DNA of 64,000 bases from positions 64,001-128,000 of the forward strand of contig CAXXWQ010000001.1 of assembly GCA_963674945.2 (NCBI GenBank). The letters are read 5' to 3'. The notes under the pieces are model-generated. The model was not told the origin of the DNA. It searched no databases and saw only the letters and a list, made by a program, of their open reading frames with translations. Numbering within the stretch: the stretch's first letter is position 1; each line of letters starts with the position of its first letter. This DNA comes from an uncultured Desulfosarcina sp. (lineage in GTDB: Bacteria; Desulfobacterota; Desulfobacteria; Desulfobacterales; Desulfosarcinaceae). Positions 1-64,000 of the stretch are shown piece after piece. The position numbers were made by a program, and so were the translations under genes.

Positions 1-1
1 G

Positions 2-244
2 CTCAAGATCGTGATCCCTCCTTCGGTGAGTATTCTGATATCGGCTTTCAAAGACACCTCGTTGGTCGTGATCATCGCCTTGTACGATCTTCTCAAGACC
101 ACCCAGGCGACATTGGCAGATCCCCGGTGGATGGGATTTTCGGCAGAGGCATACTTTTTTGTGGCCGGTATTTACTTTGTCTGCTGTTTCTATCTGTCCC
201 ATTTCAGCCGCAAGTTGGAACGCCAGCTGGAAACGGGGTTGTGA
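2..244 (+). CDS. Polar amino-acid ABC transporter permease, 3' part (begins before window)
   Basis: FKDTSLV motif and hydrophobic C-terminal helix; lies upstream of the cognate ATPase. Confidence 0.85.
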   Translation, partial: LKIVIPPSVSILISAFKDTSLVVIIALYDLLKTTQATLADPRWMGFSAEAYFFVAGIYFVCCFYLSHFSRKLERQLETGL

Positions 245-253
245 AAAAAACAG

Positions 254-407
254 TGTTAAGGTTTAAGTGTAAAGTTGTAAGGGAAGGTAGAAAAGTCATT
301 TTCAATAAGACATGAATGACAAATCTGCTATTCTCATCCTTCAGATGGATTCCTTTGTAAAACAGATAGCATTCAACAACTTAACACTTAACGCGTAAAA
401 CTTAAAA
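254..407. repeat. Inverted degenerate heptamer arrays flanking an intergenic spacer
   Basis: tgttaag-gtttaag-tgtaaag-ttgtaag (254-281) and cttaaca-cttaacg-cgtaaaa-cttaaaa (380-407) are roughly reverse complements. Confidence 0.6.
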
Positions 408-421
408 CTACGGGCTTCGAC

Positions 422-1198
422 ATGACTGAAGATAATGAATTTACAGCGAATAATCTGGAAACAAACGATGCCATTATCCAAATCGTCAAAATGCACAAGT
501 GGTATGGAGATTTTCATGTGCTTCAGGACATCAATCTCGAAGTGAAGCGCCGGGAGCGGATCGTAATCTGCGGCCCCTCGGGATCGGGAAAATCGACCAT
601 GATCCGCTGCATCAATCGGCTGGAAGAACATCAGCGGGGAGAAATCATCGTCGATGGTACGGAACTGACCAATGATTTGAAAAATATCGAGAAAATTCGT
701 GCCGAGGTCGGCATGGTGTTCCAGCACTTCAACCTCTTTCCGCACTTGACCATTTTGGAGAATCTTACCCTCGGGCCAATTTGGGTTCGCAAGACACCAA
801 AAAAAGAAGCCGAAGAAACGGCCATGCACTATCTGGAAAAGGTCCAGATTGCCGAACAGGCAAAGAAATACCCCGGTCAGCTATCCGGCGGCCAGCAACA
901 GAGAGTGGCAATCGCCCGCAGTCTTTGCATGGCGCCGAAGGTGATGCTTTTCGATGAACCGACCAGTGCCCTCGATCCGGAGATGATCAAAGAGGTGCTG
1001 GATGTCATGATCGATCTGGCAAGGGAGGGGATGACCATGCTGGTGGTGACTCATGAGATGGGGTTTGCCAAAAGCGTGGCCCACCGGGTTCTGTTCATGG
1101 ATTACGGCAGCATCGTCGAAGAGAATACGCCATCGGAATTTTTCGACAATCCCCAACACGACCGCACGAAGCTTTTTCTGAGCCAGATTTTACATTAA
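422..1198 (+). CDS. Polar amino-acid ABC transporter ATP-binding protein (AapP/GlnQ-like)
   Basis: Walker A GPSGSGKS, signature LSGGQQQ, Walker [23 protein letters not shown]. Confidence 0.95.
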
Positions 1199-1311
1199 GC
1201 TTCATGGAACACCGGCGTACACCTTGATCGGTTGACTTCCATCGGGCAATATTGGTCACGGTCCACCCTCTTTCCATACAGATTGTTGACCTTGCATTCT
1301 CTTCTGGGATA

Positions 1312-1356
1312 TATCGCCTTAGCGATAGGCGATAGGCGATAGGCGATAGGCGATAG
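1312..1356. repeat. Tandem heptamer (GCGATAG)x5 preceded by one inverted unit
   Basis: Five perfect units at 1322-1356; tatcgcct at 1312-1319 is the reverse complement of aggcgata. Confidence 0.9.
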
Positions 1357-1380
1357 GATTTATAGCAGATCGTCAACCAA

Positions 1381-1498
1381 TGACGAAATTGTATAAACTA
1401 GAATTTCGGACGGCTTCGTAAAAAGCCCGAGATCAAGGATTGCGAGACCCGAGGGGTGAAGCGTAACGCAGATATCGGATTTTTTACGAAGCCGTCAA
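1381..1498 (+). repeat. Hairpin element family A, internally deleted copy
   Basis: IR gacggcttcgtaaaaa (1409) / tttttacgaagccgtc (1496); cgagatcaagg and aacgcagatatcgg boxes; homologous to copies at 2953, 49940, 62367. Confidence 0.85.
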
Positions 1499-1514
1499 TT
1501 ATCGGATAGACACA

Positions 1515-2900
1515 ATGAAACCGATCATTGCCATCATCGGCAGACCCAACGTGGGCAAATCCACCCTGTTCAACCGCATTACGCGCTCGAAGGATGCCAT
1601 CGTGGATGATCTTCCCGGTGTGACCCGGGACCGCAACTTCAAGGATGCAAAGTGGAACGATACGGTATTCACCCTGGTGGATACCGGCGGATTCGCAAAA
1701 GGGGATGACGATGCCTTTGCGCCCCACATCCGTCAGCAGGTGCAGCAGGCCATTCGTGATGCAGATGCGGTGGTTCTCCTGCTCGATGGCAAGGGGGGGA
1801 TTTCGCCTTTCGACGCCGACCTGGTCCAGACATTGCGGACGGTGGACAAACCCGTGTTTTTTCTGGTCAACAAGATCGACGGCCAGGGTCAGGAGAAGGA
1901 ACTTTTCGAATTTTATGGATTGGGTATCGACACCCTGTTTCCCGTATCGGCGGAGCATGGTTACGGGGTGTCCGATTTTATGGATGCGCTGACCGATGCG
2001 TTCCCCGATGCAATTTTGGAAGAAGAGCCATCGGATGCCATTCGTATCGCGGTGGTGGGAAAACCCAACGCGGGAAAATCGTCGCTGATCAACAACATTT
2101 TGGGGGAGGAGCGGCTTGTTGTCAGCGATGTGGCCGGTACGACACGGGACGCCATCGACACCTCTTTTTCCCGCAACGACCAAAACTATGTACTGGTGGA
2201 TACGGCCGGAATCCGTCGTAAGGGGAAGGTCTCCTTGCGCCTGGAAAAATTTTCCATCATCAAGGCACTTCGCAGCCTGGAACGCTGCGACGTGGCACTG
2301 ATCGTCATCGATGCCGAACAAGGTGTAACCGATCAGGATGTCCGCGTCGCCGGTTACGCCCATGACCGAGGGTGCGGTGCAATTTTCCTGATCAACAAAT
2401 GGGACCTGGTGGACAACCGTGACGGCAAAGCCCTCAAAAAAGTTACGGAAGATCTGCGAATGCAGGCAAAGTTTCTCAGCTTTGCTCCCGTGATCACCGT
2501 TTCGGCAAAAACCGGGTTTCGGGTAACACGTATCTTTCCCCTGGTGGATGAGGTGTATGCCCAGTACTGCGCCCGGATTACCACCGGCCCGTTGAACAAG
2601 ACCATGGAATCGGCGCTGGCACGCAACGAACCCTCCTTGCACAGGGGGACACGTCTGAAATTCTACTACGCCACCCAGGTCTCCACCCGCCCTCCAACCT
2701 TCGTCAGCTTCGTTAATTTTCCCGAAGGCGTCCACTTTTCCTACCGACGGTATCTGGTCAACCAGATCCGTGAGGCGTTCGGTCTGGACAAAACCCCCTT
2801 GCGGCTTTTCTTGCGCCAGCGTACCGGGAAAAATCCTGATTTCCTAAACAAGAAGCGTACGCCGGTCAAGCCGAAGCGAAAACGGCGTGAGAGAAGATAA
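1515..2900 (+). CDS. der: Ribosome biogenesis GTPase Der (EngA)
   Basis: Two GTPase domains: [16 protein letters not shown] and [18 protein letters not shown]-like C-terminus. Confidence 0.97.
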
Positions 2901-2952
2901 AGTGCTTCCGTCATTCGCCGTGGTGACCATTGGACCGGCAGTTGAGATGATA

Positions 2953-3106
2953 TTGACGGCTTCGGAAAAAGTCCGATATTGACGTTACGCTTCATCCTTC
3001 GTCACTGCGACGAATCCCAAATACGCCTCATTCCGCAGGATTCGCAATCCTTGATCTCGGGCTTTTTCCGAAGCCGTCTGAACAGCGACTTTTTACGAGT
3101 TCATCA
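2953..3106 (-). repeat. Hairpin element family A, full copy
   Basis: 17-bp perfect IR gacggcttcggaaaaag (2955) / ctttttccgaagccgtc (3078), plus extra end motif actttttacgagttcatc. Confidence 0.9.
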
Positions 3107-3162
3107 TTATTTTCCATGCGATCGACTTTTTTTTCGTCGGTCGCTGGTATATATAGGCGGGC

Positions 3163-4521
3163 ATGGACCTTTTCGACCACCATGCCCAATCTGCCACTGA
3201 CCATCAGCGCCCCCTTGCCGAGCGTATGCGCCCCCGGCGGCTTGCGGATGTGTTCGGACAGGCCGACGTCACCGGCCCGGGCAGCCTCATCCGTCATGCC
3301 ATCGAAAACGATCGCATTTTTTCCATGATCCTGTGGGGGCCACCGGGATGCGGAAAAACCACCCTGGCGCGGATCATTGCCGGTGAGACCGAGTCCCATT
3401 ACATCCATTTCTCGGCGGTGCTGGCAGGCGTCAAACAGATCCGCGAAGTCATCGCGGAAGCCAAAAAACAGCGCCAGTTTCAGCGCAAGCGGACCGTCCT
3501 GTTCGTAGACGAGATTCACCGATTCAACAAGGCTCAGCAGGACGCATTTCTCCATCATGTGGAATCCGGTCTGATCACCCTGATCGGTGCCACGACCGAG
3601 AATCCTTCTTTTGAGGTGATTTCACCGCTGCTCTCCCGCTGCCGGGTGATCGTCCTCAATCTTTTACACGACGAGGCACTGGGGCAGGTAATCGATCGGG
3701 CGCTGGCAGACGAGCAGTCAGGCCTCGGCACCCTGTCCCTGGGGTTGTCCCAACAGGCCCGCGACCATCTCATCAAGATTTCCGCAGGAGACGCCCGCAG
3801 TGCCCTCAACAGCCTGGAGGTCGCGGCGACCCTGGCCTTGGCCGAACCATCCGCGGAAGTTCAGAAAGGGCGGACCATCACCCTTGCCCAAGTAGAAAAA
3901 GCCCTTCAGAAAAAGGCGCTGTTGTATGACAAACACGGTGAGGAACATTTCAATCTCATTTCGGCCTTTCACAAGAGTCTGCGCGGCAGTGACCCGGATG
4001 CGGCGTTGTACTGGCTGGCCCGAATGATAGAGGCTGGCGAAAATGCCCTGTACGTGGCCCGCCGCATGGTTCGCTTTGCCTCCGAGGACGTTGGCAATGC
4101 CGATCCTTTTGCCCTGCGCATTGCCCTGGGGGCCATGGAGTCTTTCCGCTTTCTGGGACACCCGGAGGGGGACCTGGCCCTGGCCCAGGCCGCGGTCTAT
4201 CTGGCCACGGCACCCAAGAGCAACAGTGTCTACACGGCATGGAATGCGGCGCGAAAGGCCGTGCGGGAAAAGGGCGCGCTGCCGGTTCCCCTGCATATTC
4301 GCAATGCACCCACCTCCCTGATGCGGGAGGTCGGCTATGGAAAGAATTATCGGTATGCTCACGACTACGAAGATGGGGTTGTCGTGCAGGATTATTTTCC
4401 GGAAGCCATTTCGGGTTATCGGTTTTATTACCCGACCCAAAGGGGGTACGAAAAGATGATCGAGAAGCGATTGAGACGATGGCAGGAGGTCAAACAATCA
4501 TCCCGAAGTCAAAAATCGTGA
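3163..4521 (+). CDS. rarA: Replication-associated recombination protein A (RarA/MgsA AAA+ ATPase)
   Basis: PLAERMRP, WGPPGCGKTT, FVDEIHRFNKAQQD, GATTENPSF, SAFHKSLRGSDPDAALYW. Confidence 0.96.
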   Translation: MDLFDHHAQSATDHQRPLAERMRPRRLADVFGQADVTGPGSLIRHAIENDRIFSMILWGPPGCGKTTLARIIAGETESHYIHFSAVLAGVKQIREVIAEAKKQRQFQRKRTVLFVDEIHRFNKAQQDAFLHHVESGLITLIGATTENPSFEVISPLLSRCRVIVLNLLHDEALGQVIDRALADEQSGLGTLSLGLSQQARDHLIKISAGDARSALNSLEVAATLALAEPSAEVQKGRTITLAQVEKALQKKALLYDKHGEEHFNLISAFHKSLRGSDPDAALYWLARMIEAGENALYVARRMVRFASEDVGNADPFALRIALGAMESFRFLGHPEGDLALAQAAVYLATAPKSNSVYTAWNAARKAVREKGALPVPLHIRNAPTSLMREVGYGKNYRYAHDYEDGVVVQDYFPEAISGYRFYYPTQRGYEKMIEKRLRRWQEVKQSSRSQKS

Positions 4522-4706
4522 GGTGGAAGGGCGATTCTTCTTTGCTGGTTGTCTTGTTTGGCCGCCGACCATTCTATGATGTTCATCCGACGATTCTTCC
4601 TACAGCCACCTTGTCATGGCGCGATGCGTTGTTATTTTAGAAACTCGACATCCAAGCTGACTGCCTCCGGGTAATTGCCCGGCTTTGTAATACAAAGGAG
4701 TGTTCG

Positions 4707-6134
4707 TTGAAAAACGCCAACCCGTTTTGGAAATTCTTTTGTTCCGTCAAGTTGACCTTCGTACTGTTGCTTTCCCTGGCATTCACCTCCATCATCGGTA
4801 CGGTCATCCCGCAAAATGAAAGCCCGGACCTGTATCTTCGGGCATACGGCGCCTTCGGCTATCAGTTTCTCGATGCATTGGGCATTTTCGACATGTACCA
4901 TTCCTGGTGGTTCAAGGCACTCTTGCTCTTGTTGACCATCAACATCGTCATCTGTTCCATCGATCGGCTGCAGAGCAGCTGGAAAATCATCTTCAATCGT
5001 CATCCCAATGTGAATCCAAAGCGATTTACGAAGCATCCGAGTGCGCGAACGTGGACGAAAAAACAATCCGTCGAGGACTTGCTCACCGCTTATGAGCCCA
5101 TTCTCGCCAAACGATACGGTCATTGCCGGGTCAACCGGAACGGCGGCTCGGCTTTCGTCTACGGGGAAAAGGGGCGACTTTCCCGATTGGGCGTCTATAT
5201 CGTTCACGCAAGCGTGATATTTCTTCTCGTGGGCGGCCTGGTGGGGTCTTTTTTCGGGTTCGAGGGGTACGTCAACATCCCGGAAGGGGAGGCCACGGAC
5301 CTCATCCGTATCCGCAATACCGGACAGATCCATCGTCTGGACTTTACCATTCGCTGCGATGATTTCAGTCTGACCCTTTATGAAACCGGCGCGCCAAAGG
5401 AGTATCGCTCGGCCCTTTCCATCATCGAGGGGGGCGAAACGGTGAAACAGAAGGATATTATCGTCAATGACCCATTGCACCACAGGGGAATCAATATCTT
5501 CCAATCCAGTTATGGCGAGGTCCCGCCCAGCCAGATGACCCGCCAACAAACCGTGGCCTCCGAACCGTCGGATACGTACACTCTCGTTTTCACCAGCCGC
5601 GCCTCCCAGATGCAGTATACGAAGACGGCCAGGGTAGGTGTCCCCATGGATATTCCGGAAGGATTGGGTACATTTGTCATCCAATCGTTTGAAGAAGACG
5701 CAACATTTCGAGGAATGGATGTGGGGGCATCGCTGAAGGGCGTTCTCACCCAACAGGATGCGCCCCCGGTGGAAGTTCTGCTTCCGTTGCAGTTTGCCAA
5801 TTTCGATAAGATGCGCGGCGGCGATGTGATCATCAGCCTGAATGATCCATCCGGGCAGGATACCACACCCCCGCCGAAGAATGACAAACGCTACTACACC
5901 GGCCTTCAAGTGACCCGTGACCCCGGCGTGGGAATCGTGTACGCGGGGTTTGTGCTGATGATATTAGGTTGCTTCGTTACCTTTTACCTGTCTCATCAGC
6001 AGGTTTGCATCGTGATCGAACCGATTCAGAACAGCAGTCGCGTAACCCTTGCCGGCACGTCCAATCGAGGTAAACTGGCCATGAACAATACACTTGAAAA
6101 AATTTTTTCCGCCATGACCGAAAAAGGAGTGTAA
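4707..6134 (+). CDS. resB: Cytochrome c biogenesis protein ResB/Ccs1
   Basis: SIIGTVIPQ, YHSWWF, VHASVIFLLVG, VNDPL, GLQVTRDPG; adjacent to ccsB. Confidence 0.9.
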   Translation: MKNANPFWKFFCSVKLTFVLLLSLAFTSIIGTVIPQNESPDLYLRAYGAFGYQFLDALGIFDMYHSWWFKALLLLLTINIVICSIDRLQSSWKIIFNRHPNVNPKRFTKHPSARTWTKKQSVEDLLTAYEPILAKRYGHCRVNRNGGSAFVYGEKGRLSRLGVYIVHASVIFLLVGGLVGSFFGFEGYVNIPEGEATDLIRIRNTGQIHRLDFTIRCDDFSLTLYETGAPKEYRSALSIIEGGETVKQKDIIVNDPLHHRGINIFQSSYGEVPPSQMTRQQTVASEPSDTYTLVFTSRASQMQYTKTARVGVPMDIPEGLGTFVIQSFEEDATFRGMDVGASLKGVLTQQDAPPVEVLLPLQFANFDKMRGGDVIISLNDPSGQDTTPPPKNDKRYYTGLQVTRDPGVGIVYAGFVLMILGCFVTFYLSHQQVCIVIEPIQNSSRVTLAGTSNRGKLAMNNTLEKIFSAMTEKGV

Positions 6135-6136
6135 CC

Positions 6137-6982
6137 TTGCCCATGAGCAGTTCACAGCTTTTATCCATTTCGACCTTCGCCTTTGCGCTGGCCGCGTTTT
6201 TTTACGTGGCGGCATTAATTTTCAAAAGGTCGACGTTAACGCATCCGGCGCGTTGGACGGTGGTCGTCGCTGTCGCCGTGACCACGGCCGGGCTCGTTCT
6301 TCGCTGGATCGAATCCTATCAGATGGGGATCGGTCACGCACCCTTGTCCAACTTATACGAATCGCTGGTCTTTTTTGCCTGGACCGCGGGTGTGATTTAT
6401 CTGTATGTGGAGTTTGCGTACAAGAATGTCCTGATCGGCGCTTTTGTCACGCCCATCGCCTTTCTGGCCATGGCCTATGCCTCCTTGTCCCCCAATGTCA
6501 ATGATCGCATTCAGCCGCTGGTGCCGGCCCTTAAAAGCAACTGGCTGATCGCCCATGTGGTCACCTGTTTCTTCGGTTACGCCGCATTTGCCGTTGCGTT
6601 CGGAATGAGCATCATGTACCTGATCAAAGCCAGGGTACCGGAAAAAGAGGGAGGCATCATCGGGCATTTTCCCCGGTTGGATGTGCTCGATGAACTGACG
6701 CACCGGATGGTACTCTTTGGATTTCTCTTTCTCACCGTCGGTATCATTACCGGTTCGGTATGGGCCAATTCGGCTTGGGGCAGCTACTGGTCGTGGGATC
6801 CCAAGGAGACATGGTCCCTGATCAGCTGGTTTATCTATGCCTCCTTTCTTCATGCCCGTCTCATGCGGGGGTGGCAGGGAAAAAAGATCGCCTACCTTTC
6901 GCTCATCGGCTTTACGGCGGTGTTGTTTACTTACTTCGGCGTGAATCTGCTGCCTGGGCTTCACAGTTATGGAAAAGTATGA
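6137..6982 (+). CDS. ccsB: System II cytochrome c assembly protein CcsB/ResC (CcsA family)
   Basis: WWD domain WANSAWGSYWSWDPKETW, GHAPLSNLYES, GLHSY. Confidence 0.95.
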   Translation: MPMSSSQLLSISTFAFALAAFFYVAALIFKRSTLTHPARWTVVVAVAVTTAGLVLRWIESYQMGIGHAPLSNLYESLVFFAWTAGVIYLYVEFAYKNVLIGAFVTPIAFLAMAYASLSPNVNDRIQPLVPALKSNWLIAHVVTCFFGYAAFAVAFGMSIMYLIKARVPEKEGGIIGHFPRLDVLDELTHRMVLFGFLFLTVGIITGSVWANSAWGSYWSWDPKETWSLISWFIYASFLHARLMRGWQGKKIAYLSLIGFTAVLFTYFGVNLLPGLHSYGKV

Positions 6983-7129
6983 CGCATCTATACAGAGACG
7001 GCATCTTGTGGTTCATGCCGGCGTTCTCCCACTTTTTCAATCCTCAACGTAGTATCCCCTACGCCTGCGGTTGAAAAAGTGCTGCGGCCTTGGCCTGAAC
7101 CACAATCTACCATCTCTGTACAGATGCGT
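6982..7129 (-). repeat. Hairpin element family C
   Basis: Nested stems acgcatctatacagaga/tctctgtacagatgcgt, ttgtggttca/tgaaccacaa, actttttcaa/ttgaaaaagt; boxes cggcgtt 7019, ctcaacgta 7043, tacgcct 7060, gccttg 7087. Confidence 0.85.
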
Positions 7130-7154
7130 TTTGGTAGTGATGTAGTAAAAACAA

Positions 7155-7631
7155 ATGAAAGCTACATATACGATGAAGATTGAACTGGACGAATTGGACA
7201 AGGCTATACTCAACCGGATTCAGACACGTTTCCCCTTGGAGTCCAGGCCGTTTTTCGCCATTGCCCGGGAGCTGGGAACGACGGAGGATGAAGTGTTGAT
7301 GCGGGTTAACCGGTTGAAGGAGGATGGCATTATCCGACGAATCGGTGGCAATTTTGTTCCGGGAAAAGTTGGATTCGTGAGCACCCTTTGTGCGGCCCAG
7401 GTACCCGCGGCAAAGGTCGATCTGTTCGCAAAAACAGTCAATGGGTTTTCCGGCGTGACCCACAACTATCTTCGGGAAAATTCCTTTAACGTGTGGTTCA
7501 CCTTTATCGCACCGTCCATGGCAGTGATCCGTCAAAATCTGGCACGAATATCGGAAAAAACGGGTGTCAGACGGATTTTAAACCTGCCCGCCACACATGT
7601 TTTCAAGATCAAGGCGAAATTTGATCTGTAG
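7155..7631 (+). CDS. ahbA: Siroheme decarboxylase alpha subunit (AhbA/NirD-like, Lrp/AsnC fold); start may be 7173
   Basis: IQTRFPLESRPF, IIRRIGG, VSTLCAA, GVTHNYLR, FNVWFT; beside cytochrome c maturation genes. Confidence 0.85.
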   Translation: MKATYTMKIELDELDKAILNRIQTRFPLESRPFFAIARELGTTEDEVLMRVNRLKEDGIIRRIGGNFVPGKVGFVSTLCAAQVPAAKVDLFAKTVNGFSGVTHNYLRENSFNVWFTFIAPSMAVIRQNLARISEKTGVRRILNLPATHVFKIKAKFDL

Positions 7632-7633
7632 CC

Positions 7634-8038
7634 CTATTTTCCTTCATCGAAGATGTTTTGAATCGTGCTGGACAGATCGGCAATCTGATAAGGCTTCTGA
7701 ATAACGGAAGTGGGAGGTGTCTCATCGAATTGGCACAGCACTTGATCGACGGATAGACCGCTTGCAATGATGATGGGTAGCCTCTGGTCCAGTTCCCGCA
7801 ATGCCTGGAAAGCGGCTTTCCCGTCCATACCGGGCATGGTCAGATCCAATACCACGCATCCGATGGACGCTTTGTGTTCGGAGAACTGATCAAGGGCTTC
7901 CTCTCCGCTCTCGGCGATAATGACGTCATGCCCTAGTCGTTCCAGGATGGCTTTACCCACCTCCAGTACCATTTTTTCATCGTCAACCAGAAGTACCCTG
8001 CGGCCTTGCATGTGATTGCCGCCCGATTCGGTAACCAT
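7634..8038 (-). CDS. Single-domain response regulator (receiver)
   Basis: VLLVDDE, LDLTMPGMDG, ASG, KPY. Confidence 0.9.
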   Translation of the reverse strand: MVTESGGNHMQGRRVLLVDDEKMVLEVGKAILERLGHDVIIAESGEEALDQFSEHKASIGCVVLDLTMPGMDGKAAFQALRELDQRLPIIIASGLSVDQVLCQFDETPPTSVIQKPYQIADLSSTIQNIFDEGK

Positions 8039-8309
8039 TCACGTGACCTCGTTTTTCGTTGTCACACCCCAATACGGGGGGAAGCTGGTGAGAAATTGAC
8101 GAATGCAATTTCAACGATATTTGAAATACGTTCGTCGGGAATCATAATAGTGGAAAAAGTAAAGGATTTCAAATCCTAATTTTTTTATTTTATAAGGAGA
8201 TACCTGTTTCCGTGGCACAAAACCTGATTAAAACACTATAACCAATTGATAAAACATATATATTATGGTAATATTAGGGCACTAAACGCTCACTTCGGAG
8301 GTGAAATCA

Positions 8310-9671
8310 ATGCGGCGTCCGATCACCATAAAACACGAGATGGAAAAACTTGCCAGTCATAGCGGATTGATCAATATCGGCGCATTACTTGATGCGATAA
8401 ATTTCAGGTTCCGTTTCGAAAAGATCAACGGCGTCCATTGTGTAGACCCGAAAATTTCTCATGGTGACATTTTAGCTTCGATGATTGCTCTCATGAGTAT
8501 TGGTAAACCTGATTACGATGCGATCGAGATTTTTCGTGAGAAGCAAGAATTTTTCAACAAGGCCATTGGCAATCGTGCATGCCCGTCAAGCCCGACATTG
8601 CGTCAGCGAATCGATTTGATCGGCAACCAAGCCGATAAGCTGATTAAGGATGCAGGCGTTGATTTGGTTCGATCCTGCGCTCCGGCGATTTCACCCATCC
8701 AAACCAGTGCGGGTGATTTCCTTCCTTTGGATATGGATGTGAGTCCGTTTGACAACTCAAAGACTCAAAAGGAAGGCGTTTCCAGAACCTACAAAGGCAC
8801 GGATGGCTTCGCTCCGATCTTTGCCTACCTGGGCACCGAGGGGTATCTGGTGAATCTTGAGTTCAGAGAAGGAAAACAACACTGCCAGAAAAACACCCCC
8901 GAATTTATCAACGCCACCTTGGATTATGCCAGGCAAATTACCGATCAGCCTATTTTGATGAGGTTGGATTCAGGAAACGACAGTCAAGACAACTTTCCTG
9001 ACGATTCACGAAAGAATGTCCACTTTATCATCAAACGCAATTTGCGTAGAGAATCTGTTCAAAAGTGGGTTGATCTGGCAAAAAAATCCGGCAAGCAACA
9101 GCATTGCCGCTCAGGAAAATGTGTATGGATCGGAAAGACGATTGAAGACATCAACGGCAATCCATTGCGCTACCCAATCATCTTTGAGGTTACCGAAAGG
9201 CATACCAAAAAGGGCCAAGTACTGCTGTTCCCCGAGTATCAGATCGATACCTATTGGTGCAGCCTCGCACAGTTGCCACCGGATGAGGTGATTCGACTTT
9301 ATCACGATCACGGTACCAGCGAGCAGTTTCACTCCGAACTCAAATCCGACATGGGCCTGGAGCGCTTGCCGAGCGGTCATTTTTCCACCAATAGCTTGAT
9401 TCTTCATTTGGCGATGCTGACGTACAACATGCTACGGATTATCGGACAAATCAGCATCGAAGAGAGTGATCCGACTGAATTGCCCGGTATACGCCGGAAG
9501 AAAGTTACCCGGCGTCGAATCCGGACAGTCATGCAGGACTTGATGTATATGGCCGGTCGATTAGTAACCAGAAGTAGAAAATGGTACATATCCTTTGGCC
9601 AACTCAATCCATTTTCCAAACTGATGGATCGGATTTATCTTCGTCTGAATTTGCTTTCCGCTATGAAGTAG
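8310..9671 (+). CDS. IS1380-family DDE transposase (GTG 8301 is an alternative start)
   Basis: LDMDVSPFDNS, TYKGTDGFAPIFAY, RLDSGND, YHDHGTSEQFHSELK; GGAGG upstream of ATG 8310. Confidence 0.9.
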   Translation: MRRPITIKHEMEKLASHSGLINIGALLDAINFRFRFEKINGVHCVDPKISHGDILASMIALMSIGKPDYDAIEIFREKQEFFNKAIGNRACPSSPTLRQRIDLIGNQADKLIKDAGVDLVRSCAPAISPIQTSAGDFLPLDMDVSPFDNSKTQKEGVSRTYKGTDGFAPIFAYLGTEGYLVNLEFREGKQHCQKNTPEFINATLDYARQITDQPILMRLDSGNDSQDNFPDDSRKNVHFIIKRNLRRESVQKWVDLAKKSGKQQHCRSGKCVWIGKTIEDINGNPLRYPIIFEVTERHTKKGQVLLFPEYQIDTYWCSLAQLPPDEVIRLYHDHGTSEQFHSELKSDMGLERLPSGHFSTNSLILHLAMLTYNMLRIIGQISIEESDPTELPGIRRKKVTRRRIRTVMQDLMYMAGRLVTRSRKWYISFGQLNPFSKLMDRIYLRLNLLSAMK

Positions 9672-9678
9672 CTATAAT
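9651..9678 (+). promoter_or_regulatory. Candidate outward-facing sigma70 promoter inside the IS
   Basis: TTGCTT (9651-9656), 16 nt, TATAAT (9673-9678), pointing at the downstream gene. Confidence 0.45.
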
Positions 9679-9867
9679 TTTTAAAAGAACAATTTTACAG
9701 GCATTTGCTTGGTGATTTGCTATGGCTAAAGAATGAGAAACAGGAGCAAAATTCCTTCGAAATTTGAAAATAGTGAGAAAAATTATCAACAAATGATGGT
9801 GTGTGAGGCAATCGCCCCGCGCCAATCCTAACAGCAAAAATTAGGCCACTGATTCAGGGAGATATCA

Positions 9868-10764
9868 ATGAAAGAACAATTTTATGATGTCGTCGTCGTG
9901 GGTGCCGGACCCGCCGGTTTACAGGCGGCCATTCATGCATCCCGAAAAATGGTCTCGGTACTGGTGATGGGGAAGGTGGACAAGAGCAGCCTCTTCAATG
10001 CCCATGTGGAGAATCTTTGCTGCCTCTTCAACGCCACGGGCCAGACCATGTTGGAGACCGGGCGACGGCAGGCGGAGAACTTCGGGACGAAGTTTCTCGA
10101 TTCGGATATCCTGAAAATTGACGGGCAGAAGGAAAGATTCCTTCTCGATGCGGAAGACGGTCGTCGGATTATCTGCAAGAGTCTGATCCTGGCCACCGGC
10201 ACGGCGCGAAACAAGCTTCGGGTCAAAGGAGAAAAAGAGCTTACGGGAAGAGGTGTCAGCTATTGCGTGGATTGCGATGGCAATTTTTACCGGGGAGAAC
10301 CGGTGGCAGTGGTGGGAAATGAAAGTGCGGCCGCCGCTGGCGCCCTGACATTGGCCGAGATCGCCGGTACGGTACATCTTATCTGCGATGATTTGAAGGT
10401 ATCCGAATCCTTGCGAGAAAAACTCGATCATAGTCCGGTGGTAATACACCGGAAAGCTTCGGTAAAAGAGATTGCCGGCCACGAAATGGTGGAGGGGTTG
10501 GTTCTGGAGGATGGCACCATCTTGTCCACCAGCGGTGTTTTCATCGAACTGGGTGCCAAGGGGCTCATGGAATTGGCAACCGTTCTGGGCGTCGCCCTGG
10601 ATGATGAGATGCGGTTTATCCGGACCGATAAGCAGCAACGCACCAACGTACCGGGGATTTTGGCCGCCGGCGATATCTGCGGTCCTCCCTGGCAGGTGGC
10701 AAAGGCCGTGGGAGAGGGGTGTGTGGCGGGTATCAATGCAGCCGATTATGCGAAGAAGTTATAA
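9868..10764 (+). CDS. Thioredoxin reductase-like FAD/NAD(P) oxidoreductase
   Basis: GAGPAG, ILATG, GRGVSYCVDCDG (CxxC), TNVPGILAAGD. Confidence 0.9.
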   Translation: MKEQFYDVVVVGAGPAGLQAAIHASRKMVSVLVMGKVDKSSLFNAHVENLCCLFNATGQTMLETGRRQAENFGTKFLDSDILKIDGQKERFLLDAEDGRRIICKSLILATGTARNKLRVKGEKELTGRGVSYCVDCDGNFYRGEPVAVVGNESAAAAGALTLAEIAGTVHLICDDLKVSESLREKLDHSPVVIHRKASVKEIAGHEMVEGLVLEDGTILSTSGVFIELGAKGLMELATVLGVALDDEMRFIRTDKQQRTNVPGILAAGDICGPPWQVAKAVGEGCVAGINAADYAKKL

Positions 10765-11499
10765 GGATAGGTCCTGGGGTAAAGGCGATCGCAGTCGGAT
10801 TCCCGCAAGATCGATGGCGACGTCGTAGGCAATGATCTCGACGCCGTTTTCCCTGGCAGTGCGAAGCTTCTTTCCATATGCCGGATCGATATGATCCGCA
10901 GGGGCGAAGGTCACGGCATCCATTCGTTGAATGAGGAAGAACATGGCGCACCGAAATCCTTTTCCCACCAGCGTTTGCAGTTCCACCAGATGCTTTTGCC
11001 CCCGAACGGTAACGGCATCGGGAAAGGTGGCGACCCCATCCGTTACCAGCGTGCAGTTTTTGACTTCCACATAGCAGTCACGGCGGTCTGGCGACGTCAG
11101 CAGGATGTCGATGCGGGATCTTTCGCCTGCTTTCACCTCGCGTCGAACCGTTTCATACCCGGTAAGTTCTTCCACGATCCCCGATGAAATGGCCTGGGCC
11201 ACGAGTCTGTTGGGCACCTGGGTGTTGACCCCCACCATGGAGTCGGGCATCTGAATCAGCTCCCAGGTATATTTGAGCTTTCGTTTGGGATTGTCATGGC
11301 AGGAGAGAAATACCGGCTGACCCGGCAGGCAGCACGCCTTCATGCTTCCTGAATTGGGGCAGTGGGCCGTGACGGTCTGGCCGTTATCCAGGCGGACATC
11401 TGCCAGGAAACGTTTGTATCGCCGGATCAGGGTTCCGCGGATCAATTCCGGCCAGCGGAGCTTGTCTTCTGGAATATGCGTTTTTTGATTCTTGTTCAT
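10759..11499 (-). CDS. sfsA: Sugar fermentation stimulation protein / nuclease SfsA
   Basis: RYKRFLADV, AHCPNSGSM, SRIDILL, YVEVKNCTL, FPDAVTVRGQKHL; ATGA overlap with upstream stop. Confidence 0.93.
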   Translation of the reverse strand: MNKNQKTHIPEDKLRWPELIRGTLIRRYKRFLADVRLDNGQTVTAHCPNSGSMKACCLPGQPVFLSCHDNPKRKLKYTWELIQMPDSMVGVNTQVPNRLVAQAISSGIVEELTGYETVRREVKAGERSRIDILLTSPDRRDCYVEVKNCTLVTDGVATFPDAVTVRGQKHLVELQTLVGKGFRCAMFFLIQRMDAVTFAPADHIDPAYGKKLRTARENGVEIIAYDVAIDLAGIRLRSPLPQDLSL

Positions 11500-12011
11500 G
11501 GGCAGACGTTCCCATACCGGCCGGATGCGCATTGGCAGTGGGCCTTTGGTTTTACGAATCCGTCCGAACAGCGACTTTTTACGAGGTCATCCGTATGGAT
11601 AAGTTCCAGTATTTCCGTTTTGGTGTACAGGCGGCCCTGGCCGATGCCCGGGCATTGGCGGCGGATCGTTTGCCAACGGGCTTCACTGCGCAGGTTTATG
11701 AACCAGAACGGAAATTGTCTGCACTGATGGGGGCGGACCGGATGGATTCGGCAACCATTTTCGAAAAACAGGCAGTTTCCATCCCGGTCCTCTCTTATGG
11801 TGTGACCGCCTTCCCATGGTGCAAGGTACGTTTGGATGAAACGCCCTTCGGTGATGTTTATATAGGCGGCGATATCGGCGATCTCCCGTCGGTTCACGCG
11901 TACGATACCCGGCGCGCCGGTGCAGCAATTTCCGCATCGCCGGCACGCGAACCGGATGCCGTTATCGAAAAAATAGCTGTGACGGTCAAAGGGATTCATT
12001 GGCTTGTCCAC
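11496..12011 (-). CDS. YkgJ-family (CxxCxxCC) cysteine-cluster protein
   Basis: FACRRCGNCC, CLFF, CRIHPVRPHQCRQFPFW, CPGIG. Confidence 0.9.
   Translation of the reverse strand: MDKPMNPFDRHSYFFDNGIRFACRRCGNCCTGAPGIVRVNRREIADIAAYINITEGRFIQTYLAPWEGGHTIREDRDGNCLFFENGCRIHPVRPHQCRQFPFWFINLRSEARWQTIRRQCPGIGQGRLYTKTEILELIHTDDLVKSRCSDGFVKPKAHCQCASGRYGNVCP
11548..11592 (-). repeat. Left end of family A element inside the 3' end of the YkgJ gene
   Basis: Minus strand gatgacctcgtaaaaagtcgctgttcggacggattcgtaaaa matches the minus strand of 3062-3105. Confidence 0.8.
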
Positions 12012-12013
12012 AG

Positions 12014-12050
12014 GAATAACGCCGGAGGTCCTATCCTTCCGGCGTTATTC
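12014..12050 (-). terminator. Hairpin downstream of the zraP-like gene (possible terminator)
   Basis: gaataacgccgga / tccggcgttattc perfect 13-bp stem; weak U tail. Confidence 0.5.
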
Positions 12051-12084
12051 TGTTTCTATCGTTTATCGGATACTGAATCAAAGG

Positions 12085-12579
12085 TTATCGGTACGGGCAG
12101 TCACCGGGACCATTTGCCATACCCCGGCCCTTTCCATGGTGTCCCCGGCCATCCATTAGGTAGCCCCTTGCCGCATCCGGATTGATTTGTTTCATGGCCA
12201 TGATGTGTTTCAGTCGTTTCTGGTCCAGCCGCGTCTGAAGTTCGGAGATCTCCTTTTGAATGTTTTCGGCGACCTTTGCGTCGGGTTGCTGTTTTGCGAT
12301 TTCCGCTTTCAACGCCTGGTGTTTTGCAAATATTTCCTGCCTTTCCTCCTTGGTGGCCTCGAAATAGGCATTTCGTTCGGCATCGATCTGTGCTCTTTGT
12401 TCATCCGTAAGATTCGCATTCATCCGGCCATAACGGCAATCCCCCTTTCCATACCCATTGCCACCTCCGCTCCCGTCCCGGTTTCCCATGCCTTTTCCGG
12501 CAAAGGCATTGGCGCCTGTAGCGATGACGGCGATTGCAATCAGCGTGGCCAAAAGATTTCGTACTGTGTTGGTTTTCAT
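12085..12579 (-). CDS. Periplasmic ZraP/Spy/CpxP-family protein
   Basis: Signal peptide ending ANAFA, Gly-rich linker, LTDEQ motif, helical body; divergent from sigma54 two-component pair. Confidence 0.8.
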   Translation of the reverse strand: MKTNTVRNLLATLIAIAVIATGANAFAGKGMGNRDGSGGGNGYGKGDCRYGRMNANLTDEQRAQIDAERNAYFEATKEERQEIFAKHQALKAEIAKQQPDAKVAENIQKEISELQTRLDQKRLKHIMAMKQINPDAARGYLMDGRGHHGKGRGMANGPGDCPYR

Positions 12580-12656
12580 GGGGTACTCCTTTCTCGTTCG
12601 TCTGTTTTGCGTTCTGTCCAATGGAACAAATGGGTTGTAATCTCAACGATCACATG

Positions 12657-12673
12657 AGCAAGGCGAATGCCAA
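12657..12673 (-). promoter_or_regulatory. Sigma54 (-24/-12) promoter for the zraP-like gene
   Basis: Minus strand TTGGCATTCGCCTTGCT = TGGCAY-N5-TTGC. Confidence 0.75.
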
Positions 12674-12795
12674 TTCCATTTGATTTTTTTTCCCAATGGT
12701 CATAACCTTCTGAATCTAACAATGAATATTGCCTTTGCAACACGAATCCTTCATGACCGGTACATGCGCGGAAAGATTGCAGGGTGGGTAGAAAG

Positions 12796-12823
12796 TAACC
12801 GGATTGGGTTTCCAATCCGGTTA
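12796..12823. promoter_or_regulatory. Perfect 12-bp inverted repeat, candidate enhancer (UAS) for the ZraR-like activator
   Basis: TAACCGGATTGG-GTTT-CCAATCCGGTTA, about 125-150 bp upstream of the sigma54 site. Confidence 0.5.
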
Positions 12824-12855
12824 AAAACGTTCCGGTAATAAAAAGCGGATGATGC

Positions 12856-14577
12856 ATGACTGACAGATCAAAAATCAAGGCGCTTCTCTCGGGCCTTTCG
12901 CCGTGGGTTCTTCTCGGAGCGGTCGGTGTGATGCTGCCCATCGTGGTCGCCATGGCGCTGACCAATATTAACCATAATAAGCAGCAGAGCATTCGTCTGA
13001 TGATGGAAAAGGGCGGGGCGCTCATCCGTTCCTTCGAGGCGGGAACACGGATGGGCATGAGAGGCGGACACGGCAGCGGTTTTGAATTGCAGCGGCTTTT
13101 GATTGAAACCGCTGCGCAACCGGACATCGCCTACCTGTTGGTGACCCGAACCGATGGAACGATCATCGCCCACAGCCAGATAGATCTCGTGGGGAAAACC
13201 TACGATCATGTTTCAGACCTCGGCCCGGTTCTGTCATCCGGCGAAATGGCATGGCGGCGGACGACGTTTCCGGACGGAGAATCGGTTTTTGAAGTTTATC
13301 GTTATTTCAAACCATTGGAAAGAAGGTCCCGCCATCCCAAACATGGGCAGGGGATGCGAATGCACCCGGTGGAACGGGACCCGACGCCCATGGTGATTTT
13401 CGTGGGCTTTCGGACCGACGCCATCGATGCGGCCCATCGAAACGACATGCGTCATACGACGGTTCTGGCCGTCGTCCTGTTATTGGTGGGCTGTGCCGGC
13501 GTGCTTTTGCTCTTTCTCACCCACAACTACCGGCTGGCCCGCACCTCCCTGTCCCGGCAGAAGGCCTTTTCCGATGACCTGGTTTCCCGAATGCCCATGG
13601 GACTCGTGGCCCTGGACCGCTACGGTGCGGTGAGCGCCCTCAACGCCGTCGCCGAGGCGACCTTGGGAATCCGGGCGGACAATGCCGTCGGCAGGCCCTA
13701 TACGGAAGTGATTCCTCCCTCTTTGACCGAGATTCTGACCCACGCCGATACCCTGGTGGAAAAAGAGGTCCAGTGCACGGTGAAAGACGGGGTGACCATA
13801 CCGCTGGACGTGAGTGCCGCCACCCTGACGGACGAAAACAACGAGGGTTTCGGCCGCGTGTTGTTGTTCAAGGATCTTTCGGAGATTCGATCCCTCCACG
13901 AAGAGCTGGAAAAGACCCGCCGTCTGGCCTCAGTGGGACAACTGGCAGCCGGTGTTGCCCACGAGATTCGAAACCCGTTGAGTTCCATCAAGGGATTTGC
14001 CACCTACTTCAAGGAAAAATACCCGGATCGGGAAAAGGATCGACAGGTGGCCACCATCATGATCCAGGAGGTGGACCGGCTCAACCGGGTGGTGGGACAA
14101 TTGCTGGATTTTTCGAGGCCGATTCGGCTTCACCGGCGAGTCGTGCCCCTTTCATCCTTTTTTCGAGACGCCCTTCAACTGGTAGCCGGACAATGCGAAC
14201 GGGCCGGTGTCACCACGAAATTGGATCTGGCCGATGCGGACCTGACGATGGCAATGGATACGGACAAGATGAGCCAGGTGATGCTGAACCTTTTTCTGAA
14301 CGCATTGGATGCCATGCCCGAAGGGGGACGTTTATCGGTTCGGGTGGATCAAAATGAAAAGGGAGAGATACGCGTGACGGTGGCCGATACCGGAACCGGT
14401 ATCGGCGCCGGGGACCTGCCCCATCTCTTCGATCCCTATTTCTCGACCAAGCAGGCCGGAACCGGTCTGGGTCTTGCCATTGTCCATAACATCGTCAAGG
14501 CACATGGTGGACGGATCCGGGTGGAAAGCCGGTTGGGGGAGGGAACACGGTTCGAGATGATTATGCCGACTGCCTAA
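12856..14577 (+). CDS. ZraS/HydH-like sensor histidine kinase
   Basis: Two TM helices, PAS, H-box [13 protein letters not shown]-box NLFLNA, DTGTG, GTGLGL. Confidence 0.9.
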
Positions 14578-14583
14578 GGAGGG

Positions 14584-15942
14584 ATGATGGCTGGAAAATA
14601 CCATATCCTGGTCGTTGACGATGATGGGGCCCACCGGACCATGCTCCATACACTGGTAGAGGGATGGGGATACGATATCGCGGAAGCCGATGACGGTGAG
14701 ACGGCCGTTGCCGTCGTCGGGCAAAAGCCCATCGACCTCGTGCTCATGGACATCCGGATGGTTCGGCTTTCGGGAATTCAGGCGCTGGAGCAGATCCGGG
14801 CCATCAACCCATCCATTCCCGTGGTGCTGATGACGGCATACGCATCCATCGAAATGGCCGTGGACGCTCTGAAAAAAGGTGCCTACGACTATCTGACCAA
14901 GCCTCTGGATTTCGAAAAGCTGCGGCTGACCCTGGACCGGGCATTGGAGCATTTTCGTCTCAGGAGGGAAAACCGGGAACTCAAGCGGCGGCTGGCAGAC
15001 GGTTTTCATGCGCCTCGGATTATCGGCAACAGCCCGGCAATGGTCCGTCTGCTGGAAACCGTGGCCCAGGTCGCCCCTTCCGAGGCCACGGTGATGATTA
15101 CCGGTGAATCGGGAACGGGAAAGGAACTGGTGGCGGCATCCATCCACCATAACAGCCCGCGCAGGAAGGGGCCTTTCGTAAAGGTCAACTGCGCCGCCAT
15201 CACCGAGACACTCTTGGAGTCGGAACTCTTCGGCCATGAGAAAGGAGCGTTTACCGGTGCCGATCGACGCAAGGAGGGACGCTTCGTACAGGCGGACAAA
15301 GGAAGCCTCTTTCTGGACGAGGTGGGCGAAATGTCCATCTCCATGCAGGTGAAACTGCTGCGCGTGATACAGGAGCGGGAATTGACACGGGTTGGCGGCG
15401 ATCAGACGATCCGTGTGGATGTTCGCCTGATCACCGCCACAAACCAGGATCTGGCCCATATGGTCAGCCAGGGCACATTTCGGGAGGATCTGTACTATCG
15501 TTTGAATGTCGTCGAAGTAAAGACGCCGCCGCTGCGTAAGCGCAGGGAGGACATTCCTTTGCTGGCCGAACACTTTCTGACGCATTTTGCCGAAAAGAAT
15601 CGCAAGTCGGCAAGCCGCTTCTCCCCCCGCGCCATGGACCTGCTGATTCGTCATCCATGGCCGGGCAATGTCCGGGAACTGATGAATACCATCGAACGGG
15701 CGGTGGTGCTTTCCCGCGGCGATTGTCTGGTGGAGGAGGATTTTGCCTTCCTCTCCCCGGGGCAATGGAAAACCGACGATCCGGCAACCGTGGCCGATCT
15801 TTCATTGGCGGCCATCGAAGGGCAGGCCATCGTTCGAACACTGGAATCGACGGGCGGCAACAAGAGTGAAGCGGCAAGGCGGCTGGGCATTACCCGGAAA
15901 ACCCTTCGGGATAAGTTAAAGAAACTGGATCACTCCCCATAA
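14584..15942 (+). CDS. ZraR/NtrC-family sigma54-dependent response regulator
   Basis: Receiver, GESGTGKE, ESELFGHEKGAFTGA, WPGNVREL, Fis-type HTH. Confidence 0.95.
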   Translation: MMAGKYHILVVDDDGAHRTMLHTLVEGWGYDIAEADDGETAVAVVGQKPIDLVLMDIRMVRLSGIQALEQIRAINPSIPVVLMTAYASIEMAVDALKKGAYDYLTKPLDFEKLRLTLDRALEHFRLRRENRELKRRLADGFHAPRIIGNSPAMVRLLETVAQVAPSEATVMITGESGTGKELVAASIHHNSPRRKGPFVKVNCAAITETLLESELFGHEKGAFTGADRRKEGRFVQADKGSLFLDEVGEMSISMQVKLLRVIQERELTRVGGDQTIRVDVRLITATNQDLAHMVSQGTFREDLYYRLNVVEVKTPPLRKRREDIPLLAEHFLTHFAEKNRKSASRFSPRAMDLLIRHPWPGNVRELMNTIERAVVLSRGDCLVEEDFAFLSPGQWKTDDPATVADLSLAAIEGQAIVRTLESTGGNKSEAARRLGITRKTLRDKLKKLDHSP

Positions 15943-16013
15943 CGATTGCCTATCCAGAAATGGCCAATTCAATTGTCGCTTTGGCCTGGAAAAGCTTTTT
16001 ACGAAGCCGCCAA
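15940..16013. repeat. Chimeric remnant: family B outer end plus family A outer end
   Basis: taacgattgcctatccagaaatggccaatt (15940-15969) resembles 20641-20670; gctttttacgaagccgccaa (15994-16013) resembles the family A end. Confidence 0.7.
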
Positions 16014-16102
16014 CCATTGGGTAAAGTCCGCCTTTTCACTGCCGATATAGATGTCACCGCATGGCAAAGGTCATCCGCCTAAGGAGAAAGGGTCGTTTTT
16101 AG

Positions 16103-18163
<2,061 letters not shown>

Positions 18164-18171
18164 GAGCGCAT

Positions 18172-18489
18172 ATGAATTTGAAGGAACTGGCAGAAAATAT
18201 CGGCCTGGAGGAGGACGAGTTCCGGGAGTTGGTGGAATTGTTCGTAGAGACGGCCGGATCGGATTTTGAACGCTTGAAGACGGCCTTCGATGAGGGCGAC
18301 GCGGAAAAGGTGGCACGGGTCGCCCATACCATCAACGGGGCATCCGGCAACCTGGGAATCACGAATATCCACGAAGTGGCCAAAAGAATCGAACTGGCCG
18401 CCGGCAACAAAGAACTGGATGTCGTTTCCGACGACGTGGCCCATCTCGCGGAGCTTTTCGAAGAGGTCGGGAAAATCGTATATCCCTGA
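18172..18489 (+). CDS. Hpt phosphotransfer protein
   Basis: AHTINGASGNLG motif; directly after the hybrid kinase. Confidence 0.85.
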   Translation: MNLKELAENIGLEEDEFRELVELFVETAGSDFERLKTAFDEGDAEKVARVAHTINGASGNLGITNIHEVAKRIELAAGNKELDVVSDDVAHLAELFEEVGKIVYP

Positions 18490-18534
18490 CACCCTTCTGT
18501 CACTTTTGCGAAAAATCTGATATACGTCCCCCCT

Positions 18535-19437
18535 ATGATGCAACCTCGTATGGATACGCCCTGCCGGGAATTGTATTCCCGAATCGTCGCAGGCATCGAA
18601 AATGGGGGGAGACTTTCAAGAAGGGTTCTCGGCTATATCGAAACCTCCCTTTTCTCTCCGGATCCCGACTCCCTGGCGGCGTTTCTGGCCGATGACGACG
18701 ACTGCGAGAGAGACAGCCTGCTGGACCTGATCTTTTTCCCCGACCACGACCTGCAGATCGACATCGAACCGTTGCTGGAATCCAGAATCTTTTCCCGTGA
18801 GGATGAAGAGACCTTAGATCGCCTGCTGGTCAACCAGACAGTCACGGCGCCCATCCACATGCCGGACGGACGCCTGTTGATCCACATCACGGTCCCCGAT
18901 TTCATCAAGTCTCAATTCGTAAGGCGGCTGAACCTGTCCTGGCAATTGGATCTTTCCATCAAAGGGGCAATCGACAAGGGCGTGCCGAAAGGGCGCCAGA
19001 CCCTGGTGAAGGTCCGGCTGCGAAATGCGAATGTCCGGTTCTCTCCCACGGGACAGGCGCTGCTCTGTCGATTTTTCGAACGGATGCCCGGCGATGACAG
19101 GGATTACTTGCCGGGTCTGGATCTCGTGCTCACTTTCTCCAAGAGCAATGCCGAGACCGAGGATTTGTACGAAATATTCGCCGAGCACAAGCGCTTTCTG
19201 TTTCGCTCCCTTCAGCAGGCCAAACGCTTTGAAGCGATGCTGGCCCGGTCCAACATGGAAACCATGATGGCACAGGGCTTTCGGGCGACCCATGCGTCCA
19301 AGAGCGATCTTTTGCAGCGCATGCTCCTGCTCGACGGGATCTGTTACCGGCTTTTCGGCAGAACCGAGATCATCTGCAGTCCCCTGGAAGAACCGCTCCG
19401 GCACGTGCCCGATATCAAAGATGCGGTGTTTCCCTGA
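18535..19437 (+). CDS. Hypothetical protein
   Basis: 300-aa ORF co-oriented with the operon; no recognised motif. Confidence 0.7.
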   Translation: MMQPRMDTPCRELYSRIVAGIENGGRLSRRVLGYIETSLFSPDPDSLAAFLADDDDCERDSLLDLIFFPDHDLQIDIEPLLESRIFSREDEETLDRLLVNQTVTAPIHMPDGRLLIHITVPDFIKSQFVRRLNLSWQLDLSIKGAIDKGVPKGRQTLVKVRLRNANVRFSPTGQALLCRFFERMPGDDRDYLPGLDLVLTFSKSNAETEDLYEIFAEHKRFLFRSLQQAKRFEAMLARSNMETMMAQGFRATHASKSDLLQRMLLLDGICYRLFGRTEIICSPLEEPLRHVPDIKDAVFP

Positions 19438-19526
19438 TTGCAGTTAATTAAACCTCGGGCTCTGCCTGAGCGACCCCTGGAAGTTCGGACCGGTCCTGCG
19501 AGACACTCAATCGGCAGAAGCTTTTT

Positions 19527-19702
19527 TGAACATCGAACATTGAACATCCAGCGTCCAACGTCGAATGCAAAGATCGCTTCGCTCCATCGTTTGACAAAAG
19601 GAATTACCGGTCATTTGTTTCCGTCTGTAAAGCAGGGTCTACAAACGATTAAGATCGACAGAATGCCTTATTCGAAGTCGGACGTTCGATGTTCGGCGTT
19701 CA
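19527..19702. repeat. Inverted heptamer arrays around a core containing cttcgctccatcgtt
   Basis: gaacatc-gaacatt-gaacatc-cagcgtc-caacgtc (19528-19562); ttcgaag-tcggacg-ttcgatg-ttcggcg (19671-19698); core shared with 38679-38693. Confidence 0.75.
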
Positions 19703-19959
19703 TAGGCCTGGATTTTAGCCCCCTTTGAGCAGGCTTCATAATACCACCCGCTCTGCAGTTGGTCGGTGATTTCCCCTCCCTCTTGAAAATACCGTCCATT
19801 TTTTCGTTGGAAACCGCCGGGTTTGCCACACCATTCGGTTTACAAACGGTACAAAATGAGATAGGCAGGATCGCGGTGGGAAAGGTTCGACTGCCCCATC
19901 GATTCATTCATTGCCGGCCATCCATGGCTCCAATTTACAAGAAGTGGAACAAGTGTGTT

Positions 19960-20643
19960 ATGCATTTCAATACGATGAAAACCATGGCCATGTCCACCGT
20001 CCTTGGCGTGTTGATGGTTGTTTCTGCCTTTGTGCCGTCTTCGTCTGCTTCCGATGTCGACGGAACCATAGAAAAAATCATCGGCGGTGTGGAATCCCGG
20101 TATAACATCCCCGGGTTTTCCGCGGATTTCGAACAATCGTCGATCCTCAAGGCAATGGATGTCACCGACAGGGCGTCCGGCAGACTCATGGTGCGTCAAC
20201 CGGGAAAGATGCGGTGGGAGTATTTCGCCCCCGATCCGCAGACCATCATTACAGATGGTGTCGATCTGTGGATATTCCGTCCCGAGGAGAACCAGGTGAT
20301 GGTGGGAAAGGCGCCCTCTTTGTTCGGAGAAGGAAAGGGAGCGGGATTCTTATCCAACATCCGATCGGTTCGTGATAGTTTTACCATCTCTCTCGAACCC
20401 GATGAAACACCCGGACAATACCGGCTCAAGATGATTCCCGAGAAACCTTCGGCGGATCTGACGGCCGTGGAATTGCAAATCACCAGGGCGCACTATGACA
20501 TCGTTTCGATCACGACATTCAATGTGTACGGCGACGAAACGATCATCGAGTTAAAGAATATCAATCGGGAAGAGGTGCCGTTCGAAGCGTTATTTCGTTT
20601 CGAAGTGCCTGAGGGGGCTGACGTCGTCCAGATGAACCCATAA
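19960..20643 (+). CDS. lolA: Outer-membrane lipoprotein carrier LolA (start 19960 or 19975)
   Basis: Signal peptide, SADFEQ, GRLMVRQPGKMRWEY, IITDGVDLW, FRFEVPEGADV. Confidence 0.85.
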   Translation: MHFNTMKTMAMSTVLGVLMVVSAFVPSSSASDVDGTIEKIIGGVESRYNIPGFSADFEQSSILKAMDVTDRASGRLMVRQPGKMRWEYFAPDPQTIITDGVDLWIFRPEENQVMVGKAPSLFGEGKGAGFLSNIRSVRDSFTISLEPDETPGQYRLKMIPEKPSADLTAVELQITRAHYDIVSITTFNVYGDETIIELKNINREEVPFEALFRFEVPEGADVVQMNP

Positions 20644-20793
20644 CGATTGCCCATCCAGAAATGACCAATTTGCCCGATATCGGCGTTGCACGAAAAATTT
20701 TATCCTCGGAATATCAACCATATGCCTGTGGTAAAATTTTTCGTGCGCCTTGATCTCGACCAAATTCTCCTATTTCTGGATAGACAATAATTA
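20641..20793 (-). repeat. Hairpin element family B, full copy
   Basis: Outer IR taacgattgcccatccagaaat / atttctggatagacaataatta; inner gcacgaaaaatttta / taaaatttttcgtgc; boxes at 20681, 20705, 20721, 20747. Confidence 0.85.
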
Positions 20794-20819
20794 ATGACCA
20801 TCCAAACGAAGATCCAGTC

Positions 20820-21716
20820 ATGCAAACGAAAATTAAAAAACTGCTCAAGGAAAAAAACGCCATCCTGCTGGCCCACAACTACCAGCCGCCAGAGATTCAG
20901 GACCTGGCGGACATGTGTGGGGATTCCCTGGAACTCAGCATCCGGGCCGGAGAGACGGACGCGGACGTGATCGTCTTTTGCGGCGTTCATTTCATGGCGG
21001 AGACCGCATCCATCATCTCGCCGGACAAGATCGTATTGTTGCCGCGAACAGATGCCGGTTGCCCCATGGCCGACATGATCGACGCCCGGTCCCTGACGGC
21101 AAAAAAGGCCGGCCTTGCCCCCATGCCGGTGGTGACCTATGTCAACTCCACGGCCGAAGTAAAGGCGTTATCGACAATCTGCTGTACTTCCGCCAACGTC
21201 GTCAAGGTGGTGAGAAGCATACCGGAAAAGGAGATGCTGCTGGCCCCGGATCGAAACCTGGCCATGTATGCCGCTTCCAAAACGGATAAGAAGATTCACA
21301 TCTGGGACGGCTATTGCCCCGTCCATGAATCGCTAACCGCCGCGGACGCACGGAAGGCAAAGGCGGATCACCCGGGCGCCGTCTTCATGGCCCATCCGGA
21401 GTGCCGGCCGGATGTGCTTGCCCTTGCCGATGTGGTGGAGAGTACGTCGGGAATGCTTCGATACGCACAGCAGTCCGAAAATGACAGTTTCATCGTCGGG
21501 ACAGAGGTCGGCATTCTGCATCCCATTCGAAAACAGAATCCGGACAAGGTCTTTTATCCTGCCTCGGAAAAAATGGTCTGTCACGACATGAAGCGCATCG
21601 GCCTGTCCGACGTGGTTGCGTGTCTGGAAGAGATGTCCGGGCAGGTCAAGGTGCCGGAGGAGATCCGCGTTCCGGCCCTTTCCGCGGTGCGGAAGATGAT
21701 CGACATCTCCAAATAA
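20820..21716 (+). CDS. nadA: Quinolinate synthase
   Basis: LAHNYQ, GDSLEL, VFCGVHFMAETA, AGCPMA, YVNS, CCTSAN, AHPEC. Confidence 0.97.
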   Translation: MQTKIKKLLKEKNAILLAHNYQPPEIQDLADMCGDSLELSIRAGETDADVIVFCGVHFMAETASIISPDKIVLLPRTDAGCPMADMIDARSLTAKKAGLAPMPVVTYVNSTAEVKALSTICCTSANVVKVVRSIPEKEMLLAPDRNLAMYAASKTDKKIHIWDGYCPVHESLTAADARKAKADHPGAVFMAHPECRPDVLALADVVESTSGMLRYAQQSENDSFIVGTEVGILHPIRKQNPDKVFYPASEKMVCHDMKRIGLSDVVACLEEMSGQVKVPEEIRVPALSAVRKMIDISK

Positions 21717-21855
21717 ATGAAGGCCCTGTTCCCCAAAGACAAATCCACCGGCACACAAGGCTTTCGTATACCGGTGGAAACGATGGGCCGAAAAAGCAAA
21801 CAGCTGTTATTGGCGCCATCATGCTGTTTCATACGATGGCATTCTTCTCAATCCA

Positions 21856-21928
21856 TGATGATCTCGCAGAAAATCGCTGTTCGAACGGATTCGGAAAAAG
21901 CCCGAGATCAAGGATTTCGAATCCGTCA
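21856..21928 (+). repeat. Family A element, short internally deleted copy
   Basis: acggattcggaaaaagcccgagatcaagg...ttcgaatccgtca; its terminus supplies the yebC TGA. Confidence 0.8.
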
Positions 21929-22672
21929 ATCCATGGCGTCGACCAATTCGTCGGGAATATCCGCATTGGTATAGACCTTCTGCACGTCGTCACAATCCTC
22001 CATGGCATCCATGAGCTTGAGCATGCGCTCCGCATCCTTTCCTTCCAGGGGGCTCATGTTCTGGGGCAGCATGGTCACTTCGGCATCGGAAAAGGGGATT
22101 TCGGCGCCTTCGAGGGCGGCTTTCACCTCTTCGAAATCTTCGGGTTCGGTGATCACTTCGAAGCAGTCATCTTCTTCTCTCACATCCTCGGCGCCCGCCT
22201 CCAGCGCGATCTCCATGAGTTTGTCTTCACCGACGGCCGCCTTGTCCACGGCAAAGTACCCCTTCTTGTCGAACATCCAGGCCACGCAGCCGTTTTCTCC
22301 CATGTTCCCGCCGTGTTTGTTGAAAATGTGGCGAATTTCTGCGACGGCCCGGTTTTTGTTGTCCGTCAGCGACTCCACGAGGATGGCGGCACCGCCGGGA
22401 CCGTAGCCTTCGTAAGAGCTCTCCTCGTAGCTGACCCCTTCCAGTTCACCGGTTCCCTTCTTGATGGCCCGTTCGATATTGTCCTTGGGCATGTTTTCCG
22501 TCTTGGCCGCTGCCACGGCAGAGCGAAGCCGCGGATTGGCGTCAATATCACCGCCGCCGAAGCGGGCTGCCACGGTGATTTCTTTGATCAGTTTGGTGAA
22601 TATCTTACCCCGTTTGGCGTCCTGTGCTCCCTTTCGGTGCTTGATGGACGACCACTTGTTGTGTCCTGACAT
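21926..22672 (-). CDS. yebC: YebC/PmpR-family protein
   Basis: [31 protein letters not shown]. Confidence 0.97.
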
Positions 22673-22684
22673 ATTTATCTCCTG

Positions 22685-23287
22685 TTACTTTTTTCCCATT
22701 CCGATGACGAACACCTCTTTGCTGGCCTTTCGTGTGCTCTGGGGGCGAAACGCTATCTGCCTGGCAAAGCGGCTTTTTACCTGATCGACGAAGGCGGCAA
22801 AGTCGCTTCCCTGGAATATCTTGCACACGAAATTTCCACCGGGATCCAACAGCTTGTCGGAAACATACAAGGCCGCCTCGCAAAGTCCCACGGATCGCGC
22901 CTGGTCCACGTGACGGTTGCCCGTTGTGGCCGGTGCCATGTCACTGAGTACTGCATCGAACCGGGTAATGGACAAACCAGCCAGATGGGAATCGAGGTCG
23001 GCGACATCACCCGTGAACACGGTAACATGCTCCGGAAGCCGGATGGTGACCGGTGTCAGATCGATACCGATCAGCCGGCCACCGGGGCCGATGGTGTTTG
23101 CGGCAAACTGAAGCCATGATCCCGGGGCACACCCCAGATCCAGGACCCGTGAACCTTTTTTCAGGATCCGGTACTTTTTCTGGATCTCCTGGAGCTTGTA
23201 TACCGAACGGGCCGCGAAGTGTTCCTTCTTCGCCTTGCGCGTATAGTGATCCGCCCACGGATTTTTACTTCGATTGGTCCGTTTCAT
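22685..23287 (-). CDS. rlmE: 23S rRNA 2'-O-methyltransferase RlmE/FtsJ
   Basis: ARSVYKL, DLGCAPGSW, VLSDMAP, CKIFQG, SKEVF. Confidence 0.93.
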   Translation of the reverse strand: MKRTNRSKNPWADHYTRKAKKEHFAARSVYKLQEIQKKYRILKKGSRVLDLGCAPGSWLQFAANTIGPGGRLIGIDLTPVTIRLPEHVTVFTGDVADLDSHLAGLSITRFDAVLSDMAPATTGNRHVDQARSVGLCEAALYVSDKLLDPGGNFVCKIFQGSDFAAFVDQVKSRFARQIAFRPQSTRKASKEVFVIGMGKK

Positions 23288-23372
23288 ATCTTTTCGCCCG
23301 ATTCAAGTCAAGTCAAACAACACGTGGTATATGGTTTCGATACCTAATAGTTTAAGTGTGTTGTCATTTTTC

Positions 23373-24737
23373 TCAGAAGAGAAGGTCCACGGCGGCGGCC
23401 ACGTTGTCGATCCTTTCGATGACGACATCGCGGGGGGTCCCGAGTCGTTTCACGCTTCCCGCCGGGGCAACGATTCGGGAAAACCCCATCTTATGGGCTT
23501 CTGAAATTCGAATCTCCATGTTTCCCACGGCCCGTACCTCACCGGCCAGGCCCACTTCGCCGACCACCATGGTGTCGTTGCGGATGGGGCGGTCGAGAAA
23601 GCTGGATGCGATGGCCGATACGATACCCAGATCCACCGCCGGTTCGAGGATTCGTACGCCGCCGGCCACATTCATGAAAATATCGTGCCCCATCAGGTGC
23701 ATGCCCAGCTGCTTTTCCATGACGGCCACAAGCAGCGCCACCCGGTTGGGATCCAGTCCCAGAATGGTTCTGCGCGGGGTGCCGAAACTGGTGGAGGAGG
23801 CCAGCGCCTGGAGTTCCACCAGGATGGGACGCGTGCCTTCCATGCTTGCCGTTACAACGGAACCGGCGGCATTTTCGGGGCGCTCGGACAGGAAAACAGC
23901 CGAAGGATTCACCACTTGGCACAGCCCGTTCTCCTTCATCTCGAATACGCCGATCTCGTTCGTGGACCCGAACCGGTTCTTGACCGCCCGGAGAATTCGG
24001 AAAATGTGGTTGCGGTCCCCCTCGAAATAGAGCACCGTGTCCACCATGTGTTCCAGCAGACGGGGGCCGGCGATGGCTCCTTCCTTGGTCACATGGCCCA
24101 CCAGGAACGTGGGGATCCCCGTTCGTTTGGCCATGAGCATCAGGCGCATCGTGCACTCCCGCACCTGGCTGACGCTGCCCGGTGCCGAGGTGATCTCCGG
24201 ACTGAAAACGGTCTGGATGGAGTCGATCACCAGAACGTCGGGCTTGTGGCTCTCCACCATGGTCAGGACCGCATCGATGTCGATTTCCGAAACCACCAGC
24301 AGGCTGGATGAATCGGTGTTGAGCCGCCGGCTGCGAAGGCGAAGCTGGCGGACCGATTCCTCACCGGAGACATACAGCACTTTTTTATCACCCGAGGCGA
24401 TGCCATACAGTGCCTGGAGCATCAGGGTCGACTTGCCGATGCCCGGATCCCCGCCGATGAGGATCAGGGTTCCGGCTACCAGCCCGCCGCCCAGCACCCG
24501 GTCGAATTCGGCGATGCCGGTGGACATCCGCTGTTCATCGGCGATCTTTACGGAATCGATGGGAATCGGATGGTTGCCTTTTCCGGCCGCGGTCGACGCC
24601 ATGGCCGATTCCTTTCGTCGCACCTCTTCGGTGAAGGTGTCCCACGCGCCGCATTCCGTGCAGCGACCCATCCACCGGGCCGATACATAACCGCATGATT
24701 GGCAAACGAAATTTGTTTTTGCCGGTTTTCGCGCCAT
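23373..24737 (-). CDS. radA: DNA repair protein RadA/Sms
   Basis: C4 zinc finger, GDPGIGKST, KNRFG, Lon-like C-terminus. Confidence 0.97.
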   Translation of the reverse strand: MARKPAKTNFVCQSCGYVSARWMGRCTECGAWDTFTEEVRRKESAMASTAAGKGNHPIPIDSVKIADEQRMSTGIAEFDRVLGGGLVAGTLILIGGDPGIGKSTLMLQALYGIASGDKKVLYVSGEESVRQLRLRSRRLNTDSSSLLVVSEIDIDAVLTMVESHKPDVLVIDSIQTVFSPEITSAPGSVSQVRECTMRLMLMAKRTGIPTFLVGHVTKEGAIAGPRLLEHMVDTVLYFEGDRNHIFRILRAVKNRFGSTNEIGVFEMKENGLCQVVNPSAVFLSERPENAAGSVVTASMEGTRPILVELQALASSTSFGTPRRTILGLDPNRVALLVAVMEKQLGMHLMGHDIFMNVAGGVRILEPAVDLGIVSAIASSFLDRPIRNDTMVVGEVGLAGEVRAVGNMEIRISEAHKMGFSRIVAPAGSVKRLGTPRDVVIERIDNVAAAVDLLF

Positions 24738-24962
24738 AGGCCCCTTTCGTTGATCGTATTCTTAACTTGTTGTTTTAAAAATAAAATGATACATATTAAG
24801 CGTCGGGCTTCCCAGCCACCATCTCCCTTTTGCCGTAAAACGGATGGGCAGCCGGTACGCAAACGATGAATGATTACCATGACCGTACACGCCTGCGCAA
24901 CCTGGCAGGGGGTTCATGAGGCGGTTTGTCCGCTTAAGGTATGGTAACAGGAACCGATATCC

Positions 24963-24990
24963 TAAACAGTGCCAATCCAGAAATGGCCAA
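24963..24990. repeat. Fragment of family B outer end
   Basis: taaacagtgccaatccagaaatggccaa resembles 15940 and 20641. Confidence 0.5.
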
Positions 24991-25024
24991 ACCATTTTAT
25001 TTCATAGGAGATTGTAAGTAGGAC

Positions 25025-25918
25025 ATGGGTAAAGATATTGTAAATCGAGTTCGGGTAAGATTTGGGGCGTTGTCCGCGGCACTCTTGCTTGCACTGCTGT
25101 TTGTCGGAAACGTCCTGGGATATGCCGCCGAATCTGCGGCGCCCTTCGATTCACTTCAAAAGCGACTGATTTCCGATGGTTTTAACCGCGAACAGATCCG
25201 TCAAGTGTACAAAAATCCCGGCGTTTCATTCGAAACCCGCGGCGTCATCGCCTATTTCATGCACAATGAAGCCAAGCTGAACTACGATCAGTTCAAGCGG
25301 GTGTGGAATATCAAGTCGGCGAGAAAGTACATGGAGACGCATCGCAAGGCATTGGAGAGAGCCCGGAAAAACTATGGCGTGGACAAAGAGGTGATCACCG
25401 CCATCATACTGGTGGAGACCCGGCTGGGGAAATACACGGGCAATAAATCGGTGATCAATACGCTCTCCACCCTTTCGGCCATGGCAGACGCCGACGCGCG
25501 GCAGATCATCTGGGACAATTTGCCGAATGATGAGCGGCGGATGTCCCGGGACGAATTCGAAAAAAAGGCGGATCAGAAATCGAGCTGGGCCTACCGGGAA
25601 CTCAAGGCCTTTTTGACCTACACGGACAAGGAGGGGTTGGACCCCGTCGATATCAAGGGCTCTTACGCCGGCGCCCTGGGAATCAGCCAGTTCATGCCCA
25701 GTAACATCCCTCTGCATGGTAAGGATGGAAACGCGGACGGTCAGGTAAACCTGTTTGTCCACGCGGACGCCATCTCCAGTATCGCCAGCTACCTGAAACA
25801 CTACGGCTGGGTTCCCGGAATCTCCCGGGATAAAGCCTTCAATGTCGTCTACCACTACAACCACAGCAAATACTACGTGAACACCATTCTCGATATTCGG
25901 GATAAACTGAAAGGCTAG
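25025..25918 (+). CDS. Lytic murein transglycosylase (MltB/SLT_2 family)
   Basis: AIILVETRLG, GSYAGALGISQFMPS, DAISSIASYL, YNHSKYY. Confidence 0.9.
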   Translation: MGKDIVNRVRVRFGALSAALLLALLFVGNVLGYAAESAAPFDSLQKRLISDGFNREQIRQVYKNPGVSFETRGVIAYFMHNEAKLNYDQFKRVWNIKSARKYMETHRKALERARKNYGVDKEVITAIILVETRLGKYTGNKSVINTLSTLSAMADADARQIIWDNLPNDERRMSRDEFEKKADQKSSWAYRELKAFLTYTDKEGLDPVDIKGSYAGALGISQFMPSNIPLHGKDGNADGQVNLFVHADAISSIASYLKHYGWVPGISRDKAFNVVYHYNHSKYYVNTILDIRDKLKG

Positions 25919-25924
25919 CCCGCC

Positions 25925-26143
25925 ATGGACGCCGGCATGTACATCATTCTGACCGGAGTTGCATTCTTCCTTCTCACATGCGTCGCCATCCTGGACATCG
26001 CCCGCAAGGATTTTGGCTCCATCCAAATGAAGGCGTTGTGGGGACTCATCGTCGCCATGATTCCCTTCATCGGCGTTCTGATTTACTTTTTCGTCGGATT
26101 CAGAAAGGGAAAGCTGCCCGCCGCCGAAACATCCGCGGATTGA
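25925..26143 (+). CDS. PLDc_N-domain small membrane protein
   Basis: ILDIARK...KALWGLIVAMIPFIGVLIYFF. Confidence 0.75.
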   Translation: MDAGMYIILTGVAFFLLTCVAILDIARKDFGSIQMKALWGLIVAMIPFIGVLIYFFVGFRKGKLPAAETSAD

Positions 26144-26233
26144 GGCGTGCGTCATTACACTACCAATTGGGGTTCCAAATATTGTTTGACAAGTCCGCCC
26201 TTTTCCTATATCAAACGCTTTTGCCTTCCGAAT

Positions 26234-26309
26234 GATCCCATCGTCTAGTGGTTTAGGACGCCGGCCTCTCACGCCGGTAACGCGGGTTCGAATCCCGCTG
26301 GGATCACCA
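26234..26309 (+). tRNA. tRNA-Glu (anticodon CTC)
   Basis: GATCCCA/TGGGATC acceptor stem, anticodon stem CCGGC/GCCGG with CT-CTC-AC loop, GGTTCGAATCC, encoded CCA. Confidence 0.97.
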
Positions 26310-26320
26310 TGAACAATATC

Positions 26321-26353
26321 AGGCACTTACATTGGATTGTGAGTGCCTTTTTT
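26321..26353 (+). terminator. Intrinsic terminator after the tRNA
   Basis: aggcacttaca / tgtgagtgcct stem followed by a T run. Confidence 0.8.
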
Positions 26354-26552
26354 ATTTGGTAAAAATTCAATACCCAACAGGGACATCGATCTGATGGTCA
26401 GGTCAAAGGTTCCGGTGGTTGTGGCGACTAAATCTGAGCCGTCGTTCGCACCTAATCTATTGTAGCGATGGGCATTGCGGCGTCGAAAGCTCGCTTGGGG
26501 GTAAGGAAATGGCCAATCGTAAAATTTGCTTGATTTTTTTTCGTTTCCACGT

Positions 26553-26586
26553 TTTATTTTAGGTTTAAAGCTAAAACTAAAATAAA
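26553..26586. promoter_or_regulatory. Inverted repeat upstream of the fic gene (candidate autoregulatory operator)
   Basis: tttattttag ... ctaaaataaa; similar third half-site near 26595. Confidence 0.45.
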
Positions 26587-26619
26587 TGCAAGTCTTATTT
26601 TAAGTTCGAGGCAGGCAGG

Positions 26620-27789
26620 ATGAAGAGAGAACTCCAAGGAAGATACGTGACAATATCGACGGCGGGTGAAAAAGCTCAGGCCTTCATACCTTCACCGCTG
26701 CCGCCGCTTCCACCCATCGACTGGAACCCGCAGATGCGTAGCAAGTTCGATCAGGCGATGCTGGCGCTCGGGCGGCTGGACAGCGTCGCGACCCTGCTGC
26801 CGGACACCTCGATGTTTCTCTACATGTACGTCCGAAAGGAGGCGGTGCTTTCCTCCATGATTGAGGGGACCCAGTCGTCATTGTCCGATCTGTTGCTGTT
26901 CGAGCTGGATCAGGAGCCGGGCGTGCCTTTGGATGACGTGCGGGAAGTCAGCAACTATGTCGCTGCTCTCGACCACGGTCTGCGATTGCTTGCGGAAGGG
27001 CTGCCGCTCTCGATGAGGTTGTTTCGGCGGATCCATGGCGTCCTGATGAGTAAGGGGCGGGGGAGCAATCAAAGCCCGGGCGAGTTCCGGCGCAGCCAGA
27101 ACTGGATCGGCGGAACCCGGCCAGGTAACGCGGCTTTTGTTCCACCTCCCGCCGAAGAGGTACCGGACTGCATGAGCAAGCTCGAGTTCTTCTTGCATGA
27201 TCAGCCTGAACCAACTCCGGTGCTGCTCAAGGCGGCGCTGGCTCATGTGCAGTTCGAGACCATCCACCCCTTTCTTGATGGTAACGGCCGTCTGGGGCGT
27301 CTGCTGATCACGCTGCTTTTGTGTGATCAAAACGTATTGAAGGTGCCAATGCTTTATCTTAGTCTCTATTTCAAGACGCACCGCCAGTTTTACTACAAGC
27401 TGCTCAACGACGTCCGCCTGACCGGCGACTGGGAAGCCTGGCTCGATTTCTTCGCCGAGGCAGTGATTGTCACTGCCACCCAGGCGGTGGAAGCCGCGCA
27501 GCAGATTCTCGACCTGTCGAACCGGGATCGTGACAAGATCAGCGGCCTGGGCCGGGCGGCGGCCTCCACCCTGAAGGTCCACCGGGTGCTAATGGAACAT
27601 CCCATCGCCACCTCGGGTTCACTGGTGGAAAAGACCGGTATCACCCCGGCGACGGTAAACAAGGCGCTCGGCCATCTGGAGCAGCTCGGCATCGTGAAGG
27701 AACTGACCGCCCAGAAGCGCAACCGTCTGTTCAGCTATGAGGGCTATATCGAGATCATGAATCGCGGCACGGAACTGCCGGACAGGTAG
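26620..27789 (+). CDS. Fic-family protein with N-terminal inhibitory motif and C-terminal HTH
   Basis: HPFLDGNGRLGR; SSMIEG = (S/T)xxxE(G/N). Confidence 0.93.
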   Translation: MKRELQGRYVTISTAGEKAQAFIPSPLPPLPPIDWNPQMRSKFDQAMLALGRLDSVATLLPDTSMFLYMYVRKEAVLSSMIEGTQSSLSDLLLFELDQEPGVPLDDVREVSNYVAALDHGLRLLAEGLPLSMRLFRRIHGVLMSKGRGSNQSPGEFRRSQNWIGGTRPGNAAFVPPPAEEVPDCMSKLEFFLHDQPEPTPVLLKAALAHVQFETIHPFLDGNGRLGRLLITLLLCDQNVLKVPMLYLSLYFKTHRQFYYKLLNDVRLTGDWEAWLDFFAEAVIVTATQAVEAAQQILDLSNRDRDKISGLGRAAASTLKVHRVLMEHPIATSGSLVEKTGITPATVNKALGHLEQLGIVKELTAQKRNRLFSYEGYIEIMNRGTELPDR

Positions 27790-28001
27790 ATGCATTCTAA
27801 TTGTATCCTGTTCAGATGGGCGGAATCCGGTTAGAATTTTTTACACAGGAACATGCGATCCTGACCGTCCATGACCCTCCAGCTTCGACGCCAAAAGTGG
27901 ACGTAAATCCGGACGTAAAATGTCATGATATTTATGCCTCTGGAGATCCTGTTTCATGCGTAAGTAGCTAAAATAATAGGTATAGTAGGGTGGTGGATTG
28001 C

Positions 28002-28046
28002 CCTCTCACGCCGGTAACGCGGGTTCGAATTCCGCTGGGATCACCA
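28002..28046 (+). repeat. Duplicated 3' part of tRNA-Glu (att-like site)
   Basis: Anticodon loop to CCA, one mismatch at 28031; 5' half absent. Confidence 0.9.
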
Positions 28047-28186
28047 ATAATTAAATCAGGCACTTACAAGCAATTGTTGGTGTGGGTTGACATACCATCT
28101 CCGTAGTGGTTCCGGTTGAAGGCAGGGGCAGGACAGCCGGAACTGGCTTTCCCGGAGCGAAGCTATCCCCGGAAGATCAAAGACAG

Positions 28187-28510
28187 CTATGCGGCTTCGC
28201 TCACAGAAACACGCGGGGTGATATTCTCGCGCTCGGCACATGCTTTGATAACCGGAACAATGCTCTCCAATGTCGGGTTGCCGGAAGGTCCGAGCATCCG
28301 GCTGATGGCCGGTTTGTGTTTTTTCAGCTTTTTGCATATTTCATCCATGGCCCCGGTGGCGTTGATGTAGTCGCGAAGCATCAGCCTGCCGGCCGTGCTT
28401 TCGCCTTCCAGTATCATGTTTATTGCTTCGACGATCAGCCCTTTTCGAAATTCGGGATCGTTTTCGGCCCTGGTGACAACCTGCTCTTTGAATTCCCTTG
28501 AAAGCGGCAT
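28187..28510 (-). CDS. Addiction-module antitoxin (HTH DNA-binding protein)
   Basis: MPLSREFKE..., LRDYINATG, RMLGPSGNPTL; TAATG coupling to a toxin remnant. Confidence 0.75.
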   Translation of the reverse strand: MPLSREFKEQVVTRAENDPEFRKGLIVEAINMILEGESTAGRLMLRDYINATGAMDEICKKLKKHKPAISRMLGPSGNPTLESIVPVIKACAERENITPRVSVSEAA

Positions 28511-28602
28511 TACTTTGCTCCTTCACGCTTCCGGCGCTTGTAATCGGCCCAATATGCCCGGGCCTTCTCTATTTCCGAAATCTGAGACTTTTTCGCCCCG
28601 CT
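28510..28602 (-). pseudogene. C-terminal remnant of a RelE/ParE (HigB-like) toxin
   Basis: Reads SGAKKSQISEIEKARAYWADYKRRKREGAK*, preceded by an in-frame TGA (28603-28605) with no start. Confidence 0.65.
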
Positions 28603-28860
28603 TCATCTTCATAATAACGAACTTCAATCTCATCCGGTTTGTTCATTTAATTAACATATGTGTTATTGTTGCCAACTTAAAGGGAAACATTAACGGAACC
28701 CTAACAAATGCAATGTTGACACTGAAGGTGCAAAGCGAAGCTGACTTGGTAAGAATCTGATGTGATATTGTGGCTTCAACGAGTGGCTGATGAACTATCA
28801 CGGTAAGCCGCTGCATTTTTTTGTGGTATAACCAAAGCCGGCCGCTCTGGTGGCGGATAT

Positions 28861-29262
28861 TTACTGATGAGAAGCCATATATTCAGTGACGGCTTGAGAA
28901 AGAAGACCAGAGCGACTTGAACCATATTTTTTAGCATATTGATCTACTGTCCTTATAAGCCTTTCCGGCATAGTGATATTTATACGTCTCGATTTTAAAG
29001 AGAGCTTACTTATGTCGACTTGCACCAAGGCCCAAATACCATCTTTGTAATCTGGATTCGCCCTATGTCTTTCTATATCGGATGGTGTCGGAATTGGTTC
29101 TGAATCAATCAGCATGCCTTCAATGTGGCATTCAGCAGCTTCCTGAGCCATGCTGATTGCCTCCTCTATGGTAGAACCAGCGGAAAAACACGCCGGTAAA
29201 TCGGGAATGGCAACACTATAATCAGAAGTAGGATCTTTGTGAATTACAATAGGATATTTCAT
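28861..29262 (-). CDS. hicB: HicB-family antitoxin with C-terminal RHH
   Basis: YSVAIPDLPACFSAGSTIEEA; RINITMPERL...SRSGLL; GGAGG upstream. Confidence 0.9.
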   Translation of the reverse strand: MKYPIVIHKDPTSDYSVAIPDLPACFSAGSTIEEAISMAQEAAECHIEGMLIDSEPIPTPSDIERHRANPDYKDGIWALVQVDISKLSLKSRRINITMPERLIRTVDQYAKKYGSSRSGLLSQAVTEYMASHQ

Positions 29263-29264
29263 TT

Positions 29265-29452
29265 TTACCTCCAATTCCATCCAGCGTTCCGTAAAATATT
29301 GCGCAGTGTACCAATGGCAATATCCTTCTTGGGATGTGGAACAGTAACTTTTCCCTGTTTTACAGGATGTTTAAATTGATGGTGATCACCTTTTGTGTGG
29401 TGTAATTGCCATCCATCACCCGCAATCTTTTGATTATTTCTCGGCTGTCCAT
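29265..29452 (-). pseudogene. hicA: HicA toxin with a 1-nt frameshift
   Basis: Adding one A at 29428-29431 restores MDSREIIKKIAGDGWQLHHTKGDHHQFKHPVKQGKVTVPHPKKDIAIGTLRNILRNAGWNWR*; span is 188 nt. Confidence 0.85.
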
Positions 29453-29833
29453 GTGATGTGTATAATCACGCATTAGAGTTTTTTATGTCAATTCTGCGGT
29501 GGAGATACTGATGATTCAAGAACGTTATTCTATGCAGGAGGGGCGCCCATTAAAGGGCGGGTCATGTGTTTTTCCAGGGACGTGTCGCACCAATAGATAT
29601 ATTTGACATTCCCTTATTGTTCGATTTATAGTTCTTTTATTCTTGCCTCATGTGGCGTTCTAATCACATTGAAATAATTTGACTTTAAAATCGATCAGTT
29701 ATCATATGTTCACGATGAAATGCTGAGAGCCCTTCTACTTTCAGTGTCGCTGCTGTATTACCGATCACTCCTTTTTTTGGTTCCATTGAAATCAGGTATA
29801 GCGTAATGGGTATGCCTCTCAAATTGTGCATAT

Positions 29834-30012
29834 ATGTCTCCTGATGTGTTTACAAGCCATCCCAAAAAAACCTTTGGACTCAATATCTTTGTTGGAGGCA
29901 AATTTTAAATCCTCAAAATACTTTAGTATGTCTGCGGTTTAAAATTTGCCGCCGCTGCAATCTTGAACCCAAATCCCTTTTTTGAGGCAGCTTGTAGCAC
30001 ATCAGGAGACAT
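29834..30012 (-). repeat. Hairpin element family D (~180-nt imperfect palindrome)
   Basis: 15-bp IR atgtctcctgatgtg / cacatcaggagacat; inner ggcaaattttaaa / tttaaaatttgcc; diverged boxes at 29887, 29912, 29927, 29954. Confidence 0.8.
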
Positions 30013-30122
30013 TCTGAAATTTGGATACCTTGTATCTGCGACAAGCTCGACAATCGTTCAACTTAGGTTAACGTCAAATCGGATTTTCGATGGATGAAAA
30101 CCAATGAAAAATGAGGTGACAC

Positions 30123-30443
30123 ATGCCAAAATATCTTTTCCACGGATCATATACCGAGGAAGGCGTAAAAGGTCTTTTAAAGGAAGGCGGCACGAAACGA
30201 AGGGAAGCAATAAAACTGGCTGTAGAATCGGTCGGTGGTACTTTGGATGCTTTTTATTTTGCATTCGGGGATGATGACTTTTATTTCATAGCTGAAAATC
30301 CTGAGAATATTAATGCAATTGCCGGCACCTTGCTCGCAAATGCTTCCGGAACAGTCAAGCTTACAACCACTATTCTTATCACAGCCGAAGAGGTCGATGA
30401 GGCGATCAATAAAAAATTGGATTGGCGGCCACCCGGACGATAA
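30123..30443 (+). CDS. GYD-domain protein
   Basis: MPKYLFHGSYTEEGVKGL, VESVGGTL, YFAFGDDD; GAGG upstream. Confidence 0.8.
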   Translation: MPKYLFHGSYTEEGVKGLLKEGGTKRREAIKLAVESVGGTLDAFYFAFGDDDFYFIAENPENINAIAGTLLANASGTVKLTTTILITAEEVDEAINKKLDWRPPGR

Positions 30444-30585
30444 GTACAAACTTACGATACCTAATGGAAAGGCAGAGGGTACCTTATCTCTGTCTTTCCG
30501 TTGTCAGATGAACGCCGGATAAAAAGTATTGTCCGTAATGAATCCCTGCAGCCGTTAAAGCCGCTGCATCTTTTTTTGCCTCATA

Positions 30586-31209
30586 TCAAGGTGAATCCTG
30601 AATCACCCATCGCTGCAGATCGCTGTTGACCCACTGCCACAGATGGATATTGCGATCCTCACCGGAACCGCTCAAATACATGTCGTCTTCGGCGCAACGC
30701 AATTGAAAGCAGGGGCCATCGGGTATCAGTTCCCATCTGGTAATCACTGTTACTGCATCATAGTCTTCCATCGTTGCATATATACGGTTTGTGATTGGAT
30801 TCGCAGCAATATCCCGGAAACGATAGGTATCTTCTTTTACTGGAATTTCCGTAACAACAGTGTTGCTGACGCCATCGATTACGGAGATGATATGATGCCT
30901 ATTGTGTGTAACGTAGATGCGGTTTGTATTGGGGTTCGCGCCGATGCCGGCCGGCCAGACACTTACGGGAACATCGGCGATTACAGTGTTGCTGTCCCCA
31001 TCGATAACGTAAACCGAGTCTGTGTCAAATCTGAACCTGCTGGCTACATAGATCCTGTTTGTGTCGGGGGTAACGCTGATACCTTGGACAGAAAACCCCA
31101 CAGGAATGATGTTCATAATTGCGTATTTCGCATGTGCAACGCAACTGAAGCAGAAAACAAGCAAAAATAGTAGTATCGGCTCCGGTATTTTTTTAAATTC
31201 GAAAACCAT
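30586..31209 (-). CDS. Secreted YVTN/YncE beta-propeller fragment fused to a ricin-B-like tail (possibly a deletion product)
   Basis: Signal peptide (AHA), three NPxTNRIYV-type repeats, tail IHLWQWVNSDLQRWVI. Confidence 0.55.
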   Translation of the reverse strand: MVFEFKKIPEPILLFLLVFCFSCVAHAKYAIMNIIPVGFSVQGISVTPDTNRIYVASRFRFDTDSVYVIDGDSNTVIADVPVSVWPAGIGANPNTNRIYVTHNRHHIISVIDGVSNTVVTEIPVKEDTYRFRDIAANPITNRIYATMEDYDAVTVITRWELIPDGPCFQLRCAEDDMYLSGSGEDRNIHLWQWVNSDLQRWVIQDSP

Positions 31210-31656
31210 GATTTCACCTTTGTTACGTATCATTTTTTACGAAAAAATTTGAATCAAAGCGAAGGTGCCCCTGAAGGGTGTTGCCCCTCAAAGGCATTCA
31301 CATCGGCATTTTGAGAAATCCCTTTTTCATTACCTTCTCCACCAAGGATGATCGTTGGTGGTGCAACGAATGAAGGCGGTATGTCAGGATATCTTCTACT
31401 TCAGGTAGGGATAGAGGCGTAAATCGTTCTGCAAATCGTGCAAATGATGGAAGCGTAAGGAACCTTGTCGTTGAACGTCGGGTTCGTAAACTTAGCCGTC
31501 CAATATCGAAAGAATAGATCTGCCTTCATGTCATGTCAACCGATACAAGACGATGGCTCACGCAAAGGTGCAAAGGGGTTTTCAATACTGTTTTTTTCTT
31601 AGCGGTACGACATCCGATCCAATCTGTTTTCACAATAAATACAAATAAATAAGATG

Positions 31657-31686
31657 TTGACAGACTCGCTGTTATCGGTATATTCT
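31657..31686 (+). promoter_or_regulatory. Candidate sigma70 promoter
   Basis: TTGACA-N18-TATTCT upstream of the 1066-aa regulator. Confidence 0.5.
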
Positions 31687-31859
31687 GGTAAATAGATCGT
31701 TTTTCCGGCTCTACATCCTAACTGCATGTCTCCTCTGCTGTAAGTATTGCGTTTCGTTCCTCTTCCATTAATACATCAACTTGCCTTCTTTCTGACCGGT
31801 ATTGGCATTGGCGTCATCGGTAAAATTGTCCGCTTACACCATAGCATCGGGACGGCAGA

Positions 31860-34800
31860 ATGAAGACAAGATCTCCAACCACTGCCAAAATAACCCGTCC
31901 TATTCCCACGGGGGGTTATCCCAGGAAACGCCTGTTTGCTCTGCTGGATCGCAAACAACAGTATCCGGTTATCTGGATTTCAGGTCCTCCCGGTTGCGGC
32001 AAGACGACGCTGGTGAGCAGCTACCTGGAAACGAAAGGATCGCCTTGCCTGTGGTATCAGGCAGATGAAGGCGATGCCGACCCGGCAACTTTTTTTTACT
32101 ATCTGGGACGCGCTGCAAAAAATGCCACCCCACGGAAACGAAAACCGCTGCCACTTCTAACACCGGAATACCTGTCCGGCTTGCCAACCTTCACCCTGCG
32201 ATATTTTGAAAACCTTTTCCATCGTTTAGAGGCGCCCTCTTTTCTTGTTTTTGACAATTACCAGGATGTGCCGGTCGCGTCACCGTTTCACGAAGCGATT
32301 CGCAACGGGCTTTCCAATATCCCTGCCGGTATCCATGTGATTCTGATCAGCAGGAGCGGGCCTCCCCCGGTTTTAATTCACATGCAGGCCAATAACCTGC
32401 TGGAAATGATCGGATGGGAGGACCTTCGTTTGACCCTGGAAGAGTCGAGTGACATCGTCAAACTTCAGGCACGGCATGAAGTGTCGGCAAGAGATACAAA
32501 GTATTTGCACACCATCACCGATGGATGGGTGGCCGGCCTGGTGCTGATGATAAAGACCGCAGAGGTGGAAAAGATTGACCCGCGCAAGTTCCATACGGTT
32601 CCAACGGAACGGATTTTCGACTACTTTACCGGTGAGATTTTTGACAAGGCCGATGGGAAGATCCAGACATTTTTGCTCAAGACCGCCTTTTTGCCCAAAA
32701 TGACAGCAAGCATGGCAGACAAACTAACGGGTATTGAATCTGCACATCGCATCCTCTCTCAATTGAATCGTAAGAACTACTTCACCGAAAGGCATTTTCA
32801 CAGAAGCCCTGCCTTTGAATATCATCCTTTGTTCCGAGAGTTTCTCCTGTCCCGTGCAGAGCAGACATTTTCCCCGGAATATCTTTCGGATTTGCGCCGG
32901 CGAGCAGCCGTCATCCTCGAGGGAGCCAGCCAGACAGAGGACGCCATCGATCTCCTGCGTGACGCCGGTGACTGGGAGAAGATGGTCGCATTGATCGTAA
33001 AACATGCACCGACAATGCTGGCGCAGGGCAGAAATCTTTTTCTGCAGCAACGGCTGTCCAAGATACCAAAAGATATTATCGAGAGTACTCCCTGGCTTCT
33101 TTATTGGATGGGTTGTTGCCGCCTTCCCTTTGATCCTTCGAAGAGTTTCCACTTTTTCGAGAGTGCTTTTAAATTGTTCAGAAAGCAAAAGGATGCAGCC
33201 GGAACCTTTCTGTCCTGGTCGTGGGGCGTCGATTCATTGTTTTTCTCCTGGAAATTCAGAGAGCTCGATAAATGGCTTCAAGTACTCGAAGAGATTTTGC
33301 AAACCTTCGAGAAGTATCCATCCAAAAAGATAGAAGGACGGGTGGCATCAAGTATGGTTCAGGCCCTGTGCATCAGACAGCCGCAGCGTCCCGATGTGGA
33401 TTTTTGGACGAAACGAGCGCTTTCATTGGGACGGGACAATAAGGACATAGAAGCCCGGGTGCGAACCTTAAGCGATGCTGCAATGTGTGCGTTTTTCAAA
33501 GGGGGGCTTCCGAAAGCAGTATCTTTTATTGCGTCCCTGAAGGAGCTGACAACGTCCTCGAATGTTTCTCATTTGGGTCAGATCGGCGCAAGGGTGGTAG
33601 AATCGAGCTGTTATCTGTTTACCAGTTCATTCAGAAATGGTAAGAAATCCGTATCCGAAGGCCTGAAATTATCCCAAACAACCGGCGTTCACATTATGGA
33701 TTTTATTTTGTTGGGAATTTCAGCCGAAATCGCCCTGGAAACAGATGACCTGAAGGCCGCCGGCAATGAACTTGAAAAAATGTCTTCTCTTTTGGACGAA
33801 GCCGCACCATTTCTGAAGTCCGGCTACCATTACGATAGAAGCAGGGAAGCCCTCATTCAGAACGATCTCACCCTTGCCGCGTATCATGCGAGGTTGGCCT
33901 CGGATCTGGCCGGAAAGACCGGACGCGGTGTTAACATGGGACTGTGCTGGCTAAGGGAAGCGACGATTCTGTACCGGTCGGGTAAGTATGAGCAAGGTAT
34001 CCGGCTTCAAAAAAATGCACTGGCGATTGCACGCCGCTCAAAAAGCAGAATTGTTGAAAGCAAGGCGTTGTTGACCGGAGCCTATTTCGTCCTGGACCGG
34101 GGAGATGAAACATCGGGTTTGGCGTTGCTTCGCGAGGCATTGGTCATGGCCAGAGAGCTGCGGTATTATTTCAGTCCCGATGATGACGCGGCCCTGACAG
34201 AACGACTCTGCACCATGGCCCTGGAAGCCGGCATCGAGGTTGACCATGTGCAAACGGTCATCCGAAAACGAAACCTTGTCCCGCATGATCCGCCCCTTCA
34301 TCTGGATAATTGGCCCTGGGCGATACAGATCTACACCCTGGGCCGGTTTGATATGGTGATCGATGGAAAAGCGTTTCCATTTCTCAGGAAAACCCAGAAG
34401 AAACCCCTTGAAATGCTCAAACTCATCGTCTCCTTTGGAGACGGACAGGAGGTCGGCAAGTCCCAATTGAGCGACATACTCTGGCCGAATGCGGATGGGG
34501 ACAACGCACAGCGATCCTTTGACACGACACTTTACCGTCTTCGCCAACTTTTGGGTCATGATACGGTGATTCATCTCCGGGAGGGCAGATTGTCCATCGA
34601 CCAGCGTTACTGCTGGGTGGACAGCATGGCTTTTGAACGCATCCTGAAACTGGCTGAAGCATACGCTGAAAAAGAAGACAGAAAAAACACCGTCCAATCA
34701 CTCGAGAAAGCCGTTTCACTTTACAGGGGCCCTTTTCTTGCCGGAGAAACGGATGCGCCATGGGCCATGTCCTATAACGATCGTTTGCGGAGTAAATTCT

Positions 34801-35060
34801 TGCGCTGCATCGAAAAGCTTGGAAATTACCTGGAAGAATCGGGTGCTTTGGATAGGGCGGTTGAATTTTTCCAGAAAGCCATTGAGGTAGACGATGTGGC
34901 CGAGATGTTTTACCGGCGTCTGATGATTTGCCTGAAGCAACTGGGACGCAAGACCGATGCGATGTCTGTCTATCAACGCTGCGAAAGAACACTTTCATCC
35001 AACCTTGAACTCGAACCTTCCCCTGAGACCATAGCAGTAAAGGAGTCTCTGTACGAATAA
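31860..35060 (+). CDS. MalT-like STAND ATPase / TPR / wHTH-BTAD transcriptional regulator
   Basis: GPPGCGKTT, FDNYQ, TDGWVAGL, FEYHPLFREFL; C-terminal IYTLGRF, LWPNAD, LYRLRQLLG, WVD, LYRGPFL, LELEPSPET. Confidence 0.88.
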   Translation: MKTRSPTTAKITRPIPTGGYPRKRLFALLDRKQQYPVIWISGPPGCGKTTLVSSYLETKGSPCLWYQADEGDADPATFFYYLGRAAKNATPRKRKPLPLLTPEYLSGLPTFTLRYFENLFHRLEAPSFLVFDNYQDVPVASPFHEAIRNGLSNIPAGIHVILISRSGPPPVLIHMQANNLLEMIGWEDLRLTLEESSDIVKLQARHEVSARDTKYLHTITDGWVAGLVLMIKTAEVEKIDPRKFHTVPTERIFDYFTGEIFDKADGKIQTFLLKTAFLPKMTASMADKLTGIESAHRILSQLNRKNYFTERHFHRSPAFEYHPLFREFLLSRAEQTFSPEYLSDLRRRAAVILEGASQTEDAIDLLRDAGDWEKMVALIVKHAPTMLAQGRNLFLQQRLSKIPKDIIESTPWLLYWMGCCRLPFDPSKSFHFFESAFKLFRKQKDAAGTFLSWSWGVDSLFFSWKFRELDKWLQVLEEILQTFEKYPSKKIEGRVASSMVQALCIRQPQRPDVDFWTKRALSLGRDNKDIEARVRTLSDAAMCAFFKGGLPKAVSFIASLKELTTSSNVSHLGQIGARVVESSCYLFTSSFRNGKKSVSEGLKLSQTTGVHIMDFILLGISAEIALETDDLKAAGNELEKMSSLLDEAAPFLKSGYHYDRSREALIQNDLTLAAYHARLASDLAGKTGRGVNMGLCWLREATILYRSGKYEQGIRLQKNALAIARRSKSRIVESKALLTGAYFVLDRGDETSGLALLREALVMARELRYYFSPDDDAALTERLCTMALEAGIEVDHVQTVIRKRNLVPHDPPLHLDNWPWAIQIYTLGRFDMVIDGKAFPFLRKTQKKPLEMLKLIVSFGDGQEVGKSQLSDILWPNADGDNAQRSFDTTLYRLRQLLGHDTVIHLREGRLSIDQRYCWVDSMAFERILKLAEAYAEKEDRKNTVQSLEKAVSLYRGPFLAGETDAPWAMSYNDRLRSKFLRCIEKLGNYLEESGALDRAVEFFQKAIEVDDVAEMFYRRLMICLKQLGRKTDAMSVYQRCERTLSSNLELEPSPETIAVKESLYE

Positions 35061-35099
35061 TCACATCGGCCCCATTTTTTTTCAATTTTTTTCCAATTC

Positions 35100-35117
35100 G
35101 TAAGTTATCTGTAAGTT
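35100..35117 (+). promoter_or_regulatory. 11-bp-spaced direct repeat, candidate site for the BTAD regulator
   Basis: gtaagtt at 35100 and 35111. Confidence 0.35.
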
Positions 35118-35587
35118 CCCATGTGTTATCTGCCGATAATATTCGTATCTTTTATTGTGACATGAATCACCTCTAATTTGTGGCGCAGATTACATCAGAC
35201 ATCTTTTGAACCGGATATGACAACAATACGGGTTCATCATTCAGGCACCGTCTGAAAACCCTGCACGCACAATAGACGATGAGCCGTGATTGTCGATCAT
35301 CAATTCACCTGCGGCGCCAATTTTCTTTCCTGCATGGACGGATAAAGCGAAAACCTGCAATCGAGCATATCCAGCGAATTTGAAAAACAATCAGTTGCGG
35401 TAAACGAAAGCCTCCTTCGTGCTCCCTGCCCGTAAACCGGGGGAGTGCCGCGCTTTGGGGGCGACCGGGTCGGAAGAAGCGGCATGTTCAGTATCTTTCG
35501 ACGATATCCATCGGTCATCCCGAATAAAAGGGCGATGATCGAAAGAATGGCGATGGATCAAACGTATTATGAAAAGGAGATTGCACC

Positions 35588-35896
35588 ATGAAAAAAAACC
35601 TTGACGTCATCGTTGCCATATTGACGCTGATATTCCTCGGTATGGCATTTTCGGCCTATGTGTTTGTCGAACCCGTAACGACGATTACACTTGTCGTTGG
35701 CGGTGTCTTATTGGCCATTGTGGCGCTGTACGGCGTTTTAATCAGCATTGCGGAACTGAAGCAAGGGCGTGAGGTGCAGCCGGTACAAACTGTGCGGATC
35801 CGGGATCAAAAAGAGACCCCGGCCAAAACGATGGTCTGGGAAGAGAAGGTTACGGCAGAGGAAACGCAGGAAGGTTTCGGCCTGTCGGCTTGCTGA
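35588..35896 (+). CDS. Small hypothetical membrane protein (two TM helices)
   Basis: AAGGAG RBS, hydrophobic N-terminal half. Confidence 0.65.
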   Translation: MKKNLDVIVAILTLIFLGMAFSAYVFVEPVTTITLVVGGVLLAIVALYGVLISIAELKQGREVQPVQTVRIRDQKETPAKTMVWEEKVTAEETQEGFGLSAC

Positions 35897-36583
35897 CAGT
35901 GCCATGGCATCGAATATCCATGGACAGGGGAAGTGCGGTCCGGTTTTAAGATTGTACTTCCAAGATGACGACGCATGAAAAAAGGCAAGGCCAGAAAATG
36001 ACCCTGCCTTGCTGTCGAATTATAGTTCCTGTTAGGAAGTTAATAGGGGCCTTTAATCACCACCGGCACGTTCTTGTGATGTCTGGCCGCCGCCATCGCT
36101 ACCTGTCGATCCCTGGCCTTTGTCTCCGCAGTTTTTATCTCCCCCTGCAAACGCCAGGGACGAAAACAGAAGCATAAAAGCCAATACAAACCCCATGACT
36201 CTCTTCATAGCAATCCCCTTTCTGGTTCATTGATCTTCGTCCATGAAAGACAGGAAAAATTGTAACCACTGCAATGAAATTGTCAAGATTCAACCGGCAG
36301 AGAACGAGACGAAAAACATGCTCATGCGTTGCCGTTCATCCCGTTTTTTGATCGTCCGGCGCGTTGGACGACGATGTGATTTAGAGCATGTGTTCCGTTT
36401 TGGTTAAAATCTCATCATAGAACTCAGCGGTCCCTGGGCGAACCCCATGCTCAGCAGCTGGGCGTTGAGATTCTGTGGGTCAAGCTTGGCTGCCGAATTC
36501 ATCGTCGCCGCCCTCCTGCCATTGGGCAGCCCGCCTTTGTGCATATCCTTCCCCTTGGGAATGCAATCTGCATTCCCGGCTCT

Positions 36584-36862
36584 CTCGGATTCGACGTCGC
36601 GGCCAGAATCGGTTTCAACATTTTGCCCGGCAAAGTAGATGACGTCGCACGCAAACTCGCATCATTCAACATGTTGCATTTCCATGCCATAAGGGTGTGA
36701 CGGTATGATATCCTGGTCGGTGTACACTTACCGGATCTCCATGCACTTTCCGATTTCATCAGGGACATACTGGATAACATTCCGGAAATAACCAACAGCG
36801 AAAATATGATTTGCCTGGATATCGTAAAAAATCCCTTCGAGCTTGTCACAGCCGTTAATTGA
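36584..36862 (+). pseudogene. Lrp/AsnC ligand-binding-domain remnant
   Basis: LGFDVAARIGFNILPGKVDDVARKLASF...V*RYDILV...; TGA at 36698 where GRYD is expected; no HTH or start seen. Confidence 0.65.
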
Positions 36863-37127
36863 TCAGAACGGATGTCGGCAGGCGAAAATCGGGACAGGCC
36901 CGCACCAACCGATCGACAGGTTCCGGATTACACACCCGGTTTCCTGTGATCGCACACAGGCTCTCCTATTATTCCGGCATGGTCGGTCCCGTTGGTGATA
37001 TTCATCACCTGGCGATTGGGGTTTCTTTTTTTTTATTGCTCTGATACCCACAGATATCTTCATAGATACGGAAATTTCGTTTGTAATTTTTGCAGCCAAA
37101 GACCAATGAAGAGGGAACAGACGATCG

Positions 37128-37994
37128 ATGAAAAAATTGCGTTATCACAATGTCATTTCATCCATTTTTTGGAATCTGTTGCTTTTGTCGGCCGGCTCCA
37201 TACTTTTCGGCTTCGGTCTCAAATCCATCGCGATTCCCCACGGCTTCATCACCGGCGGTATATCCGGGCTATCCCTGTTGATATTTTATGTCAGTGGAAT
37301 CCTATCGCCGGGAGTATGGTATCTGGTCGTCAACATTCCCATTTTTATCGTCGGGTGGGTTCATGTCAGCCGACGGTTTTTCTTTTACAGCCTGTTCGGC
37401 ATGGCAGCCATGTCATCGGCAATCGATCTTATCCAAATACGGTTTCCCGTTCATGAGCCGATGCTGGCCGTCCTTGCGGGCGGTGTTCTCATGGGGGCCG
37501 GATCAGGCATTATTCTTCACTCACTGGGATCGGCAGGAGGATTGGATATTATCGGCGTCGTACTCAATCAGAAGTACAGCGTCCGGCTGGGCACATTCTT
37601 TTTTACCTTCAATGTAGTACTCTTTCTGTCGAGCTTTGCCGCATTGGAGGCGGATCTCGTTCTTTACTCGTTGTTCATGAGCTTTATCTCATCTCAGACT
37701 CTTGACTACGTTCTCTCTTTTTCCAACCAGCGCAAACTGATATTTATCATATCCGACCACACCGACCGGATTGCCAAAACGATTCTTTCACGTCTCGGTC
37801 GCGGGGTTACCTTCTTAAACGGCGTCGGGGCCTATACCGGCACGGAGAAAAAAATCATTCTCACCGTCGTCCACAATTACCAGCTGAAACGACTGGAGGA
37901 GGCTGCGCTGGCAGTCGATCCGGAGGCGTTTGTTATCGTAGAAAACACGCTCAACGTTCTTGGAAAGGGGTTCGCCAAACGGAAAATCTATTAA
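37128..37994 (+). CDS. YitT-family membrane protein
   Basis: GFITGGISG, NIPIF, GSAGGLDII, LGRGVTFL, VDPEAFVIV. Confidence 0.9.
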   Translation: MKKLRYHNVISSIFWNLLLLSAGSILFGFGLKSIAIPHGFITGGISGLSLLIFYVSGILSPGVWYLVVNIPIFIVGWVHVSRRFFFYSLFGMAAMSSAIDLIQIRFPVHEPMLAVLAGGVLMGAGSGIILHSLGSAGGLDIIGVVLNQKYSVRLGTFFFTFNVVLFLSSFAALEADLVLYSLFMSFISSQTLDYVLSFSNQRKLIFIISDHTDRIAKTILSRLGRGVTFLNGVGAYTGTEKKIILTVVHNYQLKRLEEAALAVDPEAFVIVENTLNVLGKGFAKRKIY

Positions 37995-38004
37995 GTCATC
38001 TCGT

Positions 38005-38637
38005 TCACTTTTCCGGTTGCAGAACCACCACTTCCATTTCCCCGGAAAGGGATTGCGCGAACAATGCTGCATCTTTTTCGCTGCCGACAATCGATCCGAA
38101 ATGCATGGGAATGACTGCGCGGGGCCTTATGGCACGGGCCGCCTGGATCGCTTCCTCGGCTGTCATGACATAGGTCCCGGACACCGGTAGCAGGGCGACA
38201 TCAACCTGGAAATCGTTCATCTCGGGAATAAAATCCGTGTCCCCCGCATGGTACACGCGCATTCCGTCGATTTCGACGATAAATCCCAGCCACCCTTTCG
38301 CCCTGGGATGAAATTTCTTATTGACATTATAGGCCGGCACGGCCGTGACCGTCACATCATCCATGGTCACGGCCTCACCAGGTGCGACGGTCCTCACGTC
38401 GCCCGAAAGTTTTTTCGCGGAATCCTTTTCCGTGATGATAATCGTGTCGTCGTTCTGAATGCGTGCGACGTCATCCGGTGAGCAATGATCATAGTGTTCG
38501 TGGCTGACCAGAATGATATCCGCTTTCCTGGTGGACGCGATCTGAAATGGATCAAAATAGATAGTTTTGGTGCCATCGATTCGAAATCCGTCATGTCCCA
38601 GCCACACGATGCTTTTTAAGAAATCATTTACTTCCAT
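38005..38637 (-). CDS. Metallo-beta-lactamase-fold hydrolase
   Basis: WLGHDGF, FDPF, SHEHYDH, YHAGDT, IPMHF; GGAGGAG RBS before 38637. Confidence 0.9.
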   Translation of the reverse strand: MEVNDFLKSIVWLGHDGFRIDGTKTIYFDPFQIASTRKADIILVSHEHYDHCSPDDVARIQNDDTIIITEKDSAKKLSGDVRTVAPGEAVTMDDVTVTAVPAYNVNKKFHPRAKGWLGFIVEIDGMRVYHAGDTDFIPEMNDFQVDVALLPVSGTYVMTAEEAIQAARAIRPRAVIPMHFGSIVGSEKDAALFAQSLSGEMEVVVLQPEK

Positions 38638-38678
38638 GTTTTCTCCTCCCGTTAAAAAGCGCTTTACAAAAATTTTCG

Positions 38679-38740
38679 AACGATGGAGCGAAGGGACATC
38701 AGATGCATTCTGGCTTCTGAATTCTGTTTTCTGACTCCTG
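38679..38740 (-). repeat. Heptamer array plus conserved core (half element)
   Basis: ttctggc-ttctgaa-ttctgtt-ttctgac (38708-38735); aacgatggagcgaag is the revcomp of 19577-19591. Confidence 0.7.
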
Positions 38741-38812
38741 TGGCGCCTACGGTGATCGCAGTCCATTTTCCCCTTTTGCAAGGAGTCCAAAGCCGGTCCT
38801 CTGGATCCGGTC

Positions 38813-40372
38813 TTACTCCGGATACCCGGTAATTTCCCTGATCTTTTCGTAAAGCGGTTTCAGTCGTTTATACATCTTTTTGTAAACCTGGCGATAAAGG
38901 GTATCATACCGCCGGTGATTGGCCACATCGGGTTCGAACATATCGCCCAGACGGGTCATGGCACGGATGGCGCCGGGAAAATCGGGGTGAAGCCCCAATC
39001 CCACCGCGGCATCGATGGCGGCACCCAGGCCGGAGGTTTCGAAGACGCGGGGCCTTGCCGTGGGCAGACCGAAAATGTCTGCCGTCAGTTGCATGGCGCT
39101 GTTGCTCTGGGAGCCCCCTCCCGATACGCGCAATTGGGTGATGCGCACCTTGCTTTTTCTCTCGATCTTCTCTTTACCTTCTCTCAGGGCATAGGCGATG
39201 CCTTCCAGGATGGAACGATACATGTGGGCCCGGGTATGAACGTCCCCGAAGCCGATGATGGCGCCTTTGGCCTCGGGTCCGGGTGATTTGAGTCCCGGTG
39301 TCCAGTAGGGCTGAAGCACGAGACCCATGGCACCGGGCGGGATTTTTTCCACCAGGGGTTCGAAGAGTGCTTCGGGTTCGAGTCCCAGGTTGGCGGCCGC
39401 TTCCTTTTCCGGATGACCGAATTGTTCCTTGAACCAATTGACCATCCAAAAACCCCGGTAAACCTGTATTTCCACGCTATGGTACCCGGGAATGGCCGAC
39501 GGATAGGCGGGCAGAAGCGATACCGGTTCGAAATATTTCTCGCTGTTGATGTTGATGGTGGCCGTGGTTCCGTAACTCAAACAGCCGACGGAGGGCGAAA
39601 GACTGCCATTGCCGATTACCTCACAGGCCTTGTCGGCCGCCGTGGCGATCAGGGGCAACCCTTTGGGGATGCCGGTTGCCTCGGCCGCCCGGCCGGTGAT
39701 TTCCCCCAACACCTGTCCCGGGGAAACCAGTTCGGGCAGCATGGATCGGGATATGGGAAGACAACGCCATTTCCAGTCTCTCTTGCCGGCCCAGCGAAGC
39801 CGTTTGTAGTCAAAGGGCAGGTAGCCCACCTGTGTCCCCACCGAATCCACGAACCGACCGGTGAACTGGTAGGTCAGGTATCCGGACAGCAGGAGAAACC
39901 GGTATGTATCTCTCCACACTTCGGGCTGATAGGTGGCGATCCACGAGGCCTCCGCCTCACGGCGAAGGTAATCGATGGTATCGGAAAGCCCCAACACGTT
40001 GAAAAGAAACCCCCACCCGCCGCCCAACGGTCTCAGCCCATGGGTCTTGCGCTGGTCGGGCCATACGATGGCGGGCCGTAAGGGGCGGCCTTTTTCATCC
40101 ACATTGACCACCGTTCCCCGCTGGGTGGTCAGGGCCACACCGGCGATGCGTGATCGATCCACCTCTCCTCGTTGCCACAGCCCCCGGCAGGCGTCGCAAC
40201 AGGCCCGCCAGAAGACCTCGGGGTTCTGCTCCGCCCATCCCGGTTTCCTGGAAAAATAGGGCTCGATGGGAATCTGGACCTTGTCCAGCAATCGACCCGC
40301 CGGATCGAAAACCAGTGCCCGTACGCTCAGGGTCCCATTGTCGATGGCCAAGATCAGATCTGGCTGATGCAT
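38813..40372 (-). CDS. FGGY-family carbohydrate kinase
   Basis: LAIDNGT, PGWAEQ, TTQRGT, SYGTT, ILEGIAY, VSGGGS, GLGAAI. Confidence 0.92.
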
Positions 40373-40520
40373 ACCGCTTCCGTTTCCATTGGTTGAGAAT
40401 TCATCGGTTCATCTTACCGCCAATCGAACCCAATCTCAAGTTCGTCATTCGTCGCTGCCTTTCCATGCAAACCGGATCATTCAGCGGTGCGATGCCACTT
40501 CTGCTTCGGTCCCGGTTGGG

Positions 40521-40549
40521 CGAACAGCGACTTTTTGCGAAGCCGTCAA
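40521..40549. repeat. Family A end fragment
   Basis: cgaacagcgactttttgcgaagccgtcaa. Confidence 0.55.
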
Positions 40550-40644
40550 ACGTGAATGATGACAAAAGAACATGGATCATCGGTCATGTATTAAAATATA
40601 TTTTTAAATACAAATATTTATCTGTACAAATGAGGTCGCGGCGA

Positions 40645-40674
40645 TTGACAAGACGCATCCTGCCACGTTATTCT
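40645..40674 (+). promoter_or_regulatory. Candidate sigma70 promoter
   Basis: TTGACA-N18-TATTCT. Confidence 0.45.
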
Positions 40675-40783
40675 TTACCATTCGTATATCTTCTTCCCGT
40701 ATGACGCTGAGGGGGCAGTCAAGACCAGAACCAGATCACCTGCTACCGGATGTGCTCTGCCGCTGCATGGAATCGAGGGCCAT

Positions 40784-42709
40784 ATGCCATTGACGCGTTT
40801 GAGGCATATCTTTTCAGTCGCAATGCTTGCGATAGCGATGTCGCCGGCGTTTTCTGTCAATGCCGGTGGAGATGCCGCAGCGCTTTCCCAACGGACGCCG
40901 AAGCACATACTCATCCTCAATTCCCATTCTCCGGACCTGCCCTGGCAGCAGATCGTCAACCGATCCATCGTCGCCACTTTGGAAAATTCCCCCGATCTTT
41001 CAACGAAAATTCACACCGAGTTCACCGGTCTCGCGCAATATGGCGACCGGGCCTATACGGAAAAACTGGCCGAACTGTACCGCCATAAATATGCCGGCCG
41101 AAAAATGGATCTGGTCATATCCGTGGATAATCCGGCCACCAATTTCATACTCGACCACGGAAAAGCACTGTTTCCGGACGTACCGGTAGTGCTGATTTCC
41201 GAAGAGGACAAGATCAAAGGGCTCGTCCTGCGGCCCAACATGACCGGGCTTCTCTCGGAAATCGACGTGAGGGGAACGCTCGACCTCATTCTTCATCTGC
41301 ATCCGAACACCAAACAGATCGCCGTTATATCCGGGAGTTCCGAGACGGACCGGTTCTATGAGGAAAAGGCCCGGCGTGTCTTTCAAACGTACGTGGATCG
41401 TGTGAAATTCATCGATCTGACCGATCTTTCCATGGCCCGACTCATGGATGCGGGGCGGCGGCTTCCCGCCGACACCATCGCTTTGTATATCGTGACGCTG
41501 GTGGATAAATCCAAAGAGGCGTTTATTCCCAAACGGATTTTACCCCGGCTTTCCCGGGCCATCAATGCTCCTTTATACGGTCTGTGGGATACCTTACTCG
41601 GCAGTGGGATCGTGGGGGGGAGCCTGTCCAGCGCCGAGTTTGCCGGAAGGCGGGTTGCCGGGATGGGAATCGACATCCTGAAAGGAAAATCTCCGGAACG
41701 TATTCCCATCGTTTCCGGCTCAAATGCGTTCATGTTCGACTGGCGGCAGCTTCGACGCTGGAATATCGACGAAAATGATTTGCCTCCGGGGAGCGTGGTC
41801 CGATTCAGGGAGCCGTCGCTCTTTGATCTTTACAAGTGGCATATCATCGGCATCACGGGCTTTGTTCTGATCGAGACGCTGCTCATTTTCATTCTCCTGC
41901 TCCATCGCGCCAGGCGCCGCCAGGCGGAGAAATCCCTTCAAACGGCCCACGACGAGCTGGAGCATCGGGTAACGGAACGCACCGCCGAACTGACGGTGAC
42001 CAATGAGCGGTTACGAAAAGAAGTTGCCGAACGTATGGAAGCCCAGAAGGCGCTGGCCGATTCAGAGCGCCGGCTTACCGATATCATCAACTTCTTGCCT
42101 GATCCGACCTGGGCGATCGACATAGACGGGCGGGTGATCGCCTGGAATCTTGCCATGGAACGGTTGACCGGGGTCGACAAAAAGGAGATGATCGGCAAGG
42201 GTGACTACGCCTATGCGTTTCCGTTTTACGACAAGCCACGACCCGTATTGATCGACTTTTTACTTCATCCGCAAGAAGATTACGAGAAAGAATATCTGTC
42301 CATAAACAGGGAAGAAGAAGCCCGGATTATTTCAGGTGTGGCCTTTAATCCCGAAAGGGGTAAACGTGGGCAGTATCTGGCCGCCACGGCAGCCAAACTC
42401 TTCGATGCAAACGGTGATGTGGTCGGTGCCATCGAATCCGTGAGGGATATCACGAAAGACAAGCTTGCCGAGCGGGAGCGTGAACGCCTCATCGAAGAAC
42501 TGAAAGATGCAATCGGCAAGGTGAAGACCCTGAGCGGAATGCTGCCCATCTGTTCTTCCTGCAAGAAGATTCGGGACGACAAGGGGTATTGGAACCAGAT
42601 TGAATCCTATCTGGCGCGACATTCCGAAATCGATTTCAGCCATGGTCTGTGTCCCGAGTGCATGGACAAATTGTACGGCAATCAACCGTGGTATAAAAAA
42701 CGCAAATGA
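40784..42709 (+). CDS. Membrane sensor: periplasmic binding-protein-like domain, TM, PAS, C-terminal Cys/His motif; no kinase domain
   Basis: GIVGGSL, FDWRQLRRW, ERTAEL coiled coil, PAS (IAWNLAMERLTG), LPICSSCKKIRDDKGYW...SHGLCPEC. Confidence 0.8.
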   Translation: MPLTRLRHIFSVAMLAIAMSPAFSVNAGGDAAALSQRTPKHILILNSHSPDLPWQQIVNRSIVATLENSPDLSTKIHTEFTGLAQYGDRAYTEKLAELYRHKYAGRKMDLVISVDNPATNFILDHGKALFPDVPVVLISEEDKIKGLVLRPNMTGLLSEIDVRGTLDLILHLHPNTKQIAVISGSSETDRFYEEKARRVFQTYVDRVKFIDLTDLSMARLMDAGRRLPADTIALYIVTLVDKSKEAFIPKRILPRLSRAINAPLYGLWDTLLGSGIVGGSLSSAEFAGRRVAGMGIDILKGKSPERIPIVSGSNAFMFDWRQLRRWNIDENDLPPGSVVRFREPSLFDLYKWHIIGITGFVLIETLLIFILLLHRARRRQAEKSLQTAHDELEHRVTERTAELTVTNERLRKEVAERMEAQKALADSERRLTDIINFLPDPTWAIDIDGRVIAWNLAMERLTGVDKKEMIGKGDYAYAFPFYDKPRPVLIDFLLHPQEDYEKEYLSINREEEARIISGVAFNPERGKRGQYLAATAAKLFDANGDVVGAIESVRDITKDKLAERERERLIEELKDAIGKVKTLSGMLPICSSCKKIRDDKGYWNQIESYLARHSEIDFSHGLCPECMDKLYGNQPWYKKRK

Positions 42710-42885
42710 AATCCCTGATCAACATATTGTGCCATTGGCGCAACGCGGCATCAATCCAGGAGGTGGAAATGACCTGCAGTGAAAGTGCTGTTTCTTACGG
42801 ATATCGAGTTCAATGTACCCCGATACATCGTCAGGTGAGTGTAAAAAAACAGGATCATCAAACATCGAAAAGAGAACTGAAAATT

Positions 42886-44166
42886 ATGTGGATACTGATT
42901 GTAACCATGATCTGGATTATCTGCATGCCATTTCCGGCCACAGCCGGAGGGATATTTGTCAACAGTCAGCAGAGCGCCGAATACATAAGGCTCTTCAACC
43001 GCAACGCCGCAACGGACAATGCCGACATTGCCTATTATAACATGGCGGGACTGACCAGGATGGAAGACGGTCAGTACGTAAATGGCAGCAATATGTTCTT
43101 TTTTCAAAAAGCAACGGTTGAGACCCATAACAACGCAATCCTGGGTGACCGGGAATATGTGTCCGACAACCCGTTCCTTCTCTTTCCCAATTTCTACTAT
43201 GTCTATAAAAAGGCGGACTGGGCTGCATTTTGTGCATACCAGACCATCGGCGCAACAGCGGTCAGGGAATGGGAGGATGGTCTGCCCACCCTTGACCTTT
43301 TGGGGGCATTATTTTTGGGTGGCCAGGTCGAATCGTATCTGAAAGGCGAGTCAGCCTACTACTGTTTGCGGATCGGCGGGGCGAAGGAGATCAACAACAT
43401 CTTTTCAGTGGGTTTATCCGGAAGATATGTCTACACGACCCAGAAAGTGAAAGGAAGGGTAAGCAGCAGCGTTTCGGAGGACCTGGTCATTGATGCGGAG
43501 GATGAGGGAGACGGTCTGTCCTTCTCACTCAATGTCAATATCACTCCCAATCCGGAATGGAACATCGGTATCACCTATGAACACACAACCGAGATTGAGC
43601 TGGAAACATCCGTGAACAGCGAAGACAATGAAGAAGACATATTAAGACCATTGCTTGGCTTTGTCGTTTTTGAAGACGGGCGCAAGTCCAGACTAGACCT
43701 GCCCCAAATTCTGCGCACCGGCGTTTCCTACCATATCACGCCACGTTTGCGGACAGAAGTCTCCTTCAATATTTATTTTGAAGACCATGTCAACTTCAGT
43801 TATCTTGGGGATTCATACAAAGAAGATTATGGGAATACATACGAACTGGGGGGATGCATTGAATATACGGTTTCCGACAGACTGAAGATCAGTGCGGGAA
43901 CATTGTATAACTGGATCGGCCAGGATGAGAATTCCACCACCGACATCAGCGTACCCGGCGGACACTCGGATTACATTACCTTTGCCGGAGGATTCCAGTA
44001 TGGAATTACCGAGAACTTACTGCTTAACACCGGCGTCTGTTATACGGGATTTATAGACACCTATGAGGCCAAGGATGAATACGCAGATATGGTATCACCG
44101 GGTGCAACGCTGGAATACAATAAGCAGTATATCGTTATCGCACTGGGGGCGCAGTACAGGTTCTGA
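42886..44166 (+). CDS. FadL/OmpP1/TodX-like outer-membrane transport protein (start uncertain)
   Basis: Signal peptide ending ATA, ADIAYYNMAGL (NPA-like), LDLPQ, terminal YRF. Confidence 0.7.
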   Translation: MWILIVTMIWIICMPFPATAGGIFVNSQQSAEYIRLFNRNAATDNADIAYYNMAGLTRMEDGQYVNGSNMFFFQKATVETHNNAILGDREYVSDNPFLLFPNFYYVYKKADWAAFCAYQTIGATAVREWEDGLPTLDLLGALFLGGQVESYLKGESAYYCLRIGGAKEINNIFSVGLSGRYVYTTQKVKGRVSSSVSEDLVIDAEDEGDGLSFSLNVNITPNPEWNIGITYEHTTEIELETSVNSEDNEEDILRPLLGFVVFEDGRKSRLDLPQILRTGVSYHITPRLRTEVSFNIYFEDHVNFSYLGDSYKEDYGNTYELGGCIEYTVSDRLKISAGTLYNWIGQDENSTTDISVPGGHSDYITFAGGFQYGITENLLLNTGVCYTGFIDTYEAKDEYADMVSPGATLEYNKQYIVIALGAQYRF

Positions 44167-44205
44167 TTTTTATGGAAAAGTGCTTCAATCTTTCAAACCA
44201 TGGGA

Positions 44206-45981
44206 CTATGGGTAGGTCCTGGGTGGATCGTCGAAGAAAAGATTTTCCAGTTTTTCGCACCATTGACGGTATCGGCCGGCAAGGTCCTGCTTAACGTCAT
44301 CGGGGAAACGATTCAGTCGCCTGTGTATGCGGGTAAGGGCCCGTTCGCATTGACTGCCCATCTTTGCCAAATGCCGAAACGCCTCCTGGGGCGCCTTCGT
44401 TCCACCCTGCCGGCAAAAGGCCAACCCACGTGACAAATCGTCGTAGACCCGTTCCATTTCCATGGCCAGTCCCTCCGCCTTGAGCGTTTGCCGGGTTATG
44501 TTGCGAAAATGGTGTCCCTGGATGGCCATGCGAACGGCTTCGGCAAATACATGCCGGTTCTTGAAGAGGTTCCTGAACAAAAATCCGAGATAGCGGTGAC
44601 CGTAGCCACTGAAGGTTTGCCGGATCAATGAGCGAAACAGCATGACCGTTTCCGACCAGCCGATGGGCCGTTGAAATCCATCCGTCCGTTCCATTCGGTC
44701 CATGAGACGGTTGCAGCGGCCGAAATAGGCGATCATGCCATCGTCGTAGAGGGCGGTAAGAATCTTTCGATATCCCTTTTTGAGTTGGTCCTCGGGCATG
44801 CGTGTCTTGAAATTGGTGGTCATCTGGTGGGTGTTGTTACCGATGCTGTCCCCCACAAGGCGGCCTTCTTCTTTCAGCCGGTGATGCAAGGCCGTTCCCG
44901 GAAGGGCGCTCAAGACCCCCACCATGGCCTTGGGAATTCCGGCCTGTTGAATGAAGGCGATCTGCCGGTCGAAGATGTCCGCCGTGTCGCTGTCGAACCC
45001 CAGGATAAAGCCGGCGGTGACTTCCATGCCCTTTTTCTGGATGCGAAGAACGGATTCCTGAAGATCCATTTTCAGGTTCTGCAGCTTGCCGGTCTCTTTC
45101 AGCGAAGCGGCAGACGGGGTCTCGATGCCGACAAACACCTCATTGAAACCCGCATCGACCATGAGGTCGAGCAATTCATCGTCACCGGCCAGATCGACAC
45201 TGGCCTCGGTGAAGAACTGAAAGGGTCGATTCCGCCGGCGCTGCCAGTCGATCAATCGCGGCAGCAGTTCGCCCTTGACCCGTTTGCGGTTGCCGATGAA
45301 ATTGTCGTCCACTACGAAGACGGCGCCTTTCCACCCCAGACGATACAAACTGTCGAGTTCGCCAACGATTTGTTCTGCCGTCTTGACCCGCGGCCGATTG
45401 CCATACATCTGCCAGATGTCGCAAAATTCGCATCGAAACGGACACCCCCGGGAATATTGGATGGTCATGGAGGCATAGGCGGCAAGGTCCAGCAGTTCGA
45501 ACCGGGGCCGTGGCGACCGGGCCAGGTCCGGTAGACCCGCCGGGGACAAACGGGGTGGGGCGCATCCTTTTTCCAGGTTTCGGAAAAAGGTGCCGAACGT
45601 CTCCTCCACCTCTCCGGCGAGCACATGATCGACCCCCGCCATCTCTTGCGGACATGCGGTCGGGTAGGGGCCTCCCGCCACCACCGTTCGATTCAGCCGG
45701 TTGCAGGCCGACACCACCTCGTGAAATGAATCCTTCTGCACGATCATGGCCGTCACCATCACCGCGTCTGCCCATAGCAGATCCGCATCGGTCAGGGGAT
45801 TGATGTTCAGATCGACCAGTTTCAGGCGACAGCGGTCGGGAAACAGAGCGGCCAGGGTGATGAGTCCCAACGGCGGCATGGCACTTTTTTTTCCGATGAT
45901 TTTCAGGCTGTAATGAAAACTCCAGAAGGTATGTTTCGGGACTTTGGGATAAACCAGCAACACCTTGTTTATGGCAGGCAT
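44206..45981 (-). CDS. Cobalamin-binding radical SAM protein (HpnP/DUF4070-like)
   Basis: MPPLGLITLA, VAGGPY, SRGCPFRCEFCDI, VDDNFIGN, GFILGFDSD, LPGT; AGGAGG RBS. Confidence 0.88.
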   Translation of the reverse strand: MPAINKVLLVYPKVPKHTFWSFHYSLKIIGKKSAMPPLGLITLAALFPDRCRLKLVDLNINPLTDADLLWADAVMVTAMIVQKDSFHEVVSACNRLNRTVVAGGPYPTACPQEMAGVDHVLAGEVEETFGTFFRNLEKGCAPPRLSPAGLPDLARSPRPRFELLDLAAYASMTIQYSRGCPFRCEFCDIWQMYGNRPRVKTAEQIVGELDSLYRLGWKGAVFVVDDNFIGNRKRVKGELLPRLIDWQRRRNRPFQFFTEASVDLAGDDELLDLMVDAGFNEVFVGIETPSAASLKETGKLQNLKMDLQESVLRIQKKGMEVTAGFILGFDSDTADIFDRQIAFIQQAGIPKAMVGVLSALPGTALHHRLKEEGRLVGDSIGNNTHQMTTNFKTRMPEDQLKKGYRKILTALYDDGMIAYFGRCNRLMDRMERTDGFQRPIGWSETVMLFRSLIRQTFSGYGHRYLGFLFRNLFKNRHVFAEAVRMAIQGHHFRNITRQTLKAEGLAMEMERVYDDLSRGLAFCRQGGTKAPQEAFRHLAKMGSQCERALTRIHRRLNRFPDDVKQDLAGRYRQWCEKLENLFFDDPPRTYP

Positions 45982-46323
45982 GGACAGCCTCCTTGACGGA
46001 CATCCCATAAAGATTGGATTGGAAGTGATGTTTTCTATTCATGTGGGCCAAGCTGATTTACCATAGATCAACCCCATGACGGCATAAAGCGCTATCTTGG
46101 AATTGACAAAAGTTTTACATTGCCCATTTTGCGATTTCGTTTTCAACCGGTTCGGTTCCGGTGAGAATTAGATGAGCGCATTTTTACCATTAAGAAAATT
46201 TGAAACGCACAGTCACGGTTTGATATCCATCATCTTCCCATCAGGCAATCCAATCCTGACGGCCCGCTAGTGCCGGGCTAACAAAACGGCGATAGGTTGC
46301 AATGGACAGGGAAAGGAGGTGCC

Positions 46324-46617
46324 TTGGGTTCGATGGTCACCGGCCTGCGTTGTCCGCGATGTTCTGCCGACGCGCTATACAGTTATGGGCGTATCAAAAA
46401 CGGAAAGCAGCGGTACCTCTGTCTGGTGTGCAACCGTCAATTCGTCCCCGATGCAACCTTTCGTGCGGTGATGAAAGACCGCCCCACGTGCCCCTTATGC
46501 GGGTCAAAGATGCATATCTACCGGCGTGAGGCCGAACAGATCCGGTTTCGATGCGCCAACTATCCGGATTGCAGGGGGTACGGGAAATGGAAAAAGCGAA
46601 ATCGTGATGGCAACTGA
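46324..46617 (+). CDS. Small double zinc-ribbon protein (InsA-N-like plus second C4 ribbon); start TTG 46324 or ATG 46333
   Basis: CPRC...YGRIKNGKQRYLCLVC; CPLCG...FRCANYPDC; AGGAGG RBS. Confidence 0.65.
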   Translation: MGSMVTGLRCPRCSADALYSYGRIKNGKQRYLCLVCNRQFVPDATFRAVMKDRPTCPLCGSKMHIYRREAEQIRFRCANYPDCRGYGKWKKRNRDGN

Positions 46618-46630
46618 GGCAAAGCATCCG

Positions 46631-49600
46631 TCAGTTTGCGAGCATGGCGGTCAGATTGGCCCACAGCACCCGAAGTTTCAGACCGATGGGGGGCTTTGGT
46701 CCTCTCTCCTCTTCCTGCCTGATGGCGAACTGAATTTCCGGCGCTTTCGTCGAAACCCGATTGCCGGCGAATACACTTACGATGGTGGCATAATACCGCC
46801 GCCCTTTAATGAACGGCAGATGGGGTGCGTATCGTTCGACGCGAAGCTGATTGCCCACCGCAGGATAAACGGCTTCGTAATCACCGGGACGGATACCGCA
46901 GAGAATGCGGTAATGGGCCTGCGGGTCGCGATTGTTGTCCCAGCTGAATTGCACCGAGCCGTCCTGGTAGGCGGCGACCAGACCACCGGGTGGCTGGAGG
47001 CGTTGAAACTGCTCTGGCCGGTGCGGATGATCGCTCGCGGAAATCACCAGGGGTGGATTGGAAAATGCCGCAAGATTCCGACGGATGGACGCGGGCATCT
47101 TTTTTCCCGGGAAGAAGGCCAGCATGAGGGAAAAGGTTTGTTGGACGCCGTTGTAGGTGGGGCCCGAACTGGCATACTGCTCACCTGTCATCGCGGTGAT
47201 CTCGAATCCGTTGCCGTTTCCATGGCCAGGATGGGCATATTGCCGACCGTGATAGGTCCCGAAGGGGTTGATGTGCACGGCAAAGGTCTGGTTCTCGTTG
47301 CGATACAGCAGTTTCAACGGTGCAAAGGCGAAGTTGGCCTGCAGGCTATTGTCCATGGCCACGGCCATGGCGCGGTTGCCTGCACAGACGCCCATATAGG
47401 ATGCGGTGATATGATTGTTGACATCGTCGAGATTCAAATTGCGGTCGCCGTGACGGAAGTAATCGAGAGCATAGGACGTAGCGACCCCCAGATAGTTTTC
47501 TTTCATGATTCGAACCGGATCGGTTCTCGTCGTTTCCGGTGCAAAGCGTATCTCCGCAGGCGCCACCCCCTGCCAGTTGAGATCGGCCCTTCGCTTGAGA
47601 CCGGCAGTGCCGACCTTGAGGAAATCGGCCGTTATCGTCGTCGGGTATCGCACGGTGCCCTGGAGGATGAGGCAGGGCAAATCATCCACCAGGGTCAACC
47701 GGTAATCGAACCAGCCGTTGCTTCGGGTCTGCCCGGCAGGGCCCGGAAAGGATCCGCTCATTCGAAGCGCGGTCGGAGAACTTTTGTCTTTTTTCATCAT
47801 CAGGCGGATCTCGGGCCGCGCCGGGTAGACTTTCCCCTTCCAACGGACATAGGGTACAAGGCTGCCTTCCAGGGTCTGCCGGATGCCGTCCAGATAGATG
47901 CCGTCGATGCGATCGTCGTCAAATCGGATGGAAAGGTGCCGGTTGGCCAATTCCTTTCGGACCACTTGGCCCGGATTGTGGTGGATTTTTGTATTGCGTG
48001 CACGATCCGGGATTTCGGCCTGATAGATACGATAAATACCATCGGTGAGTTCTTCCGGCCGATCCACGGACAAGAGCATCGGCGAATCCTCCCGACCATC
48101 CGCAGCATCGGCCAAATGGGTTGCGGTCAACAGATGCCCGTCGGCACCCGCCAGAACCAGCGGCCCTTTTTCTTCATAACCGGCCGGACGCGGAATCTTC
48201 AGGAAACGACTTGGTGGAGCGGTCTTTTTTGAATCACCGGACAACACCAGAACCGTATCCAGGGGTAATGGGGAGGGATCGCTTGCAGTTTTCAACGGCA
48301 TGTGCGGAAGATGCTGCCGGAGTCCATCGGACAGCAACTGCGCAAGGTTGTCCGAATAGGCGTCGAGGTCATTCATGAGCCGGGCCATGGCCTGCTCGCG
48401 CTGTCGGGCCACATAGGGCGTCGCCATGCCGAAATGGGTCGTGGACAGGGCGCGCAGACGCGTCAGTCTGGCGAAATGGATGAGATTGTCCAACTTCGTC
48501 ACATCCAGATTCTCTTTTACCATCTGTCTGGCCCGGACGGCCGCGTTGCACACCCGTCGGCTGCGGGCGATGACCGTCCAGTAGGACGAAGTTTCCGCTT
48601 TTTCCGCCCACGAGTTGTAGCCATCGTAACTGCCGTCGGCGGTATCCTGGCTGAAAGAGAAGGTCCCCACCGGCGGGTGTTGGTCCAGGTATGCACCAAG
48701 GGTGGTAAACTGAACGTGGTCGAGGTCTTTCACCTCGTCGATCAATGCGCCGAGGCCATTGGTACTCGGCAGCCATTCCAGCGGCCAGGGCAGGTCGATG
48801 CCGTTCCATAACTCCGAATCTGCGTCGAAATTGATAAAGATCAAGGCATCCGTCATAAGCCGGCCGGTGTTCTGCAGATGGCGCAGATCACAGACCCAAT
48901 TGGCCAGGCTGACATGCTCCACCAGGTCGCCAATATGGTAGGTGGGAATGACCACCATCTCCTCGCCGGTTTCCGGATGGCGGTAAAGGATGGGGTTGTG
49001 GGCCTCTTCCCTGGTCAATGGGCGGCAAAAGACGCTGAAGGCATCGAAGGGCGTCGCGCTATAGTAAAGGGACACCGCCTTGATCCCGTATTTTTTGTAT
49101 ACGGAAAAGCTGCCGGGGGTGGTCATCATCTCCTGGGGCCGAACGATGGGGGTATAGGTGCCGAAGAGATCCTTCACCCCGCTTTGCCAGGGATTGGTGA
49201 TGGACCAGCGAACGGCATCATCCAGTTCATCATGGGTCATGGCCGATACCAGACCGTTGTTGTATGACATCAGGATGACCTCGTCTCCCCATTGATGGAC
49301 GCGCCGCCGGATATCCGCGATGATATCCGGCGCATGGCGGGGCAAAATCTCCTGCAGCGAAAACAGATTGTCAAAATCCCATATCCCCCTGACGGGAATC
49401 CCGGCGGCATTGAACCGGTCCAGTGTCCGGATCGTATGGCGGATGATTCGAATATCCTTGCCGAATCCGCTCTCATCCATGGTGTCGTTGCGAAACGAGT
49501 GGTAGAGATTGACATGGAAGCCGAAGGCGATGAAAATCCGGTGTTTCGATGGGGACGGATGGTCACCGGTGCCGGCCAGGACCAATAGTATGGGAAAGGC

Positions 49601-49666
49601 CGTGGCGACAAGGAGTACGCATATAGCAAGCCGTCTGCGCCTGAATAATTGTAAAATCGCCATCAT
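46631..49666 (-). CDS. 1011-aa exported hypothetical protein; N-terminal GH57/GH38-like metal barrel, C-terminal FN3-like domain
   Basis: N-terminal hydrophobic segment; FGFHVNLYHS, DEVILMSY, RPQEM, FINFDAD, VQFTTLGAYL; PPGGLVA...FSWD...HYRI...RYYATIV. Confidence 0.55.
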   Translation of the reverse strand: MMAILQLFRRRRLAICVLLVATAFPILLVLAGTGDHPSPSKHRIFIAFGFHVNLYHSFRNDTMDESGFGKDIRIIRHTIRTLDRFNAAGIPVRGIWDFDNLFSLQEILPRHAPDIIADIRRRVHQWGDEVILMSYNNGLVSAMTHDELDDAVRWSITNPWQSGVKDLFGTYTPIVRPQEMMTTPGSFSVYKKYGIKAVSLYYSATPFDAFSVFCRPLTREEAHNPILYRHPETGEEMVVIPTYHIGDLVEHVSLANWVCDLRHLQNTGRLMTDALIFINFDADSELWNGIDLPWPLEWLPSTNGLGALIDEVKDLDHVQFTTLGAYLDQHPPVGTFSFSQDTADGSYDGYNSWAEKAETSSYWTVIARSRRVCNAAVRARQMVKENLDVTKLDNLIHFARLTRLRALSTTHFGMATPYVARQREQAMARLMNDLDAYSDNLAQLLSDGLRQHLPHMPLKTASDPSPLPLDTVLVLSGDSKKTAPPSRFLKIPRPAGYEEKGPLVLAGADGHLLTATHLADAADGREDSPMLLSVDRPEELTDGIYRIYQAEIPDRARNTKIHHNPGQVVRKELANRHLSIRFDDDRIDGIYLDGIRQTLEGSLVPYVRWKGKVYPARPEIRLMMKKDKSSPTALRMSGSFPGPAGQTRSNGWFDYRLTLVDDLPCLILQGTVRYPTTITADFLKVGTAGLKRRADLNWQGVAPAEIRFAPETTRTDPVRIMKENYLGVATSYALDYFRHGDRNLNLDDVNNHITASYMGVCAGNRAMAVAMDNSLQANFAFAPLKLLYRNENQTFAVHINPFGTYHGRQYAHPGHGNGNGFEITAMTGEQYASSGPTYNGVQQTFSLMLAFFPGKKMPASIRRNLAAFSNPPLVISASDHPHRPEQFQRLQPPGGLVAAYQDGSVQFSWDNNRDPQAHYRILCGIRPGDYEAVYPAVGNQLRVERYAPHLPFIKGRRYYATIVSVFAGNRVSTKAPEIQFAIRQEEERGPKPPIGLKLRVLWANLTAMLAN

Positions 49667-49757
49667 CGCTGATTTTGCCTCTTTCCGATGTTCCCTTCTT
49701 TTGTGCCAGTAAAATAGCAGCGATCAACAATTGTCTCCTGAGACCAGCGATACGACG

Positions 49758-49797
49758 CTAATTTTTACCTAACAAACTTCTAACACAAACCTAACAC
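49758..49797. promoter_or_regulatory. Four CTAA(C/T) units at 11-bp period (PhoB/OmpR-type box array)
   Basis: Units at 49758, 49769, 49780, 49791. Confidence 0.6.
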
Positions 49798-49939
49798 TCA
49801 TATGGGATGAAAACAACGAAAGCGTAAGAGGTTTCGCCATTACTTTCCCTACTTCTATCCCCTGTGCTGCTAACAGAAAACAAACATCGGTCTCATCCGC
49901 CCCTAATCTTCATTTTCTATATTTTGATTGTCTTTATGT

Positions 49940-50093
49940 TGATGAACTCGTAAAAAGTAGGATTTCGGGCGGTTTCGTAAAAAGTTCGAGATCAAGGCTT
50001 GCAAGTCCCGAGGAATGAGGCGTACATGTAGTACTCCGCAGTGACGAGGGGTGAAGCGTAACGCCGATATCGGACTTTTTACGAAATCGTCAA
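49940..50093 (+). repeat. Hairpin element family A, full copy
   Basis: Boxes caaggc 49993, aggcgta 50018, tactccgca 50032, aacgccg 50060; IR tttcgtaaaaagt / actttttacgaaa. Confidence 0.9.
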
Positions 50094-50125
50094 TAATTGA
50101 AAAGAAGAGAGACAGTCAATCCACT

Positions 50126-51472
50126 ATGATACGCTACGCCAAGCAATCCTCCATCGGCACCGCACTGCAGTCCATCAAGAAATTCGGCCGTAATCGCATT
50201 CCCGGCCAGGTGGTCATCCAGACCACCAACCGCTGCAACGCCCGATGCCCCCAGTGCGGCATGCGGAAAAGTGCCGACATCCCACGCACATCCCTTGGCG
50301 ACGAAACCGTGATCCGGATTCTGGATGCCTGTGTCGAGCGCGGCGTGCAGGCGGTTTCGTTTACCGGCGGCGAGCCTCTGCTGATGTTCGCGCGCCTCAT
50401 CGAATGGATCGACTATGCCGGCAAGGTCGGGATACAATTCATCCGAACCGGCACCAACGGCTTCGTTTTCTGTAATTCAGACCGTCCCGGTTTCACGGAT
50501 CGCATCAAACGGATGGCCGAGCGTCTGGCATCCACCCCGCTCAGAAATTTCTGGATCAGCCTGGATTCTCACATCCCCGAGGTCCATGAGCAGATGAGGG
50601 GACTTTCCGGCGTCGTCCGGGGGATTGAAAAGGCGCTGCCCATTTTTCATGCGGCAGGGCTTTATCCGTCGGCCAATCTGGGGATCAATCGGCTCGTCGG
50701 GGGGGAACGGACCAGAGAGCCTCTGGCACAGTACGGCTCGCAGCGCCAGTTGTATCTGGAAGCATTTCAAGCCCGATTCGCCGAAGCGCTGGACCAGTTT
50801 TTCCGGTTCGTGAACGACCTGGGTTTTACCATCGTCAACACATGCTATCCCATGAGCATTGGCGAAGAAGAGAAAAACACAGGACTGACCGCCGTCTACT
50901 CGGCCACTGCAACAGATGATATCGTCCGGTTTGCCGACGATGAGAAAGCCATACTTTTCAAGGCACTACTGGATACCGTCCCACGCCATCGCGACCGTTT
51001 ACGAATTTTCTCTCCGTTAAGCTCGGTATATATGCTCTACCGTACTTACAGCAAAGGGCAGAAATCCGTACCTGCCTCTGGATGCCGGGGCGGCGTGGAT
51101 TTCTTCTTCATCGATGCCAACGGTGGTGACACCTACCCATGCGGTTACCGGGGAGATGAAAATCTGGGAAAATTCTGGGATCTGGACTTGAACCAACGGC
51201 GTCCAGAACAGAATTGCCTTCGATGCGATTGGGAATGCTTTCGCGATCCCTCGGAGATGTGTGCGCCATTTCTGCAGGGACTGCATGAACCCGCCAAGAT
51301 GATCCGCAAGATGACAGGCGACCCCATTTACCGGCGGCTTTGGTTGAGCGATATACGATACTACCGTTTCTGCGACTTTTTCGATGGCCGCCGCCCTGCC
51401 GGCACCAGAGAACTGCATCGTTTTTCCACCCCATCTTCATCAAAAACTATTACTTCGCTAACACCCGCCTAA
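50126..51472 (+). CDS. Radical SAM protein with C-terminal SPASM/twitch-like cysteines
   Basis: CNARCPQC, FTGGEPLL, GTNG, WISLDS, CRGG...YPCG...CLRCDWEC; ORF-track start 50051 lies inside the repeat. Confidence 0.85.
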   Translation: MIRYAKQSSIGTALQSIKKFGRNRIPGQVVIQTTNRCNARCPQCGMRKSADIPRTSLGDETVIRILDACVERGVQAVSFTGGEPLLMFARLIEWIDYAGKVGIQFIRTGTNGFVFCNSDRPGFTDRIKRMAERLASTPLRNFWISLDSHIPEVHEQMRGLSGVVRGIEKALPIFHAAGLYPSANLGINRLVGGERTREPLAQYGSQRQLYLEAFQARFAEALDQFFRFVNDLGFTIVNTCYPMSIGEEEKNTGLTAVYSATATDDIVRFADDEKAILFKALLDTVPRHRDRLRIFSPLSSVYMLYRTYSKGQKSVPASGCRGGVDFFFIDANGGDTYPCGYRGDENLGKFWDLDLNQRRPEQNCLRCDWECFRDPSEMCAPFLQGLHEPAKMIRKMTGDPIYRRLWLSDIRYYRFCDFFDGRRPAGTRELHRFSTPSSSKTITSLTPA

Positions 51473-51602
51473 TTCTTCAATAGTTATAAGTAGACCAATT
51501 TATTTTGGCCTGAAATTAGGTTTAACGATGATGCTGATCATCGTTGAGATGGTTAACACAACTCAACAAATATTTCCCAAGTCCCAAGAAGAAAAGGGGG
51601 AT

Positions 51603-54050
51603 ATGCCCATGCGGATCGATGCTCATGTGCATTCAAAATTCTCAAAAAGACCGAGTCAGTGGATATTGCAGAAAATCGGATGTCCGGAAAGCTTTACCGA
51701 ACCCCTTACGCTCTATCAGATCGCCAAGAGCCGGGGGATGAGTCATGTGACCATTTCCGACCACAACACCATCGACGGTGCTCTTTCCATTGCTCACCTT
51801 CCAGATACCTTCATCAGCGAAGAGATTACCACCTACTTCCCGGAAAGCGGCTGCAAGGTGCATGTGCTGGCCCTGAACATTGATGAGTCCCATCACCGTG
51901 AGATCCAGAAGATTCGAAACAACATCTTCGACCTGGCGGTATACCTCAAAGAGCAGAACATCCTTTCCATCGTGGCCCATCCCCTCTATGCCATCAACGA
52001 TAAACTGACGCTGGATCATTTCGAGCAGATGCTGTTGCTGTTCGAGAACTTCGAACTCAATGGTGCCCGAAATGCACGCGAAAATGAAACGTTGCGCCAT
52101 CTGATGGGGGAGTTGCGGGAAAAGGACATGGCCGCGCTTTCCGACAAGCATGGTATCGACCCATTGTATCCCGCCTGCCGGGGAAAAAGGCTGTGGGGCG
52201 GTTCCGATGATCACAGCGCATTGAACATCGCCCGCACATATACCCGAATCAGGAATGTGCGTCATCCCCAACTTCTCAGGGGAGATGCTCCATTGACCGA
52301 TATAGAAGTGGTATGCCAACCGGCGACGCCGCTTACGATGGCCCATAATCTTTACGGCATCGCCTATCAATACTATTGCAGCAAATTCGGCCTGGGTCGC
52401 TATCGGGACAAGGATGAACTGATGCGCTTTCTCGATCGCAATCTGCGTGTGGATTACAACAGGCACACGGGGTTTTTGTCCAGACTCTATCTTTTTTGGA
52501 ATTATCGCAGGGAAAAAAGGATCAAAGAGCCGGTCTCCGATTCACTCATGTCCCTGCTGCGCCACGAGACGAGCAAATTGATTCATGACGATCCCCGGTT
52601 CTTCGAAGAGACCCGAAGACCCGTAGACGATGATCACCAGGAAAAGCGTTGGTATGCCTTCGTAAACCGGGCATCCAAGCGGGTGATGGTGCATTTCGGA
52701 GACCATCTCATGGGACATCTTTCGGGGGCCAATTTCTTCAACATCTTTTCCACCATCGGATCGGCAGGCGGCCTGTATACCTTGATGGCCCCATATTTCG
52801 TGGCCTACGCACAGTTCGCCAAAGACCGTGCCTTCAGCGAGCAGGTCAGGGTGCGATTCGATCGCTCTCATGAGAATTCGGGAAGCCGGCCTTTCCGGAT
52901 GGCCCATTTCACCGACACCTATTATGAGGTCAACGGCGTGGCCAAGACCCTGCAGCAACAGGTGTACTACGCGCTGAAAAACAACATGGCCTACTCTCTG
53001 GTCACCTGTTACACGGAGGTTGAGGCCACGGACCAGCCCGGCGTACGCAATTTCAAGCCCATCGGCACCTATGAACTCCCCGAGTACCCTGAGCTGAAAA
53101 TCCATTATCCGCCCTTTCTGGAGATGCTGGCCTATTGTTACGACGAGCGGATCGACCATATCCACTCGGCCACGCCGGGGCCTGTGGGCCTTGCGGCCCT
53201 GGCCATTTCCAAAATACTGAAGCTGCCCATCAGCGGCACGTATCATACCGCCATACCCCAATATGCGCAGATTCTAACCGGAGACGATGCCATCGAAGAG
53301 CTCACCTGGAAGTATGTCCTCTGGTACTACGATCAACTGGATGCCATTTATGCCCCGTCCCAAAGTGTCAAGGATGAACTGGTGGCCAAGGGTCTCAATT
53401 GCGAAAAGATCAGACTCTATCCCCGGGGGATTGACGTGGATCTGTTTCATCCGGCCAAACGTAACGGCATTTTCCAAAGACGCTACCCACTGGGTAAAGG
53501 CATCAAACTGCTCTATGTGGGCCGTGTTTCCAAAGAGAAAAATCTGGACCTGCTCGCCGATGCGTTCAGACAGCTGGTCAAAGACGTTGAACGGGTCCAG
53601 CTGGTCGTAGTCGGCGATGGTCCCTACCTGGACCAGATGCGTGCCGAGTTGGAAGGCCTGCCGTGCTGTTTCACCGGTTATCTGAGAAATGAGAATCTGG
53701 CATCGGTGTATGCTTCTTCCGACGTGTTTGTCTTTCCCAGCACAACAGACACATTCGGCAATGTGGTGCTCGAGGCCCAGGCGTCGGGTCTGCCGGTCAT
53801 CGTCAGTGACCAGGGCGGTCCCTGCGAGAATATGATTCAAGGACAAACCGGCCTCATTTGCAGGGCCGATGACACAAAAAGCCTGCTCGATGCCATCCGG
53901 TCGATATTGTCCGACCCCGACGGCCGCCGGGCCATGGGGCAGGCCGCCCGCCAGTATGTAGAAAAACGATCCTTCGAAAACGCCTTCCTGAAAATGTGGG
54001 AGCTCTATCGGGATCCGGATGGCGACCGGCTGGTAGTCGCCCACGCATAG
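51603..54050 (+). CDS. PHP phosphoesterase - GT4 glycosyltransferase fusion
   Basis: PHP: DAHVHS, SDHN, EEIT, VHV, AHP, GSDDH; GT4: FTDTYYEVNGVA, YVGRVSKEKN, DTFGNVVLEAQASGLPV. Confidence 0.88.
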   Translation: MPMRIDAHVHSKFSKRPSQWILQKIGCPESFTEPLTLYQIAKSRGMSHVTISDHNTIDGALSIAHLPDTFISEEITTYFPESGCKVHVLALNIDESHHREIQKIRNNIFDLAVYLKEQNILSIVAHPLYAINDKLTLDHFEQMLLLFENFELNGARNARENETLRHLMGELREKDMAALSDKHGIDPLYPACRGKRLWGGSDDHSALNIARTYTRIRNVRHPQLLRGDAPLTDIEVVCQPATPLTMAHNLYGIAYQYYCSKFGLGRYRDKDELMRFLDRNLRVDYNRHTGFLSRLYLFWNYRREKRIKEPVSDSLMSLLRHETSKLIHDDPRFFEETRRPVDDDHQEKRWYAFVNRASKRVMVHFGDHLMGHLSGANFFNIFSTIGSAGGLYTLMAPYFVAYAQFAKDRAFSEQVRVRFDRSHENSGSRPFRMAHFTDTYYEVNGVAKTLQQQVYYALKNNMAYSLVTCYTEVEATDQPGVRNFKPIGTYELPEYPELKIHYPPFLEMLAYCYDERIDHIHSATPGPVGLAALAISKILKLPISGTYHTAIPQYAQILTGDDAIEELTWKYVLWYYDQLDAIYAPSQSVKDELVAKGLNCEKIRLYPRGIDVDLFHPAKRNGIFQRRYPLGKGIKLLYVGRVSKEKNLDLLADAFRQLVKDVERVQLVVVGDGPYLDQMRAELEGLPCCFTGYLRNENLASVYASSDVFVFPSTTDTFGNVVLEAQASGLPVIVSDQGGPCENMIQGQTGLICRADDTKSLLDAIRSILSDPDGRRAMGQAARQYVEKRSFENAFLKMWELYRDPDGDRLVVAHA

Positions 54051-54117
54051 GAACGTCACATGAGACGATGGGTCGTTATCATGCCGTATAATCATTTATC
54101 ATCATGATGGAAATTCC

Positions 54118-55986
54118 ATGGAAAACAGATCTTCGCCGTCTACTCTCGCCAATGACAGATTAATCCAGCTGGACAGACAATTCCATCATCCGATTTCCCG
54201 CCACATGGCGGCCTGGGGGACTCGCCGTGTGGAACGATTGCTGTCTGTGGATAAGATAAATGAAATTTATGCAATGCTAATGCGCACGCCCGGGGCGGAA
54301 CGACCCTTCGGTGCCATCTTGCAGCTGCTGGAGATAATGTATGGTGTGACGGATTCGGAAATGGCGAGAATTCCGGTCCAGGGACCGCTGGTGGTGGTTG
54401 CCAATCATCCTTTCGGAGGAATCGAGGGAATCATTCTCGGAGATCTGTTGCGCCGGGTCCGGCCGGATGTCAAGATCATGGGAAACTACCTGCTGAAAAA
54501 AATTGCTCCCATCCGCGATGCCATCATTCCCGTCGATCCCTTCGGCCACAAGTCGTCGATTGCGGGAAATGCAAAGACATTCAGGCAATGCCTGCGATGG
54601 TTGAAAGAGGGACGGTGTTTGATCGTTTTTCCCGCCGGCGAGGTCGCCCATTACTGTTTCCGGCATCATGCGGTGACCGATCCTCCATGGAGTCGCCATG
54701 TGGGCGCATTGGTCCGCCTGAGCCGCGCCCAGGTGCTGCCCGTCTATTTCCCCGGAAGAAACAGCATACTGTTTACCCTCATGGGATTGATTCATTCCCG
54801 GTTGCGCACCGTCATGCTTGCGCGGGAATTGATATCAAAGAGAAAGACATCCATCCGTTTGTCTATCGGCCGTTGTATCACCAGCAGGCGGATGCAGACC
54901 GTTGATGATGATACGGAGTTGATTCATCGGCTCCGGCTCAAGACTTACCTGCTTTCCGATGCCGCAGATACAAAGGGTGTTTTTCCCGCAGCAAAAAAAA
55001 CGAGCGGGCGATACCAAAAAGACAAACGTCTCGCACAACAACCATTGGTTTTTTCGGTACCCACCGGCCGATTGGCGGAAGAGATCGATGCCCTGCCGGA
55101 AAACCAAATGCTCGTTGCCCACAAGAAATGGGCCGTGTATGTCGCAGACAGCCGTCAGATTCCCCATCTTTTGCGCGAGATCGGCAGGCTCCGGGAAAAA
55201 ACGTTCCGGGAAGTTGGCGAAGGAACCGGTAAATCCATGGACCTGGACCTGTTCGATCGCTTCTATCGGCAACTGATCTTGTGGAACCGGGAGACCCGTG
55301 AAGTAGTCGGTGGGTATCGAATGGGAGACACACGTGCCATTTTGCAGCGGTTCGGGCGAAAGGGACTGTATACCCACTCGCTGTTTCACCTCAAGACCGG
55401 TTTGTTGCGCCATCTGGGAGAAGCTTTGGAACTGGGCCGCTCCTACATCCGATCCGAATACCAGCGACAGCCCAATTGTCTTGCCCTGCTATGGAAAGGA
55501 ATCGGCGCTTACGTGGTACAAAATCCCCGATATCGCATCCTGTTCGGCCCGGTGAGCATCAGCAACAGCTACCACCGCGTTTCCAAGCAGATCATGGTGC
55601 AATTTTTAGAACGGCACTGTTCGACCAGGGAACTGGCCGCCTATGTGAGACCACGATGCCCGCTGGGTACGTGCTCCGATCCGCTGCTTCTGGAACTGGT
55701 CGACCGAATGTCCGAAGATTCCATCGACGATGTGTCCATGCTGGTTTCCGAGATCGAGGATGATGGAAAACGGGTGCCCGTGCTCATCAAGCACTACCTG
55801 AAGCTCAACGGCCGCTTTATCGCCTTCAATGTGGATCGAAACTTTTGTGACGCCATCGACGGGCTGGTCGTGGTGGACATGATGCAGACCGAGAAGAAAC
55901 TGCTCGAGCGGTTCATGGGAAAAGAGCAGTGCAGGCGTTACCGTGGGCAGTGGTCCTCAGAACGGATCGGAACCGGTTTGCGATAA
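54118..55986 (+). CDS. PlsC-type acyltransferase plus GNAT N-acyltransferase (OlsF-like ornithine lipid synthase)
   Basis: VANHPFGGIEG, FPAGEV; EIGRLREKTFREVGEGTG, VGGYRMG, LELGRSYI...YQR. Confidence 0.8.
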   Translation: MENRSSPSTLANDRLIQLDRQFHHPISRHMAAWGTRRVERLLSVDKINEIYAMLMRTPGAERPFGAILQLLEIMYGVTDSEMARIPVQGPLVVVANHPFGGIEGIILGDLLRRVRPDVKIMGNYLLKKIAPIRDAIIPVDPFGHKSSIAGNAKTFRQCLRWLKEGRCLIVFPAGEVAHYCFRHHAVTDPPWSRHVGALVRLSRAQVLPVYFPGRNSILFTLMGLIHSRLRTVMLARELISKRKTSIRLSIGRCITSRRMQTVDDDTELIHRLRLKTYLLSDAADTKGVFPAAKKTSGRYQKDKRLAQQPLVFSVPTGRLAEEIDALPENQMLVAHKKWAVYVADSRQIPHLLREIGRLREKTFREVGEGTGKSMDLDLFDRFYRQLILWNRETREVVGGYRMGDTRAILQRFGRKGLYTHSLFHLKTGLLRHLGEALELGRSYIRSEYQRQPNCLALLWKGIGAYVVQNPRYRILFGPVSISNSYHRVSKQIMVQFLERHCSTRELAAYVRPRCPLGTCSDPLLLELVDRMSEDSIDDVSMLVSEIEDDGKRVPVLIKHYLKLNGRFIAFNVDRNFCDAIDGLVVVDMMQTEKKLLERFMGKEQCRRYRGQWSSERIGTGLR

Positions 55987-56400
55987 TCGCGGACTGTCCA
56001 TAAAACCGCAAAATATCCGGCAACGGCCAAAGGTATCCCCGGAACCAACGCGCCGATAAACGGATCCGCCAGGATGCGGGGCGATTGTTTTCTTGTCGCT
56101 GACATCGCCCATTGGTCGAAAATCCCAGACCAGCCAGCACCTAAAAAATTCCCACCGATTTTACTCCCACCCACGAATTGATCCGGTATATCAACTTTGC
56201 CGTTATCAATTGGAGATGTTGACCGTTGCGATGACCGCAATTTCCCCGGATCCCAAAAATCTCGCCGGTATCGCCCTGACGACTTCCCGGGTTGTATCTT
56301 CCCAAATCCGGAGCAACAGTAATCGAGTGAAAGGAGAAGGCATCTGAAGAAGTATTGTCCGAGAGGAAACGCTCCGGCGCCGCCAGGCTGGGACGGATTC
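55938..56400 (-). pseudogene. Possible degraded DUF2062-like membrane protein gene
   Basis: Fragments in two frames: RLLLLRIWEDTTREVV and PFIGALVPGIPLAVAGYFAVLWTVRDYRK. Confidence 0.3.
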
Positions 56401-56584
56401 GTGTCGTGTTATGCGTTGACGGGAAATTGGCAAAAAATGAACTTTCGGCTCAACTTATTGGATATTCAACCGATAATCGAATTCAAACAGTGTTTTTTCT
56501 GAACCAATGTATTCTACCGAAGGCACCGGAAAGGCCATTATTAAAGGATTTTTTATTATAGTCATGGATAACATCTTTTAATTA

Positions 56585-56614
56585 TTGACAGAATTAATCG
56601 ATTAAGTTTATTCT
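56585..56614 (+). promoter_or_regulatory. Candidate sigma70 promoter for the IHF/HU genes
   Basis: TTGACA-N18-TATTCT. Confidence 0.55.
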
Positions 56615-56672
56615 TTCTTAAAATTACCGTCCTGACGACCCAATATACAAGATTACCGGGAGCGCCGAACAC

Positions 56673-56948
56673 ATGAACAAGCTCGAACTGATACAGGCAC
56701 TGAAAGAAACCAATGGCCTATCCAGATCAGAAGCGGAAGATGTCGTGAACCTGTTTTTCAATACAATATCAGATGCACTGGCCAAAGGAGATCGCGTCGA
56801 AATACGGGGCCTCTGTTCTATTTTCGTGAAGGAGTACGGGGCCTATACGGGACGCAATCCCAAAACGGGTGAGAAAGTGAAGATCAGACCGAAAAAACTT
56901 CCCTTTTTCAAGGCGGGCAAGGAACTGAAAGAAAGAGTCGACCGTTGA
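56673..56948 (+). CDS. Integration host factor beta-like protein
   Basis: GDRVEIRG, GRNPKTGE, PFFKAGKELKERV. Confidence 0.9.
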   Translation: MNKLELIQALKETNGLSRSEAEDVVNLFFNTISDALAKGDRVEIRGLCSIFVKEYGAYTGRNPKTGEKVKIRPKKLPFFKAGKELKERVDR

Positions 56949-57046
56949 AATTCGCCATGCTTTGTTTCGTACATCAGTGTTTCCGCCTCTGACAAGAGGC
57001 CATTCGAATAGTTGTCAACACCAACACAAATCAAGAAGGAGGCCAC

Positions 57047-57310
57047 ATGACCAAAGCTGAACTCATCGAGAAGATCGCAAAGGATGCCGACATCCCGAAA
57101 ACCACCGCAAAAGCAGCATTCGATTCTGCTCTCGATGGCATCAAGACAGGACTCAAGAAGAGGAATAGCAAGGTTACATTGGTCGGATTTGGAACCTTTC
57201 GAAACATTTATCGGAAAACCCGTATGGGCCACAATCCCCAGACTGGTGAGAAAATCAAAATCAAAGGTCGAAGCGTGGTGACGTTCAAGCCAAGCAAAAA
57301 CATTCCCTAG
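57047..57310 (+). CDS. HU-family DNA-binding protein, short C-terminus
   Basis: MTKAELI, VTLVGFGTF, GHNPQTGEKIKI; ends FKPSKNIP. Confidence 0.88.
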   Translation: MTKAELIEKIAKDADIPKTTAKAAFDSALDGIKTGLKKRNSKVTLVGFGTFRNIYRKTRMGHNPQTGEKIKIKGRSVVTFKPSKNIP

Positions 57311-57320
57311 TTTTTGATAT

Positions 57321-57368
57321 TTTGCCATTCAGAGTGATCCATGATCGTGGACCACTCTGAATGGCAAA
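57321..57368. terminator. Long hairpin between convergent units (possible bidirectional terminator)
   Basis: tttgccattcagagtg / cactctgaatggcaaa, 16-bp perfect stem. Confidence 0.7.
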
Positions 57369-57419
57369 CGCTTCAGGAATCTCGGAATCCGAAGCAGTCC
57401 CGTCGGTATTGATTTAAGA

Positions 57420-57804
57420 GATTGCTCTTCCCGCCTTCTTTTTTCATTTTGAGATAGCTTGCCCGGCTGTTTTCTTGCAGCTCCCCCGTCCGGTTACCGC
57501 CCGCAGCTCCCGGCTGGTCGTCATGTGCATTCCTTTCCCCATACTGCGATTGTAGGGCCTTGCCGCAAAGACGATTCACCAGGGTGGATTTGCCGGCATC
57601 GGAAGATCCGATCATGGTGATCGTCTCACCTGTTGACAGATATTCTTCCAGCGGGATCAACGTTATGGGATCCGGCCCAGAGACAAGGTGTACCGGGACG
57701 CCGAAGGCAACGGTTTCCAGCTGTGCCGAAAAATGGGATGTCCACCCCATCTGAAAAAGGTGCTGGTTGTTGCCGGTATATATCCTGTCATTATCTTGTT
57801 TGCG
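57420..57804 (-). pseudogene. rsgA: RsgA-family GTPase remnant
   Basis: ANKI, PVHLVS, GSSDAGKSTLVNRL, frameshifted GKGMHMTTSREL, RASYLKMKKE. Confidence 0.7.
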
Positions 57805-58695
57805 CTAAACAGTGGGACTCTCATCGCTGAGTGCTTCGAAACCGGAAACAATATCCAAGAGCTCGGCGGTGATGGCGGCCTGGCGTTGTTCCCGGAATTG
57901 GCCCGTAAGTTCGTCGAGGGTTTCCAGGATGTTTTTCTCGGCGGCCTGCATGGCCATGAGACGGGCTGCGTTCTCGCTGGCCAGGGACTGGGTGAACGCC
58001 CGGTAAAGGGAGATAAACAGATATTGCCGGAAGAGATGGGCAAACATCGTTTCCCGTGAGGCGCTCAACATGGGAAGGCAGCGTCCCGGCCAGGTTGCGC
58101 GCCTGTGTGCATCGGCCCAGGCTTCATCGAGTGGCAGAACCCGCTGGAACACCGGCGCGTATCCTCCCTGTGTGCCCAGCAGGTGGTGGCAGATGAAGAA
58201 GGCACCCATCTGTCTGGCCGACCACCACTTCTCGATTGCCAGGACCAATTCGTGAATTTTCCCCTTGATTGCATTCAGGCTTCCCGGGGTCGCGAAGTGG
58301 GCGTCATGGGCAGCTCCCGCATCTTCCAATATGCCGCGCACTTTTTCCCCCACACTCCAGTATCGCCACTTCCGTCCCTCGGTCGACGTTGTCTTTGCCA
58401 TCTGTGCGAGAGCAAATGGCCAGAGGGATTCATTGAACTGGCCGCACATGCCTTGATCGGATCCCACCACCATACAGACGTTCACATCGTTTCGGGGCCG
58501 CTGAAGCATGGGGCCCCCCATCCTGAGAAATACGGTCCAGCCCATGTCCACCACACGGCGGTATTGTTCCAGAGACGCCACCGCCCGCTCGAACTGACGG
58601 ATATTGACGGCGGCCAGGCTCTTCATGGTCTTGACCACGCTGAGCAGGTCATGGGCGGTCCGGATCCTGCGGCTCAATGTCTCCAGCGTCGGCAT
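57805..58695 (-). CDS. atpG: N-ATPase gamma subunit
   Basis: [40 protein letters not shown]. Confidence 0.93.
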
Positions 58696-60238
58696 GCGCC
58701 TCCTTGAACGGGCCGATGGCCGTTGTGATGAGTTGTGTCAACCGGTCCCACACCGGATCATCGTCGCCGGCTCCGGCCAGTGTGTTTTCGATGTCGGGGA
58801 TGTCGGTCGCCACCGCCTCGAGAATGGTCCGCTCGGCTTCTTCCATCCGTTCTTCGGGAAGGTCGTCCAGCAGCCCTCGCGAGACGGCGAACAGAATCGC
58901 GATCTGTTCACCGGCCGGCATGGTGAGCAGTTCCTGCTGCCTGAGCACCGCCCTTACCCGGCGGCCGTGCTCCAGGATTCGACGTGTGCGGTCATCCAGC
59001 CGGGTGCCGAAACGGGCAAAGGACTCCAACTCCTGAAACTGGGTGTAGGATAGGCGCAGGGCACCGGCAACCTGGCGATAGGCGGGCAACTGCGCCTTGC
59101 CGCCCACCCTGGAGACCGACTTGCCAACATCCACGGCCGGCAGGACCCCTTTCTGGAAGAGTTCCGGAGAGAGGTAGATCTGGCCGTCGGTAATGGAGAT
59201 CAGGTTGGTGGGAATGTAGGCGGAGATGTTCTGGGCTTCGGTTTCGGCAATGGGCAGCGCCGTGAGCGAGCCGCCGCCCAGTTCTTCCCGCAGATGGGTG
59301 GCGCGCTCCAGCAGCCGGGAGTGCACGTAGAAGATGTCGCCGGGAAAGGCCTCGCGTCCCGGAGGGCGCCGGAGCAGCAGGCTCAGCTGGCGGTAGGCCA
59401 CGGCGTGGCGGGTAAGATCGTCGTAAACGATGAGCACATCGCGTCCCGTTTCCATGAAATGCTCTCCGAGGGCGGTCGCCGCGTAGGGAGCGATATACTG
59501 AAGGCCGGGCGGGGCGTCGGCGTCCACCACGACCACGACGCTGTACTCCATGGCCCCGTTTCGCACCAGTGCATCCACGACTCTTGCCGTTCCCGCACTT
59601 CGCTGGCCGATGGCGCAGTAGATACACAGGACATCCTTGCCTTTCTGATTCACCATGGCATCCAGGGCCACCGCGGTCTTTCCCGTCTGTCGATCTCCCA
59701 GGATCAATTCCCGCTGGCCCCGGCCGATGGGGATCAGGGCGTCCACCACCTTGAGGCCGGTCTGGAGCGGACGCACCACCGGTGCCCGGTCCATGATTCG
59801 GGGGGCTTCGTGAAGCACGGTCCGATAGTCCTCCGCATCGAGACTGCCCCGTCCGTCGAGGGGGCGGCCCAAAGGGTCCACCATCCGACCGACCAGGCCG
59901 TCTCCCACGGGAATATCCAGCACGCGGCCGCTTCGGCGCACCTCGTCTCCGGCGCACACCGATTCGCTGGGACCGAAGAGGACGACCCCCACCCGGTCGG
60001 GCAGGATATCCAGCACCATTCCGGCGACATCGGTTCCCACCTTCACCTGCTCCTCGAACTGCACCTGCCCCAGGCCGTCGACCCAGGCGATTCCCTGACC
60101 CACCGACTGGACGTGGCCCACTTCCTGTGTCTTCAGTTTGGGTGAGAAGTGTTCCACCCCCTGTTCCACGGCACGGTCAACATCGGCCAGTACGTCGTTC
60201 AGCCCGCTCGCCTCCAGGTTGTGATGTTCCCGGTTCAT
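58649..60238 (-). CDS. atpA: N-ATPase alpha subunit
   Basis: [42 protein letters not shown]. Confidence 0.96.
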
Positions 60239-60990
60239 GAATTCACCCGCGCGTTGTCAAAGAGAGTTTCCATGATTTCGGCTTCCAGATCCTCAAGATA
60301 GTCGGCCAGGTGCCAGGCTGCCGTGCGGTCACCCACCACCAGTTGAATTCCTATCCCCAGTTCCGGGTGTGCTTCCAGCCGGATCGGGGCGGCCGTCGGG
60401 AACCATTTGGAAAGATGTTCCCGCAGCATGCGGTCATCCTCATCGTCCAGGGCAATTCCCGACTGAACGACGATCTCCCGGCTGGCGGCCTGGTGGCGCA
60501 GCGCATCTTTTTGGTCGGCCACTTTTTCCAGAAAGACACGGAGCACCTGCCGGTTCAGCCCCTGATCCGAAAGATCACGGAGGGTCTTCTCGCCGATGCG
60601 CATTACCTGTTGCGCCACCTGCCGCTTGAGCCGGTCGAGAAAAATCTGCCGGTCCCGGGACATGCTGGCCATCCAGGCTTTGCGAAGCGATTCCACCTCA
60701 TCCCGGGCCACTTCCATGGCGGTTTCACGCCATCGCGTCACCTCATCCCGGGCCTCGGCCATGAGTCCTTCCCGGGCCTGGGCAAGTGTGGCTTTTTCCC
60801 TTTCCAATGCGAGGGCACTGGTCTGCGCCTCCTGCTCGGCCTGCCGGGCCCGGCCCAGGGCTTCGGCCATTTTCTTCTCCCGCTTTTCCATGGCACCGCG
60901 GATCGGCTTGAAGAGAAAGCGGTTCAGCAGCCAGATCAGGATGAGAAAATTGATGATCTGCGCTACGACCGTGAACCAGTCGATCAGCAC
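60235..60990 (-). CDS. atpF: N-ATPase b subunit with delta-like extension
   Basis: [18 protein letters not shown]...RFLFKPI; 251 aa. Confidence 0.92.
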
Positions 60991-60993
60991 GGG

Positions 60994-61272
60994 TTATCCT
61001 CCGGTCGTCGAAAGAAAGTACTTCCAGAACGGATTGGCGAAAATCAGTATCATGGCCACCACGAAACAATAGATGGCCGTCGATTCCACCATGGCCATGC
61101 CCACGAACAGGGTTCGGGTGATGGTACTGGTCTCGTCCGGCTGCTGGGCGATTGATCCGAGTGCCTGGGCAAGGGCACGCCCCTCGCCAAGGGCCGGCCC
61201 GATGGCACCGATGGCCATGCAGACTCCCGCCGACAGAATTGATGCCAAAGCGACCCAACCGAGTGTGTCCAT
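60994..61272 (-). CDS. atpE: N-ATPase c subunit
   Basis: GAIGPALGEG, QQPD, ESTAIY. Confidence 0.95.
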   Translation of the reverse strand: MDTLGWVALASILSAGVCMAIGAIGPALGEGRALAQALGSIAQQPDETSTITRTLFVGMAMVESTAIYCFVVAMILIFANPFWKYFLSTTGG

Positions 61273-61310
61273 AGGATTCCCCCCCATATAATTGGCGATT
61301 TCGCGACAGG

Positions 61311-62051
61311 TCAAATACCTGTGGCCGCGTTTTCCCGTGCCGATATCGCGCCCGTCGGCGCCGCCGGCACTTCTTCCCGGGCCGGCGCGGTCACCTCCAT
61401 GCCGGCACTGATATAGACCGCCGCCAGGATGGCGAAGATGTATGCCTGCACCATCCCCGTCAACAGCCCCAACAGTTGCATGAGGACGGGAACGATCAGC
61501 GGCGCGATGATCAGTAAAATGGCACCGATCATGGTGCCGCTCATGACATTGCCGAACAGGCGCACGCAAAGGGCCAGGGTGCGGCTGAACTCGCCCAGAA
61601 TGTTGAACGGCAGCATGAAGGGTGTCGGCCGAAGATAATTGCCCACGTAACGTTTCGCGCCGATGGACCCGATGCCGTAAACGGGGACAGCGAAAAAGAC
61701 GCAAACGGCCAGTCCCGTCGTGGTGGACAAGGAGCCCGTGGGCGGCGCGAACCCGGGAACCACGGCCAACAGGTTGCATACGGCGATAAAGAGAAACAAG
61801 GTTCCCAAAAACGGCAGCAGGCCTCTGGGCCGGCGCGGCGAGATTTCGTCCAATTGCTTCTCAATGACGTGGACCACCACCTCGAGAACATGCTGCATCC
61901 GTGATATCCGGGCACCGGTTGTAAGGCGCCGGCTGACCAGCCAGGAGCCGGTGGTAAGAAGTGCCATCACGAACCAGGTGAACAAAATGGTGCTGTTGAC
62001 CTTCAGCAGGCCGAACTGCCACCAGATTTGATCGTCAGGGGTGAGTTGCAT
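61311..62051 (-). CDS. atpB: N-ATPase a subunit
   Basis: PPTGSLSTT, SRTLALCVRLFGN, QAYIFAILAAVYI. Confidence 0.94.
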   Translation of the reverse strand: MQLTPDDQIWWQFGLLKVNSTILFTWFVMALLTTGSWLVSRRLTTGARISRMQHVLEVVVHVIEKQLDEISPRRPRGLLPFLGTLFLFIAVCNLLAVVPGFAPPTGSLSTTTGLAVCVFFAVPVYGIGSIGAKRYVGNYLRPTPFMLPFNILGEFSRTLALCVRLFGNVMSGTMIGAILLIIAPLIVPVLMQLLGLLTGMVQAYIFAILAAVYISAGMEVTAPAREEVPAAPTGAISARENAATGI

Positions 62052-62337
62052 GAAGACAACCTTTGCTTTCGCGACCCAGTGTACGGGTCAGAACAATGCG
62101 GACCAGGAAGAATCCGGCCAGGGCAAAGAAAAACGTCGCCGGATCCTTTTGCAGTATGATCCAGAAGCCGGAAAGGACCGTCGTCAGGCGGGCGACGGCA
62201 CTGATCGCCAGCCGGCGCCCCGGCCGCCGTTTGCCGGGCACCGTCTTTACGGTCAGCCACAAACCGCCGAAATAGAACAGGCCTAAAAGAATGCCCCAGA
62301 AGAACGTCAGCATTATCAAAATGACATTCACATCCAT
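62035..62337 (-). CDS. atpR: N-ATPase accessory membrane protein AtpR
   Basis: GLFYFGGLWLTV; position between atpQ and atpB. Confidence 0.85.
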   Translation of the reverse strand: MDVNVILIMLTFFWGILLGLFYFGGLWLTVKTVPGKRRPGRRLAISAVARLTTVLSGFWIILQKDPATFFFALAGFFLVRIVLTRTLGRESKGCLHATHP

Positions 62338-62366
62338 TCGTCTAAGTTCCCCAAAAATGAATTACA

Positions 62367-62513
62367 GACGACTTCGTAAACCGTTCGAGATCAAGGCTTG
62401 CGAGTCCCGAGAATACCGCTATCGCGGGTGCCGTAGGCAGCGTACATAAAAGTACTCCGCAATGACGAGGGACGAAGCGTAACGCGGATATCGGACGGTT
62501 TACGAAGTCGTCA
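62367..62513 (+). repeat. Hairpin element family A inside the atp operon
   Basis: 18-bp perfect IR gacgacttcgtaaaccgt / acggtttacgaagtcgtc; caaggc and aacgcgg boxes; terminus overlaps the atpQ TGA. Confidence 0.9.
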
Positions 62514-62823
62514 TGGTTCTTCCCTCTCCCGATCGATGGAGTGCTTCTCCCGCTTCACCCAGAAACCGGCATTGAGGCATCCCAGGGCCAGGCCGGCGAC
62601 CAGCAGCATGAGCGTCCAGCTGTGAGGACCGGGCCAGTGCAGATCGATCCACACCCCCAAAAAAATGCACAGCACCGTGGGAATCGTTACCGCCCACCCC
62701 ACCACACCGAACATTCCCAGACCGAACCAGATGGGATCCTTTTTTTTCTCCCGGGCCCGCAGTTTGCGTTTTTCCACGGTGTTCACCGCCTCCGGGAACG
62801 TTTTTCGGCGTTTCGGCAGGTCG

Positions 62824-62831
<8 letters not shown>
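62511..62831 (-). CDS. atpQ: N-ATPase accessory protein AtpQ (AtpZ/AtpI-like)
   Basis: WFGLGMFGVVGWAVTIPT...LGVWID...GCLNAGFW. Confidence 0.85.

Positions 62832-64000
<1,169 letters not shown>

Follow-up and report, generated by a model that had tools for sequence, protein, structure and literature searches.

We consider it likely that the dispersed palindromes of an uncultured Desulfosarcina sp. are gene-less MITEs that carry the ends of three IS families and are probably moved in trans, and that their ERIC-type core acts as a single-stranded DNA fold aiding their spread. The movers would be an IS1182-like element for family A, an ISNCY element for families B and C, and an IS5 element for family D; judging from the sequences of the ends, these matching transposases very probably do the moving. 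The window, i.e., the whole stretch of 64,000 nt analysed, covers positions 64,001-128,000 of the forward strand of contig CAXXWQ010000001.1 (GCA_963674945.2). Its elements sit among ordinary genes, and the genome is of the sulfate-reducer type.

Seven long palindromes had been reported in the window by a first-pass annotation, and all of them were confirmed in place (Table 1). The four boxes ascribed to the full copies are exact in C, B and the A copy at 49940. The A copy at 1381-1498 lacks boxes 2 and 3, that at 62367 has a 21-nt insert at box 2, and box 1 or box 4 is altered in the A copy at 2953 and in D. The box spacings nearly match, as had been noted, with start-to-start distances of 26/15/26 (C), 25/14/26 (B) and 25/14/28 (A at 49940), the original figures being off by 1-2 nt. 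Three fragments attributed to family A do belong there, namely a left end (11550-11592), a deleted copy with both ends (21857-21927) and an end remnant (40521), while the fragment at 15994 has A-type ends and is part of a scaffold-free element. The two fragments attributed to family B (15940 and 24963) are end remnants only.

Table 1. Element copies and remnants in the window, with strand and model score.
Feature	Position	Strand	Score (bits)
Family A, internally deleted (boxes 2-3 lost), left outer end degenerate	1381..1498	+	38.7
Family A, full: IS1182-like left end, inner arm, four-box core, right end	2953..3106	-	54.1
Family C, starts at ccsB stop codon	6980..7129	-	93.2
Family A left-end remnant, outer and inner arm	11550..11592	-	
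B-type end remnant fused to right end of scaffold-free element with A-type ends	15936..16011	.	
Family B, full, directly behind lolA stop codon	20646..20789	-	98
Family A, internally deleted, both ends kept, 7-bp direct repeat each side	21857..21927	+	
B-type end remnant	24963..24990	.	
Family D, IS5-type ends, TA each side	29851..29995	-	70.9
Perfect 15-bp outer inverted repeat around D copy (host hairpin or older ends)	29834..30012	.	
Short A-type end remnant	40521..40548	.	
Family A, full; boxes at 49993, 50018, 50032, 50060	49941..50092	+	74
Family A without outer arm, 21-nt insert at box 2	62367..62512	+	

Read with box 1 first, the core has an outer stem followed by a short GGC/GCC helix set between AA and AAC bulges, then a variable stem of 15-17 bp and a loop of G(C/G)A over GA, and it is capped by an apical hairpin whose TA pairs are invariant. 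The box 2/box 3 loop is flipped in family A, where GA lies opposite GCA, whereas families B, C, D and E have GCA or GGA opposite GA. Families B and C have a common terminal arm in most genome copies. With the structure fitted to the same alignments in both counts, 83.7% of cells were paired in 23 chosen copies (61.1% after shuffling), 31 of 41 pairs having changed on both sides, and 82.3% were paired in 78 matches from outside the genome (54.3% after shuffling), 36 of 40 pairs having changed on both sides. These counts support the initial proposal that structure and loop letters are conserved while the stem sequence changes. The proposal of a folded strand was also borne out, as the strand with box 1 first was the better folder in 204 of 215 copies with RNA energies and in 203 of 215 with DNA energies, so that the preference is the same for both.

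Profile searches of the genome revealed 293 loci in six core families, and 227 of these are near full length (A, 123; B, 67; C, 16; D1, 6; D2, 8; E, 7), and the elements occupy 0.5% of the genome. Chance palindromes do not account for them. A strict four-box pattern gave 78 matches in the 7.08-Mb genome and one in a 3.33-Mb order-4 Markov copy, and a structure descriptor gave 40 matches in the genome, none on both strands, vs 0 in the reversed genome. A single model recovered all families (150 of 150 scored candidates in the genome).

The ends of the two full A copies agree with those of an IS1182-like IS at 18/18 and 16/18 positions (2953..3106) and at 18/18 and 17/18 (49941..50092). A metagenome scan found three complete 1.9-kb elements with A ends, which have the same left/right asymmetry as the A copies and code for a 580-residue IS1182-like transposase scoring below that family's cut-off. 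Among 65 genomes of the family, 16 contain the IS1182-like element with A ends, and one A copy adjoins such an element. An A-matching transposase was not found in the source genome, despite 122 full A copies. The outer left arm is present in 73 of these 122. Counted from this arm, 6-bp A..T duplications, equally readable as 4 bp with TG..CA ends, flank 17 of 67 MITEs (0.8 after shuffling) and 7-bp duplications flank 4 (0.1 after shuffling), while counting from the inner arm gave no signal. The IS1182-like element itself has exact duplications of 6 bp in 9 of 13 cases and of 7 bp in 3 of 13.

Unrelated cargo, including REP-like dimers, was also found between A-type ends in a scan whose design favoured such cases, and the source genome holds 111-121-bp core-free elements with these ends. 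None of the 37 core-free long palindromes with A-type ends scored with the core model, two matches there being separate elements. The core is thus not needed for A-type movement. These ends with other cargo speak against a strict need for the core. The antisense bias described below, an RNA-level signal, speaks against the reading of a DNA core. We had also considered family A as a MITE of an IS5 gene (locus L161), and withdrew this assignment because the stretch between those ends contains nested pieces of IS3, IS5 and IS66, and because A ends are missing from homologues of that IS5. A plasmid search with family A gave no match, and a search of the source genome for ORFs bounded by A or B arms, with at most two mismatches, found none.

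B ends agree with ISNCY ends at 14/18 and 16/18 positions, and both B and the ISNCY element have a 6-bp register of the TANNTA type. The 6-bp duplication was found in 5 of 46 B copies, compared with 0.3 after shuffling, and a 1.69-kb ISNCY element with B-type ends has exact duplications in 5 of 7 cases. The source genome contains one intact ISNCY copy of 1,685 bp, which is flanked by an exact duplication and contains an ORF scoring above the family cut-off. The C-ISNCY match rests on the family consensus, the window copy of C agreeing at only 11/18 positions. The TA target of B likely explains its frequent position behind a stop codon. A 927-bp IS5 type has ends similar to B but 3-bp flanks as against the 6-bp register of B; it was dropped, and ISNCY fits better. 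The ends of D match those of a 937-bp IS5 element, of which the source genome has two identical copies; the window copy of D agrees at 20/22 positions, and the flanking duplication of D is TA only (n=5), which is inseparable from the end sequence. For family E, the mover was judged by eye only. IS4, ISAzo13-like and IS630 elements were rejected as movers after their ends did not match. The statement that no cognate enzyme lies in the window holds, the candidates for B/C and D being elsewhere in the genome. The core model found no match inside the IS loci, and the core does not derive from the interiors of the matched ISs.

Outside the genome, 9 and 6 of 79 elements match two IS5-clan end types of the source genome, compared with 0 of 1,580 background pairs. 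Five transposase loci in two distant high-copy genomes had no matching ends, and the ten matches to a B end in viral contigs all lacked the partner end. A mover of the REP/RAYT type, one of the possibilities first raised, is not supported: the RAYT-like gene is not flanked by elements, no linked HUH gene was found, and the ends and duplications point to DDE transposases. The elements also differ from REP/REPIN hairpins moved by RAYT (20-40 bp, tagged) in being five times longer and in having DDE-type ends and duplications, although the one-strand hairpins with conserved unpaired letters described in an excerpt of PMC3733652 are alike.

Comparison with relatives revealed both filled and empty sites. 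The element at the ccsB site is present in 4 of 14 relatives, and 8 of 9 relatives have no element at the lolA site, the ninth holding a family A copy in the same orientation. The relatives are about 75% identical, so that junctions at orthologous sites are not exact. No element-skipping joint was seen in contigs of four runs among the joints listed (15 of 284). The terminal inverted repeats of A, B and D match ISs, A and B have the duplication of their partner type, the interior is non-coding and unrelated to the IS, and orthologous sites are filled or empty. In agreement with the original suggestion of a non-autonomous mobile element, with ends and duplications matching autonomous elements, these are type II MITEs by every testable feature, for which mobilisation in trans is predicted. 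Type II MITEs, as outlined in a section of PMC10969869, likewise have only their ends in common with the autonomous IS, are intergenic and have flanking duplications. However, the present elements keep the interior and vary the ends, and a passage of PMC3184786 states that the cores of different MITEs have no similarity. A core kept across phyla while the ends change is the reverse of the usual MITE pattern.

We then considered what keeps the core. Variants present in at most two copies occur at similar frequencies in boxes and in stems (A, 1.0-1.6%; B, 1.8-3.1%), suggesting that the core was probably selected during spread and not in resident copies; we hold its maintenance by selection on amplifying copies to be more probable than not. 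One-sided changes are balanced (G-T 14, A-C 20), as for neutral decay, while double changes number 12 where 3.7 would be expected, and every one of them is compensated. From this we infer that amplifying copies are under selection and that one arm of the hairpin is copied to the other. Whether the core acts as DNA, through a protein that would read the AA/AAC bulges and the G-A loops, is a proposal with about equal weight on either side; the folded single DNA strand of the core would then raise a copy's chance of spreading.

An unlikely alternative is that DDE transposases move the ends and the core functions at the RNA level, where host ribonucleases or RNA-binding proteins would recognise it, making insertions tolerable or regulatory. 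The presence of G-U and tandem G-A pairs is in keeping with RNA; according to passages in two reviews (PMC10969869, PMC2229807), transcripts with ERIC or Correia elements are acted on by RNase E and RNase III, and a Geobacter family is predicted as RNA in a supplementary legend of PMC2700814. In addition, the C copy at ccsB is retained, folded and compensated in four relatives at about 75% identity, which suits host-level selection. Orientation is biased relative to transcription, yet of 139 tandem gaps only 46 have the better-folding strand on the mRNA, i.e., this strand is mostly kept off mRNA, which disfavours the cis-acting mRNA structure that had been offered as another possibility. Split by crude gene calls and local skew, the antisense bias is 70 vs 22 for leading-strand genes and 24 vs 26 for lagging-strand genes (p 0.0014). 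The absence of the bias for lagging-strand genes points to a DNA-strand effect, and the even mutation of resident copies also argues against an RNA function. Convergent and divergent gaps gave a strand bias of 47 vs 37, which is not significant. On general knowledge, the orientation pattern fits a loss of strong hairpins from mRNA and from the lagging-strand template.

A pattern scan of GTDB yielded at least 120 stretches. Among the 80 matches listed, record titles place the core in Gamma- and Alphaproteobacteria, Bacteroidota, Nitrospirota, Planctomycetota, Acidobacteriota, Myxococcota and others. A box-4-like word, which was not in the search pattern, is present in 71 of 85 outside matches, and the core model gave 78 matches over 79 outside loci. 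Copy numbers in five distant genomes were at least 150, at least 78, 2, 1 and 0; a Devosia genome gave no model match among 150 scored. In one further phylum-level draw, 16 of 61 genomes matched, and 8 of 12 viewed passed the strict box pattern. In E. coli K-12 the core model found three copies (best 47 bits, E 9e-8) and one more between aceF and lpd. By eye, these are ERIC elements when compared with the consensus printed in PMC2759123.

All 24 matches to a 27-nt hairpin insert fall within elements; the insert occupies box 2 in B and D1, and D2 has a variant of it. Another insert is found at box 1 in 3 of 3 matches. These inserts suggest that cores were exchanged among end families, or that the boxes were cut. 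Under the reading that we prefer, movement by the IS transposases with a DNA core, new end types would likely be gained by exchange at the boxes together with arm-to-arm copying within the hairpin. The same small hairpins at boxes 1 and 2 are compatible with the core being an independently mobile hairpin, carried by a single-strand nuclease, that landed in IS-end pairs like REP pairs and then rode the transposase. The REP-like dimers and other cargo between A-type ends, the build of family A as a self-contained hairpin with an extra outer end (73/122), and the occurrence of the core across phyla with unrelated ends are in line with this. We nevertheless judge it quite improbable: no recurring gene was found among 253 ORFs beside 80 loci, nor among the genes that elements bracket in the source genome, the RAYT-like gene is not flanked, and the duplications are measured from the IS-type ends. 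It is very improbable that the core is a functionless descendant of one old MITE, kept by arm correction and gene conversion while its ends drifted to local transposases; the neutral decay of resident copies, the excess of compensated double changes and the same insert in different end families would agree with it, but bulges and mismatches would be lost under arm correction, whereas it is the unpaired letters that stay invariant, from E. coli to the Bacteroidota, Nitrospirota and Planctomycetota titles, while the paired stems turn over.

The expectation that the elements might already be catalogued was partly right. Their ends are IS ends and their core is that of ERIC and RPE-1; in an Rfam search of the window, only a tRNA scored, and no family reached its gathering threshold at the elements. 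The reverse-complemented consensus of ERIC (IRU, RU-1) in Table 1a of PMC2759123 has, by eye, box 1, the GA loop pair, the apical TA hairpin and box 4, and a one-sided orientation at gene 3' ends has been reported as important for ERIC. ERIC is 127 bp long, whereas the present elements measure 137-154 bp, have other ends and, in A and B, 6-bp duplications; TA stands at both ends in D only, and the present genome has several end families with identifiable movers. An ERIC query in plasmids returned no named transposase in the best 50 of 566 records. RPE1-domain loci (NCBIfam TIGR01045) were found in 6 of 401 Alphaproteobacteria, and the core model matches the RPE1 position in 7 of 9 loci, weakly (E 2e-4 to 0.08). 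The box 2/3 hairpin of RPE-1 is that of family E; its boxes 1 and 4 are diverged, and it is often in frame in genes, whereas only 3 of our 227 elements lie inside crude gene calls. Translated cores gave weak RPE5 matches in 3 of 38 cases, far below the cut-off of the RPE protein models. In the 107-bp Correia/NEMIS repeat (PMC2229807 supplement), box 1, box 4 and the apical hairpin look recognisable by eye; it differs in its shorter inner stem, altered box 3 and TA duplication. The elements are thus not members of ERIC, RPE or REP, and the core is shared with ERIC and RPE-1.

Passages in reviews treat ERIC, RPE and Correia as separate families. We found no paper that unites them, three primary papers and ISfinder lying outside the comparison. 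It is possible, although we lean against it, that a single ancient, pan-bacterial parasite of transposases underlies ERIC, RPE-1, Correia and thousands of unnamed repeats: a folded single-strand module, read by a conserved protein, that would aid the spread of whatever IS ends it is joined to and change host transposase by swapping ends at its boxes. How ERIC-type repeats move has been an open question since 1990, and an excerpt of a 2007 review states that there was no experimental support for a transposase moving ERIC. Here, three end types have named matching transposases, two of them in the same genome, so that mover and core can be tested separately. The conserved core implies an unrecognised protein-nucleic acid interaction, and would unite classic repeats that are listed as unrelated. 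New in this work are the assignment of movers to three end types, the link to RPE-1 and the test for neutral decay.

Twelve of the 19 supplements of PMC2700814 were searched without a match. The centre of family C was already listed in Geobacter in 2009, in the Fig. S1 legend of PMC2700814: the central palindrome of a 24-copy 'short RNA' family of Geobacter metallireducens is the reverse complement of the family C centre, although that legend describes the family as RNA and makes no link to ISs or ERIC.

In several relatives, family A copies occupy the rlmE-yebC and radA-mltB gaps (L274-L291), suggesting that the same two gaps have been struck repeatedly by family A insertions. The four-box element was also present in tandem arrays of 2 and 4 copies at loci L050 and L054, from Alistipes and Holophagae records. 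A doubled left arm like that of family A was found again in other lineages, namely at L066 (a Scalindua record), L377 and L380. At L503, the left end of the IS1182-like partner adjoins a family A copy, the two lying six bases apart. Within the window, a 7-base word forms a short tandem run upstream of the first family A copy, and one intergenic gap of the alternate (N-type) F1F0 ATPase operon is occupied by another copy.

The elements with A-type ends from the metagenome scan (L356-L432) cluster in length at about 112, 135, 153 and 164 bp, and many of them lie near 135 bp and contain paired REP-like hairpins. At L295, two A-type ends enclose nested pieces of IS3, IS5 and IS66. A RAYT-like Y1 transposase gene was identified at L247, and no flanking copies of four-box elements were found at this locus.

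The two arms of a perfect 15-bp inverted repeat flank the family D copy of the window, which lies in the loop between them. The window also carries an element of the IS1380 family, which occurs in this genome as 5 near-identical copies of 1,666 bp. Furthermore, a Fic-family gene has a tRNA gene on one side and an incomplete duplicate of the 3' part of this tRNA gene on the other, resembling the att sites that flank small integrated elements.

Coordinates of the features in the window and at the comparison loci
Feature	Locus	Genome	Coordinates
7-base tandem run	window		about 1320-1356
IS1380-family element	window		8200-9865
Fic-family gene region	window		26234-28082
Inverted repeat with family D copy	window		29834-30012
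ATPase operon	window		57805-63998
A-type ends with nested IS pieces	L295	G016	985-3355
IS1182-like left end and family A copy	L503	G007	3190-3380
RAYT-like gene	L247	G000	C3:1895756-1896818
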